Of a DNA stretch of 64,000 nucleotides, positions 1 through 64,000 are shown piece after piece. The translations under genes were made by a program, and so were the position numbers. The stretch comes from a virus, in the IMG/VR virus record IMGVR_UViG_3300018878_000100. One strand, given 5' to 3'. The notes under the pieces were generated by a model that made no database searches, was not told where the DNA came from, and was given only the letters and a program-made list of their open reading frames with translations. Position 1 is the first letter of the stretch. Every line of letters starts with the position of its first letter.

Positions 1-495
1 GAAACTTGGACTGATGAAGCTCGTAGTGAGGTTAATCAGCAGGCTCGTGCTAACGATTTGAGTCCTTTCTATGCTGGTTGTGTTGTATTGGTTGACTACT
101 ATGTTGCTCGTAAGTCTATGGCACAGCAGATTGATATCACTCCCGACAAGTTCGGTGGTAACTATTACCTAGAGGCTTCTACTCTGTTCCGTAATACTGA
201 GGGTGTTGATATGCCTGCAGAGTTCGTAATTCCTAACTGCAAGATTCAGTCTAACTTTACTTTCACTATGGCATCTTCTGGCGACCCATCCACTTTCACT
301 TTCACTATGGATGCATTCCCAGATTATACTCGTTTCGACCGCACTAAGAAGGTTCTGGCAGCTATTCAGATTATTGAATCTGCTGATACCGATAGCGCTA
401 TCGACCGTGTAAGCACTCATTCTACTGATACTATTGACTTCAATGGCATGGTAGCTGGTACTCGTCCCTTTGCAGGTTTTGCAACTGAGGAATAA
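1..495 (+). CDS. 5'-partial structural protein ending at TAA 493-495. It may be a major capsid or major tail subunit, but the family is not recognised. It contains a duplicated TFTFTM(A/D) motif.
   Basis: Frame 1 is open from base 1 with no stops of any kind. It is followed immediately by a strong terminator, as is typical of abundant structural genes. It sits upstream of the tail-assembly and tape-measure block. Confidence 0.5.
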   Translation, partial: ETWTDEARSEVNQQARANDLSPFYAGCVVLVDYYVARKSMAQQIDITPDKFGGNYYLEASTLFRNTEGVDMPAEFVIPNCKIQSNFTFTMASSGDPSTFTFTMDAFPDYTRFDRTKKVLAAIQIIESADTDSAIDRVSTHSTDTIDFNGMVAGTRPFAGFATEE

Positions 496-516
496 TTGAC
501 AATTAAATAAATTTAA

Positions 517-551
517 GGGGAGAGATTAAGAAATTAATCTCTCCCCTTTTT
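517..551 (+). terminator. Rho-independent terminator
   Basis: The stem is 13 bp, GGGGAGAGATTAA (517-529) pairing with TTAATCTCTCCCC (534-546), around a GAAA loop. A TTTTT run follows. Confidence 0.7.
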
Positions 552-578
552 GTCATTTGTAGTAAAAGGAGGAATAGA

Positions 579-1748
579 ATGGCTGAAGGTATTATTTTTG
601 GTGGACATTTATTGGATAAAGATACTTTTATTCAAATATTTGAAGAATGGTATAATGAAAAAAATCAAGAATTTTATCACGATTTAGTAATATTAAAAGA
701 TGAAATATCTCAAATGTATACTATGGAATTAAGAGAGAGTCAGTCTCATCCAGGAGTATGGAAAAATGCTATGAGACGTCAGTCATCTTATAGTGCAAAA
801 AAGATATATGAAAGATGGGAATAGATTCAAAAAAAATATTTTGGTAATAATGCTGTTACCTTAATTGCTATTACTAAATTTGGAGAAAAAGAATTGACTT
901 GGTCCTAGAATATAGAAGAAGCAAGTGTAATGACTGAGGGTGGTATTAATGTTACTAAAACTCAATTAAATACGGCAGTTGGTTCTTTGGATAAAGATTT
1001 AGCTGCATATGCGGCCGCTCAAGAGATTTAGAATTTTTTTAGACGACATTATAGTGATATGTGTAATCAACTTTCTGGCTATAAAATGAATAATACAGAT
1101 GCTCAATTATTACATAAAACAATTTCTTCAAAATCTCCTTTGTATTAGTCTAGACATGAATCTTTTACTGGACGTAGTTATGGAGAAATTATTTTTGCTT
1201 CTTAGGGCAATGCCGAAGGTAAATAGTTAGATGCTTTTATGAATCATGTGGCTCAATACAATAAACAATTATTTGGTTTAATGTCTGCTAGTGCTGTTAA
1301 TAGTAATTAGCTTGTAAATTTAAAAATAGATGACCACGGTGGATTTTCAGGGATTTTTAGTTCTCCACAAGTAGTATAGCCTTGGTTATTAGCATCATTA
1401 AACTCAGCTAGTTGGTTGACAGGAGGAGACGTTGTTGTTATTGATGAGTCTGGAGCCGTAATTTATAATATTTAGATTAAATCAACATTAGCAGATTCAG
1501 GTAAAAACTTTGAATTAGCATTAACAAGACTTGAGAGTTTAATTAATAGACTTATTAAAAGAATGGAAAGAATGCATGAAAATCCAAGATTAAAACCTAA
1601 GTCTTTAGCTAATATAATGTATAAGTCTTTAAAAACTACTAGTAGCAATGATGTTGCTAAAAGCGAATCTTTTATGGAGACTGAAGCTTATAATACTGTG
1701 CGTAAAAACTTAAATTTAGCTCCAATCAATATAAAGTTTAATGTATAA
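579..1748 (+). CDS. Hypothetical virion or tail-associated protein of 389 aa, read through 9 in-frame TAG codons
   Basis: An AGGAGG site lies 8 nt upstream of ATG 579. A single frame runs from 579 to TAA 1746-1748 and is interrupted only by TAG (at 822, about 906, 1029, 1146, 1203, 1224, 1308, 1377 and 1473). There is no in-frame TAA or TGA. The ORF-track fragments 579..824 and 1563..1748 are in the same frame. Confidence 0.6.
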
Positions 1749-1751
1749 AAT

Positions 1752-1780
1752 TTGACAAATCAGAAATTTTCTGGTATAAT
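1752..1780 (+). promoter_or_regulatory. Sigma-A/sigma-70 consensus promoter (TTGACA, 17 nt, TATAAT)
   Basis: TTGACA lies at 1752-1757 and TATAAT at 1775-1780 with a 17-nt spacer. An AGGAGG site and ATG 1816 follow. Confidence 0.55.
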
Positions 1781-1815
1781 ATAATTGTAAAATGAGATAA
1801 AGGAGGAGTTTAGCT

Positions 1816-2355
1816 ATGGCTAAAGTACCATTTTCAAAACTTCAAGCTAAAGTAGACGGAGGGGCAACAAGTGTCTTTTATTATAATTTAGCAGGAGAAG
1901 AAGTTTATTATGAAGTAAAACATTATTTACCTTTTAAGGAAAAGCTTGAATTAGTATCAAACATTATTAATAAGTCTATTGATGATAATGGATTTTACAA
2001 TCCAATGAGAGTAAAATTTAATATGGTATTAGAAATTACTTATGCTTATACTAATTTAAGTTTCACTGAAAAAATGAAAGAAGACCCATTTAAATTATAT
2101 GATATTTTAGTAAGCACTGGTATTTTTACAGATATTGTTGATGTTATTCGTGAAAAAGATTGGCAAGAAATTCAAGAAAATGTTTGGTCTACTATTAATA
2201 ATATTTATCAATATAATAATTCTGTAATGGGAATTTTAGATACATTAAAAGCTGATTATGATAATTTAAATTTTGATGCTACTGAAATCCAAAAGAAGAT
2301 TGGGGACCCAGAGAATATGGCTTTATTGCGTGAAGTCCTAACTAAATTGGGCTAA
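1816..2355 (+). CDS. Hypothetical 179-aa protein in the position of a tail assembly chaperone, immediately upstream of the tape measure gene. The call is positional only. It has no TAG.
   Basis: The ORF is intact with a strong AGGAGG site and ends in TAA. No slippery-site or frameshift partner was identified. Confidence 0.5.
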   Translation: MAKVPFSKLQAKVDGGATSVFYYNLAGEEVYYEVKHYLPFKEKLELVSNIINKSIDDNGFYNPMRVKFNMVLEITYAYTNLSFTEKMKEDPFKLYDILVSTGIFTDIVDVIREKDWQEIQENVWSTINNIYQYNNSVMGILDTLKADYDNLNFDATEIQKKIGDPENMALLREVLTKLG

Positions 2356-2402
2356 TTAAATTATTCTTATTATTTAGATTTTTAAATTTTAATAGGAATA
2401 GT

Positions 2403-2441
2403 CGGGGATGAGAATTTGATTATTCTCATCCCCGATTTTTT
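2403..2441 (+). terminator. Rho-independent terminator
   Basis: CGGGGATGAGAAT (2403-2415) pairs with ATTCTCATCCCCG (2422-2434). The sequence ATTTTTT follows. Confidence 0.65.
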
Positions 2442-2487
2442 ATTTTGCAAAATAAAAAATTAGGAGAGAAAGGAGATAAAAATTTGT

Positions 2488-5400
2488 ATGGCAAAAAATC
2501 TTAATGTTAGTTTAGCTTTTACTGCGAATACGAATGAGGCTATTGCCGCAATTAAAAATTTGCAAAAAGAGCTTAATGGATTGGCTACTGGTTCTGCATT
2601 GAAAAATAGTGGAATTTCACAAATTACACCTGAAATTCAAAGAGCTATGACCGCAGCAGGAGAGTTATAGGCTAAACTAGAAGCGGCTACAAATTTAAAA
2701 ACAGGAAAATTAGATTTAGGTCAATTTTCTGATTCCTTAAAAAAAGGCGGAGTTTCTCTTCAGCAATATGCTAATCAATTAAATGCTCTTGGTCCGGCCG
2801 GTCGTCAAGCATTTACGAATTTAGCTTAGTCTGTTTTATAGGCAGAAGCTCCTTTAATTAGATGCAGTCAAAGGGTTAGAGAGCTTGGTACTACATTAGC
2901 AAATACTGCAAGATGGCAGTTATCTTCTAGTATTTTACATGGTTTTATGGGAACCGTATAGTCTGCTTATGGATATGCTCAAGATTTAAATAAATCTTTA
3001 AATGATATTCGCATTGTTACTGGTGCTAGTGTTGCTGAAATGGATGCATTTGCAGCTAAGGCAAATAAGGCAGCGCGGGCATTAAGTACAACAACTAATG
3101 AATATGCTAAAGCTTCTTTAATCTATTTCCAATAGGGTGATACTCAATCTGAAGCTATGCAAAAAGCTGCTGTTACTGCAAAAATGGCAAATGTAACTGG
3201 ACAAAGCGCAGATGTTGTTTCTAATCAATTAACTGCTATTTGGAATAATTTTAACAAAGAAGGCGATGTTGCTTATGAACATTATGCCGATGTATTAACA
3301 AAATTAGGTGCTGCAACTGCGTCTAGCACTGATGAAATTGCTGGTGGATTAGAGAAATTTGCCGGTATTGCAGATACTATTGGTTTGAGTTATGAATATG
3401 CTGCATCTGCTTTGGCAACAATTACTGCAACATCTCGTGAAAGTGAAGAAGTTGTTGGTACAGCATTAAAAACAATCTTTGCACGTATTCAAGGTTTAAA
3501 GCAAGGAGACACCCTTGAAGATGGTACTACTTTAAATAAATACTCTGAAGCTTTGCAAAAAGTCGGTATTAGTATTTTTGACCAAACTGGCGAATTGAAG
3601 AATATGGATAGTATTCTTGAAGAAATGGCCGCAAAATGGGTAACTTTAAATAAAGACCAATAGTTGGCATTGGCTCAAACTGTTGCTGGTGTTCGTCAAT
3701 ATAACCAAATGGTTACTTTGATGGATAATTGGGATTTTATGGAAGAAAATCTTGCAACTGCTGGCGCAGCGGATGGAGAACTTAATAAACAAGCTGAGAT
3801 TTATGCTGAAAGCTGGGAGGCTGCTCGAGACAGAGTAACAGCAGCAGCAGAAAATTTATATACTAAAATTTTAGATGACGATTTTTTCATTGGTTTTTTA
3901 GATGGTTTAAGCCATGTTATTGATGGAGTAGGTAGTTTAGTTGATGCTTTTGGAGGTTTAGGTGGCGTTCTAGCAACTATTGGAGCTATTGCCACAAAAG
4001 TTTTCCATAAAGAAATTGCTTAGGGTTTAAGAAATGCTGCTTATAGTATTAAGCAATTTACTCCAGCGGGTAAAAAAGAACATGAAAAGACTAAAGAAGA
4101 TGCTCTTGAGGGTATTCGTAACTTAAAATCTAATATGCGTGGTCGTGAAGGCGATGCAGAAAATGCTTCTCTTGATAGAGAAATTCGTATGCAAGAATAG
4201 CTACGTGCAGCTGCTGGTCGCGTAACTGAAGAAGAGCTTAAATAGCTTCAAGTTCAAATGGATTTAGTACGAGCAATGGATAAGAGAGCAATTGCTGCTG
4301 GTAAAGCAGCGGATGCAGCAAGGGAAGAAGTTGAAGACGCTCGAGATTTAGCAAAAGCCTATGAGAAAATTGAGGCTAGAGATAAGGCCAAGGAAGATTT
4401 TTAGAAGAAACATTAGGGTGAAGAAAATCAAAAACGAAATGACGCAATATCTCAAGCCTTTGACGATGTAATAGATTATGGAGCAAATCACAGAAAGACA
4501 AAACATCATCGATTTGGTGAGTAGGGAGATTATATTAATTAGCAATATGCTTAGGCTCGGTAGAGGGTAGTAGATTCTGGTGAAACAGTAACAGCTGATG
4601 CTGTTCGAGGAGAATTTTTAGCTGGATTAAGAGAGGCGGCCGACAGTAGAGATGAAATGGCGAAAGCTATTTTTGATAAAGTTAAAGCTGCTGGAGAAGA
4701 AGCTGCTTAGGCATATGGTGAAGCTATGAAGTCTGAGCTAGATGAAGCAATGAGAGATGCTGAAAGATAGGCTAGCGAAAAAATTGAAAATATTGGAAAA
4801 GCAGTGGATAAAGGTGCTATGACGGAAGTCCGTGCCAAAGATTTAAGAGAAACTGCTTCTAAACTTTCAGTAAAAACTAAAGACGATAATGGTAATGAAG
4901 TTTATAAAACTGCCGATACTGGATTAGGTAAAGTATAGGATACATTAAAACAAAAGCTTGCTGCGACAGCTGCTGAAGCTAAAGAATTATAGGCTGCATT
5001 AGCTGCTTTGGGTAAATCTGATAGTGTATTAGATGGTAGAATTGCAGATTTAGAAAATATGACACAAGAATTAAATAGTACTACTGCTAGTGCTGAACGT
5101 CTTGAAGAAATTTTAGGATAGCTATCTAGTGAAGAGGAAGGCGGTATTACTTCAGTTCTTGAAGATTAGGCTCAAATGTTGACAGTGGATGCAGCAGGAA
5201 CGCCTTATGGTGGAGAAACAAGCGCAGATGCAAAAACTCGTGGAGGAGAAGATTATCTTCGTTCTAAGCAAGCTGCTTAGAAACAAATGGATAGCGAAAA
5301 CGCTAATTTAAATGTTGGCGGTAGTGAAGAAGGTTTAAATGAATCTTTTAATAAGAGCGGTTTAACAGATTGGGCCGATTAGATTACTAATACTACTGAT

Positions 5401-8400
5401 TTAATTATGGGACTAGGCTCTGCAATCAGTTCAGTATAGGGAGCTATTGATGTTTTTAATAATCCTGATGCAACAGCTTGGGATAAAATTAGTGCAGTAA
5501 TCAGTGTTGTAATCGGTATTTTACCAGTTGCATCAACTTTAATGACAATGTTTGGTACTACTGCAGCAACAGCAGGTGCAACTGCGAGTGCGGGTATGAC
5601 CGCTGCGTTAGGTTCAATTGGTTGGATTATTTTAGCAGTAACAGCATTGATTGCAATTTTTATTGCTTTAGGTTCTGCGATAGCAGCAAATTCTCCAGAA
5701 GGATAGCTGAAGAGTGCACAAGAAGCCACTGAAAAAACTGCACAAGCGGCACAAAATGCAAAAAGTGCTTATGAAGAATTGTTAGCTACTATCAATAGAT
5801 ATGATAGTGCAAAAGAATCGTTAGAAGGATTAGCTAAGGGTACCGAGGAATATACGGAAGCTCTCATGGAGGCTAATGCTGCGGCAAGAGAATTAATTGA
5901 TACTTATGAATTAACAAGTGATTAGTTCCATGTGGATGAAAATGGTTTAATTCAAATTGATGAAAATGCTCTTTAGACAAAGAAAGATGAACATCGTGAA
6001 AGAGTTGAAAAAACTTCTAGTGCATTAACAGGCGCTTAGAAATATGAGAATGAAAAAGAAGACGATGTTACTATTTCTAATATTCGAAAAGAAGCTAATA
6101 AGGATTCCATGTATTATGGGTCTGATTATTAGAATTATTTAATCTCTGATACTAATATTGAAACTGTATTAGCTGCGGCCAGAAATGCAGAAGGTGGTTC
6201 TGATGCTTATTTCGCTGAAGGTGAAAAAAATATTGCAGCAACAATGGGATGGGACCCAGATGCATTAACAACTTATTAGCAAGATTTTATAAATGCATTA
6301 ATGGAAAATTCCGCGGCCCTATCTGAAGCAAATGCAGCAATTTTAGCAAACGCAGCGGCCAATGAAGCTGCTACAAAAGCATAGTTGGCGCAAAATTTGA
6401 GTGATGAAACTGCATTTTAGGACAGTGAATATCAAGATGAGTTATTAGAAGCTGCATTAAATACTCAAGGGACTGAGGAATCAGAAGCTCAAGATAAGCT
6501 TGACGGAATGACTCAAGACCAAATGTATGATGCTTATGCTGAAATGATGGGCTATACCAATAATGGTATAGGTACTTGGTTAGATGGTAAGCAAGAGTTC
6601 TTGGATGCTGACGGAAATCCAATTGAGTTAACTCCAGAGCAAGTAGAAGCTCAAATGCGTGAAATGTACGCGCAAGAGGGTATGGAAGAAAATGCATTAA
6701 ATCTTGTAGATACTATGAATCAAGTAATGGCACGAGCTGATGAAAATAAAGGTGTTATTAGTACTGCTATTACTGGAGATACAGAAAAATTAACTATTGG
6801 TTAGTAGGGTATGAGTGCAGATGAAGTTGCTGCTATGGTTACTGATGAAGAAGCTCAAGCGATGGGCTTTGAAAGTGCGGCAGCTTTTGGAGAATCATTT
6901 GCTTCTGCTACAGAGAGCTTTGCTGGTGAATGGCAATCTTTAATGGGAAATTATGTTGACTCCGTTTCTGATTAGATGCAAACCATGTTTGATAATGGAG
7001 AGTTAGATAATCTAACTCTTGGACAGTCAGAAAATTTAGCAAATGCTTTTGAAACTGCATATGCAACTAGTGGATAGGCTGGTATGGATGTATTGGCTAA
7101 GATGTTTACTGATGCTGGTGAATATTCTGACGAATTTGCAAATGCTCTTGGAACTATAGACTGGAGCACTGCTACCCCAGAGACTTTACAAGACGCATTG
7201 GATGCCGCGGGTGTTGCTACTCATTATACTGCTGATGAATTAAATAATTTAATTAATGTAATGAACGAAGGAGCTATGGGCTTCGAAAATGCTGCAAATA
7301 AATATAAAACATTATCTGAGATTGTTGATTCATTAAAATCTGGTGATACTATTACAGCTGAGCAATTTAAAGAATTGGGTCCAGGTATGGAAGATTATTT
7401 CATGCGAATGGCTGATGGTACTTATAAATTAATTGGTGATGCAGAAGCTTTCTATGCTGCTGTTAATGAATAGTAGTTGGAAGGTTTTGAAAATACAATT
7501 ACTGCAAAAACTGAAGATAATGCAGAAATTGAAAATGTATTAAATCATGATATTAGCTCTTTGGGTAAGATGGATAGTACTACAATGGGTGGTCATGTTT
7601 ACACTGGAAATGGACAATTTGTTTAGAATACTGATGTAGCTAATGCTCAATTAAATTTCTTAGAGTAGACTGGCTATGACCCCGCTCAAGTTCAACAATG
7701 GCGTGATGATATGTAGGCTGGCACTTTAGATGTTAAAGCATTGACAACTGCTGTGAATGAACAAACAACGTCTCTTGGCGGAGCAGCAGCTGCAGAAGAA
7801 TATTTAACACAATAGCTGGATGCTAATAATACAGAAATTGAACAAAGTAAAGAGGCTATTGCATCTACGGCTACATCTTTAGATGAATTAGATTAGATGT
7901 TGCAAGATGGTAAGATTTCTGTAGAAGCATATGATAAAGCTGCCTAGGGTGCTTTTGAAAAAGAAGTTGAAGCTGAGGGTTTCGACACTGAAGAACTTAA
8001 TAATTATGTTGATGCATTAATTGAATCTGGTAAATTCTTAGAAGAAAATCGACAAGAAGCTCAAAAATTTGCTTTAGCTCAGTATCGGATGGAAAAAGGA
8101 TGCACTGAGTTGGTTGAAAGTTATGAAGATTGGGACAAAGTTTTATCAGATAATGAAGCTAGTTTAAAAGATATTAATAAAGTTATGCCAAAAGTAAATT
8201 CTATGTTACAAGATATGATGGACTTATCTGATGAAGAATTTGCTTTATTACCAGATAATTTTGCTCAAGATAATTGGAATTTAATTCAAGACGTTTATAA
8301 TGAAGTTGATGGAGCTTATGAAGCTTTAAGAGCAAAAATAACAGAAGAAATTGTTATGAAGGTTGTACTTGATGAATCTGCTTAGGGTCAAGTTATGACA

Positions 8401-11400
8401 GAAGTTAATAATTTTTTAGCCAATGTTAATTTGGATGATATTGAAGTTGGAGCAACTTTAGATTCCACTGGATTTGCAGCTGGTTTATAGGGATTATTGG
8501 ATTCTGGCGCAGTAACTGTAGAACAAATGAATGACATTTTATCAGGTATTGGTTATGAACCAATTATTGAATATGAACAAGTAGCAGTTAGTTCTTTTGC
8601 CCGTCAAAGCCAATAGGGTTATATTCAAGTTGCAGGTGTTGATGGAAGCATTGAATATGTGCCAATTACATCTGACATGGATATTAGTGGTGAACAATAT
8701 GTATATGTTCCAAAAATCGGTAGTTCTAAATATAAAGGCGGCGGTGGTGGTGTCGCTGATGCTAAAGCCAATAAAGGCGGTGGCGGAGGAGGCGGTGGCG
8801 GCTCCAAGCCAAAGAAAGCCGACAAAGTAAAGAAAACTGATGTTGTTGACCGATATAAAGAAATTGACGATAAACTTGATGACATTGCAGATAAAATGGA
8901 TGATGCTTCTAAGGCTGCTGACCGTCTATGGGGTCCTGCACGTTTAAAGCAAATGAAAAAAGTTAATGATGCTTTAGAAGAAGAAATTGATGCATTAAAG
9001 AAAAAACGAAAAGAAGCACAAGATAATCTTGATATTGATAAAAAAGCTTTGAAAGATACTATTAGTGCAGAAGCAGGAGTTACAATTACAGACGCAGATT
9101 TTGACGCAGAAGGCAATTTCACTAGATATGATGAAGTTTTAACTGATTTATATAATGAAATTGATGCTGCTATAGAAGCGGCCAATGCTGATGGTAATGC
9201 TGATGAAGATGAACAAGAAAAAATTGATAAAATTCAAGAGCGTATTGATAAAGTAAAAGAAGCAATTGACCAATATGATGAAACTCGTGAATTAATTGAA
9301 GATTTAGACAATGATATTCAAGATAAAATTTACGAATGGCAAGATAACAATTATGAACAATTAAATTATAAACTTGAATATGAAATTGAAATTAATGATT
9401 CTGAACTTGAATTATTAGAATATTATATGGGCAAAGCTGAAGGTAATATTTATAAAACTGCAGAAGCTTTTGGATATTTAGCTGGACAAGCCGATATTTA
9501 TACTGATAATTTAAAGCATCAAGAAGAATATGTTAATGAATTAACTAGGGCTTATTATGCTGGTGAAATTTCTATGGATGCATATAAGGAAGGTTTGCGT
9601 GAAGCTCAAAGTGCAACCATTGAAAACTTATAGGCATTAGAAGAACAAAAGAAAGCTATGCAAGAGTATTATGGTGAAGTAATGGATATGGCTCTTGAAG
9701 AAATTTCTTTGTATACAGATGAAATGGAAGAGTTAAATTCTGTTCTCGACCATTATTCTAATATTCTTGAATTAGTTGGTAAGCAAGAAGATTATGCAAC
9801 CAAGGGTAAAGTTTTACAATCCAAAGCCGCAAATCTTCGCAATGAAATGCAAGTCCAACAAAAACTTTATGAAAAGTCTAATGCCGAAGCTGAAGATTGG
9901 GCTGCTAAAATGGCAACAGCAATTGAAGGTTCTAATGAGTATGAAACTTATAAAAAGAATTGGATTGCGGCCCAAGAGGCAGCTAATGAAGCTCAAGAAA
10001 ATATGTTAAGTAAGACTGAAGAGTGGGCTGAAGCAATGAAGGCAGTTATTGAAAATGAATTAGCTGGATTAGCTAAGACCATGGAAGAGTCTTTAACGGG
10101 CGGAACTTCATTTGATGAGTTATTAACTTCTATGGAGCGCCGCAGTAGTCTACAAGAAGAATATCTAACAACTACAAATCAAATTTATGAAACTAATAAA
10201 TTGATGCGTCAAGCTCAACAAGAAATTGATAAAACTACTAACTCTGTAGCAAAGCGAAAGTTGGCTAATTTCATTAATGAAACAGAATAGATGCAAAATC
10301 AAACTGAGTTAAGTCAATATGAGTTAGATATCCAGTAGGCCAAGTATGATTTACTTTTGGCTGAAATTGCATTAGAGGAAGCTCAAAGTGCTAAATCTAC
10401 TGTTCGCTTACAGCGCGATAGTGAAGGCAATTTTGGTTATGTTTATACTGCGGACCAGTCTGCGGTCGGTGAGGCCGAACAAGAATTGGCAGATAAGCAA
10501 AATGCTCTTTATAATCTTGGATTAGAAGGTGCTAATGATTATAGTCAAAAGTATGCTGAAACCATGCAAGAAGCTCAAGATGCTATTACTGAATTAACAG
10601 AAATGTGGATGAATGGTGAAATTGAGTCTGAAGAAGAATATCAAAGACGCAAGGCTGAAATTCAGGATTATTATTATGAGAAATTAAAGCAATATTCAAG
10701 CTTATATCAAGTAGCATTAACTACTGATAGTAATGTTATCAAAGATGCTTGGAGTACTGACTTTAGTGATATGATGTATAAGACTGAAGATTGGAAAGTC
10801 GCAACTGATGATTACTTTGCCGGAGCTGCTGAAAGCATGAAGACCTGGGCTGAAGTTTGTGGAACCGTTCTTGAGGAATCTGGTCTTGATGACGTAAGTA
10901 AAAAGGTTGAAGAAATCAATACCAAGAGTGAGAATTTGAAAAATACTCTAATTGGTGAAGATGGCGAGAGCGGCGTTGTTGGTGCAATGATGTCTGAAGT
11001 TGAAGCTGCGGGTAAGTTAAGTGAAGCTTATATTGGCATTCAAAATCAAATTGATGAAGTTATTAAGAAGTATGAAGAAATGATGGGTGTAATTAATGAA
11101 GATTATACCAATGAAAATACTCCTGAAGTTACTCCTGCGATTACTCCAGACCCTGAACCCGAGCCAGAAGAACCAGTTCCTGAACCAGAGCCTGAACCTG
11201 AGGAGGCCACTGTTCCTGAATTAAAGGTTGGTTCTACAGTTACCGTTAAGAAGAGCGCAAGCAGATGGGCTACTGGAGAAGGTATTTGGAATCCAGTTAA
11301 GGGCAACAATTTCAAAGTTAAGAAAATTAATGGAGAAAAAGTTCTTATTGGAGACCCTTCAGGTCCTAACTATAGTGCTTCTGGCATTACAGGTTGGATT

Positions 11401-11763
11401 AAGAAAACTGACCTAGAGGGCTTTGCTACTGGTGGCTACACTGGAGACTGGGAAGGTTCTTATGGTAAGTTAGCAATGTTACACCAAAAAGAATTGGTGC
11501 TAAATGCAAATGATACTGAAAACTTCTTGCAAGCAATGGATATTCTTGATAAGATTGTTTCTGCTATTGATTTGTATAGTATGAATTCTCAGCTTGGTGG
11601 AGCTTTATCTAGTCCGTCTCTTGGAAATATGGGCGGTGGAGATGTCCTTGAACAACAAGTACATATTGAAGCTAGTTTCCCAGGAGTACAAGATAGAAAC
11701 GAAATCGAAGAAGCATTTAATACTCTTATCAATAGAGCATCTCAATATGCTAATCGTAAATAA
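2488..11763 (+). CDS. Tail tape measure protein of the TP901 family, about 3091 aa, read through about 51 in-frame TAG codons
   Basis: An AGGAGA site precedes ATG 2488. Frame 1 is continuous to TAA 11761-11763 and is interrupted only by TAG. Track ORFs 2488.., 3157.., 3664.., 6508.., 7084.., 8089.., 8659.., 9658.. and 10357.. are all in this frame. The TP901-type core is recognisable at about 3100-3500 (…VTAKMANVTGQSADVVSNQLTAIWNNF…LTKLGAATASSTDEIAGGLEKFAGIADTIGLSYEYAASALATITATSRESEEVVGTALKTIFARIQGL). A hydrophobic, Ala/Gly-rich segment lies at about 5400-5700. Long coiled-coil regions are present. A Gly-rich linker lies at 8740-8810 and a PEPEPE linker at 11150-11215. An SH3-like segment follows (VGSTVTVKKSASRWATGEGIWNPVKGNNFKVKKINGEKVLIGD…GWIKKTDLEG). 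The protein ends with the motif typical of Gram-positive phage tape measure proteins (GYTGDWEGSYGKLAMLHQKELVLNANDTENFL). Confidence 0.9.
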
Positions 11764-11769
11764 ATTTTT

Positions 11770-11805
11770 GGGTAGGTTATAGAAATATAACCTACCCTTT
11801 TCTTT
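11770..11805 (+). terminator. Rho-independent terminator
   Basis: GGGTAGGTTAT pairs with ATAACCTACCC and a T-rich run follows. Confidence 0.65.
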
Positions 11806-11825
11806 ATTTGGTCTAATTAAAAAAA

Positions 11826-11854
11826 TTGACTTTTCACAAATTTTATAGTATAAT
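11826..11854 (+). promoter_or_regulatory. Sigma-A consensus promoter (TTGACT, 17 nt, TATAAT)
   Basis: TTGACT lies at 11826-11831 and TATAAT at 11849-11854 with a 17-nt spacer. The site is upstream of the ribosome-binding site and ATG 11888. Confidence 0.55.
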
Positions 11855-11887
11855 AGATTAAGGAGAGAAAGGAGAGTTTGAGTATTT

Positions 11888-14800
11888 ATGGCAATTGAAG
11901 TTGATAATCTATTTCAAGCACTAGATATTATTTTAGATTAGCGCTTGCAAAATATGAATTATGATAAAACCGATGTTTGTATTATTACTGATGATAGAGA
12001 TGCTAAAAATGGTCACTATTGGGTTTCTCCAAACAATGGTGAAACTAGATATGAAGCATTTAGTGAGTCAGAAGAATATAAAAAAGGTGAGAGTGTCAGA
12101 GTTTCTATTTTAAATGGAGATTATACTCAAAAGAAATTTATCGTAGGTAAATATGTAGTAGATGATGCTATTACTCCCATTACTTATGTTTCTCCTCTAG
12201 ATACGGTTATTGATGTTACTGGAAATATGATTAGTGAAGCCAAAGCTAATGCTCAATATGGTTTAATTTCAAATGGTACAGTATCAGAAATTCCGATTTG
12301 GAGTGCGGATTTGGCTTTAGACCAATCTTATAAAGATTTACAAGCCAGTGGCATTTATAATACTATTAGTTTATCTGCTAATTTTAAAACTTTATTAGAT
12401 AACTATGATATGCGTTCAGGCTCTTTTGGATTGCGCCTAGATGTATATGTAAAATTAAATCCAAGTAGTGAAAAATATATTGTTCGCTCTGTGTATATGG
12501 ATAGTTCTGAAATGTTTGGTAATCCATATGCTTTTACACTATATTCTCCCCAGAGTAGAAAATATGATTTAAGTCAGCTTGGTGCCGTTGAAAAATTAAG
12601 TTTATGGTTTTATCAACGAGGAGATTTTTCTTATTATGATTCAAATCAAAGACAAACAGTTAATATTGATTATAAAAAAATTCCAAGAGAAAATATTTTA
12701 TTGAGAGATATTAAAATTGGATTTGGTAGCGATTTGACTATTGTTCAAGATAATACAATTCAAGCTTTTACAACCAATTCTTCTACTTATAGATTAATTG
12801 TTACTAAAGCAGATAATGAAAAAGGATTAGGATTTTTGTGGTATAACAAAGATGAAAACAATCAATATTTGGGATACAGCGATGGCATTGTTGATTTTGA
12901 ATATAAGGATGGAAATGTTGTTTATACCAATAAGCTTGATAAAAATTAGAATAAAGTAACTCAAGATGTTCTTGATGAAAAGAAACGAGCTATTTTAGAA
13001 TTTGCTAAGGATGATAAGGATAATGTTATCCTAGTCTCTGTATTAGATGATGATGGATATGAAATTTCTTTTGATGATTTAAAAATCACTATTGACGATG
13101 CTTTAATCATTTTAGCAAATGAGGTTAGTAATTTAAAACTCCAATTACAAATTCAATATGACAATGAAGAAATTGGTTTTAATGAGTTCATAGCTCGTAA
13201 ATCAGATATTGATAATTATGAGCGAGTTAAACGGACTTATCTTAATACTAATTATTCTAATGAAGAGCTTGAGCAAGCTATTGAGAGCCAGCGTAGTGCA
13301 GAATTGGAGGGTTTAAGATTACAATTCGAAGCTGGTGCTTTTGGCGAAGGCGATGAAGCAAATTAGAGATATAATAAAGAAATAGCAAAAGTTAATGATT
13401 TATATAACAATAAGCGTGCTGAATTAAGAAATTATAGAGTTCAAAAAACCTATGTTCTTTAGAAGAAATAGCAAGATGTAATGATACAAAAAGTCGCTCC
13501 ATATGATGAGTTTAAATATATGGAAGAAAGCGAAACAGATGCTCGTTTAACCGCACAAGCCGGCAAAGAAGGCGTTCCTTCTGATGCTAAGAGTTTAAAA
13601 TTATCTGCAGATTTGGCTGAAGTTAAGCCTTTAATGACTAAAACTTTTGATTTAGTTACCAAAGATTTAACTGCGGTGCTCCGTCAAATGCGCGACCGCA
13701 CGAACTCTATCGCAGATATCACTACGGCTTTAAATGCATTACTATTAACTCCTACCAAGGATGCCGCAGGACAAATCCACGGTACGGAAAGAAATAACAT
13801 TCTTGCTTGGTATGATTTTACTGATGCAATGAGAGAAGAAATGTATGGTGTTTATACAGAACTTCTAGAATATAATTATTTACATTAGGAAAATTTAAAG
13901 AAACTTCCTGCAGAGCAAGAAACTGATGCTATCCTTAGAGAGAAAATGGGAGAGCATTTACAAGCTTGGAATAAATCTGATTTATATTTAAATATTCAAA
14001 ATAGTTTTAAGTCTTCTTTAATTCCAATGATAACTAACTTTTTTACAAATGCTCAAACTACAATTGATGCAAATTATAGTGGTTATCAAGGTATTTATGA
14101 TACTTATAAAACTAAGGCTGATAAAATAATTGTTCAAATTAATGAGAATTTAAATAAAATGTGGGCAATTGTTGATGACAATAATGCTATTATGGTAGAC
14201 ATGAGACCTTATAATAATGGCCGCGTATATTTAGATTATAATAAAAAAGATTTATCTAACTATGATAATCGTTATGCAATCTATTGGTATAGATATGAGC
14301 CTGGATACACAAGTGATGATAGATTATATCCAACTGAATGGAAACGTTTAACGACAAAAGCTGATTTCGGTATTGATGAGTCTGATGAATTAGTATATAA
14401 CTTTGGATTACCAATTTATGATGATTTTGTTTTAAGAGATGGACAATACTATTTTTCTGATAAGGTTCAAGGAACCAATGTCTCTGCAATTCGCATGATG
14501 GATGGACAGAGAGTAAATGAAAAATATAAAATTGTTTTATTCTATAATCACGAAATGTATGAAAGTAATGAAGTAGAATTTACTAATTTAGATGATGTAG
14601 TTGACCCAACCACAGCAGATAAGAATGATGCTATTGTTATTACTCACGGCACGAATTCACAAGATACTTACCAGAGTTATGGTTTAAGTAATTTCTTGGT
14701 AAATGCGGCCGACGCAAGTAAGGTGCGAGAATTATCTGTGCATTATGAAGGTATTCTTGCAGGAGATGAAGCTTTAGCTAATACACAAGTATATTGGTAT

Positions 14801-17800
14801 ATTCCAAATACTGCTACTATGTTAACTTGCGATGATAAGCATTTAACTGAAACTTTAGGTTTTTATTCTGATTTAAATATTTCAGACGGAGAAAAACCTG
14901 ATTATAGTAGAAATGGTTATACTTGTTATTATAAAACAATTGGTGTAGAAACAGTGCAAATTACAGATGACCCAGAAACAGAAGAGGTTGAATCTGGAGA
15001 AAAAGTTACTGCAAAAGCAAGTGATTTAACATTCACTTATAAGATTAAAGATTATTATTTATCTACCTCAAGCCGCAATGAAATTTTCTGTAAGGTAGTA
15101 AAGGATGAATATACATTTGAGACAAGTATTGTTTTGGCATTTACGTCTCTTGGAACCAGTGGTACTGATTATACATTGGCAATTACTCCTTCTACAACTC
15201 AAATTGCAACTTATGCTTCTGGATATTTGCCATTAAATATTGTTTTATATGATTATAAAAATAATACTATTCCTATGACTACAAATTTATTATCGACAGT
15301 AAAAGATGGAGCATCTAACTTTAAGTTAGGTTGGGAAGGACCACACTCCTATGATTTTGCTACATTATCTGATGCCGATGATAATATCGTTGGAGCGAAT
15401 ATTCAATTAACAACTTAGCCATAGGATAATAATAGTTTAATTTATGGTGTTTTAAAAGCAACTGTTGATTGCCCTATCGAATACACTGTAAATACAGAAG
15501 AGGATGAACAAGAAAATAAGGAAAACGCTAATAAAACAGCAAGTAGAAATGCAACTTTAACTTCTTATTATCCAATTCCATACAGTGCTGGTAATTACTA
15601 TATTGAAGGTGCAACAACTATTGTTTATGATAGTATGGGAAGTAATCCTTCTTATTATAAAGACCCATATAAGATTTTTACTTGTAATACAAATGAAAAC
15701 CTTGCAGACAAGAAGATTATTCGTGCAGGTGTGGAATCTGATAAGCCAAAATATGATATCCTGTGGCGAATTGTTTATTATAAAAAAGATAAAGATGGTA
15801 AGGTTGTAAAACTAGATAAAAATATCCATGCTGATTATAATATTTGTCGTAGTTATATGCCCACTTTAAATGAGAAAAATGGTTTAAATGCATCAAATAT
15901 GTACATGGGCAATATGGATTGTTGGTGCGCAGTTGAGTGTTGGTTAAAAGACCTTGAAACTGCTACTTATGATACTAAATATTCTTTAATTTGGGTTCAA
16001 CCTATTTTTATCTTACAAAATCGCTATCCGTCTCCAATGCTGAACTCTTGGGATGGAAGCTTGACAATTGACAAAAAAAATGGTACAATATTATCATCAT
16101 TAGTAGGTGCTGGTCGAAAAACTCGTGATAATACTTTTGAAGGTGTACTCATGGGAGATATCGAAGGCAGTGCCGGAATCGTAAATGCTGGTAATAAATC
16201 TGGTTTAGGTATTTATGGTTTTAATGATGGCGCTCAAAGTTTTGGTTTTAATGTCGATGGTACAGGTTTTATTGGTAAATCTGGTAGAGGTAGAATTTTA
16301 TTTAATGGTAATGAAGGTATTATTCAAAGCGCTTCTTATACAGCAAATGAAGATAAACCTTATGGTATGAAACTTGACTTTGATGATGGTTGGCTTGAAA
16401 TGCGAGGCGGCCTAGAGTATGATAATGATGATTGGGCAAATGAGGTTGTCAATCATTATAAGGAAATCCTTGCCGCAAAAGTATATAAAGTTGATGAAAA
16501 TACTCAAGCATTAGTAGCAACTACAAAATATATTATTGATAGAGATATAATGGATTTGGATGTTCAAGAAGCATTGCTTGAAAAGATTAAGTATGATGCT
16601 GCTCATCAAGCAAATATGTATATTGAGGGTCGAGCCATTGCCAAAAAAGCTAAAGATAACGGAGAGATAACTCAAGAAGAATATCAAAAGTTATTTGATG
16701 AGCTTTATGCTAAAGAGCAAGAGAAAAAATACTATGCAATGACTACATTAAAAACTGCTAGTATTGGAAGAGGTTTCTCTATTAATGACAAAGATTATGA
16801 ATTAACCATAGAACAATATAATGCTATTTTAAATGAATTAGATGAATATATTTTAGCAGAAACTTATGATGGTGAATTAAAAACTGATGCTGAAGGTAGA
16901 AAATTTAATTATAAGAGTAGATATGGTACTCTTTCTAAAGCTTTACAAGAGTTTGAGGCTCAAGGTCATAAAGTTCTTGGAGATTCAGAAGAAGCTAGTG
17001 ATGTTACTTTAACTGAAGTTGAGGTTACAAATCAAAGTCATATTCGTTTAGATGTTAAATCTCCTTATTTCTATATTATTAGCGAATAGGGTAAACGTAT
17101 TTTAAATATTGGTGATGGCACTGGATTTGACTTTGAAGATTATCCATATTTACAATATTCAATTGAAAAGTTCCAGCGAGATAAAGATGGAACAATTCTT
17201 TTAGTTAATTTAACTGATGAAACTGGTTCAACTATTAAAATTGAAGATATAGATGAGGCTAAAGAATTATTAAATTCTGAATGTTCAATTTTAAGAAGTG
17301 ATGCTTATAATCGTTTTTAGATAAAAAAGAGCATTACTCAAAAAGATTATGATAATATTTGTTTAGATATTGAGGATTATCGTACTAAGAAATTAGCATA
17401 TTTAAATACTTGGACAGAAGAAAATGCTGAAACTTTTATTGATAAGACTTATGAAGTTGAATATATTCAAAAAACTGGTTTTATTGGTACTGGTACACAA
17501 AAAACGAATTGGCTTGAACCTTATGGAAGAAACCTTTCTAAAGGTTATTATTTAAAATCTAATGATTTTACTTATACTGCTTTTAGTAAAGAGGATGGTA
17601 TTGCAAGCGGTCAAGGTTCAGGCTTTTTACTTGATTTAACAAATGGACACATTAATGCAGCAAATTTAAGCATTGCTTCAAAAAATGTATTTATTGATTC
17701 TGGTAAAAATGCTGACCCATTTTTTATTATTAAAGATAATGATGGATGTAATTTAATTTATGCTGGACAATAGGATTTTTATATTCAATCTCATACATAT

Positions 17801-19531
17801 TCAAGATATGCTCTTGGAGATAGGCTAACTGATGATAATGGTAAACAATATTATTATCCAGGTATGAAAATTGATACTGATGGAAATAATTTTTTATTTG
17901 ATATTAGAGGTAATTATCAATCAATAGTAAATATTAATAAGGATGAATTTTTCCTGCAAACTGATAATTATAAAATTCGAGAATATATTACTATAACAAA
18001 GTGTTATAATCAAGATTATAGTATGAGTTTTGATATACAGGTCGGTAAAGCTGAAAAAGGACATATTATTTATACTGCACCAAATTTTAATAAAAAAAGT
18101 GAAAATGTTACGACTGAAGAACATACTTCTATTACTTTATATGAAAGTAAAAAAATTGATGGAATAATGTGGTATAAAATTAACACTGAGCAATGGATAC
18201 CAGCATTATCTTTTGAATCGATTGAGGTAAATGATGAAGGTATTGGTACTGGTATAACTTATTTAAACCAAATTATTTATAGCGATTCTGATTATAATTC
18301 TATTAAAGTTGGTTTTACCAAAGATTCTCATGTTGCAGGTGTTAATATTTAGGCAACTAGAGCAGTTGATGGAGTAGAGTGGTATGCTATTGAAGTACTT
18401 GAAGTTGAACATTGGCTACCTGATTATTCTATTAAAACTGGTTCTTATGGTTCTGGTATTAGATTGGATTTGTAGGGTGGCTATATTGATGCTTATGATT
18501 TTATTATTCGAGGTGAATCTAGCACAGACCCCACTGCAGGTTCTTATTTATTATTAGATAGTTAGACTCCGCAATTTGTAGTTCATTTAACTACTCCAGA
18601 CAGTGATGGTATAATTGATTTAGATTTAATTAAAATTTCTCCAGATGAATTTTATTTACATTCTGCAAATTGGTTAGAAACTACTACTCAAGTCACCACT
18701 TAGCGGACAGCTAAGATGGACGGCGGCTGGAATATTAGAAGCGGTCCTGGTATGGATTATTCTATTATCGGTTATTCTTCAAGTGGAAAAAGAGTGGTTG
18801 TATATGAAAAGCAGGGAGATTGGTACTGTATCGGAGAAGACTAGTGGATTTGGTATGAAGGTTTAACTGATTTTCAAGAAGGTGGAACCGCAAATAAAAC
18901 TTATGGCACTGGCATGGAAATTGATTTAAATGATGGTCGTATTACTGCATACAATGCCAATAATGCGGGTAAAGAATTATTAATTAATTCATTACATGAT
19001 ACATATCCAATTTAGCTAGGAGAAATTGGAGATTATAATTTCCAAATTGGTTGGGATGGTAGTTTAAAGGGCGGTAGTATTTATGGTTGGAGTATTGATG
19101 CAAGTGGTACTGCTACGTTTAATCGTTTGAATGCTAATGGTGGTGTTTTAAGTTGGATGTCTATCGGCAGTGCTAATATTTATGATGTTGATATTACTTC
19201 TGGCACAATTGCAGGTATGGACTTCACTACTGGAGGCATTACTGCAGGAGATTGGAATTTTAGTTCTAATGGATTAAGTCATAATGGAAAAGCAATGGAA
19301 AAGAAAACTTATGATTCAGTGCGCTATATGTCTTTATGGACAAAAAAAATACCAGTAAGTGTTAGCGGTAGTTGCTCAATCGAAATTGATGGAGCTACTT
19401 ATTATGGCTCATGCTCTGCTAGTGGAAATACTACTGAAGATGTAGGTTATAGAATTGGTTATGTAAAAATGATTTATAATGGATATGGAGAAGAAGGTCA
19501 AGAGTCTGCAGTTGTATTTACACCAGCATAA
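11888..19531 (+). CDS. Giant tail-tip or baseplate structural protein of about 2547 aa, read through about 17 TAG codons. It may combine distal-tail (Dit-like) and tail-associated functions; that is not proven.
   Basis: An AGGAGAG site precedes ATG 11888. Frame 2 is open to TAA 19529-19531. Every interrupting stop is TAG (11939, 12947, about 13364, 13460, 13466, 13886, 15416, 15422, 17087, 17318, 17771, 18350, 18472, 18553, 18700, 18841 and 19012). Track ORFs 11945.., 13481.., 13946.., 15635.., 17864.. and 19127.. share this frame. In about 33% GC DNA, 2547 codons free of TAA and TGA cannot be non-coding. Confidence 0.6.
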
Positions 19532-19540
19532 GGAGGATTT

Positions 19541-19909
19541 ATGACAAATTTAGAAATTTTAAATTTTAATGAATTATATAAACAAAATTTTCAAGAATTT
19601 GATGAATTATTACCAGCAAAAATTTTGTTTTATATTTATAAAAATTTATCATTAATTGAAATATCATTACATCATATTGAAAATACTAGAAATAGTATTA
19701 TTCGTAAATATGGTTTAATTGATGAATCAAAAGATACTATTCAAATTCCTCCAGAATTAGTAAATGAAGCTAATAAGGAATTAGAAGAAGTTTTAAAAAT
19801 GGAATAGGAAATTAATTTTTTTTTAATTCCTCTTTCATGGTTTGATAATATCAATCTTAATCCAAAGCATATGAAATTATTATGGATTATGATTGATGAA
19901 AATAAATAA
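19541..19909 (+). CDS. Small 122-aa protein, paralog 1 of a tandem pair, with one TAG readthrough at 19805-19807
   Basis: A GGAGG site precedes ATG 19541 and the frame ends at TAA 19907-19909. It aligns with the downstream paralog over its full length, including the C-terminal ...HMKLLWIMIDENK against ...QMEALMFMID. Confidence 0.55.
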
Positions 19910-19923
19910 AGGAGAAAAAGGTT

Positions 19924-20292
19924 ATGACTATGACAAACTTTGAAATTTACAATATCGCTAAAGCTATGAGTGACGCCTTCCAGGATGGCACTCAGTATCT
20001 ACCCGTTAAAGTAAATTTTTTCATTCAGAAGAATAAAGCTACTTTAATGTCTTTAGCACAAGATATTGATAATTCTCGTATTGAGATTGTTAAGAATTAT
20101 GGTACTATGGATGAAGAATCCAATCAGTTTATTGTACCAGAAGATAAGATTGAAGCTGCTAACGCAGAGTTGATGGACCTGTTTAATATTGAGCAGGAAG
20201 TTGATATTCGTAAGGTAAGCATTGATTCTTTCCCCGAAGATATTAATCTAACCACTGCTCAAATGGAAGCTTTAATGTTTATGATTGACTAA
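19924..20292 (+). CDS. Small 122-aa protein, paralog 2 of the tandem pair, with no TAG
   Basis: The ORF is intact with a GGAGAAAAAGG ribosome-binding site. Its length is identical to the upstream gene (369 nt) and the sequences are clearly similar. Confidence 0.6.
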   Translation: MTMTNFEIYNIAKAMSDAFQDGTQYLPVKVNFFIQKNKATLMSLAQDIDNSRIEIVKNYGTMDEESNQFIVPEDKIEAANAELMDLFNIEQEVDIRKVSIDSFPEDINLTTAQMEALMFMID

Positions 20293-20300
20293 TAAATATT

Positions 20301-20326
20301 AGGCCAGGTAAATTCTTACCTGGCCT
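20301..20326 (+). terminator. Stem-loop, a possible weak terminator
   Basis: AGGCCAGGTAA pairs with TTACCTGGCCT across an ATTC loop. No T-run follows. Confidence 0.35.
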
Positions 20327-20353
20327 AACTTATTGCAGAGAGAAAGGAGATTA

Positions 20354-23317
20354 ATGATGTCAACTACTAAGTTATACCCTCCTTATGTGGATGCCGCAGT
20401 TCCTGCGCAGTTGGTTCCCGATGAAAGTACATCAGAAACAACTGTAACACTTACTATTCCATTTCAATTAAATAAGGCAGTAAGTTGGGTAGATTTAAAA
20501 TCAAAAAATAATATCGCTTTGATTTTGAAAACGGTATCAACAGGAAAAGTTTTATTAGATTGTTATAAAGGAAACGTTTTAACTCATTATGAACCTACTG
20601 GAACACCTGCCGCAGAATTTGAAATTCCTAAAACTACTTTTAATCCTGTTGCAGGATAGTTTTATAAAGCTCAAATCGCTTTCATAGATTCTGATGATAC
20701 TATTGGATATTTTTCAGATGTGACTATTGTAAAATTTACTGCAATTCCTGTTATAGGTATTGCCGATTTAGCAAGTGGAACAAATGCTGCTCAATATGTT
20801 TATACAGGTACATTTTCAACTACTGATGTTACTGAAAAAGTATACTCATATGAATTTAATATTTATGATTGTGAAACTGGTATTTTGCATGACACAAGCG
20901 GAGTTATGATTCATAATAGTAGCACAGATGTTGAACGAGGAAAATCTTTTGACACTTGGACATCTTATAAAACTTTAATTAATGAGCGTCAATATTCTAT
21001 ATGTTATAAAATCACTACTATTAATGGTTTAGTGATGGAAACTCCAGCTTATGGAATAATGGCAGTTGAAACTTTAGATTTAGTTTCTAGAAACACAGAA
21101 TTTATTGCAACATTATATAGTGATGATGCTTATATTCATGTTCATATTATGCCAAAAGATATTGATGCAAATATTAAAGCAATTACTGGTAATTTTATTT
21201 TAGTTAGAGCATCCAGTGAAGATGGATTTGGTAGCTGGAATGAAATTTATCGTTTCACTTTGATTAATAACTATCCTTTAATGACACTGTGGAAAGATTT
21301 TACGGTGCAACAAGGATATTCATATAAATATGCTGTACAAGCCTATAATTCTAAAGGTGTTTATTCTAATCGATTAGAATGTAAATATTATGCTAGTGAA
21401 TTTGATGAGCGCAATGATGACATTAACCGTTAGAATTGGAACGCAGAAGCAAAAGACCCTATTGAAAATACTAACTTAAATTGGAATTATTTACAAGAAA
21501 TTGATGGGTCTCCAACTCAAAGCGGATTGCCAGTAGATTTTGAAGATGCTTTTCTTTATGATGGAAAACGCCAATTGAGAATTAGATATAATCCAAAAAT
21601 TAGTTCTTTTAAATCAACTGTGCTTGAAACTAAAATGGATACTATTGGAGGTAAATATCCTTTTATTTTCCGTAACGGAAATGTTGAATATAAAGAATTC
21701 CCAATTTCTGGTTTAATTACAATGATTAGCGATGAAAATGCTTTATTTATGGAGTATTCCAAAGAGAATCCAAAAGCTCGTCAGTACAGTACACATCCGC
21801 CATATGGTAATGATAATGCGGATTGGTGGGTCAGCCGAACTGGTATGACGGAGTATGAAGTTCGTAAGACCCAAGAAAAAGAGTTAAGTGGTTCTCCCAC
21901 AGCATTAACCGCTAGCAACTTCCGCAAAGAGCGTGAATTTAAAATGGAAGTGTTGGATTGGTTAACAAATGGACAACCAAAGCTATTCCGTTCTCCAAGT
22001 GAAGGTAATTTTATTGTTCGTTTAATGAATACATCATTAACTCCAAATGATTAGCTTGGACGATTATTACATACTTTCCAATGTACTGCATATGAAATTG
22101 CGGAATGTAATTATGAAAATTTGGAAAAATATAAATTTATTCATGCTCTCGATACTAGTTATTAGGAATTGAAATTTAAAATGCTTGATTGCAATAATAC
22201 TTTTGCTGACATTCATAATAGACAAATTATTATTGAGGGTGGTGCTTATTACTTTGCAGTAATAGACCAATGGAGTTATTTGGCATTGAGAATTACTTAT
22301 GTAAATGGTACATCACAAGTTATTGATGTTGGTAACTCTACTGGACAATATTTGTTTGACAGAGAAGCATTAAAAAATAACCCAATTGTTTCAGTAACTT
22401 ATCAAGAAGGTGCGCCAGATGTTGGTAGTAAAATTCTTTATGGATATTATGATACATCAGATATTGCTTTCTCTTTGATTGCAAGTGTTACAAGAGAAAC
22501 AGTAGTAGACCAAATTATCGGTCATCCGCAAACTTCTTACCGTATAGATAGTTTTAAAATTAATTATGTTCCAACTATTTTAAATGGCATTGGATATAGA
22601 GACTTGGCTACAGATTTACAAAAGGTTTATGGCGAAGATGAAATTCCTCGTTGTACTCTTGGTAAATTTTATTACTTAAAAGCTGAACCCAGAGAGATTA
22701 CTTTCGTTTATAAAAAAGAAAATAAATATTATGAAACTTCAAAATGTGATTATGAGGTTCGTCAATGGGATGATACTTATATTTATAAAGTTTTCGAAGA
22801 AAGTGATGGCACTTGGGAACCTACGAATCAATATAGTGGACGTCCTTCAAATAATATCTTATTACCAGAGCCAAGTTATCTCATTAAATTAAATGCAAAA
22901 CCCAATAATGGTATTGACCCTGCTCAAGAAGAGTTTGTGGATTTAAGTTTAAAGGGCGGTAGCGGAGGTAATGCTCCTATTACTACTGGACGATATGAAC
23001 TTTATTTTGATTTGGATAAAGTAGAAAGTTTATATATTGGCTCAGGAGTTGTATGTGAAATTTGTTATAATTTAAATACAATTCATTATGAAGCTGAAGA
23101 TAATATTCAATATAGTGAATTGGTTGATAGATATAATACTTGGCAAAATCAGCAACGTCAATATAAGAGTATGTTAAAAGCTGGATATAGTAGATTTAGT
23201 GCTGATGTCGAACGCGCTCGTATGAATATGGAACAAAGTTATCATTAGTATTTAAATCAGTTAGAATATATTCTAAATAAGTTGCAAATGGATGGTGAGA
23301 CTTATTATGCTTTATGA
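20354..23317 (+). CDS. Large tail or baseplate structural protein of about 987 aa, read through 5 TAG codons and ending in TGA
   Basis: An AAAGGAGA site precedes ATG 20354. Frame 2 is continuous through track ORFs 20333.., 20720.., 21527.. and 22169.., with TAG at 20657, 21431, 22052, 22160 and 23246. The TGA stop at 23315-23317 overlaps the next gene's ATG. Confidence 0.6.
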
Positions 23318-25949
23318 TAAAGAATTTTTGAAAGAATTAGACAAAACAAAAAATAAAATTGTCTATGCAAAAGTTACTGCATTAACAGTAGAGGAGTCCC
23401 CCATTGAAAGCATTGAAGGTCGTGTAACCCAGGGCTCCATCAACTTAGATGGAGCTTCTGCGGTTCGTCGTTCTTGTTCTTTATCAATTGTAGCAGAGAA
23501 TTTTGATTATTCAGATTATTTATGGGGAATGAATACAAAATTTAAGTTAGAAGTTGGTTTACAAAATGATATAAATGATAATTTTCCCAAGATTATTTGG
23601 TTTAACCAGGGAATTTATATCATAACATCTTTTAATACATCTAGAACTACCAATAACTTTACTATTACTATTCAAGGAAAAGATAAGATGTGTCTTTTGA
23701 ATGGAGAAGTAAGTGGTACTATTGGAGTACAAACAGATTTTGGTACAATTGAAGAAGAAGATAATGAAGGAACTTGGACTATTAGACAAATTCCTATTCC
23801 TGAAATTATCCGTAATATGGTTCATGCATATGGCGGAGAGCCTTATCATAATATTATTATTAAAGATTTGGATACTTTAGGCTTAGAGCTTTTAGAATAT
23901 CGATATGAAAATATGCCTTTAGTTATGTATCGTAAAGCTGAAAGTAATACATATACAAATATTGCTTTTTTAGATAGTGATATGTATTTATATGCTAATA
24001 AAAATGATGTCGGAAATGTAGATAGACGAGTATATTTAAAAGATATTCCCGATACACATTTTGAACAATTAATTGATGGTATTCATACAAGTGACCCTAT
24101 TGTATATTATGATGATGATAAAGTTGGTTATAAATTAACTAAGCTTCAATACGGAGATACCGCAGGTTATCGAACAACTGAATTAACATATGCTGGAGAC
24201 TTGATTGCAAACGTAGGTGAATCAATTACTTCAGTTCTTGATAAAATTAAAAATATGCTTGTTGAATTTGAATATTTTTATGATGTTGATGGACGTTTTA
24301 TATTCCAGAAGAAACAATCTTATACTCAGACTCTATGGTCTCCAAGTGGTGATGGAGAAGAGGGAATCACAGAAGGTTTGTTATGGAGTGATGCAGCCGC
24401 ATATACTTTTAGTGGCAGCGAATTAATCACTGGTTTTAATAATAATCCTAATCTTTTGAATTTAAGAAATGATTTTTCAATTTGGGGTGAGCGCACAGGC
24501 ATTAGCGGCGCGCAGATTCCCATTCATTTAAGATATGCCATTGATGAAAAACCAACTGCTTATACAACTATTTCTTTAACTGATTTTGATAAGAATGAAG
24601 TGGATGAATATAATTTAAAATATGGAACTAATTTAAATAATAATCCTACTTCAATTACTTATTCTATTCACCCAAATATAAGTAGAGCTAAGAATTATGT
24701 TTATGTAACCGATTGGCGAGAAGTATTGTTCCAAATGGCAAAAGATTATTTTAGATATAATACTTTAAGTGATTTTGAAATTCGTGTGCGCGAAGCTAAT
24801 CCAACGCTCTATCCCTCTGGCCGCACAGGCTATGAACAATATTATACTGATATTCAAGTTTGCTGGCGTTAGCTATATAATCCTGAATTACGAAATAAAA
24901 TTGCGGATTATACAGAAGAAGTTGCGGCATTAACGAATGAAGTGACTCAATTAGATAAAGAAATTAAAGATATTGAGAATAGAATTATTGAGTTGAATAA
25001 TCAATTAAATACTGCTACAACTCAGAGTTCAATTGATAGTATTGTTTTATCAATTTTATCAGAGCAACAATCTCGCACTGATAAAAAAGCATTAAAATCT
25101 CAAAAAGAATATCTTATCGAACAAAAATAGGAAAGCTTAGATTCTTATAATGAAGATATTTTAAATTATTATCAAGCTCAAGAATTAATAGAATTAGATG
25201 TAAATTTATTTACTACTCAATTCCCCTTATCTGACAGTTAGATTACTATTGATATTTTAGATAGATTTAGAGTTCCAAAAAATTTAATTGATGAACTTTT
25301 AGATGAGAAAACCGGTGAACCAATTGCTATTAAAGTTAGTGATATCCTTTACTTTAAAGAAGATGATAGTTATTTTTCTGTTATTAATAGTTTTGATGAT
25401 TATGTAATAATTGCATATTATGATAAATCTCGTCTACATTGGCATAAAAATGTTTTTGAGAATCCTGGCAATTTAAATTATTGGTTTGACTTTTTAGATA
25501 CCGCAGGAGAGCTAAGCCAATATAGCGTACGAGCTATTGGAGCACGGACGAAAGCTATTAATGAAAATACCGTAAAATCCATTTATTTTAGGGAAACTCC
25601 ACCAGTTATTTTCGCACCAGATATTACTGATGACGAAAAAATGAGTGGTTATAAATATATTCAAATTCCAGAATTTGAAATGGATAAAATGTTTAGTATT
25701 AGTGCGCAAGGTAAATCCGCAAAAGAGCGCTTAGATGAACTTCTTTACAATCATGGTTATTGTACAGAAAGTGCAACTATTACAACAATTCCAGTATATT
25801 ATTTACAACCAAACACTCGTATTAAAGTATCTGATGAAAAAACTAAAATTGATGGAGAATACATTGTAAGTAAACTTACAATTCCTTTAGCACATAACGG
25901 AACTATGTAGTTAACTACAACGAAAGCTGCATAGACACTATTCTTTTAA
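23307..25949 (+). CDS. Tail-associated or minor structural protein of about 880 aa (possibly Tal-like), read through 5 TAG codons
   Basis: ATG 23307 follows a GGTGAG site and overlaps the upstream TGA in ATGCTTTATGA. The N-terminus (MLYDKEFLKEL…VYAKVTALTVEESPIE…) resembles siphophage minor structural or tail proteins. Frame 0 is continuous through track ORFs 23292.., 24942.. and 25641.. to TAA 25947-25949. Confidence 0.55.
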
Positions 25950-25964
25950 GAGAGGAGAGGTTTG

Positions 25965-26300
25965 ATGAAAAAGATATATCAATATCGTTATTATGGTAAT
26001 TCTGATAAGAATTATCCGAAAACTCTAAATGCAGTACAATTAACCAATGGTGAAATTTTTAATCAAACCAGTAAGGGTTCCATTACTCATTTGGGTTTAC
26101 AAGCTTCTCCAGGGACTACATTTTTTTTGAATCGTTGTGATAATCCAATTCAAATTGGAAAAACTGGCATCTACGAGATAGATGTTACTGGTTATGGTTA
26201 TATTACAAGCATTATGTTTAGTGATGATACACTAGCATTAGTAAATGAAGATAATGGAATTATTATTGATATTATATATGAAGGAGGTACTATCGAATGA
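25965..26300 (+). CDS. Hypothetical 111-aa protein with no TAG, ending in TGA
   Basis: An AGAGGAGAGG site precedes ATG 25965. The TGA stop overlaps the next ATG in ATGA. Confidence 0.55.
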   Translation: MKKIYQYRYYGNSDKNYPKTLNAVQLTNGEIFNQTSKGSITHLGLQASPGTTFFLNRCDNPIQIGKTGIYEIDVTGYGYITSIMFSDDTLALVNEDNGIIIDIIYEGGTIE

Positions 26301-27484
26301 GCAGCTTTTATGGTTAGATGCGATGGCAAGATTTTCAATAGTTCTTCTTAAATTTCACTCTTGAGAATAAACATTTCTCAATTGATAATATTTTTAACAC
26401 TTCCCCTCCATATGAAAATCAAATGACAATTGATTCGACTATGAAGGCATATATTCAACCCAATGAAGATTTTGCCACATTTAGATTTAATGCAGCAAAT
26501 CATTGGATTAAATTTGCGCCAATTGATTCTTAGGGGGATGAAAAAACAACTTATGTTGGTTTTTCAATTTTTCATAATAAACCAAGCTTGGAAAACACCT
26601 ATACTCTCCCAATTTTTGAAATAACAGTTCCACCTCAAGGCGCAACAATTGAAACCCTTGAGAGTGGAGAATGCTTTAAGATTGCTTGTCCTGCCTTTGA
26701 TTAGGCAGGACATTTCGTAGGTGAGGACCATATAGAGCCAACCTATTTTAAAATGCCAGAGCAATTGATTCAAATTAATCAATCTGGTAATGACTTAGTT
26801 CTAACAGCTGAAAAGAAATTCCATTTTGCGAACACAGATGGTTTAATTGAACTATTATTAAATGACGCAAAAAATAAATTAACTTTTTAGCATAAAACAA
26901 ACTTCAATGACAACGAAGAGCCTGACTTTACTCCATTTTTATACGAAGGTAGTAAAGATGGTACTCAATATGAAGTTGAAATTGTATTGCAACCTGGTGA
27001 TTTTATTTCAACTTATCATACGGTTTACGATAAAGCGGGTCATTTAACTACATTAGAAAAAATTTATTATCAATTACCAATTAGTGAAGTTGATTCTCGT
27101 ATTGAAGTATTAGAAAATACTGTTGCTGAAATTCAAGGCGACCTTGAAAATATGGCAGGAGATATTGAGACTTTAACTGAAGATTTAGAAGATGCTATAA
27201 AAGATGTACAAAGAGCAAATGAAATGGTTGGTACTGATGCTGAGTTTGGTAGAGGAGACCAAGCCGCAAAAGAAGATTCTTTTAATGCTTGGGTTAAGGC
27301 TTTTACAGGAACAACTCAAAATTATCAATCTTTATCAGGAGCTCTTTCTGCAGTACTTGAAAAATTATCTTCTAATAATACTGATTTAGATAATGAAATG
27401 CGTAACTTCTATTCTCGTATTATTGCTATTGAAGATTATTTAGATGGTAAGTTTACCGATTATGAGCCTCCAAAGAGAAGCTAA
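26297..27484 (+). CDS. Hypothetical structural protein of about 395 aa with a coiled-coil C-terminus, read through 6 TAG codons
   Basis: An AAGGAGG site lies 9 nt upstream of ATG 26297. Frame 2 is continuous to TAA 27482-27484 and includes track ORF 26987... It is interrupted only by TAG. Confidence 0.55.
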
Positions 27485-27549
27485 TATGCGTAATTTCTTT
27501 CTTTTAAGAAATTAAGATATAATATACTTTTAAGAAAGGAGAGAATATT

Positions 27550-29031
27550 TTGGCAAATTATGTAAAATTTATGCGTGGTACTCCAAAAGCCTATGAAATG
27601 CTTTTAGCCAGTCCAGAGAAACCAAATGTTGATACTCTGTATTTTATTTCCGAAGCAGATTCAACTAATGCGGTTTTATATTTGGGTGAAAAGCTAATTG
27701 CGGGCGGAGGGGGAGCCGCAGGTAAAATTAGTTTAAGTGAATTAACTGATATTGCTTTAAGTACAGATTTAGCTGATAAGTCTATTTTAGTATATGATAC
27801 TGCTTCTGGTAAATGGGTTGATTCTACATTAGAACAAGCTATTTCTGTTTTTATCGGTGCTAGTAAAGATGCCGCAGGTACAGCTGGACTTGTTCCTGCT
27901 CCTGGATATGGAGAAACCAATAAGTTTTTACGTAGTGACGGCACTTGGGTATCTATTGACAGTTCAGAAGCAACTATTATCACTATTGAAAATGAAGATA
28001 GTGAAGTCATGCATCAAGAGTTAATTGACCAAACCACACAAGGATGGTTGCCATGTGCTGGTGATATTATCATTATTAAAGATATTATTATCAATGATAA
28101 ATGGCAATATACTTCTTATGTATATAATGGTTCTACATGGGCAGCCATGGATGGAAACTATAATGCTGAAAATGTGTATTTTGATTCTGATTTCACATTT
28201 ACAACTCCAGTTGGTACAGTCACTATTCCTTCTACTGGTAGTAAAGTAGTGGATGCCGCAGGAATGAATATTAAGGATTTCTTAGCAAGTATTTTTGCAG
28301 AAGAACAAAATCCTACTACGACAAAACCCTCTATTGCTTTCACTAAACCTTCTAGTGATGCTTCTTATGAAGTTGGAACTAAAGTAACTCCAGAATATGC
28401 ATTAAGTTTCAATAGCGGCTCTTATACTTATAATACAAGCACTGGTGTTACTGCTACTGGATGGAATGTTAGTGATGGAACAACCACTCGTACTACTCAA
28501 AGTGGTACAATGGAAGAAATTCAAGTTATTGATAATATGAATTATAAAATGACTGCAACAGCTACTTATTCAGATGGTATTATTCCTTCTACCAATTTAG
28601 GCAAGGAATATGCTGATGGACAAATTAAAGCTGGAACCACCAGTTCTAAAACTTCTAAATCCATTACTGGATATAGACAATGTTTCGCTGGTGGAGATTC
28701 TACTGGAAGTGAATTAACTTCTGCTTTTATCCGAGACAATTTAGCTGGAAAAGGCAACGGCGCTTCTAATAGAACTATTACTTGGGCCGCAAGTGATTTA
28801 GCTGGTATGAAGCGTTATATTATTGCGCTTCCTGTGAGCGGTGGTAAGAGCGTTACATCTGCAATTATTACTTCAAGTATGAATGCAGATGCTACTGCAG
28901 ATTATGTAAAACAAACCGCAACTGTTGAGGTTGAAGGTGCAAATGGATATACTGCAGTCGATTATAATATTTGGATTTATGCACCTGCTTCTATTGCAAG
29001 TACAGAAGTGCATAGTGTTACAATTGGATAA
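27550..29031 (+). CDS. Tail fibre or structural protein of 493 aa with no TAG
   Basis: The ORF is intact from TTG 27550, which follows an AAAGGAGAG site, and ends in TAA. The product is Gly, Ser and Thr rich and fibre-like. Confidence 0.55.
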   Translation: MANYVKFMRGTPKAYEMLLASPEKPNVDTLYFISEADSTNAVLYLGEKLIAGGGGAAGKISLSELTDIALSTDLADKSILVYDTASGKWVDSTLEQAISVFIGASKDAAGTAGLVPAPGYGETNKFLRSDGTWVSIDSSEATIITIENEDSEVMHQELIDQTTQGWLPCAGDIIIIKDIIINDKWQYTSYVYNGSTWAAMDGNYNAENVYFDSDFTFTTPVGTVTIPSTGSKVVDAAGMNIKDFLASIFAEEQNPTTTKPSIAFTKPSSDASYEVGTKVTPEYALSFNSGSYTYNTSTGVTATGWNVSDGTTTRTTQSGTMEEIQVIDNMNYKMTATATYSDGIIPSTNLGKEYADGQIKAGTTSSKTSKSITGYRQCFAGGDSTGSELTSAFIRDNLAGKGNGASNRTITWAASDLAGMKRYIIALPVSGGKSVTSAIITSSMNADATADYVKQTATVEVEGANGYTAVDYNIWIYAPASIASTEVHSVTIG

Positions 29032-29045
29032 GGAGGACCTGAGAT

Positions 29046-30563
29046 ATGGCTGTAATTAAAAAAGACGGCAACTTCATGGGCCTTCCTATGAATGTTGCGA
29101 GAGGTAATCCAATTCCTCTTGATAAAAGTGAAATTTGGTACTCTTATGATGCAATGGAATTATATGCGCAAACCGACCCTGTCGCATATGTAGGTCAGAT
29201 TCTAGGTTTAGTAGACGAGGCCGCAGGCACCGCTACTGCGTATATCATTCTAAATACCGCAGGTGAACTCCAAGAGATTGGAGCATCTGTTGATATTCCA
29301 TCTTTAAAAGGAGATAATTCTTCTATTGTTATTAGCAATGAAATTATTGCCTTAAAGAACTGGGGTGTGCAATATTATAAATATGTTGCCGCAACTGAAA
29401 CTACTGAAGCTGAATATGTCCTTCAAGTCGTTGACGATGAGAATCCTTGGATTAGTGGTTTAGAGCCAAAAGTCGCCAGCGAAAATGGACAAATGGTATT
29501 AGCTTGGTATCAACCAAACCCAACTACCATTGAAGGTTTAGGCAGTTAGTTATCTTCTTTACAAACTTCTGTAAGCGATTTACAAAAGAATACTTATACT
29601 AAAACTGAAGTTGATGAGAAGATTGCGGATGCTGGTCATTTAAAGCGAATTATCGTTAATTCTGTGGATGATATTAATGTTAATGCCGCAGATGCTGACC
29701 AATATATTTATATGGTATTAACTTCTCCTGAGGATGAAGCTGACAAGTATGATGAATACATGGTTATTATCTATGAGGATGAAACTGGTACAGAAGTTCG
29801 TTATGCTGAAAAAGTTGGTTCTTGGGAAGTTGATTTAAGTAATTATGTTACTAAAAATGCGCTACAAACCGAACTTAATAAGAAAGTTGATGCTGAAGAA
29901 GGCTATTCTTTAATTTCTGATGAAGAGAAAGCTAAATTAGAAGGCATTTAGGAAGGCGCGCAAAAGAATTATATTACATCTGTTGATTCTACAAATTTTG
30001 CAGTTGAAGCTGGTAAGCTTTTATTGCAAGGAATTACTGTTGCACAAGTTCAAAATTTACAATCACTTTTGGACGCGAAGGTAAATAAAGAAGAGGGTAA
30101 AGGATTATCTTCTAATGATTTCACAGATGAACATATTCAAATTATTCAAGGTAATACTGCTAATATTCAAACTCAAGGTAATAAAATTATTACCATTGAA
30201 AATGTATTGAATGATACAGAGATTGATGGTATTGTTACTCCTGGTTTGATTACTAAAGTAAATAATTTAAGTGTTGCTGTTCAAACTAACACTGATAATA
30301 TTTCAACTAATGCAGGAAAAATTTTAACCTTAGAAGGTACGGTAGCAACGTAGGGTAATGCTATTACTTTATTGCAAAAAGATGTTAGTGATTTAAAAAC
30401 TAAGGTAAATGCAATTGATTTAACTAAATATGTTACTACTGAAATTTTCCAAGCTACAGTTGGTAACCTTGAAGAATTACAACAAAATCAAAAGACACTT
30501 CACACTCAGGTAAAAGAAATTCAAGAAGCTATTACTTGGGGTGAAATTAAAATTAATGCTTAA
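29046..30563 (+). CDS. Tail fibre protein of about 505 aa carrying phage tail-fibre repeats, read through 3 TAG codons
   Basis: A GGAGG site precedes ATG 29046. Frame 0 is continuous through track ORFs 29046.., 29664.., 30024.. and 30372.. to TAA. Repeated motifs (KKVDAEEGYSLISDEEKAKLEGI; NKEEGKGLSSNDFTDEHIQII) resemble the phage tail-fibre repeat (Phage_fiber_2-like, GKGLS.NDFT). Coiled-coil heptads are present. Confidence 0.6.
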
Positions 30564-30580
30564 GAAAGGGGAAAACTATA

Positions 30581-32302
30581 ATGGCAGATACTAATGTTAT
30601 CACTATTGCTGATAATTCTCAGATTAAGTTTTTACATGGTTTACAAACCGCATTAGATGCTAAGAGAACCGCCCGTTCTGGCGAAAGCGGCACTTTCTAC
30701 TTAACCAATGATACTCATAGATTATATGTTGGTTTAAGTGATGGTAGCATCGAAGCTGTTAATGAAGGTATTACTACTTACGCTACCGTGGAGGTCTTAC
30801 CAACTGCAACTGCTTTAAATGCTGGTCAATTCGTTTATATTACAGCTGATTCTATTTTAGCTGTTTCCAATGGTCAAAATTGGGTTCAAATTAATGCCAA
30901 TACAGATACCAATTATACTTATGGCGGTCTAGTCACAGGAGAGCAGACAGGAACTGTTACTGTAACAACTACTTTAACAGAAATTGGTGAAGGTAATAGA
31001 AAACCTTCTTTCGCTTTCTCTTTAACTGGTAAAAATGGTATTACTATTGTTGAAGGTACAACAGATGGTACTATTGAAGTATATGGTACTAAATTAGCCA
31101 GCGAAAATATGGCTCAAGATAATGCTGCAAAGATTAAGTTAGTTAATGAAGCTGGCGTACAGCAAAGTGCAGTTGTTATTCAGGGTGGTACCAATGTTAC
31201 TGTTAGCGAAGATAATGGCGTAATTGGAATCACTGCTGCTGACACTAAATTAGATGGTAACACTCATACAGCAACCGCTCATGCTTGGGACCCCAAAGAT
31301 GAGACCAATAAGCCTGGTGGATTTACTGTAACAGTTAAAGATACTGCTAATAGAAGTTCTAGTAGCACATTTAATCCTGCAATTAAATATGGTGGTAGTG
31401 GCACTTCTACTGCTAAGTTCAGCAATGGTACTGCGACTTTAGATGTATATACTAAAGCAGAAGTTGATGCTTTAAGAGCAGACTTTGACGCAATGGAATA
31501 TCAGGGTGTTGTTAATAGCATTCCTACTGGTTCCATTAAGAAAGGTTATACTTATAAAGTTGGTCAAGCTTTTGATGTAACAGTTAAAACCGATACTGGT
31601 ACTGAAGAGATTACAGTACAGCCTGGTGACTTATTGATTGCAGAAGGCACTGAAGGTACCAATGGATTCTTAACTACTGTACAATGGGGTTATGTTCCTT
31701 CTGGTAATGAAGATACCACTTACTCTGTTGGTTTATTGACTCCAGCAAATGGTGGTGGTATTCAATTATTAGAAAAGAAAACTGGCACTACTACTGGTAC
31801 TAATGCTGGCTCTATTTCTGTATTAAGTGGAAATTGTATTACTGTAAGTCCAAGTTCAGACACTGCTTCTAAGGCAATGTCACTGACTATTAATCATAAT
31901 GCGGTAAGTACTACTGACCCAGCTAGAGATACCACTGGTACTTTAAATAATCCTACTCTTGGCACCGATTATGTTGCTAAGTCAGAAGATATTGTTATTA
32001 TTGATGCCTCTAAGGGCGAAAATGGTATTGATAGAGACAATTATGGTCATGTACAGAAAGTATATACCAAGACCGTTAAAGTCTATGATACTAATGCTCG
32101 TTTAACTGGAATGACTTCCAGTGTATCTAGTGACACTGCTAAGACTAAGGCTACTGTTTCTATTAAGGGTCAAGTAACTGGCTCTAAGAATCAAAAGAGT
32201 GAGCAAACTGCTACTTTCTATGTTGAGTCTACTCATAGTAACTTGCAGGTAAGTAGCTCTGGCTCTAGCGTTCAGATGTCTCTGGTTTGGGGCACTTTCT
32301 AA
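30581..32302 (+). CDS. Structural or fibre-associated protein of 573 aa with no TAG
   Basis: The ORF is intact with a GGGGAAAAC site and ends in TAA. The product is Thr and Gly rich. Confidence 0.55.
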   Translation: MADTNVITIADNSQIKFLHGLQTALDAKRTARSGESGTFYLTNDTHRLYVGLSDGSIEAVNEGITTYATVEVLPTATALNAGQFVYITADSILAVSNGQNWVQINANTDTNYTYGGLVTGEQTGTVTVTTTLTEIGEGNRKPSFAFSLTGKNGITIVEGTTDGTIEVYGTKLASENMAQDNAAKIKLVNEAGVQQSAVVIQGGTNVTVSEDNGVIGITAADTKLDGNTHTATAHAWDPKDETNKPGGFTVTVKDTANRSSSSTFNPAIKYGGSGTSTAKFSNGTATLDVYTKAEVDALRADFDAMEYQGVVNSIPTGSIKKGYTYKVGQAFDVTVKTDTGTEEITVQPGDLLIAEGTEGTNGFLTTVQWGYVPSGNEDTTYSVGLLTPANGGGIQLLEKKTGTTTGTNAGSISVLSGNCITVSPSSDTASKAMSLTINHNAVSTTDPARDTTGTLNNPTLGTDYVAKSEDIVIIDASKGENGIDRDNYGHVQKVYTKTVKVYDTNARLTGMTSSVSSDTAKTKATVSIKGQVTGSKNQKSEQTATFYVESTHSNLQVSSSGSSVQMSLVWGTF

Positions 32303-32367
32303 TTTGAGGACAAAAGGTATTAAGAAGATTATTTCGATTTTTAATTAAAAATAGAGGATAATCTAAT

Positions 32368-32405
32368 AGGTGGGAAGAAGATTATTCTTCTCACCTATTT
32401 TTTTG
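32368..32405 (+). terminator. Rho-independent terminator
   Basis: AGGTGGGAAGAAG pairs with TTCTTCTCACCT, with one G-U pair. The sequence ATTTTTTTGTTT follows. Confidence 0.6.
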
Positions 32406-32435
32406 TTTATAAAGGAAAGAAAGGAGTTTAAATAA

Positions 32436-35400
32436 ATGAGTGAAAATTATGGCGTAAAATTTATTCCCGTCCGTGGTTATGACAGTAAGATTCAGCGTGC
32501 TGAAGTAAAAGATGGATGGATTTATTTTGCTACTGACTCAGGTAAGATTTATGTCGATAGCCAGGGCCAAAGAACTATTATGGGTTCTGCGGGCGCCGCA
32601 ATTTACTATGGTGAAGTTGAGAAACCAGAAGTAAATGAAGATACGGGCTATGCAACACTTCCTAAGAGCGCTGTTAAAGGCGACCCTAAGAAAGGCGACC
32701 TAATCTTAAATTCCGATGGCGGTTTCTATAAAGTTGAATTAATTGGTGAAGAAAACTATACTTGTGAATTGCTTTCTATTAGCGGCACAGGCGGTGGTCC
32801 CGGTGTTTCTACTACTACTCGTCCATCAATCACTTTAACTCTTGACAATACTAACTTCATTAATGGTCAAGAGGCTTATTTCCATATCCATGCAGAGTCT
32901 GCTTTAGAGGCAGATGGTGTGACTCCTGTAGATACTACATTGAATGTTGTATATTCTTTGGGTACTCGTATTTCCGACGAGGTTATTGATAACTATACTA
33001 CTCAAACTCGTACTTATAAGACTGGTGAATCTGACTATGAGGGCGTTCCCGGTATTATTGATGACTATATTGAAATTGGTTCTCTATTAAGAGAGTCCTC
33101 TTCTAGTGTGTTGTCTGTTTATGTTCAAGGTGCAAATCATGACGAAAAGAGCCGTACTAGAACTGTTGACTTATCAACTTCTGCATTAAAGTTATCTCAA
33201 GTTTCCGGTTATAACCCAGCTACTAGATATCCTACTTCTGGATTCCAAATTAAGTGCGGAGTTGTTGGTTCTTTATCTAAGGTCTTAGATTTCTACTATG
33301 ATGATATGAATACTCCTGCTGAAACTCGTGTTATCGAGGCTAACGTAGCTAATAGTACTCAGACATTTACAGTAGGTACAGACAAAGCAACTCACGGATA
33401 TCACACTGTTCGTATTGAGCTGTGGCAGAACACTGGTACTTCCAGTAATCCTAAGAGAGGCTTAGGAGTTGCTCCACTACAGTACGAAATCGCAGTTATT
33501 GAAACAAGTAACGCAAATGCTAAACCAGTAATTTGGTTGGGTGATTATAAGGCTGAATATTATAATTACGATACTATTCAAATCCCATTCTTAGTATGGG
33601 ACCCCGCAAATACCAACTCTACTAAAGTGCATTTGTATAAAAATAATATTGAATTAGAAAGCTCTCCTCGTGAAGTTAAGGATTTCTCTAAATTTGATTA
33701 TTGGGAAATCGCTGATGCAGAAATGAATGCTTTAAATAGCTATCAAATTTCTTGCGGCGAGACTGATGAAAAATTTGTAAAGAGAGAAATTGAGTTTAAG
33801 GTTGTTAAAGACCCTAATCGTGATATGACTGTTGAGCAAGCAGGATTGTTATTAGACTTCTCTGCTACTGGACGTTCTAATTCTGAGTCCGCAGCTAAGA
33901 GACAGTTGTGGAGCTACACTTTGAATGGTGAAAAGAAAAACGCCATTTTCGAAAACTTTAACTGGTATAATAACGGTTGGATGATGGATTCAAGCATTAA
34001 CCAGTCTTGTTTAAGAATTAGTAATGGTGCTAGATTAACTATTCCATTCCAGCAGATGGTATTTGCTGCCGGTGTTAGTGGACAAGAGTCTCACACTGTT
34101 GAAATGCAATTCCGCATTCGCAATGTTCAAAAATATGATAATTTAATTACCAATATTACTCGTTATCAAGGTGACGGTGTTTGGTATGAAGCTTTTAAAG
34201 CTCAAAAAGATACTGGCTATTCTAACTATGATGCTTACTTACAAGCAACTTTAGACCCAGACACTTATGATAATTTAAAATTCCAAACTGTTGAAAAGAA
34301 TATTAACATTACTAATGTTGCCGCAGGTCTATATGATTATGATGCAACCAATGTTAAAGCTACTGGTTTCTGCGTAGGCACTCAGGACGCTTTCTTCTCA
34401 AACGGTGAAAATACTGTTAACGTAAACTTCGTTGAAGATGAGTTAATTAATTTAAGTTTTGTATATCAAGATAGCTTAAAATATTTATATATCTATATCA
34501 ATGGTGTTATTACTGGTGTTATTAAGTCTACTGACCCTGACGCCTTTACAATTAATAGTGGAAACTTTGTTTTTGATTCTAGTAATTGTGACATTGATTT
34601 ATATAAATTGAGAATTTATAATTCTGATTTAAATGTTAATCAGATTGTACAAAATTTCTCTGTTGACCGCAAGAACGTAAAAATCTTTGACCAAAGTAAT
34701 GCTTATGCATTGGCTGAGGAGAATAATAACTTGAAAGAGTTCCAGTTCTCTTATGAAGCTATGCTAAGATATAATGAAGCTCATCCTAATGAACCTTTGA
34801 TGCCTTATATCATTTACGATACTGGTAATGCTACTTTACCATATAGTAAAGACGATACTAAATACATTAGTGTTGAATTTGTTAATACCAATTTGGAAAG
34901 AGCATATGCTAATGGTGAATTAGAGACTTTGGCTCGTGCCGATGGCTTAATCGCAGAAGGCGAAACTGATAGTGATAAAATTAAAGAAGGCGTTCGCTTG
35001 TACTACAAGCATCATTGCCCATCTTGGATTTCCACTATGACTTCTGGAGATAAGGTTGAATTTGCTGTTCAGGGTACTTCTTCTGAGTTCTATCCTCGTC
35101 GTAATTACAAGATTAAGACTAAGGTAGAAGGAGAATTTAACTGGAAACCAATCGCAGACTTTACCGATAAGGAGAAGGCTGAATTAAAACCAGAAGAGCT
35201 TGAAAAATTAAATGCTGAGAGCGGTTTATATATGGAAGAAGATTCTTTAAATATCTTCTTAAACCGTGGACCTTATGCTGAAGTTTTCGTTTCTGATAAA
35301 GCTAAGTTAGCACAAGATAGTAAATATCTTGGACATGAAGAGTGTCGTTGTGCTGATGGTTGGTATATGAATAACTATACTAACGGAACTGATAGATGGA

Positions 35401-38400
35401 CTATGAAAGTTGACTATATGGAATCTTCTGGTTCTTATAATGCAGGTTTCGCATCTATGGTTGGTAATGGTTATACTAAGCATCCTTTACAAGACTATTT
35501 AGCTTTATTAAATAATACCAATAAATTGGAACCTGTTGTTGATAGCTCTGTAATTAAGGGTATTCAATGGGGCGATTATCGTACTTCTCTATTGGGCTTC
35601 CCAGTTATGGCTTTCCAAAAGACTGGTTCTGGTGATAATGCTAAGTACACTTTCATCGGTTTTTATCGTATGCTATTGGATAAGAGCTCTACTCAGGTCT
35701 TAGGATTTAAACCTAGTAAGAAAGTTACTAATAAGTTATTCCCTAAGGGTTTAAATGATGAAGGTAAAATGGAATATAAGGCAGTACGAGACGTAGCAGA
35801 ATGTTGGGAGTTCTCTAACAATGCTCGTGGTTATTGCTCTTATCGTGACCCATGGAGCCGTGTTGAATTAAGTTTCACACCTCCTACTAATTCCACTGTA
35901 TCTAATGGTGGTTACAATGCTAATGAAGCTCCTGTTGTGGCTAATAGCTTTGAATATCGCTATCACAGCAAGGATGATTATATTGATATTCTTTACAACT
36001 TTAAGCAAGCTACTCAAGGTGAACTTGATGAAGTTGCTGAAGAGTTAGGAACTGGTACAATTCCTAAGGGCGATTTAGAGGCCGGTGCTAAGGCATTGCT
36101 ATCTACTCATACTAACTGGGAAAAAGTATGTAAATGGTTGTGGAGTACTAATCTTGATGCAGTTGTTTCTCAAGGTACTTACTCTAAAGTTCCTGTCGGT
36201 GATACCGCATATGAGCCTGGTGTTTACTATGTAGTTGATGGTGATTCTTACGCTATTAGTAATGCCGACTTTGATGAAAACACTACCTACTATGTAAAGA
36301 GTGAAGTCAACTATGATGTTATCTCTTTAACTGCAGAGACTTATATTTCTGGTAAATATTACATCTTAAATGCTGATGGTGAATATGTAATTGATGCAAG
36401 CACTTTTGATGCAAATAAGATTTATTATGAGCAGGTTATTGAAGACCGCTACATTCCAGTTAATGTATGTCCTGCTGAGTATGTATATGTAAAAGGTAAG
36501 TTCTATGTATTAACTGCTGGTGGAAACACTGTAAGCACTACTGATGATGTTTATGCATTATCTAATGAAGAATTTGCTGGTGGTACTACTTACTACGAAT
36601 TTAAAGATGATACTCTAGACACTCTAAATTCTCGTTTTGACTTACTGATTGCTCCAGTAGATATTGAGAATGCTACTTATGATGCTAATACTCAGTATTA
36701 TACTTGGCATGGTATGGACTATGATATGAACGACGCTGCTAATGGTGTTGTTATTAACCCAGGTCATCCAACCGGTGCAGTCCGCGCGGTCGAAACTCCT
36801 TCTCAAGAGGATTGGGCTAAGGGATTATATTATGTAGCAGCTCCAAAAGAATATGCTGGTAAGGTTTATACTCACGATACTAAAGAATATCGTGCTGCTA
36901 AATTTACTAATGAATTTGAAGACCACTTCGACCCTGAGTACGTTGCTACTTACTTCGTAATGACTGAAGTTATGGAGTTATACGACTCTCGTGGTAAGAA
37001 CTGTATGATGGCCTCTTGGGGTCCTCATGAAGCTGGTGGAGAGTACATCTGGTATCCAATCTTCTATGATATTGATACTCAGTTAGGTATTAACAATACT
37101 GGTATTCCTTCATTCGAATTCAATGTTGATGCTACTGAAGCAGGTAACTTCTCTACTTCTGATAGTATCTTGTGGAACAACTTCTATAAGTTCTTTAAAG
37201 ACACTTGGATTGTTCCTAAATATAGAAACTTAAGAGGTAATGATACTCCTAAGTTTGCTAAATTATTAAATGCAGACGGAACTAGTAAAGCTCCTTTACA
37301 GTCTGTTGATTATATTGAAAAGTGGTATACTTTTAATCCTGATGCAACTAATAATATTGCTTGTGAAGGCGAGCGTCCATTATTAGCTACTAATTTGGAT
37401 ATGTACTTTAAGTATATTACTATTTGTAACCCCAAAGCAAAAGAAGAGGGCGTTGCTCACTTGGGCGGCGAAGGTTCTGGTGGTGCGTTCGCTGAACCAG
37501 ACACCGGCACTTACTTCTATGCTTTACAAGGTGACCGTTCTCAATCTCGTCAGCAGTTCGTTGGAAATCGTCTTGAGTACATTGACTCTTGGTTGACCCA
37601 AGGTAACTATGCTCGTGGTGGTGCGAACCGTCTATGGGGTCGTATTTCTGCTAACAACAGAAGTGACCTTGACTCTGATATTACTGATGTTCACTCTGAT
37701 AAATGGACCAATAGCGTTGATGACCCATATTGGGTAAACAATGTACCTTTTGGAACCAAGACTCACGAGTTTGACTCTGAATATTGGATTGAACCTACTC
37801 CAATTCGAAGCGCATATGTTACTGCTGGTGATGACAGTATGAACTATCCTTCTAAGAAATATGATGGTATCCATAAGATGCAATTCGTATTAAATGAATT
37901 GGAAAATGGTATTAAAAATAGTGACAACTATCCTGAACAGTTGTTATATATTTATGGTACTAACCAAATGTCTGATTTCGGTGACTTAAGTAAGATGTAT
38001 TGGACTGAGTTTAAACTTGAGGGTAAGGCTGATAAGCTAACTCGCTTGAAGCTTGGTCATGATGGTACTACCATTGACTATAAAGATAGTAATGCAAGTA
38101 CTAAGACTGAAATTGGTTGGTATAATAAGAAGTTAAATGGTATTACAGTACCTACTTCACTACCTCTATTAAAAGAAGTTAACTTCTGTAATATTGGTCT
38201 AGTAAATGAAACTGCTCTTGATTTTAGCTCTTCTGAAAAGATGGAAAACTTCAGAGCTACTGGTGCAAGTAACTTAACTTCTGTTACATTTGCAGATGGT
38301 GTTGCGTTAAATACTTTGTATTTGCCTGCATCCGTTGGTTCTTTGGCCTTAACTCAAGCTAACTTGTTAACTGAATTAATTGGCCATGATGAAGACCATG

Positions 38401-40487
38401 CATATGAAATTCCCACTTTAAATGTTACTACCGATGAATTAGAAGCAAATCCTGGATTATACTTAGAAGGTTTCTTCGAGGGTAGTTCCAAGATGAATAC
38501 AGTTAAATTTATTGGCGGTAAATTAGGTTATAATAGTTACATCATTCTAAAGCAATTGTATACTTTAAATAATAATGCTGGTAATGCCAATGTAACCATG
38601 ACTGATGTTGAATGGTGTCCTTATACTCATTTAACTGAAGGTGACGTATTTGATGCTTCTAAGAAGTATTACATTGATAATGGTCACTATGGATTTACTC
38701 TGTATAATCCTGATGGTTATGTCTATAATGAAAAGCAGTTCAATATTGATGTATTGAGTGGTGGCTTGTATCGTGACGATGGACATGGCGGCCGCACTGA
38801 GGCTGGCGAATTTGCAGCAGACATTACTAATGTTGCCGATGATGCAATTACTATGTTAACCAATTTGTATAGTAATCCTCGCTTCAAGGATGCTAGTGGT
38901 CTAAATAGACCTAATATTACTGGTGTAATTTATATCAATAATACTACTCCTATTGAAGAAAGTTCTATTCAGGATACTTTACAGATGTATTATCCTAACT
39001 TAACATTCTTCTTTGCTAACGTTACTCCTGCATACTCTGCTAAATTCGTTTTAGTAGATAAAGATACTGGTGCAGAAGGATTCGTTGATTACTTAAGTTC
39101 TGATGGATATGGACCTAGTGTTCAGAAGATTAGTCAAGAAGCTATGGCTGGGGATTCCACTTTGTGGTTTACTAACCCATATAGCTTGTATAAAGTAGAA
39201 AGAGCCCACTGGGATTTCTATGGTTGGTCTACTTCTTCCAATGCCGCAGACAAGAGTAAAATTATTTATGGTGATATCAACGATGATATGACTGACGCAG
39301 AAAAGATTGCTGCTCATAATGTAGCTTGGATGGCTGCAAAATCTAAGCTGTTCGCAGCTGATAAGTTTGACTATCCTTTCTATGCTATTTTAACTGAGCA
39401 TGAATACGAAGCAGTCTTCTTAGATTACTTCGACCCAACATATAGACAAGTAGCTAAGGTTGCTTACAGTGATAAGGGTTCTTATATGAATGATAATGTT
39501 CCCGCACCTGTAAACCTAACTGCCGATGATTTGTATATGCGTAATGCATTTAAGGGCTGGACTAATGACATTGAAAAGGCTAAAGTTATTTACGGTGAAA
39601 ATGTTCCTGATGAAGAACTTCCTTTAATCAATGTTTCTATGTATCCTGCAACCAGAGATTATACATTCTATGCGGTATATAAGAAGGAAAGTGTTTTTGC
39701 AAATGTAACTGACCCAGTGAAATACTTTAATTACACTGTAGGTTCTAGTTATACTGACGCATATGGTGAAGGCGGAACTTATGATTATTCTAATGGATAC
39801 ATTTTATCTTTGAAGCCTGAATATAAGAATGGCTTCTTGAAAGGTAAGATTACTTTACCAACTCGAACTCCTTCTGGCATTGATGGTGTAACCGCTGGAC
39901 AACCAATCTATGAATATCGTGGATTCACTGAAGATGAGTATATTACTCATATCTTCTTTGATAGTGCAGCTACTTGTGAAGTTCGTATTATTTACAACAA
40001 TTTCTTTGCTCGTATGAAAGCTTTGAAATATGTTGACTTCCCCGCAATGAAGAAGTTGAGAGTTATTAATAATGGCGCTTTTGAAAGCTGTCCTTACTTT
40101 AGTAACTTTACATTCTGCGACCCATTAGTATTGATTCAAACTTACGCTTTCTCTGCTACTGGTAACTTAGCTGAACCTGTTGATTGCGTATTGAATCCAA
40201 TGCTAAGAGATATTTTAGGTGGAGCAATTTCTTGGGGTATTGCATTGAAAACCTTAACTATTGGTGCAGAAAATTCTCCTTCTCAGTTAACTCAAGAAAA
40301 ATGGTTAAAGAACAAGAGAGATGTCGCTTGTATCGAAAATGGTCAAGGCTCTAGACCTTCTGTCGTAACTATTTATTGTCCATCTGGTATGGAAACCACT
40401 TGGAATGATTGGATTGTTGGTGGAGCTAATGGTCAACCATTCGTAACCGTTGACAGTATTGATAATATCTCTATTGTCGGAAAATAA
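32436..40487 (+). CDS. Giant 2683-aa putative adhesin or receptor-binding protein with BspA-type leucine-rich repeats and YY-type tandem repeats. It has no TAG codons.
   Basis: The 8052-nt ORF is intact with an AAAGGAG site and a TAATAA stop. BspA-like LRR segments are visible (…KEVNFCNIGLVNETALDFSS…TSVTFADGVALNTLYLPASVGSLALT…; …LKYVDFPAMKKLRVINNGAFESCPYFSNFTFCDPLVLIQTYAFSATGNL…). Three repeats of about 35 aa (G.YY.....G.Y.I....FD.N..YY) lie at about 36180-36620. GC content and codon usage are visibly higher than in flanking genes. Confidence 0.8.
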   Translation: MSENYGVKFIPVRGYDSKIQRAEVKDGWIYFATDSGKIYVDSQGQRTIMGSAGAAIYYGEVEKPEVNEDTGYATLPKSAVKGDPKKGDLILNSDGGFYKVELIGEENYTCELLSISGTGGGPGVSTTTRPSITLTLDNTNFINGQEAYFHIHAESALEADGVTPVDTTLNVVYSLGTRISDEVIDNYTTQTRTYKTGESDYEGVPGIIDDYIEIGSLLRESSSSVLSVYVQGANHDEKSRTRTVDLSTSALKLSQVSGYNPATRYPTSGFQIKCGVVGSLSKVLDFYYDDMNTPAETRVIEANVANSTQTFTVGTDKATHGYHTVRIELWQNTGTSSNPKRGLGVAPLQYEIAVIETSNANAKPVIWLGDYKAEYYNYDTIQIPFLVWDPANTNSTKVHLYKNNIELESSPREVKDFSKFDYWEIADAEMNALNSYQISCGETDEKFVKREIEFKVVKDPNRDMTVEQAGLLLDFSATGRSNSESAAKRQLWSYTLNGEKKNAIFENFNWYNNGWMMDSSINQSCLRISNGARLTIPFQQMVFAAGVSGQESHTVEMQFRIRNVQKYDNLITNITRYQGDGVWYEAFKAQKDTGYSNYDAYLQATLDPDTYDNLKFQTVEKNINITNVAAGLYDYDATNVKATGFCVGTQDAFFSNGENTVNVNFVEDELINLSFVYQDSLKYLYIYINGVITGVIKSTDPDAFTINSGNFVFDSSNCDIDLYKLRIYNSDLNVNQIVQNFSVDRKNVKIFDQSNAYALAEENNNLKEFQFSYEAMLRYNEAHPNEPLMPYIIYDTGNATLPYSKDDTKYISVEFVNTNLERAYANGELETLARADGLIAEGETDSDKIKEGVRLYYKHHCPSWISTMTSGDKVEFAVQGTSSEFYPRRNYKIKTKVEGEFNWKPIADFTDKEKAELKPEELEKLNAESGLYMEEDSLNIFLNRGPYAEVFVSDKAKLAQDSKYLGHEECRCADGWYMNNYTNGTDRWTMKVDYMESSGSYNAGFASMVGNGYTKHPLQDYLALLNNTNKLEPVVDSSVIKGIQWGDYRTSLLGFPVMAFQKTGSGDNAKYTFIGFYRMLLDKSSTQVLGFKPSKKVTNKLFPKGLNDEGKMEYKAVRDVAECWEFSNNARGYCSYRDPWSRVELSFTPPTNSTVSNGGYNANEAPVVANSFEYRYHSKDDYIDILYNFKQATQGELDEVAEELGTGTIPKGDLEAGAKALLSTHTNWEKVCKWLWSTNLDAVVSQGTYSKVPVGDTAYEPGVYYVVDGDSYAISNADFDENTTYYVKSEVNYDVISLTAETYISGKYYILNADGEYVIDASTFDANKIYYEQVIEDRYIPVNVCPAEYVYVKGKFYVLTAGGNTVSTTDDVYALSNEEFAGGTTYYEFKDDTLDTLNSRFDLLIAPVDIENATYDANTQYYTWHGMDYDMNDAANGVVINPGHPTGAVRAVETPSQEDWAKGLYYVAAPKEYAGKVYTHDTKEYRAAKFTNEFEDHFDPEYVATYFVMTEVMELYDSRGKNCMMASWGPHEAGGEYIWYPIFYDIDTQLGINNTGIPSFEFNVDATEAGNFSTSDSILWNNFYKFFKDTWIVPKYRNLRGNDTPKFAKLLNADGTSKAPLQSVDYIEKWYTFNPDATNNIACEGERPLLATNLDMYFKYITICNPKAKEEGVAHLGGEGSGGAFAEPDTGTYFYALQGDRSQSRQQFVGNRLEYIDSWLTQGNYARGGANRLWGRISANNRSDLDSDITDVHSDKWTNSVDDPYWVNNVPFGTKTHEFDSEYWIEPTPIRSAYVTAGDDSMNYPSKKYDGIHKMQFVLNELENGIKNSDNYPEQLLYIYGTNQMSDFGDLSKMYWTEFKLEGKADKLTRLKLGHDGTTIDYKDSNASTKTEIGWYNKKLNGITVPTSLPLLKEVNFCNIGLVNETALDFSSSEKMENFRATGASNLTSVTFADGVALNTLYLPASVGSLALTQANLLTELIGHDEDHAYEIPTLNVTTDELEANPGLYLEGFFEGSSKMNTVKFIGGKLGYNSYIILKQLYTLNNNAGNANVTMTDVEWCPYTHLTEGDVFDASKKYYIDNGHYGFTLYNPDGYVYNEKQFNIDVLSGGLYRDDGHGGRTEAGEFAADITNVADDAITMLTNLYSNPRFKDASGLNRPNITGVIYINNTTPIEESSIQDTLQMYYPNLTFFFANVTPAYSAKFVLVDKDTGAEGFVDYLSSDGYGPSVQKISQEAMAGDSTLWFTNPYSLYKVERAHWDFYGWSTSSNAADKSKIIYGDINDDMTDAEKIAAHNVAWMAAKSKLFAADKFDYPFYAILTEHEYEAVFLDYFDPTYRQVAKVAYSDKGSYMNDNVPAPVNLTADDLYMRNAFKGWTNDIEKAKVIYGENVPDEELPLINVSMYPATRDYTFYAVYKKESVFANVTDPVKYFNYTVGSSYTDAYGEGGTYDYSNGYILSLKPEYKNGFLKGKITLPTRTPSGIDGVTAGQPIYEYRGFTEDEYITHIFFDSAATCEVRIIYNNFFARMKALKYVDFPAMKKLRVINNGAFESCPYFSNFTFCDPLVLIQTYAFSATGNLAEPVDCVLNPMLRDILGGAISWGIALKTLTIGAENSPSQLTQEKWLKNKRDVACIENGQGSRPSVVTIYCPSGMETTWNDWIVGGANGQPFVTVDSIDNISIVGK

Positions 40488-40503
40488 TAAAGGAGGATAA
40501 AAA

Positions 40504-40713
40504 ATGACTAAACAAGTTTTATATACTTACTTAGGTACTAATGGTACTATTTGTTCTCCTGTGCATTTAGAAGATGTTTATTATATTAGAAAATATCGTC
40601 TAACTGCAGACCAGGGTAAGCGTTTGACTTGCGATGGCAAGACTTACCATGATACCGTAGTAATTCCAGAAGCTGACCTTCCTCTTTGGAAAGAAGTTGC
40701 TGGACAGAAATAA
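40504..40713 (+). CDS. Hypothetical 69-aa protein
   Basis: An AAAGGAGG site precedes the ATG and the ORF ends in TAA. Confidence 0.5.
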   Translation: MTKQVLYTYLGTNGTICSPVHLEDVYYIRKYRLTADQGKRLTCDGKTYHDTVVIPEADLPLWKEVAGQK

Positions 40714-40747
40714 TTTAATTATTTAATTAAATTATCAAAATAATAGA

Positions 40748-40776
40748 GGGAGAGAGTAATCTCTCCCTCGCAAATT
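40748..40776 (+). terminator. Stem-loop, a possible terminator
   Basis: GAGGGAGAG pairs with CTCTCCCTC across a GTAAT loop. The following T-run is weak. Confidence 0.35.
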
Positions 40777-40799
40777 TAAAGAAAGGATGATATTTAGAA

Positions 40800-42731
40800 A
40801 TGATTACTTCTATTAAAAATGCAGATTATTCATTCCTTTTTGCAGATGCTGGAAAGCTACTGTTAGAGCTGGATAGCCAGGGAAAATTGAAGACTCCTCT
40901 GCAGCAAGCTGAAAAAGACGAATTAAATCAATTCGATCGTTTCTCTTCTTTGGAGAAGTATTTTACCCGTTTGGGAGACTTGGTCGATAATGCTGATAAC
41001 CCAATTAAATATTTAATGTTGCCTTTAGATGAACCTTGTTTAGAGGTAAATGCTAATACTAGAATTATTACTATTCCTGATGGTTTCAAGAAATACGGCG
41101 CTGGCGTTCAAGGTGACGTAATTGCCGAGACTTTGTTCTTACGCATTGACCGCTTCTTCGATTCTATGGACTTCATGATGACTGAGCCTTATATTCAGTG
41201 GAAGCTGAAAAATGGTGAGCAGGGCGCAACTCCTATTCCTTATATGGATTATGAGAGCGAGCATCATTTAGGTAAGTTGATTTTGGTATGGCCTTTAACT
41301 GGTGCAGTTACCGCACAAGAAGGTCCTGTTGAATTCTCTTTACGTTTCTTAAAGAGAGATGGCGACAAGGTTGTTTATAGCTGGAACTCTGTTCCTGCAA
41401 CTATCACTATTAAGCAGGCATTAAAGCCCGTAGTTGATTATGTTGAATATGATGATGCTGCTTCTTTATTTAAGCTAGCAATTGAAAATAGTGAGCATAC
41501 TTCTGATAGTGATACTGTAGACCCACCTTCCTTCGATGCTCCTGGCTATTCTATTGGTTTTGAAAACAATGTTATTCATTTGGATAAGAATAACGCTGTA
41601 ACTTTGGCTGGTCAAGCTTGGGTTGAAGGTCAGGGACATTTGTCTTATGATTGGGAGTACAGTAACTTAACTGGCAATATTGTCGTTGCTGGTATCAATG
41701 TTCAAGGTGCTGAAACTACAGCTTTCAAGGAAACTGAAGATGATGCTCCAGTTGAGTATAAGGTTTACTATGTACAAAACGCAAGTGCTACTCCTTATGG
41801 ATATGAGGAATTGCCTCATAATCAGTTCGAAACCACTAAGGAAGAGAATATCGCTATTTATGAGCGTTATGCCATTTATAGAATTACTGAAAGCATTAGT
41901 CCTGCTGCTGATGCTCCTGGTGTTGTAACTGGTACTTACAAGCTAATTGCTAAACATAAGCTAGGATTCCCTTCTGCTTCTAAGTCTTTGAGTGTTACTA
42001 TTCCTGGTCCCGAGGTTTTGGAATTCGTTTCTGGTGATAAAGACGCTGATGAAAAAGCTTTAGGATTGCCTGCAAATGGTATTTTACTAGATGAAAATGA
42101 TGGCTTAACATTGAATGTTGAAGTTAAGAATGATGGTGCGCCTGCTGCAGCTTATCAGTCTATGACTTATTTGTGGAAGAAGAATGTTAACGATGACAAA
42201 GAAGATGGCATGGTTGATGTTATTTCTCACACTTATGATAATAATACCGAGGGTAAGATTGGTAAAGTCACTGATGATTTGACTTTAGAGACTGCTGAAC
42301 CCGGCTGGTATAAGGTTTATGTTACTTCTATGTTGAACCGCGATGATATTGCTATTGAGAGTAATGTTGCTCGTGTGACTAGAGCTCCAGAAGCTCCAGT
42401 CTTGAAATATCCTGCTTCTTCTGAATATTCTAAGCAGCTTGAGGCTCAAGCATTCCCCAACCGCTTAGTTGAAATTGTGATTGAGCATGAGGCTTTTGAT
42501 GAGCCTGTAGCTTTACACTCTGATAGACTAATCTATGAGTGGTACGATGAAGATAAGCTATTGACTCAGGACACTCCTGGTGTTAGCTTTGATGGCAATA
42601 AGCTATTGATTGATGGTAGTAACATTCATGGTGACGTTATGTTCATCCATTGCTATGTAACTAATGAATTAAATGGTGCCTACTCCGCAAGAGAAGATGC
42701 TCACTCTGGTAACTTTGTTGTAAGTTTCTAA
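40800..42731 (+). CDS. Structural protein of 643 aa with no TAG. Its N-terminal domain is paralogous to the next gene.
   Basis: The ORF is intact with a GAAAGGA site and ends in TAA. It shares a domain with the 42753 gene (…RIDRFFDSMDF…LILVWPLTGAVTAQEGPVEFSLRFLK… against …KVDRFFDYMDL…MLIPWCIDGGATAVAGTVQYSIRFYK…). Confidence 0.65.
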   Translation: MITSIKNADYSFLFADAGKLLLELDSQGKLKTPLQQAEKDELNQFDRFSSLEKYFTRLGDLVDNADNPIKYLMLPLDEPCLEVNANTRIITIPDGFKKYGAGVQGDVIAETLFLRIDRFFDSMDFMMTEPYIQWKLKNGEQGATPIPYMDYESEHHLGKLILVWPLTGAVTAQEGPVEFSLRFLKRDGDKVVYSWNSVPATITIKQALKPVVDYVEYDDAASLFKLAIENSEHTSDSDTVDPPSFDAPGYSIGFENNVIHLDKNNAVTLAGQAWVEGQGHLSYDWEYSNLTGNIVVAGINVQGAETTAFKETEDDAPVEYKVYYVQNASATPYGYEELPHNQFETTKEENIAIYERYAIYRITESISPAADAPGVVTGTYKLIAKHKLGFPSASKSLSVTIPGPEVLEFVSGDKDADEKALGLPANGILLDENDGLTLNVEVKNDGAPAAAYQSMTYLWKKNVNDDKEDGMVDVISHTYDNNTEGKIGKVTDDLTLETAEPGWYKVYVTSMLNRDDIAIESNVARVTRAPEAPVLKYPASSEYSKQLEAQAFPNRLVEIVIEHEAFDEPVALHSDRLIYEWYDEDKLLTQDTPGVSFDGNKLLIDGSNIHGDVMFIHCYVTNELNGAYSAREDAHSGNFVVSF

Positions 42732-42752
42732 TAACTTGAAAGGAGAGGTAAA

Positions 42753-43340
42753 ATGATTATTTCAACCGAAGAATATTATAAGTATCTTGCTTATATTCAA
42801 TCAAACAATCGGCCAACAATTGCTATTTTACCTTCGTCTGAAAAAGTCTACAATATTGACTTAAAAACTCGTCAAATTGAAACGCCAGAGTATCTGAGTG
42901 TTGAACATGACCATAAATCTGAAACGGTCTATTTTAAAGTAGACCGTTTCTTTGATTATATGGACTTGTCACAAACAGTATGCATCGTTCAATATGTAAC
43001 CGCAGATAATAAGGCTCGCATTTATGCAGTACCTTTTTATGATGTTACTTCTTATGCTGACGAGGAAAAAATGTTGATTCCTTGGTGTATTGATGGCGGT
43101 GCAACTGCGGTCGCAGGTACAGTCCAATATTCAATTCGATTCTACAAGGTTGATGAAGTAGGACAGCAATTTATTTATAACTTAAACACTCGTCCAACAA
43201 AGAGTAAAGTATTATATGGTATGGATGTTCAAAAAATTAATCATGATTATGATTTAGCTCCTACTGTATATGATGAAATTATCCAAAAGTTGGATGAATT
43301 TAGTGAAGCTTTAGGTAGCTTCTGGGAAGAGTTATATTGA
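42753..43340 (+). CDS. 195-aa protein paralogous to the N-terminal domain of the 40800 gene, with no TAG
   Basis: An AAAGGAGAGG site precedes the ATG and the ORF ends in TGA. Confidence 0.65.
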   Translation: MIISTEEYYKYLAYIQSNNRPTIAILPSSEKVYNIDLKTRQIETPEYLSVEHDHKSETVYFKVDRFFDYMDLSQTVCIVQYVTADNKARIYAVPFYDVTSYADEEKMLIPWCIDGGATAVAGTVQYSIRFYKVDEVGQQFIYNLNTRPTKSKVLYGMDVQKINHDYDLAPTVYDEIIQKLDEFSEALGSFWEELY

Positions 43341-43348
43341 TAGTTTTA

Positions 43349-43380
43349 GGGAGAGATTTTATATCTCTCCCTTTTTTTTA
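43349..43380 (+). terminator. Rho-independent terminator
   Basis: GGGAGAGAT pairs with ATCTCTCCC across a TTTATA loop. A T8 run follows. Confidence 0.7.
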
Positions 43381-43458
43381 TTTGGCCCAAAAGGGAAAAA
43401 TAGATTATTTTAAATCTCAGTATTAATAGAACAAATTAGAGGGAAAGGAGGCAGTTTC

Positions 43459-44343
43459 GTGGCTGATTTAGCTTTACAGTTTAAGTAGGGTCAATATGCT
43501 TCAGGTAAGTTTGATAATTCAAATGCAAATCATTTGAAACACGAAGCTGGTACCCTTTATCTTGCAACTAATGAAGATTATTCTGCTTATTTATTATTTG
43601 ATGATGGCGTTAACTTTTTGAATATTATTCCATAGATGTTAGGTTATCACCACGGTGGTACTGGTGTTGATTTATCAAAGAATACTCCCGCAAATGCAGT
43701 TTTAATTCAGAATACTACTTTAAATGGTATTGCTAGTGTTGCAAGTGCAAAAGGTGCTTTTTATTCTACTGGAACAAATTTAACACCTCAATTTGGAACA
43801 TTGCCTGTCAATGTTGGTGGTACCGGTATTACTACTGCAACAGCTGGTGGTATTTTATATGGTAATGGAACTAATGCTTTCAAAGTAACGGCAAAAGGCG
43901 CAAAATCTGCTATCTTAGTCGGTGGTAATGGAACTCCCGCATTTGCGGCTCCCGCAGTTTCTTGGATTGCAGGTACAACTGCAGGTCCCACATTTAGATT
44001 TGCATTAAATGGAACAAATTTTGATGCAGTTATTCCTTCTGCTTCAACTACTGCTTCTGGTATTATTACTAATGATATTCAAACCATTGGAGGCCATAAA
44101 ACTTTCAATGATGGTCTTACTATTAATGGTACTGCAAAATTTAATGGTGGATTTTAGATTGTTGGTGGTATTGATGCATATTATAATTCTTCTAGTGACC
44201 AATCTGTCGGTTCATTAGAAGTTATTGGTGGTATTACCGCCACAATGAATATGCGTGTTGACGGAGGAGCTATTCAATTTAAAAAAGCTGGTAAAATTCA
44301 ATATGATGATACAAAAGAATGTTTTAATTTTGTATTCGCATAA
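43459..44343 (+). CDS. Tail fibre protein, copy 1, about 294 aa, read through 3 TAG codons
   Basis: An AAAGGAGG site lies 7 nt upstream of GTG 43459. Frame 1 runs through track ORF 43636.. to TAA 44341-44343. Fibre motifs are present (LPVNVGGTGITTATAGG; ASGIITNDIQTIGGHKTF). It is paralogous to the 47164 gene. Confidence 0.6.
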
Positions 44344-44355
44344 GGTGGTGGCAAT

Positions 44356-46773
44356 ATGAGTTTACAAGTATGGTTACCATTAAATAATCATATTAATAAC
44401 CAAGGATTAAATACTATTCGTTTTAAAAGCTCAAATGTTTCTTACACTCAAGGTAAGTTGGGCTATTGCGCTAGTGGCACCATTCAAGGAACTGCCGCAG
44501 AATTAAATTCAACAGATGGTTTTTGTTGTAGTTTCTGGTGGAATATTGCCAATGGAGATAGCTATAATATTAAATTTCCTATTACTAACACAGGTATTGA
44601 TGATATTTTTAATATGGCAAAAATGGATTATACTTCCAATTATGCTATTAAATTACATTGCAATAATAACAAACCTCAAATGATTTGGATTTATGATACT
44701 CGTTCTACTTCTGGAGTATGGGAGCTTGGAACCTGGAATCATTATGTTATTAATGTTAATAATGGAGATTTCGGTGTATAGGTAAAAGTATTTGTAAATG
44801 GAGCTTTAAAACATCAATACAATAGCGCTGATTATAATTTTACATTACGCCCTGGTACCATTAGTATTAGTGGAACAGCAAAAATGAATGATTTTAGATT
44901 ATATGACCATCCACTTTGTCTAAAAGAAATTGATGAATTAAGTAGAGGTCTAATGCTTCATTATCCTTTACGAGATAGTACTTTACAAAGCACAACTAAT
45001 TATTTATTGTATCCAACCCCTGGTAGTAGAGTAAGTGCTGGATGGGACTCTTCTTTACATCCAAATGCTATTAATGTATCTGGATTTACTGCAGGGTATA
45101 ACAGTGGTGTTGATTCACCAACAATTGGTTATCATGCCTATTGGAATGTTATAGATGACGTGCCTACAATGGTGTTTCCAAATTTAAATTCAGCATATAA
45201 TTATAAAGGCCGTTGGTTAGGAATTTCTTCATGGGGTACTGTTAATTTAGCGTAGGCGATTGGTAAAGGTAATAAATATACTATTTCTTTTGAAGCTAAA
45301 AGTGATATAAAAGGTAAAACAGTACAGTTTGGTTTATATTATAGAAAAAATGGAGCAACTTCAAATAACTTCCATGATGGACAACATTAGTAGAGCTTAA
45401 CTACAACTTGGAAAAAATATTCATACACTTGGACTCTTGGACAAGACGGTGATAGTTCTAATGTGGGAGCAGTATATATGTATGGTCATTATGGTATTGA
45501 AGGAACTGCTTATGTAAGAAATATTTAGTTAGAAATTAATGACCATGCAACAGATTATGTTTCTGGTAGTAGAGAAGCTTCTAAGGTCTATGACTGTTCG
45601 GGTTTTGGACATCACGGTCGTGTAGTAGGAGCAGTATCGATGATGCCAGATTCTAGTCGCAATAAATATTCTGCATACATCACAGATGGTCGTAGTAATT
45701 ATATTGCAAGTGATACTATGATATTTCCAAAAGATAGTATAACTATGAGTTGCTGGGTTAAAGGTAGTAACGCAGGATATAGTAATTATCATATTCCATT
45801 AAGCTTTGGTAGTGCTAATTATGAATTTTCATTGGAGGGAACGACTGGTAAATTCCGCGCTGGATATGTTATTAGTGGAACTCGCTAGTGCGTAACAACA
45901 AATGGTACTACTATTGATGGGAAATGGCATATGATTACATCTACATTTGATGGAACAACTATTCGTAGATATGTTGATGGAATACCTTTAACATCTACTG
46001 CGGCCGCAGGTACTTTATCCGGTGGTACTGGTAATTTATTGGTTGGTAATTATAATGGTACTACATATGGTAATAGTAAATTATATACTAGTGATGTTAG
46101 AATTTATGCTACAGCACTAGATGAACTATAGATTAAAGAATTATATTTAAATGGTGCCACTGTAGATAATGGTGGTAATGTTTATGCTTATGAGTTCACT
46201 GAAGAGGGCGACAACTCAGTCTTTAAAGAAGGAGTAGTTGACTTTGAGAATTTTATTGAGTATAATATTAATAAGATAATGAGATATGATGGTGATTTGT
46301 GGGTACAAATTTTACATCATAATAATAGAGCTGGTACTAAGTATTTTACACCATCTAATGCCGCCAATCATACAGAAGAAGACTTATATAGTAGGCTTTA
46401 TTTAACTGAATAGTTAAGAGGAGCTGATGGTGCATTTGAATTTTTAGTTTTGCAACCTGATGATGATGCAGGTACTGTATATAGATGGATTCAAACAAAT
46501 AATCCAAACAATACAACTTCTGTAACAGGATTTAAAAACATTTCTAATATGAGTGGAGGATTAGTAAAATGCTCGGGTAATACTCATTGGGCAATTTCAA
46601 CCTCTACTGGAAATTGGTGGAATGCAGTGGGATGCTGGACCGCTTATAATGGAGGCATTCCTGGATTTGGTAAAAAAACTATTAAAGGGTCTTTAGATGT
46701 GTATGTAAAGTTAGATAAAAGAACAAGCTTTTTAATCGACTCTATTGAAACTCAAAACTATTATGAATTTTAA
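44356..46773 (+). CDS. Receptor-binding-like protein, copy 1, about 805 aa with two LamG/concanavalin-like domains, read through about 8 TAG codons
   Basis: Frame 1 is continuous through track ORFs 44356.., 44884.., 45640.., 45931.. and 46450.. to TAA. LamG_3-type motifs are present (…MNDFRLYDHPLCLKEIDELSRGL…; …GNSKLYTSDVRIYATALDEL(Q)IKELY…). It is paralogous to the 49432 gene at both the N- and C-termini. Confidence 0.6.
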
Positions 46774-46862
46774 CTTGGACTAATAAGATTAAAGTTCATG
46801 AAATAAACATCATTATTATTGAGAATAAATCTCAAAATTGAATTGAAAAGGAGATTACAATT

Positions 46863-47084
46863 ATGTTAAGAATGGACAATATGAATGTCAACTTTAATGG
46901 CGCTAGCGTAGTTGACGATGTTGTAGTCGCAAATATGAGCGCAAGTTATTCTGGTGCTGAGGTATATTTCAACATGACTATTATTGACTTGGATGGTTAT
47001 AATGGTAACAAAGAAGTTGTTGAATTAGACTTTGATAATTTCAAGGATAAAGCCTTAGAGGGCATCAACGGAATTGCACTCTAA
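46863..47084 (+). CDS. Hypothetical 73-aa protein
   Basis: An AAAGGAGA site precedes the ATG and the ORF ends in TAA. A strong terminator follows. Confidence 0.5.
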   Translation: MLRMDNMNVNFNGASVVDDVVVANMSASYSGAEVYFNMTIIDLDGYNGNKEVVELDFDNFKDKALEGINGIAL

Positions 47085-47092
47085 TAATTCAT

Positions 47093-47128
47093 AGGGGTGA
47101 GGATTTATCCTCACCCCTATTTTTTTTT
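47093..47128 (+). terminator. Rho-independent terminator
   Basis: AGGGGTGAGGAT pairs with ATCCTCACCCCT. A T9 run follows. Confidence 0.7.
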
Positions 47129-47163
47129 GATATATAGATTTTGAAGAAAAGGAGTGAAAAATT

Positions 47164-49416
47164 GTGGCACAATTAAGAGATTTAATTGTTAATGGGCCTT
47201 CTCGTTTTCTTGGAGTATCTACATATAATGAAGATGTACTTCTAAATAAAGGTGCAATTGCTTATGATGTTATTATACCAGGAGAAACCTTAACCTATAA
47301 TTTAGGTACAGCAGATAACGCTTGGTTAAATATATATGGTGCAAACCTAAGAGCATCAACAGCAGTTATTGTTACTGGCAGTGCAGAAGCGACAGCCGCA
47401 AGTTCTGGAGCAATTCAAGTAACTGGCGGTATTTATGTAGCTAAAAAATCTTTGTTTGGTAGTGATATTTATTTAGGCTCAACATCTTATTATTTAAATG
47501 GCACAACAAGTAAACTAAATGGCTTAACAACTGCCAGTACTATTACTTCTGGCGGTAATGTTGTTCCAAGTGAGACTAACAAAAAGAGCCTTGGTACTTC
47601 TAGTTTGCGTTGGGCTAACTTATATATTGTAAATGGTAACGCTTCTGGCTCACTATCTGTGTCTGGAACTGTAACTTCTACTGGCGGTTTTATTGGAAAT
47701 TTAACTGGCAATGTTGTTGGTAATGTAACTGGTGATGTTACAGGTAATCTAATTGGTGTTGCTGATAAAGCTAATCGTTTAACCAAATCAGGTGGTAGTA
47801 CTGATAGACCAGTTTATTTTACTACTGATGGAATTCCATAGCCTACTACTTATCGTATGGCTGGCACTAATGTAACAGCTACAACAGGAATTGCGATTGG
47901 CAGTGCCACTAATACTGGTATTTGGTATGTTAATGATACTTCTGGTATTCTTGGTATTAGTGATGGTGTAGCTATTGTAAATAAATATAACGACTCTTGG
48001 ATTACTCAAATTTATCAAGACTATCGCACTGGTCAACTTGCGGTTCGTGGTAAAAATAATGGTACTTGGCAAGATTGGAGAGTTATTCTTGATGAAGATA
48101 ATTTTACTAATTATCTTGATGGTCATTATAATGGTAAATATGTTTTAAAAACAGGCGATACCATGTCTGGCCCTCTAGTTATTCAAACCAGTGAAAATAA
48201 ATTAACAATGAATACTAGTGGAAGTATTACTACTGAAGTTACAAAAAGCGGTGGATGGGCACGATATATTGATTGGAAATAGAAAAATACATCTAGTGAT
48301 ACTGCAAGCGTAAAAGCAGAAATGGGTGCCTATGGCGCAGGAGGAACTTTAAATTATTGGTATGTTGGTACTGGTTGGGAAGAAGAAAATACTTGGTTAT
48401 AGGTTAATGCAACTGGCACCACTGTAAAAGGAATTCTAAATGCAAAAGGTCATGTTTATTTAACAGGCTCTCACGCTAGTTCTAGTACTGGTAATACAAC
48501 TCAATTAGTGTTTGGTACACCAAGTGAAAATCATGTCGTATTATCTTCTAATGATAATGCATTAGTTATTAATCCAACTACTTCTTCCACCACAAATTAG
48601 ATTGTTTTATATTTAAATAGTAAATCTAAATTCCCTAGTGGCTTAGACGTAGGCACAGCTTCTTCTTTTGCTTCTGATGTGAATATCGGTGGTAATTTAC
48701 AAGTTACTGGCTCTATTAAAGGATTAAGTACTTTAGCCATTACTGGCGCCACAACTTTAAGTAATACTTTATCTGTAACTGGAGCTGCTTCATTATCAAA
48801 TACTTTAACTGTATCAAAAGTTACTACCCTAAACGGAGGTCTTATCGTTAGTGGTAGACCTTATGGCTCTGGTGATGATGAAGGTATTGTTGTTGCACCT
48901 GCAGCTAACGGATATGCAGGTATTACTTTAGGTAGTGCTTCTGGTATTAGAAGTACTCTATATTTAACACCAGCTGATAGAACACATAGAGCAGTTTGGC
49001 GTTACTATAATGGTACAACCAATTATGATGTTACGCATCCTGAAACTAGTGGTGAATTGGTGGTACATACCGCTGATACAGCCGCAGGTAATGCTAGTGT
49101 TCCCGTTTATATTGCTGCTTCTGGTGTCGCGACCGCAATTACCTGTCTTGAACCTTCAAAAGGTGGTACTGGTAATACCAACTTAGTGAGTGGACGTTTG
49201 GTTTATACTGAGGCTTACAACGGTTCAGTCAGAATGACTTCTGGCGGCAATCATTATGCAAATGCTACTAAGGTTGCTATTAATTCAACTGCTGCCCCCA
49301 CAGGAGCTTTCCATGTGCAAGGTGATACATCTATCAACGGAGCGATTACAGTTGACTCTAAGGTAAAATTTGTGTATAATAGTACCGATGAAAGTTTAGA
49401 TTTTATATTTATTTAA
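47164..49416 (+). CDS. Tail fibre protein, copy 2, about 750 aa, read through 4 TAG codons
   Basis: An AAAGGAG site precedes GTG 47164. Frame 1 runs through track ORFs 47164.., 47857.. and 48679.. to TAA 49414-49416, with TAG at 47839, 48283, 48400 and 48598. A fibre motif is present (…PSKGGTGNTNLVSGRLVYT…). It is paralogous to the 43459 gene. Confidence 0.6.
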
Positions 49417-49431
49417 GGAGGAGATTAATAT

Positions 49432-51858
49432 ATGAGTTTATTAATATGGTTACCATTACATGGTAATTTAGAAAACTATGGTTCTTCTCCAATAAAATTT
49501 AGTTTAAATACTACTGGTGGCGGTGTTGCAGCTGCCACCAGTGGTGGAAAAACAGATATGCGCTGTTATCAACGAACAGCTATTAATACAGTTTCTCATA
49601 TTACTAGTGATTCCACAATTGATTTAAATAAAGATTTTACTATGGCATGTTGGTGTTATCCAACCACTCCTGGTAATGCTACTTCTGCAAATGGAATTCT
49701 AACGAATCATAATCATTCTCATAATAGTGATAAAGGTAGTGGTTCAGGAATTACTTTAAAATATAGTGGTAATACAACTTGTTATATGAGTTGTAATACT
49801 TCTTCTTCTACTGGAAGAACATATTATTCATATTATGGAACTACAAACATCTATGGAGCTTGGCATCACTTATGTTTAACCTATAAGAAATCTACTAAAA
49901 CTTATCGTTTATTTGTAGATGGTATTTGCGAAAAGGAATTTACTTGCGAGAATGTATCTGCTGCAAATAAATTTAATATATTTGATTGGTCTGTCGGGCA
50001 TTCAAATAATGGGTCATATAGACCCGCCTGTAAAATTAATGATGTGCGAGTATATGATGAATGTTTATCCAAAAGAGAAGTGAAATTATTAAGTCAAGGT
50101 TTAGTTTTACATTATAAATTAGATGGCGGAAATGCGAATAATTTATTAACTAATTCTTATACGATTGGAAATAGACAAACCTCTTTTGATAAGGTCTATG
50201 GATTTCCTGTCTGTAGTGCAGATAATAGTGCAGGCACTGGATATAAAGATTTTGCTTCTTGGGGAGGACACTCTGTTTCTATAAATGAAGTATATACAGC
50301 AAGTTTCTTTGCTAAATCATCTACTTCAAGTACTTTAACTATGTACTTTTATAATAATACATCTGGCGTGGTTCAAGTTTCTAATATTAAATCATCTGAA
50401 GGACATAATAAAAGCGGCAGTGATGGCAATTGTCCTCTATCATTAACTCCTCAATGGAAAAAATATACAGTAACTTGGACTTTTGCAGCAAGCGGAACAA
50501 CTACAAATAAAACCTTGCTATTTAGACTTGCGGCAGGTGGTAAATGTGATATAGCTTTACCAAAATTAGAAAAAGGTTCGATTGCTACCCCTTATTGCCC
50601 AGCATTAAGTGAAACATTTTTTAATGCTGCTGATGATTGTAGTGGATATGGTCGTAATGGCACAACAGTTGGTAATATTACTTTTAGCTCTGATACTCCA
50701 CGCTATGCGGCAAGCTCTGTGTTTGATGGTTCAACCACAGGCATTAATTTACCAATTAAAGATTTAATGAAAGCAGTATTGAGTGATAAGTGTACTATTA
50801 ATTTTTGGGTAAAAGAATCAAATACATCAAGTAGAAGTATTTACTTTGGCGGTTATAGTGGTAGTAATTTTAATATTGAACAAAATGTAACATCTTTCCG
50901 AGTATATTGGAATGGTAGTCCAGATTTATCAGTAGGTACAATTACTAATAACGAATGGGCTATGTGGACTGTTACAACAGATATTGCTACTGGTATTAAA
51001 ATATATAAAAATGCAACTTTAGTAAAAACTCATACGGGTGCTCTTACTAATATTGCTTCAAGTTTTACAAGAGATTTTAATATTGGTAAAGATAGTAGAA
51101 CTGATGATACAATGATGGAAGGTAAAATGTCAGATTTTAGAATTTATGCTTCTGTATTGTCTGCTACTGATATTAAAGACTTATATCAAACTGCAGCGTC
51201 AATAACTAAAGAGGGTTCTGTATAGGCTTATGAATTTATTGAAGAGCCTGATAGTTTTGATATTAAAATGACTAAATAGGGTATGTTAAAAGCTGCTGAC
51301 ATTTCTGAAATTGGATATATTGGCGGTATGAAAGTTAAAGTGCTATCCGACAATAGTGCTTGGGCACGTATTCATTGGCTTGACGTGACTACGGATAAAA
51401 CTTGGTTTACTGCTAGCGAAGTTGCCTTTTGCAATTAGGCTAATCGTTTTAGTCGAATGGGTTTAGTAGACCATTTTAAAGTAGATGGTAAATATGAGTT
51501 TATGTTAACTTATCCGTCTTTGTCAAATTCTTTATATAATAGATGGACACAAACAAGCTCTCCAAATGCAAGTACTGTAACTGGTTTTACTGCTATTACA
51601 ACAGCATGGAATAATCATAATGCAGGCATTCGTAAACATGGTTCAGCTTGCGTCTATAACTGTGACACTGGCTCAACTTGGTTTGCTCCTATTGGACAGA
51701 AATCTGCTTGGGATAGTACTAAATTTATTCCTGCCGCAGATGGCACTTCACAAACTGAAACAGAATTGTGGGTAAGAATTGATACATTACCCAACTTAAC
51801 AAAAACTAGTATGCTTGATAAAGAATATTTACAAGCATTTAAGATATATGAAATTTAA
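49432..51858 (+). CDS. Receptor-binding-like protein, copy 2, about 808 aa with LamG-like domains, read through 3 TAG codons
   Basis: A GGAGG site precedes the ATG. Frame 1 runs through track ORFs 49432.. and 51457.. to TAA. The N-terminus (MSLLIWLPLHGNLENYG against MSLQVWLPLNNHINNQG) and the C-terminal domain are paralogous to the 44356 gene. A LamG motif is present (…MSDFRIYASVLSATDIKDLY). Confidence 0.6.
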
Positions 51859-51877
51859 GAGAGAAAGGAGTATTTAA

Positions 51878-54800
51878 ATGGCACAAGTAAATGATTTACT
51901 CGTCCTTGGAAAAGCTAATTTTTTAAATGAGATAACTTCTTCTCAATTATTAAGAGCCTTTGGCGGTATTGCAGTAGATAGTTCAACTGAAGAATCTACA
52001 TCTTTACCTTATTTTTTAGGTATTAAAGCTTTTGCTGATGGTGGCAATGTTGTTTGGTCTAGTCCCACGAATACAGCTAATGTAATTAGACTTAATGCTT
52101 CTGGAACTTGGCCTATTAGTATTAGTGGTCTTGCCGCAAAAGCAACCGCTGATGCAAATGGAAGTACTATCACTTCTACTTATGCGAAGTTAAAATCTTA
52201 TAATGATATGATTCATTCTACAAATGAATATACATTTGCATCTCCGGCTTATTCTGGAGCCATTTGGATTAACTATCGAACTGCAAGTGGAGCAACTGAT
52301 GGTAATATTACTACTTATAATTTTGGTAATGGTAAAGGCGGAACTGCAGGAGTTACTCTTGTGGCAACAACTTTTAATGGCAATGCTACCAGCGCTAATT
52401 ATGCAACTTCTGCTGGTAATGCAAACACTTTAGATAATATTGATTCTACTGGATTCTTAAGATATTACAATAGTAATACTGCAATATCATCTACTGAAGT
52501 TGTTAATACTCCATCTTATGTACATACGGTTAGTACAACAGGTGGAAATATTACAACATCTGTGAAACCCTCTGGCATGAACAATGCATGGGGACTTATT
52601 CACTTACATACTCATACTGGTAATTACGCTACCTAGTTAGGTTTCGGTGGCACAACTGGAAATTTATATATGCGCAATGCTTATAATTCTGCAACTTTTG
52701 GTAGTTGGAAAACTATTCTTGATTCTGGAAACTGGACAAGCATTGTCGATGGAAGATATTTAAAATTATCAGGCGGAACAATGACTGGCTTAGTGTCATA
52801 TAAAACCACAAATTATACTTCTACTCCAATGGCAATATATGATGACGGAACAAATTATGGACATAGCTTAGTTATTGGTGCTGGCGGCACTACTTATATT
52901 GGAGCTGGTGAGGCTGCTAGTACTTTATATTCAACAAAACTAAAAGTTACTTCTACTGAGGATTTAATTCTCGGTGCAGACAGTAATATTAGATTTCATA
53001 CGAATGCAGATAATGCAACCACCACGAATGGAGTAACTCTTAATACCTCCAATTATTTTTATCCATAGACAACTAACACTGGTAGTGTTGGTACTTCTGG
53101 TAATAAATGGGGTTCCATGTATGCCACAACCTTTTATGGAGCTTTAAGTGGTAATGCTACAACAGCTAGTGCTTTAACTCCGATTACTACAAATGATTTA
53201 GCTTCTAGTAGTACGACTAAAAGACGCATTTGGTTTTGTTATGATAATAATACAACAGGTCGACCTGCTTATGATGATAGATTTACAATTCAAACTTCTA
53301 CTGGAACATTATTTGCTCCAATTTTTAGTGGTAATTTAAGTGGTAATGCAACAACAGCAACTACTGCCAATGCCTTAGCAAGTACTGGTTATGGTAATGG
53401 TAATTTTACTTGGTTTCAAACTTCTGGAGAGTTCGCTGGCAATAGCGGATGGGCATCTTATTTAGTTTCTAATCATGGAGATGGCTCTAGTTATTATCAT
53501 TAGATTATTGCTATACCATTTTGGGATCCTCCAAAATATCGCCGCATGGAGGGTAATACTAGTACCGTTAAAGGCTGGTATGATTTTATTACTGATGAAA
53601 ATTATACTACCAAGTTAGATGCTCGATATTACACCGAAGCAGAAGCCGATAGCCGTTTTGTAAATGTAACTGGCGATTCCATGAGTGGAACGTTAAGTTG
53701 GAGCGGAAATATTTCAAGTTTAAATTTCCGCACTGGACATAGTGATTATGATGGTGTAATTAGTTATCAAACAAGTGGTAATGAAGCTATGTTATTTACT
53801 ACTAAAAACGTAGTTACGAGTTTTATGTTTGTTAATGGTGAAGACACTATTACTAATATGGCTGCTGATAGATGGACTAAAATAACTCCCGGTTTACAAA
53901 TTAAAAATAATTGTGTTGCGATTGGTAAATTAATTGCTAATGGTAGTACTCCCAGTTATAAACTAGAAGTAGCTGGAATGACATATTCTTCAGGTCGTTA
54001 CTTATCTGAAACAGTACCTTCTTCTTGGATTGATGGTTAGCGTTATAATAACGGTGCTTATAATGTAAATACTTATTCTAATGATGGCAGCTATAATCCT
54101 TGGATACGTGCAACTAATAGTCATGCTAATGTTGCTAAGTGGTTTAGTTTTGGTACATTAGGCAAACAATTTTATTGGATTGGTTCTACTACGAGTCGTA
54201 CTGAAAATAGTTATGATAAAGGTATGTCATTTAATGTTGAATCTGGTTTATTATATGCTCCAATTGTTGGTGGCGATAGAATTTATACTGGCTATGATGC
54301 TGGAGTAACTGGCTCTGTATCTTGTTCTAATTGGTTCCGTTCAAGTGGCGCAACAGGTTGGTATAATGCTTCTTATGGTAATCATTTATACCCAAATACT
54401 GTAACAGGTTATGGCGGTTTTATGATGTATGGTAATGTTAGAGGTGGATATGAAGGCATTATTCTTGGTAATAGTACTAGTTATATGACATTGATGTCAA
54501 GTGACCCTCATCAAGGATTGTATAATGAAGCAAAAGGACGTTGGATTATTTATTATAATAAAACTAATAATCAAACTTCTGTAAATGGCGCTTAGACTTC
54601 AGCAACAGCTTTTCCATTTACTATTTTTGGTGCAACTTATATTGATGGTCGTTTGGTTGTAAAAGGCAATGGTTCTTCTTATAATGAAGGTATTCGTGTT
54701 TTACCTGCATCAAATGGATGGTCTAACTTATTCTTCTCTGGAACGAATACTGTAGAAGGCACTCATGATGGCGGTTGGTTAATCGGTCGTAGGGGAACAG

Positions 54801-55405
54801 CTGGAAGTACTTATGGTGCAGTTGGAGATTTCTGTATTGAAAATAATAATAGTGTTGGAAGTAATTTAACGTTAACTAAAGCTGGTATTTTAGTTAATAT
54901 TGGACCAATCTTTGGCTATAGATATAAACAAACTAGTAATGGCGCTGCTTTTATGTGGGATAAACCTGGTAGTAATTACACTGGTATGGGCGCTAATGAT
55001 TCTAGTGACACTATTCAATTTAGAGCTTGCGATATCGCTGGTAATTGGGTAGATTATAAACAACATTGGAATTTCTATGGTGATTTATTTGCTTATGGCG
55101 CAAGATTTGCAAATAGAGGTACTTCAACATCTACTTCTGCTTATAGTGATTCAGCAGTTGAAATTCGTGAATACGGTTTTGGCGGCGCTCAATCTGATAC
55201 TTGGGGAGTTGCTCCTCGTTTAAGTTTCCATTGGAGTGGACGTGTTGCAGCGCAAATAGGTCTTGCTTCTAACGGTAAATTATATATCAATAATAATACT
55301 CAAGGAAGTACTACATTCTTACAAATTGTCGGTATGACTGGCTATGGTACTGCAGCCCCATCTGGTGCAGCTCCTGCTGGTTCAGTTTATTTTAAATATA
55401 GTTAA
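51878..55405 (+). CDS. Large tail fibre or tail spike protein of about 1175 aa, read through 6 TAG codons
   Basis: An AGAAAGGAG site precedes the ATG. Frame 2 is continuous through track ORFs 51878.., 52670.., 53117.., 53546.., 54224.. and 54653.. to TAA 55403-55405. Fibre hallmarks are present (YLKLSGGTMTGLVS; VTGDSMSGTLSWSG). The product is Gly, Asn and Thr rich. Confidence 0.65.
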
Positions 55406-55416
55406 CTAATTAATTG

Positions 55417-55463
55417 TATACCTGAAAGATGCTTAAAAAAGTATCTTTCAGGTATTTTTTTTT
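55417..55463 (+). terminator. Rho-independent terminator
   Basis: ATACCTGAAAGAT pairs with ATCTTTCAGGTAT around a large loop. A T9 run follows. Confidence 0.6.
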
Positions 55464-55686
55464 GACTTTTTTCTTCCTATTTCCCGCCAATAGAGGTCCT
55501 CAAAAAGAATTGTCCCAACACAAAAATAATCTTTATTCCCTCCTAAAATGGCATTCTCGAGGTCCTAGTGGGAACTCGTCTCGGTCCCCGGTTGGTCAAT
55601 TTAGATTAATTTTTCGGTCCTAATTTTCACTATACTATGAGGGGATGGATAATGAAAATTTTTTGTATGGAAAGGAGACCTTACAT
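55464..55686 (+). promoter_or_regulatory. Non-coding region at a module boundary carrying repeated GGTCC(T/C) motifs; a putative regulatory region
   Basis: GGTCCT/GGTCCC occurs at about 55494, 55561, 55584 and 55616. TCTCG(A)GGTCC half-sites recur at 55556 and 55578. The track ORF 55429..55623 is low-complexity and probably spurious. Confidence 0.3.
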
Positions 55687-56127
55687 ATGTATTCCAACTA
55701 TAATTATTATCCACAGCAACCTACACAGACTCCACAAGTCACCCAATAGCAATCAATGTACTAGATGCCCTATTTACGACAGGCGCCGCCGCAAACAGGA
55801 CTGAAAGGCCGTTTGGTTAGTTCATTGGAAGAGGCCCGTGCAACCTCTATTGACTTCGATGGTTCTGTATTCTATTTTCCAGATTTGGCGAACAAACGAA
55901 TCTACACAAAACAAATAAATATGGATGGTACCGCTACATTATGTATGTATGAATTAAGGGAATTACCCATTGAAAAAGAAGAGAGCGCTGTATTGCCATC
56001 CGTTGAGAAATTTGTAACGAGAGAAGAGTTTGAGCGGGTCTTGGAGTATATTAAATCACTTCAAAAGCCAACCGAGCCGGCCGCACCCGCCCCGCAGAAA
56101 CAGAAAGTAGAAATTTTATCATTCTAA
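55687..56127 (+). CDS. Hypothetical 146-aa protein with a Q/P/Y-rich N-terminus, read through 2 TAG codons
   Basis: An AAAGGAGA site precedes ATG 55687. Frame 1 runs through track ORF 55765.. to TAA 56125-56127. TAG lies at about 55747 and 55762. Confidence 0.5.
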
Positions 56128-56137
56128 GGAGGTATGA

Positions 56138-56392
56138 ATGATGTATCCAGTAGACCCAAATGTTTTAATTCAAATGATTAAATCCGGGCGGAATCCTCAA
56201 CAGTTGATGTTATCAATTTTACAAGGACAAGCCTATAACAATCCCCTCGGAAAAAATCTCCTAAATTTAGCTCAACAAGGTCGAACCGACGAACTAGAGA
56301 AAGTAGTTCGTAATATTTACGCTCAATAGGGCGGTTCTAATTTCGACCAGGAGTTCGAAGCCTTTAAACGTGCATTAGGCTATCAAAATTAA
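56138..56392 (+). CDS. Hypothetical 84-aa protein, read through 1 TAG
   Basis: An AGGAGG site precedes the ATG. A TAG at 56327-56329 is followed in frame by TAA 56390-56392. Confidence 0.45.
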
Positions 56393-56412
56393 AATTTAAG
56401 GAGGACACAATT

Positions 56413-57135
56413 ATGTTTAATGGAAAAGGTTACAATTTATCTGATATCGCTGCTGTAACTGGTAATCGCAATGGCGATGGTATGTGGGGCGATAATGGCT
56501 GGTGGATTATCCTGTTATTCTTGTTCGCAGGATGGGGCCGCGGCGGATTTGGCGGCTTTGGTGGCGGCTATGAAGCACCTTGTGCTACCCAAGCTGATGT
56601 CCGTGCCGCAGTTGACCAGCAAACTTTAATTTCTAAATTAGACAACCAGACTTATGGTTTGGCAGATTCTACTTACGCATTAAATAACTCTATTATGAGT
56701 GGTTTCCATGGAGTAGATACTGCTGTTTGCACTCTTGGCTACAATATTCAGAGTGGCTTTAACACTTTAGGTCACCAGATTAGTGATTGTTGCTGCGAGA
56801 CTGGCCGTGCAATTGAGCGTGGCTTTGCAGAGACTAACTATAATATGGCAACTCAGGCTTGCGACACTCGTCGCGCAATCGCAGACAGCACCCGTGACAT
56901 TATTGATGCTAATAATGCTGGTGTTCGTTCTATCTTAGACTTCTTGACTAATGATAAGATTGCTACTTTGACTGCTGATAACCAATCTTTGAAGTTCCAG
57001 GCTTCCCAGGCCGCACAGAACGCTTACTTGGTAAATCAGTTACGTCCATGCCCAGTTCCCGCTTATACCGTTCCTAATCCCTACTGCTGCAATACCTACT
57101 TTGGTGGATGCGGCAATGGTTTCGGTACTTTCTAA
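56413..57135 (+). CDS. Hypothetical 240-aa protein with an N-terminal transmembrane segment and a Gly-rich region, Cys-rich, with no TAG
   Basis: An AAGGAGG site precedes the ATG. The segment WWIILLFLFAGWGRGGFGGFGGGY is hydrophobic and Gly-rich. The ORF ends in TAA. Confidence 0.55.
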   Translation: MFNGKGYNLSDIAAVTGNRNGDGMWGDNGWWIILLFLFAGWGRGGFGGFGGGYEAPCATQADVRAAVDQQTLISKLDNQTYGLADSTYALNNSIMSGFHGVDTAVCTLGYNIQSGFNTLGHQISDCCCETGRAIERGFAETNYNMATQACDTRRAIADSTRDIIDANNAGVRSILDFLTNDKIATLTADNQSLKFQASQAAQNAYLVNQLRPCPVPAYTVPNPYCCNTYFGGCGNGFGTF

Positions 57136-57154
57136 TCTAAAGGGGGTTTAATTT

Positions 57155-57574
57155 ATGGAAATTATTGCTAATGCTCTTCAGACAGTTCCAGCAAATCAAA
57201 ATGTTTATTTCACTGATACTGTGATTTGTGGTAATGCTACGATTGGTCATCGTGATGATAGTGGTTTAGTTACTCTAAGAGGTTTAACCGACCAATGCCG
57301 GGCTAGATTCCGTGTTTCTTTTGGAGCTAACATTGGACTACCAGCGGACGGAACAGTTGGCCCAATTTCTTTAGTTATTGCTATCAATGGTGAGCCTGTA
57401 CGTGCTACTACTATGACAGTAACCCCAGCGGCAGTTGAGCAATTTTTCAATGTATATGCTTCTTTATATGTCGATGTTCCTCGTGGATGCTGTGTAACTA
57501 TTAGTGTTCAGAATATTACAACTGATGATGTTGATGTTCAAAATGCTAATTTAATTGTTGACCGCACCGCTTGA
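57155..57574 (+). CDS. 139-aa protein resembling a C1q/TNF-like beta-sandwich domain (like the BclA C-terminal domain); the family assignment is low confidence. It has no TAG.
   Basis: An AAGGGGG site precedes the ATG and the ORF ends in TGA. The architecture …LVIAINGEPVRATTMTV…VTISVQNITT…NANLIVDRTA is reminiscent of the BclA CTD (…IQVNGVPV…ASIIIEKVA). Confidence 0.5.
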   Translation: MEIIANALQTVPANQNVYFTDTVICGNATIGHRDDSGLVTLRGLTDQCRARFRVSFGANIGLPADGTVGPISLVIAINGEPVRATTMTVTPAAVEQFFNVYASLYVDVPRGCCVTISVQNITTDDVDVQNANLIVDRTA

Positions 57575-57588
57575 AAGGAGGAATAAAT

Positions 57589-58224
57589 ATGCATGAAGAA
57601 AGATTAAAGCATATGAAAGAAACTCTAATGTGTGCTGTTGAAATGCAGCTATGTGATTTAGGTGAGGTAGATACCAAAGAGCTTGGAGAAGCTATTGATA
57701 TGATTAAAGATTTAGAGGAGGCAATCTACTATTGCACCGTCACTGAAGCTATGAAAGGCAATGGCTCAGAAATGGAGTTTGAAATGAAAAAAGGCGGCCA
57801 TCACCAAGAGGAAAATGGTGACAGCCGCATGTATTATAGTGGCTCTCGCTATCCAATGATGTACGCCGACGAGGGACGTCGTCGTAGAGCTGATGGAACC
57901 TTCTATAATGACCCAATGTATATGGACGGCGGGTCTGGAAATGGTACCAGTTATATGGATAACGGAACTAGTCATATGGACCGTGGAAACGGAACCATGT
58001 ATCGCGATGAGCGTGAGGGCCGCAGCTACAATAGCCGCAGAATGTATATGGAAGCCAAAGATATGAAGAGAGATAAAGCTACTCAACTTCGTGAGTTAGA
58101 GAAGTATATGCAAGAGCTATCTCAAGACATCACTGAAATGATTGCGGACGCATCTCCAGAGGAGAAAGCATATCTTGAAAAGAAGATTACCGCATTGGCT
58201 TCTAAAATCGGTCAAATGAAATGA
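57589..58224 (+). CDS. Hypothetical 211-aa protein with a central Y/M/G/R/D-rich low-complexity region and a coiled-coil C-terminus, with no TAG
   Basis: ATG 57589 follows an AAAGGAGG site; the track start at 57571 is a TTG inside the ribosome-binding site. The TGA at 58222-58224 overlaps the next ATG. Confidence 0.5.
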   Translation: MHEERLKHMKETLMCAVEMQLCDLGEVDTKELGEAIDMIKDLEEAIYYCTVTEAMKGNGSEMEFEMKKGGHHQEENGDSRMYYSGSRYPMMYADEGRRRRADGTFYNDPMYMDGGSGNGTSYMDNGTSHMDRGNGTMYRDEREGRSYNSRRMYMEAKDMKRDKATQLRELEKYMQELSQDITEMIADASPEEKAYLEKKITALASKIGQMK

Positions 58225-58532
58225 TTATCAATGGAGTGAGATGGCGAGTCCGAATGGTCTCGCCATCTCATCCAATGCTACTAACCCCTTGGATGACTCA
58301 TGCTCTTGGAGTTTGTGATAAAGTTACGCAAACTATTTACATAGACAAGACGCTCAAACCAGCTAAGGTTAAAGAAGTGCTATGCCACGAAATTGTTCAT
58401 GCTTGTATGTTTAGCTACGCAGTAGATTTATCATACGATGAAGAGGAAATGGTAGCAGAATTAATGTCTAAATATGGAGACGAGATAATCAAATGGTCGA
58501 ATAGAATTTATAATGGAATTAAAATGAAATAA
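58221..58532 (+). CDS. Small HExxH zinc-metallopeptidase-like protein of 103 aa (SprT-like or ImmA/IrrE-like)
   Basis: The motif …TIYIDKTLKPAKVKEVLCHEIVHACMF… is present. It overlaps the upstream stop in ATGA. A strong terminator follows. Confidence 0.55.
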   Translation: MIINGVRWRVRMVSPSHPMLLTPWMTHALGVCDKVTQTIYIDKTLKPAKVKEVLCHEIVHACMFSYAVDLSYDEEEMVAELMSKYGDEIIKWSNRIYNGIKMK

Positions 58533-58579
58533 AAAAAGGGTCGTATATGATTTATTCATATACGACCCTTTATTTTTTT
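58529..58579. terminator. Bidirectional rho-independent terminator between the convergent + and - modules
   Basis: An A7 run precedes GGGTCGTATATGA pairing with ATATACGACCC across a TTTATTC loop. The sequence TTTATTTTTTT follows. Confidence 0.7.
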
Positions 58580-59177
58580 ATGTGCAAATAGCCCACCCAG
58601 TAGATGTACCATCTTTGTTAATATATGGAATAGCAACTTTCCATCCATTAGCAGTTCCATCAACATTGACATATGGTATTGCACTCTTCCATCCATTGGC
58701 AGTTCCATCAATATTAATGCGAACTAATCCTCCACCATTAATCACTGTACCTCCATAAGTAGAGCTATCTCCTCGGTTTCTGATAATAACAATAGTAGGA
58801 TTTGATTTACGAACAAAATGAAATCTAAAAGTTACTGTTGACCCAGCGGCTACATATACTCCTCCAAATGTAAAAGTTTTTTGTTCCGTATTATAATAGT
58901 TTCCTCCGCTAGTTTTATTGCTTACAGTAATTGTATTGGACGTATGCGATGTTCCGTTAGAATCAGTAACAGTTACATAAACATCATATGCATATCCATA
59001 TCCAGTAACAGTATCTCCCTAATTGTATGTTCCATTACCTGAAGCAAGACCTATTCTGCATGCAGTTATTAGTTGAGGTGTAGAACCAGTATTTTTATAT
59101 TTGAGTAAATTTCTACTATAAGTAGCATCTATGCCCTAATAAGAAAAACTCCAATCACTATGAGTACTCCATCCCAT
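58578..59177 (-). CDS. Hypothetical 199-aa protein with C-terminal tandem repeats of about 15 aa, read through 2 TAG codons
   Basis: The minus-strand ATG at 59177 has an AGGAGAAAAG site. The frame is exactly 600 nt and ends at TAA (the complement of 58578-58580). CTA on the + strand at about 59136 and 59021 gives TAG in frame. The repeats are NIDGTANGWKSAIPYV, NVDGTANGWKVAIPYI and NKDGTSTGWAI. Confidence 0.5.
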
Positions 59178-59199
59178 TATCTTTTCTCCTTTATCTCTT

Positions 59200-59250
59200 T
59201 TTTAATAAAAAATTTGGTGAAGTAAAAATATAAAATTACTTCACCAAATT
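59200..59250 (-). terminator. Rho-independent terminator on the minus strand
   Basis: AATTTGGTGAAGTAA pairs with TTACTTCACCAAATT. On the minus strand a T-rich tract follows. Confidence 0.5.
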
Positions 59251-59255
59251 ATGGT

Positions 59256-59726
59256 TTAGACAGGAACCTCATCGTCAGTCTTTAAAGGTAAAGCAATTGC
59301 CTTATTATAATAAGTTTCAGCTTGACCATTTCCACCTAAGCCTTTATATAATTTATAGAATTCCATTAATTGTTCCATCTGGGATTCAGTAATGTATTCT
59401 TGGCGTAAAAATCCTTTGCACAATTGGATTAAACGGAAACGGTAAGAAGCAACAATTAAGTTCATATGAGATTTCTCTAAGTTCTCATTGTCGCGGCAAT
59501 ACTTTCTTAAATCTTCTAATTCTTGATAAATTGGTTCTAATTCAACTTCAATGTGAGTACCAATTCTTTCATCAAGCTTTTGTTCTGCAATAATACGAGC
59601 ATTTTCTTCGGCTTGGAGTTTTTCTTTCTTTAATTTATCACCATGCCATTTTGCCCAACCCATTACAATAGCACTAATTAGACCGAACAAAATTTCTGTT
59701 CCCCACTCTGCTAAAAGAGCTTCCAT
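59256..59726 (-). CDS. Hypothetical 156-aa protein with an N-terminal transmembrane helix and a coiled-coil
   Basis: The ORF is intact with a GGGGGAAAAC site upstream on the minus strand. Confidence 0.5.
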   Translation of the reverse strand: MEALLAEWGTEILFGLISAIVMGWAKWHGDKLKKEKLQAEENARIIAEQKLDERIGTHIEVELEPIYQELEDLRKYCRDNENLEKSHMNLIVASYRFRLIQLCKGFLRQEYITESQMEQLMEFYKLYKGLGGNGQAETYYNKAIALPLKTDDEVPV

Positions 59727-59793
59727 AATAAAAGTTTTCCCCCTTTCAACTTCTCTATTGGATAATAAAAGAAGTGAAAGAGGGATTATCTAG

Positions 59794-60279
59794 TTAAGAC
59801 CAATCGAATACTTCGACTTTATTATTTACATAGTGAGCACCAATACAAATAGCATCACACTCATCTTGAGTAGGTTTTACACCATAAGTTTTTTCAACCC
59901 AAGCCTATGCGGCTTTCTTCTGGGCTGGACGGTCTTTACCCTTAATACCAAGAGTAGATTTCCAAACGGTTGAAAGAACTGCGGTTCGAGGCATCTTTAA
60001 TGTTACAAATAATTCATATAAAACACCAAAGACTTCTGCTAATGCTTTAAAAGTTTGAACATTGTTTGCAACATTGCCTTGAAGCTAAATATCTTCAAAA
60101 ACAACTTCATCAATATCATATTCATTAATGAGTTGATTTACTTTACTCCGAATAAAGTGAAGTCTATCTCCAACATCAGAATGGTCAGCAGTAAACTTAC
60201 CATATTTTAGAAGCTTACCATCTTCAAATATGGCCCAGCCGCTTGTTCGGCTTGCCTAGTCTAATGCTAAAAGACGCAT
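59794..60279 (-). CDS. ruvC: RuvC-like Holliday junction resolvase of about 161 aa, read through 3 TAG codons
   Basis: The minus-strand translation is MRLLALD(Q)ASRTSGWAIFEDGKLLKYGKF…VVFEDI(Q)LQGNVANN…AA(Q)AWVEKTYG…DECDAICIGAHY…*. The fold motif and catalytic acidic residues are in place. The three CTA on the + strand are in-frame TAG. The stop is TAA. The start overlaps the dUTPase stop in TAATG. Confidence 0.8.
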
Positions 60280-60818
60280 TACTTAGATGTGGAGCCAAAA
60301 CCGCCAGTGCGCTCTCCACCTGCGACGTCATCTTCAGTAACGCCATAGGGAAGAATAATAGCCTGACCAATGGCCTCTCCCTTTTTAATCTGAATATTAA
60401 ATGGAGATAGATTATAAATCTGGAAGAAAATTTCTCCTTCATTATCGGGATTGTTATAATAGTCAGCATCAATAACGCCGATACCATTACCCATCATTAA
60501 CCAATATTTTAGAGGAGAAGAGCTACGAACACTCAACTGTAACCAAGTAGTCGGGTCAAGTTTGCATTTCATTCCAGTAGAAACAAGAGTTGGCTTGAAA
60601 CCAGTCTCTTTTGTAAATTTAGACATAAGGTCCATAGTTACGAACTCATCATCGCCTACAGGCCATAATTCTTTAGCTTCTGCAACCATTTGCCATACAG
60701 AAGGAATTATATAATCCTCTGCGGCAACCATATCATATCCTGCGGACTGTGCAGTCTTTCTGACCGGCATAGCGATGTCCACATCTATATATTTAGAAAC
60801 TTTTTCAAAAATAGCCAT
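60279..60818 (-). CDS. dut: dUTP diphosphatase (trimeric dUTPase)
   Basis: dUTPase motifs are present (RSSSPLK, GVIDADY, GGFGSTS). The 179-aa ORF is intact. Confidence 0.9.
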   Translation of the reverse strand: MAIFEKVSKYIDVDIAMPVRKTAQSAGYDMVAAEDYIIPSVWQMVAEAKELWPVGDDEFVTMDLMSKFTKETGFKPTLVSTGMKCKLDPTTWLQLSVRSSSPLKYWLMMGNGIGVIDADYYNNPDNEGEIFFQIYNLSPFNIQIKKGEAIGQAIILPYGVTEDDVAGGERTGGFGSTSK

Positions 60819-60823
60819 TTTTA

Positions 60824-61066
60824 TTAACCCCTTTCATAAGACACAACAAACATATCTTCGGGGTCTTTTTCTGCAGTAAACTGCTTAGTAGCTTGAACTA
60901 CCATATATTCTTCAACCACTTGACCCTTAGCCTTAATCTGCTTTACTTTATAGCTAAAGCCAACTAAATCAAAACAAGGGTCATTTAAAAGCTCTTCATG
61001 TAAAGCTTCAACTGCGGCCTCATCGGGCACTCTATAAGTATCAACAGCTTTTAACAAATATCTCAT
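60824..61066 (-). CDS. Hypothetical 80-aa protein
   Basis: The ORF is intact and lies 5 nt upstream of dut on the minus strand. Confidence 0.5.
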   Translation of the reverse strand: MRYLLKAVDTYRVPDEAAVEALHEELLNDPCFDLVGFSYKVKQIKAKGQVVEEYMVVQATKQFTAEKDPEDMFVVSYERG

Positions 61067-61316
61067 TTTATTACCTCTACTTTATAATTATATTCACTGA
61101 CCATTAACATATCAAGTAACATATAGCACATATTAATATTGCCAGATATTTTAATATTATTTATTAAGTATTTTTCACATAGCAATATAATATCTTCTGT
61201 TATTTGCTAAATATTATTGGTATTATTAGTTTTATCCATAATTAAAATTTCATTTTCATATATACAAGTTTGGTAATTATTATTATCTATGAAAAAAATA
61301 TATAAATATTTATCCA
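61067..61316. promoter_or_regulatory. AT-rich intergenic region of 250 bp within the minus-strand module; a putative promoter or other regulatory region
   Basis: The region is more than 80% A+T and has no ORF. It is flanked by minus-strand genes. Confidence 0.3.
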
Positions 61317-61595
61317 TTATTTAATTACCTCTACTTCAATATTATTCCAATTATAATGTTTCTTTGAATAAGCAAGAATGTCCTCAGACACAGCTGCTCC
61401 ATAAACACTATTGCCAGCAAGAGTTACTTTATATACTTTTCTTGCATCACAAATAGCACTAATTACTTCTGGTAGCTCTTCCAAAGTGGTAATTGCTACA
61501 CACTCTTTGTCACCAGTACTTGGATTTACAACATAAACATTCTGATGTAAATCAAACATATGAATTTCGCAATATACTCTTTTCATTTCATTCAC
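61317..61595 (-). CDS. Hypothetical 92-aa protein
   Basis: The ORF is intact and overlaps the upstream gene by 8 nt. Confidence 0.5.
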   Translation of the reverse strand: MNEMKRVYCEIHMFDLHQNVYVVNPSTGDKECVAITTLEELPEVISAICDARKVYKVTLAGNSVYGAAVSEDILAYSKKHYNWNNIEVEVIK

Positions 61596-62082
61596 CTACC
61601 TGAACAATTCCACTATCATAGGGGAATAAGTATAAACAAGTTGGTTCACCGTCTTGAGGCTGAACCCAAATCTCAACGGCATCGCCAGCCGCAGTCAAAT
61701 CCATAGCTTTAACTAAACCAACATTTAAACAGCAATCAAGAACATCTTCACCAAGATATTGAGGTTCAATAATCTTAAATACTGTGAAATAAGAAATTTC
61801 TTTACCATACAACATAAAATATTTATTATGGTAAGTTTCATATAAGGTCCAAATATCATCCATCGCCTTACTAAAATCTTCAAGAATAGGCAATTGAGAA
61901 ATGATTTGTTTATTCATATCATATAGACCCATATTAATACCGCCGCTCTCCATCTTGATTTCATTCCAGGCACCTTCGTGCCAAATCATATATTTACCTT
62001 CAGGAGTCTGAACTAACTCACCTTCGGTAGGAGTGTAGCGGATTTGAGAAGGGTCAATCTTCTTGATTTTTAGGTCACCCAT
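61588..62082 (-). CDS. Hypothetical 164-aa protein
   Basis: The ORF is intact with a GGAGAG site. Confidence 0.55.
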   Translation of the reverse strand: MGDLKIKKIDPSQIRYTPTEGELVQTPEGKYMIWHEGAWNEIKMESGGINMGLYDMNKQIISQLPILEDFSKAMDDIWTLYETYHNKYFMLYGKEISYFTVFKIIEPQYLGEDVLDCCLNVGLVKAMDLTAAGDAVEIWVQPQDGEPTCLYLFPYDSGIVQVGE

Positions 62083-62121
62083 ATCAAATCTCTCCTTTAT
62101 CTCATTTATACTAATATTATA

Positions 62122-62604
62122 TCAATTTTTTTTAGATAAGTCAATTATTCTCTGATTACGTGAACCTCTCATTTCAAGAGTAATATCACGCTCTTCTTCA
62201 ATATAAGGACCATCAATTAGGTAATCCGCAAGCTCTAGCGCATGCCGCACTTGAGGATGACTTGCGTGTTGTAGTTGTTCATATGTATAACCACTCCAGA
62301 TATATATCTTTGCTCCTGGAACTTTCTCTTTAACCTCTTTGACTACCAAATAGGTAAGGAAAGCATTTTCGTCACAAAGAGGTTCACCGCCCATGATACA
62401 CAAATTTCTCTGTATACCCTGGGCGGTCAGTCCGGAAATAATCTCATTTAAAGTCCCAGTAGTAAATTCTTTTCCTCGGTTGAAATCCCAAGTTTCTGGA
62501 TTATGGCAGCCTTTACATCTATGCGGACAGCCTTGTGTAAAAAAGCTCACACAAAGACCGGGGGCCGCAGAAATATCATTTAAAATTAAACCACTATAAT
62601 TCAA
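62122..62604 (-). CDS. nrdG: Anaerobic ribonucleoside-triphosphate reductase activating protein (radical SAM)
   Basis: The radical-SAM motif CPHRCKGCHNPETW (CxxxCxxC) is present. The gene lies adjacent to nrdD. Confidence 0.9.
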   Translation of the reverse strand: MNYSGLILNDISAAPGLCVSFFTQGCPHRCKGCHNPETWDFNRGKEFTTGTLNEIISGLTAQGIQRNLCIMGGEPLCDENAFLTYLVVKEVKEKVPGAKIYIWSGYTYEQLQHASHPQVRHALELADYLIDGPYIEEERDITLEMRGSRNQRIIDLSKKN

Positions 62605-62654
62605 GGGAATTTACTCCTTTCGTATGAGCGTAGCTAACTTGTAGTTAGCTACGA

Positions 62655-64000
62655 TTAACTAAATTTACTATGTTTGATGCGGTGTTCAACCTCTGACTGT
62701 TTTCCTTTGTTAAAATGATGATAGTCAGTAGTTAAATAACCAGTAACACGACGCAGCTGTTGAATGTTCTCACTGCCGCACTCGGGACAAGCATCATTGA
62801 ACTCGCCCTGGTAGCCGCAATCTAAACAAGAGTCGATTGGGAAATTAAAAGCTAAATAAGGAATATTTAGTTCTTTAAATGCGTAGTCAATAATCTGCTC
62901 AATAGCCTTGGTATTCTTTACAAATGTAGAATCTAATTCAACATAAGTAATGCATCCGCCAGTAGGATACTTACAGAAAGGAGACTCAACAGCTAATTTC
63001 TCAAAGATACCAATTTCATACCATACAGGAACATGGTGACTATTGGTTAAGAACTCATGGTCAGTAACATTAGGAATAATACCATACTGCTGACGCAAAG
63101 CCTTTAATGCGGTATGACATAAACCTTCGGCGGGAGTTGCATAGCAAGAGAAGTTTAAGTCATGGCGCTCAGAAGCTTCTTTAGCGTATTCGTTAATTCT
63201 CTTAACAACTTTCAAAGCGAACTCGCGCACATTCTCATCTTCAGCATGATTCTTGCCGAATAGAGCCTGACACATTTCTGCGATACCAATATAACCCATA
63301 GCCAAAGTACCATGCTTCAAAGCCTCATAGTTAGATACTCGGCAGCTTTGAGAATCCTTCATTGTACCATTCTGATACATAAAAGGTGCGGCCTCGGGTG
63401 GCTGATTAACCATAATATCGAAACGCTCCAAAAGACCTTGCTCACAAAGCATCAATAAATCCTCGAATGCAGACCAGAAGCCGTCTAAATCCGGGGTCTC
63501 ACGCTTGCCTAAACAAATTCCGTATTCAATACCTAATTTGGGCAAAATCATAGTATCAGGAACAAGGTTTCCACGACCGACACGATTATAAGAATCACTA
63601 TGTCTGTCATAACCAAGCATTGTGCGGCAACCCATAGTTGCGAAATATGTGTCTGGATTACTTAAATCTTCATGTGCTTCAGAATAATCACAATTGACAA
63701 AGTTAGGATAAATGCGCTTACTCAAAGACTCAATAGCTAATTTCTTTAAATCATAGTTAGGGTCTTCGGGATTAGCATTGCAGCCCTGCTTATATTGGAA
63801 AATACTAATTGGGAAAATAGGAGTTAAGTGATGTTTACCAATACCAGCCAAAGAAGCCTTTAACATATGTTCACTTACAAAGCGACCCTCAGTAGAAGTA
63901 TCACGACCGAAGTTAATAGAAGTGAAAGGAACCTGGCTGCCCGCACGGGACTCCAAAGTATTTAAGTTATGATACATAGCCTCAGAAGCTTGAGTTCCCT
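62655..64000 (-). CDS. nrdD: Anaerobic ribonucleoside-triphosphate reductase (class III), C-terminal about 448 aa. The N-terminus lies beyond the window end.
   Basis: A Zn-ribbon (CLDCGYQGEF…CPECGS) and the glycyl-radical motif RRVTGYL are present. The frame is open to the window edge. Confidence 0.9.
   Translation of the reverse strand, partial: GTQASEAMYHNLNTLESRAGSQVPFTSINFGRDTSTEGRFVSEHMLKASLAGIGKHHLTPIFPISIFQYKQGCNANPEDPNYDLKKLAIESLSKRIYPNFVNCDYSEAHEDLSNPDTYFATMGCRTMLGYDRHSDSYNRVGRGNLVPDTMILPKLGIEYGICLGKRETPDLDGFWSAFEDLLMLCEQGLLERFDIMVNQPPEAAPFMYQNGTMKDSQSCRVSNYEALKHGTLAMGYIGIAEMCQALFGKNHAEDENVREFALKVVKRINEYAKEASERHDLNFSCYATPAEGLCHTALKALRQQYGIIPNVTDHEFLTNSHHVPVWYEIGIFEKLAVESPFCKYPTGGCITYVELDSTFVKNTKAIEQIIDYAFKELNIPYLAFNFPIDSCLDCGYQGEFNDACPECGSENIQQLRRVTGYLTTDYHHFNKGKQSEVEHRIKHSKFS

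Follow-up and report, generated by a model that had tools for sequence, protein, structure and literature searches.

Gene content of the window and its in-frame TAG codons

The window, a 64-kb stretch of viral DNA with a GC content of 34.9% (slightly above the 33% estimated at first), comprises the tail, fibre, and lysis-proximal part of a phage genome and the start of its nucleotide-metabolism module. With only TAA and TGA counted as stops, long reading frames emerge. A function-unassigned 389-aa protein (579..1748, plus strand, 9 TAG) is encoded between the tail tube gene and the TAG-free gene of a YomO-like 179-aa protein (1816..2355, plus strand; weak precomputed match to Pfam PF27287, and phrog_30570). 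TAG makes up 41% of Gln-type codons in the 389-aa gene, which is also a single 389-aa gene in the ENA calls, and a PHROG search with its product gave no match. The tape measure gene (2488..11763, plus strand; 9276 nt from the first ATG to a TAA, 3091 aa, also called as such in ENA) contains 50 TAG, 122 CAA, and 9 CAG codons. The first-pass annotation gave this length correctly; its count of about 51 TAG applies to the longer open frame of 9378 nt (2386-11763). As it had also proposed, the TP901-type core remains in register: PF10145 matches residues 193-401 without a break, spanning two TAGs.

Downstream on the plus strand lies a 7.6-kb gene (11888..19531, in frame 11882-19531) with 17 TAG, the number originally noted, encoding a 2547-aa distal-tail/baseplate-associated protein that has an SH3_3 domain at its C terminus. 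Next is a gene for a 122-aa protein (19541..19909, 1 TAG) and, just after it, a second, TAG-free 122-aa ORF (19924-20292). The next three genes have 5 TAG each and encode a 987-aa tail/baseplate protein (20354..23317, frame 20312-23317, ending in TGA), an 885-aa tail protein (23292..25949, frame 23277-25949; phrog_32343 and also the "tail protein" family phrog_1887), and a 395-aa protein (26297..27484, frame 26282-27484). The 987-aa protein is conserved in four recoded relatives (L105-L108), in which its homologs hold 11-21 TAG. A TAG-free gene for a 486-aa protein (27571..29031, phrog_35541) and a gene for a 505-aa protein (29046..30563, 3 TAG) precede a block of four TAG-free genes (30581..43340; 573, 2683, 643, and 195 aa), the largest product of which has a BspA-type LRR at its C terminus.

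The fibre genes, all on the plus strand, begin with a fibre-like protein (43459..44343, GTG start, 3 TAG), followed by an 805-aa protein with Laminin_G_3 and CBM_4_9 domains (44356..46773, frame 44344-46773, 8 TAG), which is a candidate receptor-binding protein. A second fibre-like gene (47164..49416, 4 TAG) starts with a GTG preceded by AAGGAG. It is followed by the gene of an 808-aa Laminin_G_3 protein (49432..51858, 3 TAG), a distant paralog of the 805-aa protein (24% identity, E 4e-38). Next come a 1175-aa fibre-like protein encoded by a single frame (51878..55405, 5 TAG; one gene in ENA, fragments in JGI) and a 160-aa protein (55645..56127, 2 TAG). The minus strand encodes a 199-aa protein (58578..59177, 2 TAG), a 161-aa RuvC-like Holliday-junction resolvase (59794..60279, frame 59794-60282, 3 TAG), a TAG-free dUTPase (60279..60818) that served as the anchor for recovering surrounding contigs, a 121-aa protein (61317..61682, 1 TAG), and a TAG-free segment with the NrdG activase and the C-terminal part of NrdD, the anaerobic ribonucleotide reductase (62122..63998; precomputed Pfam matches NRDD, Radical_SAM, and Fer4_12). 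The NrdD gene continues past the window end.

TAG is a sense codon in the window. Across 17 gene models with curated starts (13,394 codons), 126 TAG and no TAA or TGA occur in frame, compared with 264 TAG, 422 TAA, and 139 TGA in frame +1 and 291, 825, and 903, respectively, in frame +2 of the same genes. The first-pass annotation was thus right about interrupting TAGs and slightly off in its figures, about 129 in 18 to 20 genes. The longest frame lacking TAA and TGA is 3125 codons long, against a mean of 173 and a maximum of 277 codons in 100 shuffles, which upholds the earlier reading of recoding to sense and not pseudogenisation. All 33 gene models end in TAA (27) or TGA (6, one more than first reported) without suspicious overlaps, a test that is partly circular because the frames were delimited by these same codons. 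The window sequence is found with 100% identity in JGI and ENA contigs that are independent of each other and is thus not an assembly artefact. Standard-code JGI calls split its genes into fragments, as the first-pass annotation had said of such calling, whereas ENA calls already read through TAG, giving proteins of 3091, 2547, 1175, 808, and 161 aa, among others.

The distribution of TAG is uneven. TAG is present in 17 of the 33 window gene models and accounts for 17% of Gln-type codons in the whole window, and for up to 41% in single genes; in the early and replication region, most bins of 10 kb show 0-5%. In-frame TAG is nearly absent from the early region, whatever the gene size, and GC is higher there. 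The initial description of recoding across the virion module is imprecise: many tail and fibre genes carry TAG, but the capsid gene, its neighbours, the tail-tube gene, and the block 30581-43340 do not. Nor is TAG limited to that module, given its presence in the genes of RuvC, guanylate kinase, and some replication-region proteins. At the pooled rate, the lack of any TAG in the 2683-aa gene would have a probability of 5e-6. TAG-free genes are CAG-rich and higher in GC; in the block 30581..43340, 46 of the 115 Gln codons are CAG, as against about 7% in TAG-bearing genes. For the 37 kb or so equivalent to -45 to -8 kb relative to the window, these statements cover the part adjoining the capsid gene, as seen in relatives.

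The residue inserted at TAG

We compared the window with the recoded relatives L105-L108 in 25,321 aligned columns, in which these relatives have 295 in-frame TAG, no TAA, and no TGA. Opposite window TAGs, their codons include 33 CAA, 26 TAG, and 5 CAG, and their residues are Q (38), K (13), T (12), E (10), S (5), and W (2). In the reverse direction, TAG of the relatives falls on a window Q in 119 cases, or 13% of the Q columns, and on any non-Q residue in at most 2.1% of that residue's columns. A Gln profile gives the best likelihood fit at TAG (log-likelihood -263, versus -338 for Lys), and genes of the replication module favour Gln as well (-1983 versus -2741).

Enterococcus phage EF1, which uses the standard code, has Q at 5 of 7 alignable window TAG columns, including two of three in the tape measure protein and all three in the RuvC-like protein, where "GLDQATVVTGY" of EF1 matches "LALD-Q-ASRTSGW" with Q at the TAG. 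The RuvC-like protein scores 22.9 bits against Pfam RuvC (cut-off 22.2) and aligns to E. coli RuvC (1hjr) and EF1 from residue 1-3 to about 150, and both alignments cross all three TAGs in register. At TAG column 667 of the 2547-aa protein, Q occurs in 90 of the 120 homologs listed, out of 191 found, a count that includes some ENA and Logan proteins whose Q is itself a translation of TAG. None of the homolog alignments made stops at a TAG, the outcome that the first-pass annotation had named as contrary to recoding. Its suggestion that the residue is probably Gln, with three Gln-compatible TAGs in the RuvC-like gene, is thus borne out by CAA/CAG in recoded relatives and Q in a standard-code phage. 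Judging from these alignments, TAG is very probably read as glutamine, the assignment of genetic code 15, leaving a slim chance for any other residue.

Suppressor tRNA genes and phage relationships

There are no tRNA genes within the 64-kb window. On a separate record almost identical to the contig of the window, IMGVR_UViG_3300024268_000053 (L118), ARAGORN identified two tandem tRNA(CUA) genes (1154-1228 and 1229-1303), in agreement with the earlier expectation of a tRNA with this anticodon elsewhere in the genome. Relative to the window they are on the minus strand, about 70 kb past its right end, where they open a small tRNA array within the TAG-poor early region; they have encoded CCA ends and Rfam tRNA scores of 48.7 and 50.1 bits (gathering score 29 bits). 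The window is 100% identical to contigs L002 and L001; L002 in turn is 100% identical to L009 over 8.1 kb and 99.94% identical over 3.1 kb (2 mismatches) to L007, a part of the tRNA-bearing contig. By these overlaps, the tRNA-bearing contig most probably represents the same phage. A tRNA(CUA) is present in the syntenic array of most of about 80 related IMG/VR loci scanned.

Both acceptor ends have 1-72 mismatches (U.U and U.C) and G73. In the tRNA arrays of this family, an A/U first pair with G73 is common only for tRNA-Gln and for tRNA-Trp, which is by far the less numerous of the two. The acceptor end, unpaired at 1-72 and with G73, is Gln-like, with features found in tRNA-Trp as well. Compared over the whole sequence, the two suppressor tRNAs reach no more than about 70% similarity with typed tRNAs, and Gln does not stand out. 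The ARAGORN label "tRNA-Pyl" is no evidence of pyrrolysine because it reflects the CUA anticodon only. We rejected pyrrolysine decoding, given that there were no pyl-type enzymes among the proteins scanned and that TAG columns align with Gln.

RF2 and aminoacyl-tRNA synthetases are optional accessory genes of code change and do not define code 15 phages. A partial search for a release factor, consisting of a motif scan and Pfam on larger ORFs, yielded no ORF with both GGQ and SPF motifs and thus no phage-encoded RF2, which the first-pass annotation had proposed to look for. Pfam searches with 20 of the larger ORFs in the early and replication region returned no release factor or aminoacyl-tRNA synthetase family, nor did the precomputed Pfam matches include one.

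The phage is an SPbeta/Enterococcus-EF1-type siphovirus with a genome of at least 181 kb from animal-gut (ruminant-type) metagenomes. Yon/Yom head and tail proteins are encoded upstream of a very long tape measure gene (precomputed Pfam matches in the virion module: YonD_N, YonB, YomW, YomV_2nd, YomU_Tube, YomO, and also PhageMin_Tail), and tblastn returned matches to EF1 and SPbeta-like phages. The Enterococcus phages EF1, EF5, VRE9, and H1 have homologous virion proteins, with 40% capsid identity to the EF1 type, as against about 26% for SPbeta-like phages of Bacillus and Staphylococcus. The EF1-type and SPbeta-like phages share the Yon/Yom Pfam families and RuvC and dUTPase homologs. Unlike the window phage, they use the standard code: long EF1 frames hold 0-2 TAG in a frame scan, and EF1 has CAA- or CAG-encoded Gln where the window phage has TAG. 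From its Shine-Dalgarno sites and its closest relatives in culture, the window phage would have a standard-code host of the Bacillota.

The nearest GenBank phage is Phass-1 (OQ749652; 45.5% major capsid identity), of the proposed genus Phassvirus in the NCBI "Caudoviricetes code 15 clade", and its relation to Enterococcus phage EF1 has been described (Babkin et al. 2023, PMC10607447). Phass-1 also uses code 15, with TAG as Gln in 28% of ORFs, and carries tRNA-Sup(CTA) genes; it resembles the window phage in its tape measure of about 3150 aa, NrdD/NrdG, dUTPase, and overall layout. By contrast, its genome is 136 kb with 36 tRNAs (at least 181 kb and 7 tRNAs seen for the window phage), two of its suppressor tRNAs adjoin nrdD (about 70 kb from nrdD in the window phage), and its dUTPase gene contains TAG. 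A tail-protein segment is 32% identical to Phass-1 over 23% of the query, and a megablast of window positions 27000-45000 against the phage collection gave no nucleotide-level match. Members of Phassvirus share 80-86% nucleotide identity and synteny, including tRNA positions. We thus rejected membership in this genus, on the lack of a megablast match, the capsid identity, and the different tRNA placement.

Alternative explanations and a possible mechanism

We put the probability at roughly 0.9 that this phage, an SPbeta/EF1-type siphovirus with its own tRNA(CUA) genes, translates TAG as glutamine. The fragmented JGI calls would also be expected if the interrupted frames were pseudogenes of a decaying or defective prophage giving only truncated products. 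Against this stand the single stop triplet in frame, the absence of frameshifts, and TAGs that are often conserved in, or swapped with CAA/CAG between, relatives of 34-93% identity. The pattern persists down to 34% protein identity, the wider family comprises at least 176 IMG/VR contigs, and the phage carries its own tRNA(CUA) genes; the chance of pseudogenes is negligible, and this explanation is effectively refuted already. A sense codon for Trp, Lys, Glu, Ser, Leu, or pyrrolysine is improbable, if less so than decay. It could draw on the tRNA-Pyl label, on the A/U first pair and G73 of the family's tRNA-Trp, and on long-arm tRNA(CUA) of some relatives that resemble Ser/Leu-type tRNAs; yet in those very relatives 20 of 40 TAGs stand opposite Q and none opposite Ser. 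Moreover, Q exceeds every other residue at TAG columns, the likelihoods strongly favour Gln in two independent gene sets, EF1 points the same way, and a scan of about 144 kb showed neither pyl genes nor an aminoacyl-tRNA synthetase.

It is also conceivable that the host itself reads TAG as sense and the phage merely matches its code. Related contigs have been binned into MAGs of very different phyla; no bacterial lineage is known to read TAG as Gln. The phage supplies its own tRNA(CUA) genes, and TAG is avoided in its early genes and in the virion genes with the highest expression, an avoidance that would serve no purpose in a host reading TAG as sense. About 90% of genes are recoded in code-matched phages and 26-71% in phages with standard-code hosts (Borges et al., bioRxiv 10.1101/2021.08.26.457843), and the 17 of 33 genes recoded here fall well short of the former. 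We consider a recoded host very unlikely, more so than a different residue. A further question concerns purpose and not mechanism: the uneven TAG distribution could be a by-product, and not a regulatory timer for late genes, if a suppressor tRNA became fixed, CAG-to-TAG changes were neutral under AT pressure, and TAG was purged from highly expressed genes alone, in which suppression comes at a cost. TAG-bearing genes with almost no CAG, as in the tape measure gene, the CAG-rich, higher-GC TAG-free genes, the position of the TAG-free genes 30581-43340 in the middle of the late module, and TAG in a few non-late genes all speak for a by-product. Against it, the early region is almost TAG-free regardless of gene size, as the timer model predicts (Borges et al., bioRxiv 10.1101/2021.08.26.457843). 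A by-product is a serious contender at somewhat below even odds, and the two ideas are not mutually exclusive.

Under glutamine decoding, the tRNA(CUA) genes would be transcribed after infection at a time when the standard-code machinery of the host translates the early genes, which are poor in TAG. Charging of the tRNA(CUA) with Gln would fall to the host, either by GlnRS or by a non-discriminating GluRS followed by GatCAB, as we infer from the unpaired 1-72 and G73 of this tRNA, acceptor features of tRNA-Gln. The charged tRNA might then outcompete RF1 at TAG, which would allow full-length products from the TAG-bearing middle and late genes. As CAG hardly occurs in genes with many TAGs, these probably derive from CAG through synonymous C-to-T changes driven by AT pressure. 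The most abundantly made proteins, capsid and tail tube, whose genes use CAG, would have been kept free of TAG.

Gut phages with TAG as Gln (code 15) were reportedly described by Ivanova and co-workers in 2014 and Yutin and co-workers in 2021. They include crAss-like, Lak, Garnet, Amethyst, Topaz, Sapphire, and Agate clades, and tRNA(CUA), found in about 40% of TAG-recoded genomes, is usual and not universal among them (Borges et al., bioRxiv 10.1101/2021.08.26.457843). Proteomic validation of code 15 phages is described by Peters et al. 2022 (PMC9523058). The window phage resembles these phages in its concentration of TAG in structural genes, TAG-poor early region, encoded tRNA(CUA), animal-gut habitat, probable standard-code host, and recoding of about half of its genes. 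It differs in its SPbeta/EF1 siphovirus-type virion module with a 3091-aa tape measure, in TAG-free capsid and tail-tube genes, and in that no RF2 was found by the search above. The code 15 phenomenon is genuine in this phage, and it is one already well documented, including by proteomics.

In-frame TAG codons and their reading as glutamine

With TAA and TGA as the sole stop codons, the standard-code ORF fragments of the window (64 kb, GC content 34.9%) merge into long frames. These TAA/TGA-free frames lie at 507-1748 (9 TAG), 2386-11763 (51 TAG), 11882-19531 (17 TAG), 20312-23317 (5 TAG), 23277-25949 (5 TAG), 26282-27484 (5 TAG), 44344-46773 (8 TAG), 47158-49416 (4 TAG), 49429-51858 (3 TAG), 51878-55405 (5 TAG) and, on the minus strand, 59794-60282 (3 TAG). 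Dropping TGA as a stop in place of TAG left the ORFs almost unaltered, and dropping TAA merely yielded more spurious ORFs on both strands. In 17 genes with curated starts (13,394 codons), we counted 126 in-frame TAG codons and no TAA or TGA, compared to 264 and 291 TAG, 422 and 825 TAA, and 139 and 903 TGA when these genes are read in their other two frames. The longest TAA/TGA-free frame spans 3125 codons, against a mean of 173 and a maximum of 277 in shuffled sequences (n = 100). Among 33 gene models, 27 end in TAA and six in TGA, in frames that are themselves defined by these two codons. Strong AGGAGG-type Shine-Dalgarno sites precede most starts, and GTG serves as the start codon twice (43459 and 47164).

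The in-frame TAG codons described in the first-pass annotation are confirmed, with its figures amended from about 129 TAG in 18 to 20 genes to 126 in 17, and from five TGA terminators to six. Independently assembled JGI and ENA contigs are 100% identical to the window sequence. The standard-code gene calls of JGI are fragments, as had been stated of standard-code calling in this region, and those of ENA span the TAG codons (3091, 2547, 1175, 808 and 161 amino acids).

Homology continues across the TAG positions, as predicted earlier for a recoded genome. The tape measure protein is matched by PF10145 over residues 193-401 as a single stretch that crosses two TAGs. Alignments of the RuvC-like protein with Escherichia coli RuvC and with its counterpart in EF1, a standard-code Enterococcus phage, run from residue 1-3 to about 150 and remain in register over all three TAGs, so that a full-length resolvase requires TAG readthrough.

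Based on homologs of the 2547-amino acid protein, we chose four relatives with 69, 56, 46 and 34% identity. All four are themselves recoded, each large gene containing 14-80 TAG, and their 25,321 aligned columns contain 295 in-frame TAG and no TAA or TGA. In the columns in which the window has TAG, the relatives have CAA 33 times, TAG 26 times and CAG 5 times, followed by scattered other codons. Conversely, TAG in the relatives stands opposite a window Q 119 times, equivalent to 13% of Q columns, and opposite any other window residue in at most 2.1% of the columns of that residue. Scored by their substitution profile, the TAG columns gave a log-likelihood of -263 for Gln and -338 for the runner-up, Lys. 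Gln was again strongly favored when replication-module genes, as an independent set, were compared with IMG/VR relatives (-1983 versus -2741). The cultured phage EF1 has Q at five of the seven alignable window TAG columns, comprising all three in RuvC (GLDQATVV, FEDIQMQ and NAQAKV) and, in the core of the tape measure protein, two of three. In the distant homolog from E. coli, the first two RuvC columns hold P and F and are uninformative about the residue. Glutamine, earlier proposed by analogy, is thus supported by the CAA/CAG columns of recoded relatives, by likelihood and by EF1.

Suppressor tRNAs and decoding of TAG

ARAGORN and Rfam searches detected no tRNA in the window (E up to 5), in about 66 kb to its right or in 8 kb to its left. 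We considered a phage devoid of suppressor tRNAs, and dropped this possibility once a scan of IMG/VR located tRNA genes clustered at the genome's far early end. This array lies within the final 7 kb of IMG/VR contig 3300024268_000053, which is 99.94% identical to the contig of the window in their overlap. It is headed by a tandem pair of tRNA(CUA) genes (L118 1154-1228 and 1229-1303, L-numbers denoting fetched contig loci of the phage or its relatives), followed in order by Leu(UAA), Gly(UCC), Lys(CUU), Met(CAU) and Cys(GCA). The first-pass annotation had suggested that a tRNA with a CUA anticodon be sought elsewhere in the genome, and two are present on this near-identical contig. The pair maps to the early genome end at a window-equivalent position of approximately 134.4 kb, on the window minus strand. 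Within the array, L118 3209-3296 gave a partial match to OLE RNA (RF01071; 53.4 bits, gathering score 50) covering model positions 437-594 of 616, which may be spurious or a fragment.

Both tRNA(CUA) scored well above the Rfam cut-off of 29 bits (48.7 and 50.1 bits) and have an encoded CCA end, G73 and a mismatch at 1-72 (U.U and U.C). In E. coli, the identity elements of tRNA-Gln include G73 and weak pairing at 1-72, and the anticodon CUA differs from the Gln anticodon CUG by one base. In related arrays, tRNA-Gln genes combine A1-U72 or U1-A72 with G73, and an A/U first pair together with G73 is otherwise common only in the far rarer tRNA-Trp. By overall identity, nearest-neighbor typing places the suppressor tRNAs at about 70% to several tRNA types. 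A tRNA(CUA) is present in the syntenic array of most of the approximately 80 related IMG/VR loci scanned.

Early genes would be legible in the standard code of the host, and the phage suppressor tRNA would then open the TAG-bearing middle and late genes. A host enzyme would probably charge this tRNA, which would compete with RF1 at TAG. A motif scan for release factors was negative, and Pfam identified neither a release factor nor an aminoacyl-tRNA synthetase among the larger early and replication ORFs. The TAG-poor early end and the suppressor tRNA correspond to the arrangement that Borges et al. (bioRxiv 10.1101/2021.08.26.457843) proposed for phages using code 15, in which TAG is read as Gln.

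In several relatives, the 75-nt suppressor is replaced by a longer tRNA(CUA), about 90 nt in length, in which the variable arm is long and position 73 is G. Of the four examined, two have a Gln-like U1-A72 pair (L128 4612-4702 and L165 6309-6398) and two an A.C mismatch at 1-72 (L148 6905-6995 and L197 7280-7368). Decoding of TAG as Ser in the long-arm relatives was unsupported, with Ser in 0 and Q, the most common residue, in 20 of 40 columns; these counts are small and drawn solely from early genes. Some relatives (L183-L186 and L192) encode a tRNA whose anticodon loop has 8 nt, reported by ARAGORN as taaa (UAAA; for example, L184 4435-4508), and one relative has a tRNA(UUA), a would-be TAA suppressor (L154 1109-1181). 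Such tRNAs may point to frameshift suppression or to a second stop codon being decoded. The tRNA arrays of relatives also contain tmRNA genes (L138 1380-1679, L148 6309-6657, L194 6970-7279 and L197 5588-5887); none was seen in the array of this phage.

With these tRNAs, and with TAG excluded from the capsid and tail tube genes of this phage, it could be envisaged that the clade decodes TAG in more ways than code 15 alone. The suppressors would then provide tunable and deliberately inefficient decoding that sets the stoichiometry of low-copy tail to high-copy head and tube proteins, perhaps with a second stop codon or another residue involved in some relatives. We consider this reading improbable.

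Distribution of TAG among genes

Recoding had been described as extending across the virion module. The capsid and tail tube genes and the block 30581-43340 are free of TAG, and its usage tracks gene type rather than module. The capsid gene, its upstream and downstream neighbors and the tail tube gene lie just left of the window (L006 1468-4221 and 7625-8680). The capsid, upstream neighbor and tail tube genes are TAG-free, have a higher GC content (0.42-0.43) and encode Gln by 11-12 CAG versus 1-2 CAA; the downstream neighbor, also TAG-free, has a GC content of 0.41, with 5 CAG and 2 CAA. In the block 30581-43340, CAG accounts for 46 of 115 Gln codons. This block includes a gene for a 2683-amino acid protein (32436-40487), for which a complete lack of TAG has a probability of 5e-6 under the pooled rate, and the heterogeneity of TAG across genes is significant (chi-square P = 3.6e-6). 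By contrast, CAG is nearly absent from TAG-bearing genes, with 122 CAA, 9 CAG and 50 TAG in the tape measure protein.

Outside the virion genes, TAG is present in the genes for RuvC and guanylate kinase (4 TAG in the latter), and the replication region has a frame of 341 codons with 9 TAG. The share of TAG among Gln-type codons is 17% in the window overall, reaches 28-41% in a few genes, the tape measure gene among them, and is 0-5% in most 10-kb bins of the early region. Within one genome, the GC content of the early region is 42-47%, compared to 30-37% in most late genes, and the high value in the early region gives rise to long antisense ORFs there. That TAG-free genes are CAG-rich and TAG-bearing genes CAG-poor suggests that most TAG codons derive from CAG through a synonymous C-to-T change and that TAG is purged from highly expressed genes, with selection probably acting against it in the proteins made in the largest amounts.

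The phage, its relatives and implications

The virion module is of the SPbeta-type siphovirus kind. Just upstream of the window, Pfam identified YonD_N, YonB (capsid), YomW, YomV, YomU_Tube and YomO among ENA calls, and the tape measure protein (PhageMin_Tail) comes next. Past the latter, the window encodes the 2547-amino acid protein, which has an SH3 domain, and then baseplate-like proteins. In the 2683-amino acid protein, Pfam matched nothing but a BspA-type leucine-rich repeat at the C-terminus; the gene sits in the middle of the tail-fiber region, and horizontal acquisition is possible. Candidate receptor-binding genes occupy 43459-55405 in a repeated order, namely fiber-like (GTG start), Laminin_G (805 amino acids), fiber-like (GTG start), Laminin_G (808 amino acids) and fiber-like (1175 amino acids), and the two Laminin_G proteins are distant paralogs (24% identity, E 4e-38). 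PHROGs searches of window proteins returned nothing beyond matches of unknown function or generic tail matches.

The minus strand of the window encodes the RuvC-like resolvase, dUTPase, NrdG and NrdD. To the right of the window are genes for guanylate kinase, PolIII alpha, PIF1, DnaB, ThyA, LigA, GyrA and GyrB, NAD-metabolism genes, Sir2 and a 777-amino acid multi-domain lysin. The TAG-free lysin gene (L070 13742-16072; Peptidase_M15, phage tail lysozyme, Amidase_2 and SH3) adjoins gyrB among early/middle-strand genes, away from the virion genes. Farther right are DUF2828 and an 838-amino acid protein with major-vault-protein shoulder and repeat domains. Besides the vault-domain protein, the early region has genes for the Sir2-family protein, an NAD synthase, a GmrSD/HNH nuclease and an adenine methylase of EcoRI-like type (loci of the vault, Sir2, NAD, methylase and nuclease set: L112 14914-17427, L112 19692-20462, L109 13501-14304 and L118 5004-7411). 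Contigs of the phage cover window-equivalent positions -45.4 kb to +135.7 kb, corresponding to a genome of at least 181 kb. A scan of IMG/VR viral contigs with a tail-protein segment gave no match, implying that the virion half of the phage is absent from them.

Among GenBank phages, Phass-1 is the closest (45.5% capsid identity), followed by EF1-type Enterococcus phages (40%) and SPbeta-like phages (about 26%). Megablast of window 27000-45000 against GenBank phages gave no match. Given this result for part of the window, the capsid identity and a different complement and placement of tRNAs, we conclude that the phage is not a Phassvirus. Phass-1 has the same TAG recoding and suppressor tRNAs (Babkin et al., PMC10607447). 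Decoding of TAG as Gln in gut phages has been established bioinformatically (Borges et al.) and by metaproteomics (Peters et al., PMC9523058). NCBI taxonomy lists a "Caudoviricetes code 15 clade."

A capsid gene with 96% identity is present in a yak-colon MAG labeled Treponema, and a GTDB scan placed other capsid relatives in MAGs labeled Acutalibacteraceae, Eubacteriales, Prevotella and Tenericutes (L198-L202, the Treponema-labeled MAG included). One of these contigs is 176 kb in length and may be a whole phage genome. The scan returned phage contigs only, with inconsistent MAG taxonomy and no integration junction, and we read the MAG labels not as evidence of the host but as binned phage contigs, most likely a binning artifact.

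In conclusion, the window and at least 176 related IMG/VR contigs need annotation with translation table 15, without which tape measure, baseplate, fiber and RuvC genes are left in fragments, as in the JGI calls. The general understanding of how phages recode stop codons is unchanged by this phage, with which the code 15 phages gain a lineage of large SPbeta/EF1-type siphoviruses from animal guts. The phage provides a clean example, with suppressor tRNAs at the early end, TAG-rich low-copy tail proteins, and a capsid and tail tube that are TAG-free and use CAG. The avoidance of TAG in the capsid and tail tube is relevant to the question of whether recoding is a timer, a throttle or a product of mutational drift.

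Follow-up and report, generated by a model that had tools for sequence, protein, structure and literature searches.

The tail region of this phage probably carries two functional promoters for the host housekeeping sigma factor, P1 and P2, which together with the intrinsic terminators T1, T2 and T3 would split the tail genes into separate transcription units and most likely set their expression levels. The elements themselves are plain in the sequence, and they recur in related phages whose surrounding DNA has diverged, including relatives that use the standard genetic code. The arrangement therefore says little about the suggestion, made in a preliminary description of this DNA, that constitutive transcription of late genes points to translational control of their timing.

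The window, by which we mean the whole 64,000-nt stretch analysed, is the late arm of an uncultured gut siphophage with a genome of ~130 kb in which TAG is recoded to glutamine. The phage belongs to a clade of gut siphophages of 130-160 kb and shows distant kinship with SPbeta and Enterococcus phage EF1; a megablast search with positions 1-25 kb of the window gave no match among GenBank phages. Walking the genome through identical contigs covered window coordinates -36.8 kb to +87.5 kb, or ~124 of ~130 kb. About 5.6 kb lie outside these tiles, for which a single metagenome scan returned only contigs of <3 kb, and the circle was not closed by tile overlap. The MAG labels of relatives conflict (Limenecus, Acutalibacteraceae, Muribaculaceae, Bacilli, Mollicutes), so no host is assigned. 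The features discussed below are as follows.

515..548, + strand: T1, intrinsic terminator 3' of the tail-tube (YomU-like) gene, a 15-bp stem followed by a T-run (dG -24.1 kcal/mol)
579..1748, + strand: gene of 389 aa, function unassigned, between the tube gene and P1
1752..1780, + strand: P1, TTGACA (1752-1757), 17-nt spacer with T1772 and G1773 forming a TGn extended -10, TATAAT (1775-1780); predicted transcription start near 1787; ribosome-binding site AAGGAGG at 1800-1806 and ATG at 1816 downstream
1816..2355, + strand: YomO-family gene, 179 aa (PF27287, weak; phrog_30570), at the tail-assembly-chaperone position
2400..2447, + strand: T2, intrinsic terminator at the end of the P1 unit, with a 16-bp stem and then TTTTTTATTTT (dG -28.0 kcal/mol)
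2488..11763, + strand: tape measure gene, 3091 aa (PF10145, E=1.2e-25), bracketed by T2 and T3
11770..11806, + strand: T3, intrinsic terminator 3' of the tape measure gene (dG -19.1 kcal/mol)
11826..11854, + strand: P2, TTGACT (11826-11831), 17-nt spacer, TATAAT (11849-11854); predicted transcription start near 11861; ATG at 11888
11888..19531, + strand: distal tail gene, 2547 aa with an SH3_3 domain, first gene of the P2 unit

Promoters and terminators of the tail genes

The two promoter motifs reported at 1752-1780 and 11826-11854 are present exactly as described, and the claim that both are perfect holds for P1, which matches the consensus at 12/12 positions, but not for P2, which matches at 11/12. 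Both lie on the coding strand, each 35 nt ahead of a start codon, in a span with only ~320 nt of intergenic DNA. In their hexamers, 17-bp spacing, strand and distance to the gene they have the form of sigma-70/sigma-A promoters, with recognition elements that are selectively conserved. The view that such motifs arise by chance in intergenic DNA rich in A and T could draw on the 35% GC of the window and on the weak matches (at least 9/12), which between 1 and 20 kb are no commoner than in shuffles (92 observed vs 90.2 expected). However, one 12/12 match was found where first-order Markov simulations of the whole window, both strands, expect 0.115, and in the same comparison matches of at least 11/12 numbered 10 vs 4.3 +/- 1.9 expected. 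Conservation effectively refutes the chance explanation, to which we give almost no weight. A near-consensus promoter with invariant 17-bp spacing precedes the orthologue of the P1-driven YomO-family gene (1315 homologues) in 19 lineages, down to ~30% protein identity. With the spacing fixed at 17 bp, the best match is at least 10/12 in all 19 aligned lineages and 12/12 in 13 of them, the TG is present in most, and 22-39 nt usually separate the -10 hexamer from the ATG. Information content in this alignment is high only at the -35 hexamer, at T-15/G-14 and at the -10 hexamer, with spacer and flanks varying. Since the element has been kept before the same gene while its spacer and flanks diverged, its conservation indicates that P1 is not a chance match. 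No equivalent of P1 is present in Enterococcus phage EF1 or SPbeta.

The conservation of P2 was read from the 10-kb flanks of the YomO-like gene, because a search of IMG/VR with the N-terminus of the distal tail gene returned no relatives. P2 is present in about half of the lineages (six lineage groups), with equivalents after the tape measure gene in L021/22 and L038 (each 12/12 with TG), L025/26 (TTGACT-17-TAAAAT with TG) and L036; it is absent from L023, L033, L035, L039, L041 and L042. Given its absence from so many lineages, a restart of transcription at this point would not be obligatory. In L021/22 and L038 the promoter overlaps the T3 hairpin, with the predicted start inside the hairpin's 5' arm, which would give the same outcome by another layout.

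T1, T2 and T3 each consist of a GC-rich hairpin followed by a T-run at a gene end, as expected of Rho-independent terminators. T2 is kept in 18/18 lineages and T3 in all 12 in which the gene end is available, with stems that covary: those of T2 are unrelated in sequence among lineages, and those of T3 differ. No Rfam family was found in these promoter and terminator intergenic regions. On the evidence of these comparisons, the arrangement appears to be ancestral in the clade.

A proposed scheme for expression of the tail genes

The genes in this region run in the order tube, 389-aa gene, YomO-like gene and tape measure gene, the tube assignment being that of PF27173 on an identical contig. Its location, after the tail tube gene and before the tape measure gene, makes the YomO-like gene a candidate tail-assembly chaperone gene. 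Its protein gave no match above threshold in a local Pfam scan and only matches of unknown function, none annotated, in PHROGs. The AF2 model is helical (pLDDT 72.6), and Foldseek searches with it against PDB and BFVD returned no informative fold match, with annotated chaperones only at E >1; the literature on YomO or YomU offered nothing informative on function. There is no overlapping frame of the G/GT type, the gene being followed by a 132-nt spacer that contains T2.

We propose that the YomO-family gene, bounded by P1 and T2, is a transcription unit in itself, which would yield a monocistronic mRNA of ~660 nt and large amounts of a small protein encoded at the chaperone position. The tape measure gene (9.3 kb) lacks its own promoter and would be transcribed solely by read-through of T2, giving a low level of mRNA. 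Residual tape measure transcription would then stop at T3, and from P2 transcription of the distal tail genes would resume at full strength. The purpose of such an arrangement would be to set protein ratios, with many chaperones and few tape measure molecules. What we infer from the sequence elements is activity of the promoters in vivo, partial termination and a role for the arrangement in protein ratios.

Upstream, the structural arm begins with another promoter of this kind (TTGACT-17-TATAAT with TG, 16.2 kb before P1), and the divergent promoter that serves the opposite arm belongs to the same class. A homologue of the SPbeta RNA polymerase YonO was not detected in ~124 kb by phmmer against ORFs of at least 150 aa in the tiles (best E 0.05, at the sensitivity of a single-sequence query). 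A 2683-aa TAG-free protein was considered as a virion RNA polymerase and rejected, as it showed only BspA-type LRR and no PDB relative. The proposal that late genes are transcribed from host promoters stands in so far as the sites are of the housekeeping-sigma class and nothing in the structural arm points to an RNA polymerase or a promoter class specific to the phage; the P1 unit, however, comprises a single TAG-free gene closed by a strong terminator.

Recoding and the timing of late proteins

In-frame TAG codons in the tape measure and giant tail genes, as described earlier, are confirmed: the former has 50, the first at codon 61 of 3091, and the latter 17, the first at codon 18. Open reading frame cover on the + strand rises from 47 to 60 kb when TAG is read as sense, no gene ends in TAG, and TAG columns align with Gln in standard-code relatives at 17.5% vs a background of 6%. 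The 389-aa gene has 9 TAG among 22 Gln codons, and its orthologues, pooled over relatives, contain 110 TAG, 96 CAA and 8 CAG. TAG occurs in the gene that opens the structural arm, in the genes resembling terminase and portal, in the tape measure gene and in most tail genes. Genes for capsid, scaffold and tube are nearly TAG-free across lineages and ~8 of ~19 replication-arm genes do contain TAG, so TAG use tracks codon-bias class and not the division between early and late genes. Also TAG-free are the main replication enzymes and the small genes that make up a 15-kb region with a GC content of 44-49%. Both promoters had been placed directly upstream of TAG-containing or adjacent late genes, which is true of P2; the gene behind P1 has no TAG, and T2 separates it from the tape measure gene. 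A need to express the P1 unit before a code switch might account for its freedom from TAG, but we rejected this idea, as orthologues of its gene in L023 and L039 contain TAG and, with 5 Gln codons in all, the lack of TAG is not significant (P=0.4).

Two results bear on the claim of translational gating. The suppressor tRNA attributed to the phage was not found: searches with ARAGORN and Rfam, in which a positive control worked, returned no tRNA gene of any kind, either in the window or over the ~124 kb tiled out of ~130 kb. The promoters, moreover, lend the claim no specific support. Among standard-code lineages, L025-27, L036 and L042 have P1, T2 and T3, L043 has P1, and L025 and L036 also have P2; the same architecture, with P2 itself absent, occurs in the TGA-recoded L041. 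Since standard-code and TGA-recoded relatives have the same elements, the architecture is older than recoding and independent of the genetic code, and P1 and P2 neither support nor exclude translational gating.

We regard as unlikely a model in which host-type promoters keep the structural arm constitutively transcribed and the timing of late proteins depends on whether a TAG suppressor is available. In its favor, the arm's three promoters are all of a consensus, activator-independent type, matching the divergent promoter of the other arm, and no phage RNA polymerase was found; the distribution of TAG, present in structural genes from the first gene of the arm onward and missing from the main replication enzymes and the small-gene region, is in the direction this explanation predicts, and the model has already been published for other recoded phages. 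The contrast with Bacillus phage SPP1 points the same way: there, consensus sequences mark the early promoters, and PL1, the characterized late promoter, combines an atypical -35 with dependence on an early phage factor (PMC6316719). However, standard-code relatives share the promoters and terminators, which means that no gate is needed to tolerate them, and the TAG-free gene of P1, the nearly TAG-free capsid, scaffold and tube genes, the TAG in replication-arm genes and the missing suppressor tRNA all count against it. The first TAG of the tape measure gene is also not unusually early. Slightly more doubtful still is the reading that in TAG-recoded members activator-independent host promoters (the first of the arm, P1 and P2) alone serve the structural arm, with no phage polymerase or late promoter class. 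TAG decoding would then be the sole temporal barrier to portal, terminase, tape measure and tail proteins, and recoding a timer layered on ancestrally unregulated transcription.

Another unlikely scenario is that P1 and P2 are early or basal promoters confined by terminators, with bulk late expression coming from the first promoter of the arm once a phage factor gives read-through, in the manner of lambda Q antitermination, or some other activation. The structural arm has at least seven strong hairpin terminators, most without a promoter after them, and no convincing terminator was seen in the head module between the first promoter and the tube gene. Terminators at ~32.4, 43.35 and 47.1 kb have no promoter downstream, so read-through or antitermination must exist anyway, a point that tells against our scheme for the tail genes, and the requirement of SPP1 late transcription for an early phage factor offers a precedent. 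Yet no antiterminator, put/nut-like element or Rfam family was recognized, and the perfect P1 consensus in many lineages would be left unexplained; antitermination also overlaps with expression-level control by P1, P2 and the terminators and does not exclude it. We find it very improbable that P1, its gene and T2 are a moron-like accessory cassette, expressed alone (early or from a prophage) in a non-structural role such as exclusion or anti-defence. The cassette lies in a late operon with a promoter and terminator to itself, its gene is translatable in the standard code, being TAG-free in the window, and its GC is 27% vs 30-37% in the neighbors. But the gene is syntenic in every relative examined and has family members in SPbeta and in EF1-like Enterococcus phages, and so is not extra DNA; in addition, the absence of TAG carries little weight for the reasons given above, and no integrase was seen in the tiles examined. 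We favor the division of the tail genes into separately expressed units by host-type promoters and terminators.

Comparison with known phage systems

The analysis maps out a concrete and conserved layout of transcription in the tail genes of large gut siphophages, members of a group that is very abundant but uncultured. The pairing of recoded lineages with standard-code sisters serves as a natural control for gating of late genes by recoding: both kinds have the same promoters and terminators, so promoter strength alone cannot count as evidence of translational timing. The P1 and P2 sequences, together with the terminator/promoter overlaps of the relatives, are also ready-made parts for reporters.

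Stop-codon recoding as a post-transcriptional regulator of late or lytic genes is a published model (Borges et al., bioRxiv 10.1101/2021.08.26.457843). Promoter evidence is used neither there, where the word "promoter" is absent, nor in the description of the phAss-1 group (PMC10607447). Our phage resembles these recoded phages in having TAG-to-Gln recoding in structural genes, a ~130-kb gut phage genome and a tape measure protein of ~3100 aa, and phAss-1 is a distant relative (54% identity in the tube, 32% in the tape measure). The two differ in that phAss-1 has 36 tRNA genes on its replication arm, including three Sup-CTA, whereas none was found in ~124 kb here.

SPbeta has homologous structural proteins in the same order (YonD, YonB, YomW, YomV, YomU and YomO families), and its 37 late genes form one operon transcribed from a YonO promoter upstream of yonK (PMC5467207), with no sigma-A promoter ahead of yomO. 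Unlike this model relative, the phages studied here, with host-type promoters and no detectable YonO in our phage, appear to use the host polymerase for structural genes. SPP1 also relies on host polymerase, delimits its late gene clusters by stem-loop terminators and has an early sigma-A promoter, PE5, within the late region (PMC6316719). The likeness is that of large Bacillota siphophages with host-polymerase transcription and terminator-delimited late clusters; the difference is that the structural arm of our phage both starts with and contains consensus promoters.

Morons are promoter-gene-terminator cassettes in the late operons of lambdoid phages. Here, too, an autonomous promoter and terminator flank a single small gene between tail genes, but the P1-driven gene is a syntenic core gene of the clade, at the same position in all relatives examined, and not an insertion. 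In anatomy (TTGACA, 17 bp, TGn, TATAAT; hairpin and U-run) the elements are those of Gram-positive sigma-70/sigma-A promoters with a -16 TG and of Rho-independent terminators. Compared with ordinary sigma-A promoters they are unusual only in their setting, as perfect-consensus copies maintained inside a phage structural module.

Promoters and terminators of the tail region

The preliminary description reported TTGACA-17-TATAAT and TTGACT-17-TATAAT as host sigma-A-type promoters within the structural arm, and both are confirmed in the sequence (P1 and P2, respectively), on the coding strand and each within one of the window's few intergenic gaps. A loose promoter scan (at least 9/12) gave 92 sites versus 90.2 in shuffles and hence no excess, but strong matches exceeded expectation, with 10 observed against 4.3 ± 1.9 expected at 11/12 or better and one against 0.115 at 12/12.

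Elements of the tail region and the arm start
515-548, +: T1, terminator 3' of the tube gene
1752-1780, +: P1; TTGACA 1752-1757, 17-nt spacer, TG 1772-1773, TATAAT 1775-1780; followed by AAGGAGG at 1800-1806 and ATG at 1816
1816-2355, +: YomO-family gene, 179 aa, first gene after P1, 0 TAG
2400-2447, +: T2, terminator 3' of the YomO-family gene; 16-bp stem and T-run, -28.0 kcal/mol
2488-11763, +: tape measure gene (PF10145, E=1.2e-25), 3091-aa product, 50 TAG
11770-11797, +: T3, terminator ending the tape measure gene, -19.1 kcal/mol, 29 nt upstream of P2
11826-11854, +: P2; TTGACT 11826-11831, 17-nt spacer, TATAAT 11849-11854; following ATG at 11888
11888-19531, +: distal tail gene, 2547 aa, SH3 domain, 17 TAG
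2465-2480, 11861-11874, 20333-20345 and 32412-32426: purine-rich leader GAGAGAAAGGAG
Arm start, +: promoter TTGACT-17-TATAAT with TG
Arm start, -: opposite divergent promoter TTGACA-17-TATAAT with TG

Both promoters had been placed directly upstream of TAG-containing or adjacent late genes. The gene after P2 does contain TAG. The gene after P1 is TAG-free and is closed by T2 ahead of the tape measure gene; the latter has no promoter of its own and starts only beyond T2. Genes after terminators share the extended purine-rich leader 5' of the start codon, as they do in relatives.

The best-supported reading of these elements is that the host polymerase transcribes the structural arm. A walk on an identical contig places the start of the arm 16.2 kb upstream of P1, at a divergent promoter pair of the P1/P2 class, and we found no convincing terminator from there to the tube gene. 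No homologue of SPbeta YonO was found among ORFs of at least 150 aa in ~124 kb of tiles (contigs identical to this phage). Under host transcription, P1/T2 and T3/P2 would set the relative expression of the tail genes: the small protein at the chaperone position would be made abundantly, the tape measure protein would be scarce, being made solely via terminator read-through, and P2 would restore transcription for the distal tail genes. We infer both the activity of these elements in vivo and the setting of protein ratios as their purpose.

TTGACT-17-TATAAT occurs twice more, at 46238-46266 and 49352-49380, each time within the 3' part of a Laminin_G_3 tail-fibre gene; the second match is followed after 52 nt by the start of gene 49432-51858. 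Close relatives (L013-L015) keep both matches, which could be additional internal promoters. A further tail-fibre gene, in L014/L015 (18618-20588, equivalent to window ~51.9-55.4 kb), has a Shufflon_N domain and varies in length from 563 to 1290 aa, which suggests a variable host-recognition locus. On the minus strand, TTGACT-17-TATAAT with TG at 62116-62144, at the end of an NrdG-like gene and ahead of the next minus-strand gene, is a putative internal promoter of the P1/P2 class in the replication arm.

Conservation across lineages

Comparison of orthologous loci from IMG/VR (L019-L027) and GTDB MAG contigs (L032-L044) reveals a promoter before the YomO-like gene in 19 lineages, its spacer always 17 bp, at protein identities down to ~30%, with a 12/12 match at the P1 position in 13 of them. 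In the P1 alignment, peaks of information content are confined to the -35 hexamer, to T-15/G-14 and to the -10 hexamer, while the spacer and flanks vary. Together with the excess of strong matches, this conservation strengthens the original promoter observation. Every lineage assessed has T2 (18/18) and T3 (12/12), and the stems are unrelated in sequence. P2 is found in the window, L021/22, L025/26, L036 and L038, and is missing from six other lineages compared. These elements and their conservation are direct observations. In L021/22 and L038, P2 overlaps the T3 hairpin:

L021, 18920-19000, and L038, 19604-19690: promoter/terminator overlap after the tape measure gene; the -35 either overlaps the stop codon or comes immediately after it, and the -10 lies against the 5' arm

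The window does not share this compact terminate-and-restart layout: there, the terminator precedes the promoter. The P2 start in L021/22 and L038 is predicted to fall inside the 5' arm of the hairpin, so that upstream transcripts would terminate and P2 transcripts would not.

Genetic code, TAG usage and proposed translational gating

With TAG read as a sense codon, ORFs cover 60 kb of the + strand rather than 47 kb; no window gene ends in TAG, and TAG columns aligned with standard-code relatives show Gln at 2.5-2.8 times background. The standard code applies in relatives L025-27, L036, L042 and L043, as shown by giant tape measure ORFs that stay open when TAG is read as stop. L041 (JBJEYJ010000086.1; 27% GC) appears to be TGA-recoded, its 2808-aa tape measure ORF being intact only with TGA as sense, and the clade would thus hold standard-code, TAG-recoded and TGA-recoded members. 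All of these relatives carry P1, those checkable (L025, L036, L041 and L042) have T2 and T3, and the standard-code L025 and L036 carry P2. Since standard-code relatives and L041 share the elements, the architecture is older than TAG recoding and independent of it.

The preliminary description had further proposed that constitutive transcription leaves late-gene timing to be gated translationally by suppressor availability. This interpretation is supported in part: host transcription is the best-supported reading for the arm. The gating idea is already published as a model of stop-codon recoding as a post-transcriptional regulator of late or lytic genes (Borges et al., bioRxiv 10.1101/2021.08.26.457843). 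Recoded members may use such gating, but it is not favoured by the comparison of lineages, and P1 and P2 add nothing specific to that model. Absence of TAG from the P1 gene is not general: the YomO-like orthologues of L023 and L039 contain TAG, and as the window's copy has only 5 Gln codons, zero TAG there has P=0.4.

TAG use tracks codon class. Capsid, scaffold and tube genes (L127, an identical contig, 9926-14221; window 1-495; orthologues L019-L039) encode Gln by CAG and almost never TAG (pooled capsid genes: 1 TAG, 17 CAA, 56 CAG; pooled tube genes: 4 TAG, 32 CAA, 48 CAG); in this phage, no scaffold or capsid gene contains TAG. In the gene before P1 and in the tape measure gene, Gln is encoded by CAA and TAG, with CAG nearly absent (pooled gene just 5' of P1: 110 TAG, 96 CAA, 8 CAG). 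It is as if TAG took over from CAG in weakly selected genes. In the replication arm, TAG occurs in the guanylate kinase (4), RecJ-like (2) and GIY-YIG (9) genes.

Two TAG-free regions stand out. In a 12.8-kb block of five genes (window 30581-43340), none of the 118 Gln codons is TAG (P ~4e-10, taking the pooled TAG share of the window), CAG use and GC3 are above those of its neighbours, and hairpins lie on its flanks. One of its products, a 2683-aa protein (32436-40487), has a BspA-type LRR at the C terminus. The block may have been acquired recently or may represent a high-expression class. In the other arm, ~15 kb of small TAG-free genes (L208, a tile, 2000-17000; ~window -20 to -34 kb) at 44-49% GC, versus 35% elsewhere in the genome, could be foreign DNA or else serve as an early or host-takeover region.

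Comparison with known phages

An identical 104-kb ENA contig encodes the SPbeta-family structural proteins YonD, YonB, YomW, YomV, YomU (tube) and YomO upstream, and the minus strand from 58.5 kb on holds replication genes, including dUTPase, NrdD and Pol III alpha. Cultured relatives are all distant (Enterococcus EF1-like, Lactococcus 949-like and Bacillus Tsamsa-like phages), as is phAss-1, and P1 is absent from EF1 and SPbeta. In SPP1, it is the early promoters that match the consensus, and the late one is atypical (PMC6316719). The parts of the present feature are ordinary and their arrangement is well conserved.

ARAGORN and Rfam found no tRNA genes in the window or tiles (L127, L129, L208, L010, window, L017, L047, L223, L224), which span window -36.8 kb to +87.5 kb (~124 of ~130 kb); as a control, ARAGORN detected the CUA tRNAs of phAss-1. 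The source of TAG decoding may lie in the remaining ~5.6 kb. Over the tiled part, this fully TAG-recoded phage differs from its distant relative phAss-1, which carries 36 tRNAs, three of them Sup-CTA.

Follow-up and report, generated by a model that had tools for sequence, protein, structure and literature searches.

What kind of coding unit lies behind a 7.6-kb frame that holds 17 TAG codons and neither TAA nor TGA? The frame follows the tape measure gene in the 64,000-nucleotide stretch of viral DNA studied here (IMG/VR record IMGVR_UViG_3300018878_000100, referred to as the window) and could represent one giant gene, a series of smaller genes or a gene in which TAG acts as a leaky stop. With high confidence we attribute it to a gut phage in which TAG encodes glutamine and interpret it as a single tail protein gene, very large but otherwise ordinary. 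In agreement with a preliminary description, our recount yielded a single frame from ATG 11888 to TAA 19529-19531, i.e., 2547 sense codons and the terminal TAA (7644 nt in total), with in-frame TAGs (n = 17) at positions 11939, 12947, 13364, 13460, 13469, 13886, 15416, 15422, 17087, 17318, 17771, 18350, 18473, 18563, 18701, 18842 and 19013. The location downstream of the tape measure gene was likewise confirmed, a 124-nt intergenic spacer separating the two genes. From an upstream in-frame TGA (11879-11881) to the TAA at 19529 the frame is free of TAA and TGA, while the two remaining frames contain 103 and 375 of these codons in the same stretch. Given the base composition, a frame of 2547 codons should contain about 165 TAA and TGA codons (ln P(0) = -170), and the open frame is therefore not due to chance. 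The features of the region are compiled in Table 1.

Table 1. Features of the giant gene and its surroundings (window coordinates).
Feature	Position	Strand	Remarks
Tape measure protein gene	2488..11763	+	3091 aa, 50 in-frame TAGs, TAA end; orthologues match PF10145 PhageMin_Tail
Intrinsic-terminator-like hairpin	11770..11797	+	12 bp stem, 4-nt loop, then T-run; directly 3' of tape measure stop
Sigma-70/sigma-A-type promoter-like site	11826..11854	+	TTGACT-17-TATAAT, 11/12 matches; best score in 11600-20400
Ribosome-binding region AAGGAGAGAAAGGAGAG	11860..11876	+	GAGAGAAAGGAG invariant in alignment of related loci
Giant tail protein gene	11888..19531	+	2547 codons + TAA, 17 TAG (Gln) codons, predicted product 288.6 kDa
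Conserved N-terminal module, aa 1-340	11888..12907	+	Predicted: helix 3-21, OB-fold barrel ~27-88, CBM-like jelly-roll sandwich ~124-294
First in-frame TAG (codon 18)	11939..11941	+	Aligned with TAG, AAG, GAG, GAA, CGA in five orthologues; K/Q/E in 43/59 homologues
Second in-frame TAG (codon 354)	12947..12949	+	TGG/TGG/GGG in P0003/P0010/P0017; W in 12, G in 5, gap in 40 homologues
Most conserved core, aa 1215-1515	15530..16432	+	Predicted beta domain, then Gly-rich beta-meander (NRYPSPMLNSWDGSL...GKSGRGRILFNGNEGIIQSASY)
Bacterial SH3 (SH3_3) domain, aa 2282-2319	18731..18844	+	Pfam PF08239, E 7.5e-07, 29.7 bits vs. cut-off 27; variable C-terminal third
Two paralogous 122-aa genes	19541-19909 and 19924-20292 (19541..20292)	+	phrog_1401 matches

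In principle, several genes (Dit, Tal, fibre and others) might appear fused merely through disregard of TAG stops, or the frame might stem from an assembly or sequencing artefact. Standard-code callers do indeed shred such genes, as exemplified by a 1175-aa gene that is broken into eight ORFs in the JGI calls for locus L049. On the other hand, the TAGs are not followed by ribosome-binding sites or start codons. For the TAGs at 11939 and 12947 this had been noted before and holds true on our reading of the sequence: an in-frame ATG four codons past the first lacks a Shine-Dalgarno sequence, and none is present near the second. In addition, every TAG is crossed by continuous homologue alignments, neither Pfam nor fold searches revealed a Sipho_tail/Dit signal, and independent assemblies contain the same TAGs or identical sequence. 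Sequencing error was rejected as the source of the TAGs, as the independent assembly L052 (ERZ27248446), in which the giant gene is called as 2547 aa, is 100% identical in the first 468 nt including TAG codon 18. In L001, which harbors a 93% identical orthologue, nine TAGs (its codons 18, 354, 525, 528, 667, 1182, 1184, 1739 and 1816) line up with nine TAGs of the window. Furthermore, in relatives using the standard code (L016, L020, L021, L022, L024, L027, L033 and L048) this protein is specified by a single ORF of 1474-2210 codons without interruption. As judged from these one-ORF relatives together with inter-TAG constraint and the comparison of independent assemblies, an artefactual fusion of separate genes is already refuted, and we consider its probability practically nil.

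The conservation as one gene extends further. TGA-recoded relatives feature 11-19 in-frame TGAs in place of TAGs, and the best 120 of 188 homologues range from 1589 to 2660 aa with no split versions among them. Of the earlier suggestion of "one giant tail-tip polyprotein", the single giant product is therefore retained, being encoded by one conserved ORF also in the stop-free standard-code relatives, while the term polyprotein is not, given that split orthologues are lacking, the homologues listed all comprising at least 1589 aa, and that no protease family was found among the domain-search matches of the giant protein. Gene order is also kept in the relatives: the tape measure gene and the giant gene are succeeded mostly by one or two genes for proteins of ~120-125 aa and by two large genes (~760-990 aa). 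Immediately 3' of the giant gene, L001-L006 have one or two genes for 120-125 aa, and L007 has a gene for 253 aa. The two 122-aa paralogues in the window may be regarded as candidates for assembly chaperones. When Dit and Tal were sought in the downstream proteins of 987 and 885 aa (Pfam, PHROGs, PDB), only a weak match to phrog_1887 ("tail protein") was obtained. By sequence, the giant protein represents a widespread, uncharacterised family with conserved N-terminal two thirds and a variable C-terminus. Beyond SH3_3, no match to curated families was found in Pfam, PHROGs, NCBIfam or a PDB sequence search: the PHROGs scan of the giant protein retrieved no family, NCBIfam yielded nothing meaningful for four homologues, and the profile search of PDB sequences returned only spurious helical-bundle matches (E > 0.01). 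A tblastn search against 50,697 INPHARED phage records was also without a match for the giant protein.

With regard to the meaning of TAG, the preliminary description had correctly recognized a recoded codon; the phage of the window uses genetic code 15, in which TAG specifies glutamine. Reading TAG as sense raises the ORF content of the plus strand of the window from 47 to 60 kb, and a total of 126 in-frame TAGs is found across the ORFs of the window, residing in structural genes. TAG accounts for 10-41% of Gln positions in tail genes and for none in NrdD, dUTPase and the neighboring minus-strand genes, such that the window exhibits the skew of recoded codons toward late or structural genes that is documented for genetic code 15 (bioRxiv 10.1101/2021.08.26.457843; PMC9523058; PMC10607447). 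In six orthologous genes, columns aligned to TAG contain Gln in 26% and TAG in 20% of cases, and the corresponding values for columns of true CAA/CAG are 35 and 10%. Gln-or-TAG partners thus amount to 47% for TAG vs. 45% for true CAA/CAG columns, while Lys, Glu, Tyr and Trp columns in the same genes mostly hold their own residue (46-81%). TAG exchanges with CAA/CAG like a Gln codon and therefore behaves as Gln. Individual positions of the giant gene are consistent with this assignment: homologues are called Q at TAG codon 667 in 50 of 59 cases, at codon 2376 in 28 of 59, and at codons 525/528 in 14/16 of the 18 homologues having those columns. The standard-code relatives are too distant for the residues they carry at the TAG positions to be informative. 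Comparison with three orthologues revealed an excess of third-position substitutions in all sizeable inter-TAG segments up to the end of the gene; vs. P0001, differences at codon positions 1/2/3 amount to 7/1/22, 17/11/71, 22/8/60 and 10/6/35 by segment. These comparisons establish, at the level of sequence, a single ORF with TAG as Gln and coding constraint over its full length, which is kept as one gene in phages of three different genetic codes. The cause of the TAG-rich frame is thus known biology, i.e., genetic code 15. Ribosomes would insert Gln at each of the 17 TAGs and terminate at the TAA at 19529. A suppressor tRNA, on which late expression would depend, is probably encoded elsewhere in the genome. 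What speaks against the present interpretation is that in the window and in L001, L004, L006, L049, L050 and L052, covering ~80 kb of a ~130-158-kb genome, ARAGORN detected no tRNA. An Rfam scan of the window revealed nothing, and searches of the window and of six flanking or related loci, within the same ~80 kb, brought to light neither a release factor nor any other gene associated with a code change.

Because the phage translates TAG as Gln, the 17 TAGs are sense codons and no device for nested products. The alternative, raised at the outset, is that graded termination at TAG yields nested N-terminal products, e.g., one of 353 aa ending at codon 354, in addition to the full-length protein, so that the recoded codon would serve a regulatory purpose. 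As suppression always falls short of 100%, truncated chains are bound to appear to some extent, and with 17 TAGs a readthrough of 95% per codon would leave only 42% full-length product; moreover, TAG 354 is located just beyond the conserved N-terminal module, which ends at ~aa 340. Against this, the first termination would occur at codon 18 and release a peptide of 17 aa instead of 353 aa. Both TAGs that had been proposed to delimit a Dit-sized product of about 353 aa are sense codons in relatives (AAG/GAG/GAA for codon 18, TGG/GGG for codon 354), the N-terminal 345 aa are not Dit-like, and the TAG at codon 354 sits in an insertion (aa ~340-535) found only in close relatives. In general, TAG positions drift as synonymous sites do: the orthologues in five further assemblies have 14-34 in-frame TAGs each, mostly at different positions, and the standard-code relatives, from which TAGs are absent, make the full-length protein only. 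In terms of its +4 and -1 context, TAG is similar to CAA/CAG, with +4 frequencies after TAG of.29 (A),.17 (C),.38 (G) and.17 (T) and comparable ones after CAA/CAG. Neither a position-conserved stop nor a conserved stimulatory context was found in the giant gene. The tape measure gene with its 50 TAGs demands near-complete suppression; to give a useful yield, it needs a readthrough of ~98% or better at each codon, so that not much scope remains for termination by design. We therefore find no support for partial termination as a designed mechanism and judge nested products very improbable.

Under the reading of TAG as Gln, the giant gene appears to have its own conserved terminator, promoter and ribosome-binding site after the tape measure gene. 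The terminator-like hairpin is kept in seven related loci with compensatory stem changes, e.g., from GGGTAGG/CCTACCC to GGGCAGA/TCTGCCC. In the promoter-like site, relatives with only 34-57% protein identity show no change in either hexamer or in the extended TTTATnnTATAATAGA. The case for a promoter rests on this conservation because promoter-like sites in the whole region (61 found vs. 53.8 expected) are not above chance; the -10 block alone, taken as a repeated motif, was no commoner than chance either. The site has a bearing on the proposal that the TAGs mainly act as a timing gate, in which mRNA made from a host-type promoter would be translated beyond codon 18 only once the phage suppressor tRNA has accumulated, so that the protein would be confined to late infection. 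Such a model has been put forward for recoded phages as a whole (bioRxiv 10.1101/2021.08.26.457843). The conserved promoter-like site just upstream, the position of the first TAG already at codon 18 and the concentration of TAGs in structural genes with their absence from nucleotide-metabolism genes are all in line with it. Yet standard-code relatives manage without a gate, and the pattern is not uniform, as a TAG-free block of the plus-strand array (five of six ORFs, including one for 2683 aa) adjoins the tail genes. A timing role is compatible with one gene in which TAG specifies Gln and hence no true rival to it; we regard it as possible, if rather doubtful. An extended version, in which incomplete suppression is exploited such that, on promoter-driven mRNA gated at codon 18, residual termination at TAG 354 would free an OB-fold plus CBM-like fragment for tail-tip assembly beside the 289-kDa protein, seems hardly credible.

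Based on its predicted features, the product would be a virion protein of 2547 aa (289 kDa) of the tail-tip or fibre type, made by a large phage (~130-158 kb) with an SPbeta-like structural module. A position at the tail tip or within a fibre is suggested, and a trimeric fibre-like assembly may be envisaged. The structure of the N-terminal part was modeled on a 97%-identical segment of P0001 and that of the core on the exact, TAG-free segment of the window. The N-terminal helix, OB-fold and CBM-like jelly roll probably anchor the protein; the conserved middle would comprise helical and beta-rich regions and the Gly-rich beta-meander core. Homologues end in SH3_3 or Peptidase_S74 (the latter in P0035, P0113 and many others), while Pfam searches detected no Peptidase_S74 in the window protein, which possesses SH3_3 plus two extra SH3-like inserts. 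The rapidly varying C-terminus may bind the host, via a cell-wall-binding SH3_3 domain in the present case, with Peptidase_S74 serving as a fibre chaperone in relatives.

The giant gene does not reveal a new mechanism: TAG recoding is already known biology, and it is the giant tail protein family that is uncharacterised. The main value of the finding lies in annotation. Code 15 is required for the translation of a common phage lineage of the gut or rumen. The standard code shreds its tape measure gene and the 289-kDa tail protein into fragments, as in the JGI calls of L049. Exact copies of the window dUTPase and of a YomO-like protein were each found on more than 20 contigs. Furthermore, a large giant tail protein family is defined that is present in standard-code, TAG-recoded and TGA-recoded phages and therefore offers a convenient marker for the spread of code changes within one phage group.

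When compared with established systems, the first segment of the giant gene resembles the Dit of siphophages only in its position right after the tape measure gene and in its approximate hypothetical size (353 aa). Dit is the usual gene following the tape measure gene in siphophages. An example of this position is SPbeta yomH, annotated as "tail family protein" (PMC8270828). Dit identity was rejected for the N-terminal segment, in which Pfam and fold searches found no Sipho_tail family or Dit fold and for which a helix, an OB-fold and a CBM-like jelly roll are predicted. Programmed readthrough as in Qbeta A1 or retroviral gag-pol also involves in-frame stops inside a longer frame. In these cases, one position-conserved stop with defined context sets a fixed stoichiometry, whereas the giant gene contains 17 drifting TAGs that are absent from standard-code relatives.

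The central spike or needle proteins T4 gp5, P2 gpV, phi92 gp138 and phiKZ gp164 are ten times smaller than the window protein. Compared with spikes of the gp5/gpV type, its predicted OB-fold and beta-meander are separated by ~1100 aa that comprise jelly-roll, helical and beta-rich regions; sequence homology is not detectable, and the OB-fold matches them no better than it matches ribosomal S17. Long tail fibres or spikes with Peptidase_S74 as intramolecular, autoproteolytic chaperone at the C-terminus (endosialidase, T5 pb1 type) share with the giant protein the junction of a conserved N-terminal with a variable C-terminal part, a layout typical of receptor-binding proteins, and P0035, P0113 and other homologues terminate in Peptidase_S74, which in the window protein is replaced by the SH3-type modules. 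The closest parallel in coding is provided by code 15 phages (crAss-like, Lak, Garnet/Topaz clades, phAss-1/Phassvirus), in which TAGs also cluster in late or structural genes and align with Gln, genes end in TAA or TGA, and near relatives follow the standard or a TGA-recoded code (bioRxiv 10.1101/2021.08.26.457843; PMC9523058; PMC10607447). What sets the lineage of the window apart from these phages is its SPbeta-like module, apparent from Pfam matches to YonD_N, YonB, YomW, YomV_2nd, YomU_Tube and YomO in L052, and since the giant gene has no INPHARED protein similarity, the lineage appears distinct from phAss-1 and the crAss-like phages.

In the frame that opens downstream of the tape measure gene, the run of 2547 codons with 17 TAGs was borne out, down to the positions of those TAGs. 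A scan of the whole frame found neither TAA nor TGA, against about 165 expected from composition (ln P(0) = -170), and the open frame is therefore real; the two alternative frames of the stretch contain 103 and 375 such codons. An independent assembly that covers the structural-side flank and the giant gene (L052) is completely identical to the window over the first 468 nt of this gene, including the TAG at codon 18, and its version of the gene is called as 2547 aa. The TAGs are thus not errors, and a sequencing-error reading of them is ruled out. The initial observation was correct and is explained by TAG-to-Gln recoding, a known phenomenon, in this phage lineage.

Features of the giant gene neighborhood and the flanking loci (window positions unless a locus is named)
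Feature	Position	Strand	Remarks
Structural genes upstream of window	L052 1-10540		SPbeta-derived Pfam matches
Tape measure gene	2488-11763	+	3091 aa, 50 in-frame TAGs; orthologues match PF10145 PhageMin_Tail
Spacer between tape measure and giant genes	11764-11887		124 nt
GC-rich hairpin and T-run	11770-11797		in spacer
Promoter-like site TTGACT-17-TATAAT	11826-11854		in spacer
Ribosome-binding region AAGGAGAGAAAGGAGAG			in spacer, ahead of giant gene
Giant gene	ATG 11888 to TAA 19529-19531	+	2547 sense codons, 17 in-frame TAGs
Two paralogous 122-aa genes	19541-19909, 19924-20292	+	phrog_1401; directly 3' of giant gene
Replication side	L049/L050 1-10000		PolIII-alpha, PIF1 helicase, NrdD/NrdG

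The entire window is TAG-recoded: its ORFs together hold 126 in-frame TAGs, and the ORF content of the plus strand amounts to 60 kb with TAG as sense vs. 47 kb otherwise. Genes of the tail region write 10-41% of their Gln positions as TAG, while NrdD, dUTPase and several further genes contain none. DNA of giant-gene orthologues was recovered in five cases (protein identity 93% to about 38%), all of which carry 14-34 in-frame TAGs, mostly at sites not shared among the six genes, and end on TAA or TGA. In a codon-level alignment with these orthologues, TAG is faced by CAA (21%), TAG (20%), AAA (9%) and CAG (5.5%); by amino acid, Gln-or-TAG partners make up 47% at TAG columns vs. 45% at genuine CAA/CAG columns, and columns of Lys, Glu, Tyr and Trp pair mostly with their own residue (46-81%). 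Among 59 aligned homologous proteins, with residues taken as called, Q predominates at TAG codons 667 (50/59) and 2376 (28/59) and occupies codons 525 and 528 in 14 and 16, respectively, of the 18 homologues possessing those columns. These alignments show that TAG is read as glutamine in this phage, in agreement with code 15 as described in gut phages (bioRxiv 10.1101/2021.08.26.457843; PMC9523058; PMC10607447).

Amid the TAG-rich plus strand array, TAG is absent from five of six ORFs of the block 27523-43340 (+), especially in 32436-40487, and GC content there is 0.34-0.39 vs. 0.30-0.33 in the tail genes that immediately precede it. The 2683-aa ORF of the block contains 67 Gln codons, not one of them TAG (P ~6e-8 given ~22% TAG use), and a BspA-type LRR_5 domain lies at its aa 2517-2578; tblastn matches were all weak and fell on hypothetical proteins from phages of the gut and of Bacteroides. 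The block may have been acquired recently from a standard-code source; alternatively, it may be a gene needing expression before the code switch.

A single giant product, one of two readings offered in the preliminary description, proved right. Comparison with three orthologues revealed a third-position excess of substitutions in each sizeable inter-TAG segment (for the homologue P0001, 7/1/22, 1/0/8, 17/11/71, 22/8/60 and 10/6/35 differences at codon positions 1/2/3), and purifying selection on the frame therefore persists beyond all 17 TAGs. Database searching yielded 188 homologues, of which the 120 listed all measure 1589-2660 aa, and the conserved core, used to scan IMG/VR, picked up 41 loci. 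Eight of these (L016, L020, L021, L022, L024, L027, L033, L048) have the homologous gene as one standard-code ORF of 1474-2210 codons without interruption, four (L029, L030, L032, L037) have it with 11-19 in-frame TGAs, and in most others it is broken by 6 to 50 in-frame TAGs. The same protein is therefore produced as a single chain under three codes; separate genes are thereby excluded, and designed truncation at TAGs need not be invoked.

The other reading, partial termination at TAG giving nested products, among them a Dit-sized one ending at codon 354, found no support. Termination, if any, would strike first at codon 18, which is a sense codon in orthologues (AAG/GAG/GAA/CGA), as is codon 354 (TGG/TGG/GGG); the latter lies within an insertion (aa about 340-535) missing from 40 of the 59 homologues. 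The bases on either side of TAG are similar to those around CAA/CAG. For the tape measure gene with its 50 TAGs, ~98% or better readthrough per codon was computed to be needed for 36% full-length product, from which we infer near-complete suppression during expression of these genes. Some level of truncated by-products must be present, with no sign that they are functional.

The sole match of the single-chain giant protein in curated libraries is SH3_3 at aa 2282-2319. Its family, without a match in PHROGs, NCBIfam, PDB sequences and INPHARED, is uncharacterised and, across L008-L048, is found in phages with the standard code, with recoded TAG and with recoded TGA, i.e., under three genetic codes. 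The first 345 aa, modelled by AlphaFold on the P0001 segment (pLDDT 72.7), comprise a helix, a barrel of the OB-fold type and a jelly-roll sandwich; among BFVD entries they match minor tail, tail fibre and J-fibre proteins. Homologues terminate in SH3_3 or Peptidase_S74, as do fibre/spike receptor-binding proteins. We read the protein as a giant tail-tip or fibre protein that combines a conserved part for anchoring with a C-terminus that varies and binds the host. The window variant has an insert of ~150 aa at 17900-18400 (aa about 2030-2180) that lacks a counterpart in the 59 homologues, TAG codon 2155 falling in an all-gap column, and that holds two more SH3-like-looking repeats (…MWYKINTEQWIP…, …VEWYAIEVLEVEHWLP…).

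Assignment of the upstream gene as tape measure, also proposed earlier, was confirmed by the Pfam match of its orthologues, which span 2906-3301 aa. At ~0.15 nm per tape measure residue, the tail is estimated at roughly 460 nm, provided that its length is set by the entire chain. In comparison with its equivalents in the related loci L001-L007, conservation of the spacer exceeds that of the proteins on both sides; the hairpin stem shows compensatory changes, and the -35 and -10 elements with their 17-nt spacing, the ribosome-binding site and GAGAGAAAGGAG are invariant. This pattern indicates a conserved terminator and promoter within the tail module, and the giant gene is probably the first of a separate transcription unit. 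In most relatives its direct downstream neighbours are one or two genes of ~120-125 aa; the paralogous pair in the window possibly encodes dedicated chaperones.

Contigs of this lineage measure 104-158 kb, and about 80 kb, i.e., roughly half of the genome, could be searched: neither the window nor the flanking and related loci yielded a tRNA, and the window has no Rfam family. The predicted suppressor tRNA would be encoded in the other half of the genome. In public annotations the genes of this phage are partly broken up. At the equivalent of window 51878-55405, compared between L049 and L050, standard-code calls in the JGI assembly (L049) cut a gene of 1175 aa into eight small ORFs, and an ENA call leaves it intact. 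Upstream genes in L052 match the Pfam families YonD_N, YonB, YomW, YomV_2nd, YomU_Tube and YomO, named after proteins of the siphovirus SPbeta, whose tail measures 320 nm (PMC8270828). The phage is distantly related to SPbeta-like siphophages and TAG-recoded.

Follow-up and report, generated by a model that had tools for sequence, protein, structure and literature searches.

In the T4-type long tail fibre, the gp34 rod, the gp35 knee-cap, gp36 and gp37 follow a rod-connector-rod order in one late operon. The Klebsiella phages KP32, K11 and KP34 need a conserved N-terminal peptide for incorporation of the secondary fibre via another receptor-binding protein (PMC13352976), and docking by a conserved N-terminal peptide has been deduced for LtfA/LtfB of phage DT57C (PMC4728585). 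The KVP40-like Vibrio phage ValKK3 encodes a tail fibre (ORF346), a virion structural protein (ORF347) and distal subunits (ORF348 and ORF349). The locus described here, in a viral window of 64,000 nucleotides (the whole stretch of DNA that was analysed), is a variant of known modular receptor-binding-protein systems. It comprises five collinear genes on the + strand, termed gA to gE, in which three tail-fibre genes (gA, gC and gE) alternate with two genes for LamG proteins (gB and gD). With a probability of about 45%, we read it as a modular adhesion-fibre array whose products could join, as a chain or with branches, into a single composite fibre that has lectins at its nodes.

The rod-connector-rod order is that of the T4-type fibre, and in gC-gD-gE it occurs within one transcription unit, with spacers of 15 and 19 nt, a terminator on either side and none inside. 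Unlike T4, the present system has large multi-lectin proteins for connectors and repeats its unit as many as three times. Related modules are found at joints of T4-type long tail fibres in two phages. One is the gp35 knee protein of Cronobacter phage S13, whose C-terminal extension is homologous to the C-terminal domain (C-domain) of gB and gD (E 1e-11, 1e-7); the other is ValKK3 ORF347, which has a gp36-like gene on one side and the distal-subunit genes on the other. Against a composite fibre, the gene after S13 gp35 encodes a gp36-type fibre and not a fibre with the N-terminal MAQL peptide of gC (MAQL fibre). Homology to T4 gp35 was rejected (gD, E 0.16; gB, no match), and a resemblance of the T4 and S13 gp34 C-termini to the fibre tails of this locus, noticed by eye, was not borne out by the HMM (T4 gp34, E 79; S13 gp34, no match).

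ValKK3 has the same fibre-to-LamG junction as this locus: ORF346 ends in ...YNSTSESIDFIFS (fibre-tail HMM, E 2e-5), and ORF347 starts with MSLIAWYPL and is 40% identical over 246 aa to the N-terminal LamG of gD. It differs in that ORF347 has 1152 aa and no C-domain match, ORF348 starts with MAKLGPTNIFG, with no clear MAQL peptide, and ValKK3 itself is a standard-code, T4-like myovirus that infects Gram-negative hosts. In the manner of the branched receptor-binding-protein systems, the peptide MAQLxDLLV.G is conserved here while the remainder of the fibre varies, and it could likewise serve in docking. The locus differs from these systems by a separate lectin protein between the fibres and by a putative second docking pair at the fibre C-terminus; a T4 gp10-like branching domain had no Pfam match in gA to gE at E <= 0.1. 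The middle module of gD matches BppA of the lactococcal phage Tuc2009 (5e7t_B, 'minor structural protein 5', E 2e-7) and is 37-38% identical over about 100 aa to Skunavirus major-tail-protein extensions. Whereas those modules decorate the baseplate or tail tube, here it is one of four modules in a protein coupled to fibre ends.

All five genes have exactly the coordinates listed by the first-pass annotation, which left unstated that they are open only with TAG read as sense; the standard code leaves none of them intact. Together they contain 23 in-frame TAG codons, and all five terminate with TAA. Reading TAG as sense increases the coding length from 55 to 77 kb. The phage is thus TAG-reassigned (code 15-like), with in-frame TAG in conserved genes and termination by other stops. 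A protein identical to the complete 808-aa gD product is already on record, which fits this reading. In standard-code homologues, a mixture of residues (D, K, T, Y, N and Q) stands opposite TAG, and Gln as the TAG residue is an assumption from precedent (PMC9523058). Neither tRNA genes nor Rfam families were found within the window, and a megablast search against deposited phages gave no result.

Table 1. Positions of the genes, motifs and terminators of the fibre locus within the window.
Feature	Position	Strand	Evidence
Intrinsic terminator, end of upstream unit	43348..43372	+	10-bp stem and U-run; dG -16.4 kcal/mol, z -5.2
gA, fibre, 294 aa, GTG start, 3 in-frame TAG	43459..44343	+	ORF with TAG as sense
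gA C-terminal junction motif ...GAIQFKKAGKIQYDDTKECFNFVFA	44269..44340	+	fibre-tail HMM, downstream LamG gene
gB, multi-lectin protein, 805 aa, 8 in-frame TAG	44356..46773	+	ORF with TAG as sense
gB C-domain, aa 623-805	46222-46770	+	
gX, 73 aa, phrog_2566 (function unknown)	46863..47084	+	PHROG match
Intrinsic terminator between the two units	47091..47120	+	13-bp stem and U9; dG -23.5 kcal/mol, z -6.6
gC, internal fibre, 750 aa, GTG start, 4 in-frame TAG	47164..49416	+	ORF with TAG as sense
gC N-terminal peptide MAQLRDLIVNG	47164-47214	+	sequence
gC C-terminal motif ...KVKFVYNSTDESLDFIFI	49342-49413	+	fibre-tail HMM
gD, multi-lectin protein, 808 aa, 3 in-frame TAG	49432..51858	+	ORF with TAG as sense
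gD C-domain, aa 611-808	51262-51855	+	
gE, last fibre, 1175 aa, 5 in-frame TAG	51878..55405	+	ORF with TAG as sense
Intrinsic terminator, end of second unit	55418..55455	+	17-bp stem and U9; dG -23.3 kcal/mol, z -8.5

The three fibres have little in common outside their termini. The N-terminus of gA, MADLALQFKQGQY..., is not of the MAQL type and is common to the first fibre of a related locus (L007); the protein has no match in Pfam, PHROG, PDB or phage isolates. Weak similarity was found between gC and T4 gp37 (E 2e-4) and between gE and T4-type long-tail-fibre subunits (ValKK3 distal subunit, E 2e-7). A 42-residue module of gE also occurs in annotated tail fibres, and its description as a third large fibre gene holds. 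It starts with MAQVNDLLVLG and ends in ...VYFKYS, without the junction motif. The proposed paralogy of gA and gC was rejected by pairwise alignment, which is limited to the 24-residue C-terminal motif (E 0.014); the N-terminal resemblance of gC is to gE, not to gA. PDB sequence searches with gD, gA, gC and gE gave no result.

In contrast to the fibres, gB and gD are, on sequence comparison, true paralogs, as the first-pass annotation had proposed from their conserved ends: BLASTP aligns them collinearly over residues 1-804 and 1-801 (E 9e-39, 24% identity). They start with MSLQVWLPL and MSLLIWLPL, respectively, share a homologous C-terminal domain and end in ...QNYYEF and ...AFKIYEI. The modules of gB are LamG, CBM_4_9 (aa 301-367), Laminin_G_3 (aa 444-593) and the C-domain. 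Those of gD are Laminin_G_3 (aa 58-218), a BppA-like CBM (about aa 230-397), a LamG similar to tetanus toxin Hc (about aa 400-594) and a fibrinogen/ficolin-like C-domain. Two stretches of each protein match Laminin_G_3 (E 2e-21, 2e-30), and the PF13385 scores of 77 bits for gB and 106.6 bits for gD exceed the gathering cut-off of 27.6, which places both in the family. The LamG folds match neurexin/laminin LG domains and neurotoxin Hc. The C-domain is similar in fold to the fibrinogen-related domain of ficolin/intelectin-type lectins, and Pfam Fibrinogen_C had no match in gB or gD at E <= 0.1. Since all four modules of each protein have lectin-type folds, a role in adhesion to host glycans is plausible, and glycan binding by gB and gD is plausible on the same grounds.

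Under the composite-fibre reading, the conserved gene termini would be docking elements by which the products join head to tail or as branches. The gA protein could hold the assembly to the tail tip or the baseplate; glycan-binding connector nodes would be formed by gB and gD, and an internal and a distal rod by gC and gE. The duplication would then have supplied a further rod-plus-node segment, and with it a longer reach and additional sites for glycan binding, instead of a second self-contained cassette. We infer physical docking, in serial or branched order, from the sequences; the reading draws throughout on gene order and conservation, both of which could also have arisen by linkage within a co-inherited module. 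Its main rival, which we consider somewhat unlikely, is one of independent fibres, each mounted on the baseplate: gA with gB as its cap, gC with gD as its cap, and gE uncapped. The MAQL N-termini would then be baseplate anchors, and each lectin cap would have its own receptor specificity, so that the phage would have dual or triple specificity. That gB and gD are made wholly of lectin folds, as is typical of terminal adhesins, agrees with such caps and speaks against connectors. In favour of connectors, the C-domain is the best conserved part of these proteins (50-67% identity) and often a separate gene, and gD is a domain mosaic, which implies recombination within the LamG gene, with each end keeping its usual neighbour type.

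The transcription units give mixed evidence. The three terminators are strong (dG -16 to -24 kcal/mol, z -5 to -8.5) and delimit gA-gB-gX and gC-gD-gE. Terminator-bounded cassettes had been described before; the terminators stand, but the bounds shift, since the second unit takes in the third fibre and the first takes in gX. Two terminator-bounded units suit independent fibres, and the interruption of the gB-gC junction by a strong terminator and gX is an argument against a composite one. On the other side, the fibre-to-LamG and LamG-to-gE junctions are only 12-19 nt long, with Shine-Dalgarno sites and no terminator; a gE fibre mounted on its own would not lead one to expect an uninterrupted gD-gE junction. 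The gX gene has the same position in L007 and in another related locus, L008: it follows the first LamG protein and precedes a MAQLRDLIV-type fibre. The Shine-Dalgarno sites of gA and gC are strong and lie 7-9 nt before the GTG starts, no promoter-like motif common to the regions downstream of the terminators was seen by eye, and expression of both units appears normal.

The junctions themselves were surveyed in related phages and prophages. At the first junction, a fibre tail ...YNSTxxSLDF[IV]F-COOH is followed by a lectin-protein head MSLxxWLPL. In about 70 loci with three genetic codes, which are not phylogenetically independent of each other, a LamG gene directly followed 49/59 motif-bearing ORFs versus 26/776 others (odds ratio 141), and all 72 significant matches to the fibre-tail HMM were at the extreme C-terminus. 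Coupling of the fibre C-terminus to the LamG start is also what tip-capping would produce. At the second junction, a lectin-protein tail ...[hydrophobic]-x-E-x-COOH is followed by a fibre head MAQLxDL[LI]V.G. This tail is present on 32/48 ORFs upstream of a MAQL fibre versus 66/880 others (odds ratio 25), a coupling that argues against independent fibres. A MAQL fibre lies directly after 18/20 C-domain ORFs. The reciprocal scan, a DNA-pattern scan ascertained on the MAQL pattern itself, found a LamG or C-domain gene directly upstream of 21/25 fibres; alignment with a too-short query had confirmed three loci. The MAQL peptide is found on gC, gE and 40+ fibres in relatives, with the remainder of each fibre unrelated, and its carriers are widely differing phages. 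Near-confinement of these fibres to the position downstream of the LamG family despite such diversity again disfavours independent fibres. Conversely, the four MAQL fibres (of 25) with no LamG gene upstream, and the 21 loci in which MAQL fibres occur without a detectable C-domain, count against a composite fibre, and the latter fit independent ones. Binding of the MAQL peptide in the fibrinogen-like pocket, by analogy with the fibrin knob and hole, is weakened because of the same 21 loci. D/N in the fibre tail covaried with residue 4 of LamG in a post hoc test (p 0.001), but an unbiased scan by mutual information did not rank this pair among its highest, and the covariation was dropped. Fused fibre-LamG or LamG-fibre (Rosetta-stone) proteins, which would have spoken for a composite fibre, numbered 0 in 314 proteins and 1191 ORFs.

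The fibre-then-LamG unit is conserved in related phages, where it is present one, two or three times. The first fibre of a locus is never of the MAQL type, the nine fibres flanked by two LamG genes all carry both motifs, and the last fibre has no C-terminal junction motif. Absence of MAQL from the first fibre and its presence on every internal one is not what independent baseplate anchors would predict, although two MAQL fibres after the last LamG gene in L008 favour them over a composite fibre. The junction grammar is kept across the three genetic codes and in Firmicute prophages. Cultivable relatives include prophage regions of Coprococcus ammoniilyticus and Clostridium transplantifaecale. 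Duplication of a fibre plus LamG module, as proposed by the first-pass annotation, therefore agrees with the LamG paralogs and with the repetition of the unit in relatives, but not with the fibres, which are not paralogs. Conservation of terminal peptides at every gene junction suggests one chained or branched assembly over two alternative cassettes. Dual receptor specificity may still hold but is not the simplest prediction of the junction grammar.

It is improbable that gB and gD serve the upstream fibre as chaperones of its assembly or as temporary caps, in the manner of tail-fibre assembly proteins whose genes directly follow that of their fibre, and are not lasting parts of the virion. 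Their downstream position and tight coupling to the fibre C-terminus would fit, and transient chaperone caps are described for other phages (PMC10579305). However, the proteins have about 800 aa and four domains of lectin type; 'virion structural protein' is both the annotation of the ValKK3 homologue and the best PHROG family here; and the C-domain is present in the S13 knee protein, which belongs to the virion. Duplicated modules with conserved ends and mosaicism between phages might suggest that the copies are a reservoir from which the host range is switched, whether through inversion, through exchange of cassettes or through targeted mutagenesis. This is very improbable: the inverted repeats are imperfect, 18-26 nt long and not of the invertible-segment type, template repeats are lacking, the longest DNA that the copies share, at the starts of the two LamG genes, covers 52 nt and is 75% identical, the paralogs are old given their 24% identity, no recombinase or reverse transcriptase is among the neighbour genes scanned, and several samples show one and the same fixed arrangement.

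We speculate, rather doubtfully, that the two orthogonal, strictly terminal peptide pairs, YNSTxxSLDF[IV]F/MSLxVWLPLNG and [hydrophobic]-x-E-x/MAQLxDLLV.G, form a portable 'plug-and-socket' grammar. Such a grammar could concatenate one to three or more rods with multi-lectin nodes into articulated or branched fibres in Firmicute siphovirus-like phages and prophages, with the first pair also in T4-like Vibrio myoviruses. Should the junction peptides prove to be docking elements, the assembly of multi-part receptor-binding fibres could be read from sequence as a simple code, one that is shared by a large group of gut and environmental phages, most of them uncultured, and by Lachnospiraceae and Clostridia prophages. 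Fragmented and recoded fibre loci could then be correctly annotated and the fibre to which each protein belongs predicted, and the peptides could provide portable connectors for swapping host-range modules, as with the branching-domain/conserved-peptide pair of Klebsiella phages. The fibrinogen/ficolin-like fold is best known in animal innate-immune lectins. The C-domain extends it to adhesion proteins of phages, the knee protein of a T4-like phage among them.

Read with the standard bacterial code, 43459-55405 yields only fragments. Translation of the five frames of the fibre genes (gA, gC, gE) and LamG/lectin genes (gB, gD) gives coherent proteins broken by stops; all 23 of these internal stops are TAG, and TAA terminates all five genes. 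When TAG is taken as a sense codon, the amount of coding sequence in long ORFs of the window grows from about 55 kb to 77 kb; the gain with TGA as sense is far smaller. Strong Shine-Dalgarno sites precede the GTG starts of gA and gC, and homologues in relatives back both N-termini. The exact gD product is on record from several samples, on contigs of up to 160 kb. A tRNA search of the window found none, suppressor tRNAs included, and an Rfam search of the window returned no family. The distribution of in-frame TAG codons is very uneven; besides the ORFs listed in the table, three of them giant, many others carry 3-9.

Coordinates of the features in the window
Feature	Position	Strand	Remarks
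Giant ORF	2416-11763		3115 aa; 51 in-frame TAG
Giant ORF	11888-19531		2547 aa; 17 in-frame TAG
ORF	27550-29031		zero in-frame TAG
ORF	30581-32302		zero in-frame TAG
Giant ORF	32436-40487		2683 aa; zero in-frame TAG; BspA-type leucine-rich repeat
Upstream paralog 1	40800-42731		643 aa; zero in-frame TAG
Upstream paralog 2	42753-43340		195 aa; zero in-frame TAG
Terminator	43348-43372	+	intrinsic; dG -16.4 kcal/mol, z -5.2
gA	43459-44343	+	294 aa; GTG start
gB	44356-46773	+	805 aa
gX	46863-47084	+	73 aa; phrog_2566 (no assigned function)
Terminator	47091-47120	+	intrinsic; dG -23.5 kcal/mol, z -6.6
gC	47164-49416	+	750 aa; GTG start
gD	49432-51858	+	808 aa
gE	51878-55405	+	1175 aa
Terminator	55418-55455	+	intrinsic; dG -23.3 kcal/mol, z -8.5
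Spacer behind gE terminator	55456-55644		190 nt; unusually G+C-rich for the genome; four GGTCC repeats; no Rfam match
Hairpin	58535-58571		perfect 16-bp stem; U-runs on both strands
NrdD (anaerobic ribonucleotide reductase)	62655-64000	-	cut by window end; Pfam profile positions 143-562 only

The first-pass annotation had each fibre/LamG cassette bounded by strong terminators. Three strong intrinsic terminators are indeed present, and the transcription units are therefore gA-gB-gX and gC-gD-gE, so that the bounding holds only in part. Between fibre and LamG genes, and between the LamG gene gD and gE, lie unstructured spacers of 12-19 nt that contain ribosome-binding sites.

The proposed paralogy applies to the LamG proteins, gB and gD being collinear over their whole length (24% identity, E 9e-39), and fails for the fibres gA and gC, which have no detectable relation beyond their last 24 residues (E 0.014). 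The fibres gC and gE have the first ~48 residues in common (41% identity), plus some internal stretches. The duplication is old, since the DNA shared between the copies amounts to only 52 nt at 75% identity, spanning both LamG start codons. Segment-wise comparison with proteins of relatives reveals gD as a domain mosaic. Its N-terminal LamG part is closest to L008_838 and L009_849 (49-51% identity, against only 31% for L007_1009), its middle to L007_1009 (71%), and its C-terminal domain to L010_1071 and L008_991 (60-62%, against only 35% for L008_838). Despite this mosaicism, both ends of gD retain the neighbour type seen elsewhere, which fits selection holding interacting termini together but also simple linkage.

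Two Laminin_G_3 stretches were found by Pfam in each of gB and gD, with an additional CBM_4_9 in gB. A profile built from 36 gD homologues matched solved structures of pentraxins (residues ~66-214, E 2e-8), the carbohydrate-binding accessory protein of lactococcal phage Tuc2009 (5e7t_B; ~230-397, E 2e-7) and the lectin-like half of tetanus toxin Hc (~395-594, E 1.5e-12). The middle module is also present in Skunavirus tail-protein extensions, and the AlphaFold2 model of gD (pLDDT 82.5) matches LG and neurotoxin-binding folds. The last ~200 residues of gB and gD form a separate fibrinogen/ficolin-like domain (C-domain), which in many relatives is a free-standing ~200-aa protein 50-67% identical to the gD copy; at E <= 1e-3, its family comprises 1152 cluster representatives. 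Pfam Fibrinogen_C gave no sequence match for it, and its structure model was made for a homologue of the gD domain. The gp35 knee protein of Cronobacter phage S13 (4984-6489 of that locus) consists of a T4 gp35-like core and a ~170-aa C-terminal extension, missing from T4 gp35, that is homologous to the C-domain. Searches of Pfam, PHROG and PDB found no relatives of the three fibres; gC weakly resembles T4 gp37 (E 2e-4), and gE is similar to a distal subunit of the long tail fibre of a Vibrio phage (E 2e-7) and contains a 42-residue module common to annotated tail fibres.

Among contigs with gD homologues, the fibre-then-LamG pair occurs once in L009, twice in the window and three times in L007, L008 and L010. 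The fibre/LamG module genes of L008 contain zero TAG. The locus set was enlarged by 78 more viral loci; those then collected use the standard code (53), TAG as sense (24) or TGA as sense (6). At the first junction, counted in 69 non-redundant loci, fibres end in the consensus ...VTLQYNSTDECLDFVFN and LamG proteins start with M[SA]LxVWLPLNGxLxNxG; the LamG gene comes directly next in 49 of 59 ORFs with the tail motif versus 26 of 776 others, although the loci are mutually related and Fisher tests of adjacency thus overstate independence. All 72 matches of the fibre-tail HMM lie at extreme C-termini. In ValKK3, a T4-like Vibrio phage, the HMM also matches the fibre that precedes the LamG protein (2e-5); gp34 of T4 or S13 gave no match.

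At the second junction, the gene after a C-domain-bearing ORF starts with a MAQLKDLLV.G variant in 18 of 20 cases. A scan with the MAQL peptide only recovered 27 real fibres; for 25 of them the sequence in front was long enough to judge, and 21 of these directly follow a LamG or C-domain gene. Some of the loci counted at the junctions had also served to define the motifs, although the reciprocal scan is partly independent of them, as is the genome collection. ORFs upstream of MAQL fibres end in [hydrophobic]-x-E-x (FIEI, IYEI, FYEL etc.) in 32/48 cases versus 66/880 (odds ratio 25), with or without a detectable fibrinogen-like domain. Each of the nine fibres flanked by LamG genes on both sides has the MAQL head as well as the tail motif; MAQL never occurs on first fibres, and the tail motif is absent from last fibres. 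None of the three junction motifs was found internally in any protein scanned. This junction pattern is also seen in bacterial genomes and MAGs, most of them from Firmicutes (e.g. Coprococcus ammoniilyticus, Clostridium transplantifaecale). The gX-type protein, with equivalents at 3913-4134 of L007 and 4820-5041 of L008, is invariably encoded, in these loci and the window, between the first LamG protein and a fibre of the MAQ[LI]R[DE]L[IL]V subtype; where the fibre is of the MAQLGNLLV subtype, its position is taken by small proteins of ~172-177 aa with acidic tails. In a 206-kb NCBI contig (GCA_045633265.1), an IS605 OrfB/TnpB-type gene (11990-13093) is inserted between a free C-domain gene and a MAQF-type fibre.

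The module is thus a repeated one, as first proposed, with variable copy number (1-3 in relatives) and recombination, as in the gD mosaic. At every junction the peptides are conserved in pairs and strictly terminal, which points to docking of consecutive gene products. We tentatively favour (probability about 0.45) a chained or branched composite fibre in the order gA, gB, (gX), gC, gD, gE, in which gB and gD would be glycan-binding nodes. This reading draws on analogy with T4, where the gp34 C-terminus is thought to touch the gp35 knee (PMC5537660), with Klebsiella phages, whose second receptor-binding protein needs a conserved N-terminal peptide for incorporation (PMC13352976), and with DT57C, where attachment of LtfB via LtfA was inferred (PMC4728585). 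Docking of the lectin protein on the preceding fibre tip is better supported than docking of the next fibre on the lectin protein. The main rival, independent lectin-capped fibres, is somewhat less probable than the composite fibre. A role of gB and gD as chaperones only is improbable. The reservoir for host-range switching suggested in the first-pass annotation is very improbable, as the search found no inversion-type repeats and neither a recombinase nor a reverse transcriptase occurs among the scanned neighbours. Receptor-binding assemblies of modular, branched or jointed build are already well known; our literature search found no description of the gB/gD connector family, the junction peptides or the iterated arrangement.

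Upstream of gA, the 643-aa and the 195-aa proteins align over residues 50-200 and 4-149, respectively (29% identity, E 1e-18). The N-terminus of the latter is near-identical in L007 and L008, directly before the anchor fibre, and gA may attach to this protein. The anchor fibre gene of a 174-kb relative directly follows an SPP1-type Dit and adjoins an SPP1-type holin. Both the Shine-Dalgarno sites and the relatives point to a Firmicute host, whereas the 2683-aa protein weakly matches hypothetical proteins of Bacteroides phages. The phage-like plus-strand gene block (58-58532) is followed by minus-strand genes including nrdD, whose L007 counterpart is a 735-aa protein with an ATP-cone. The hairpin where the two strands' genes converge looks like a bidirectional terminator.
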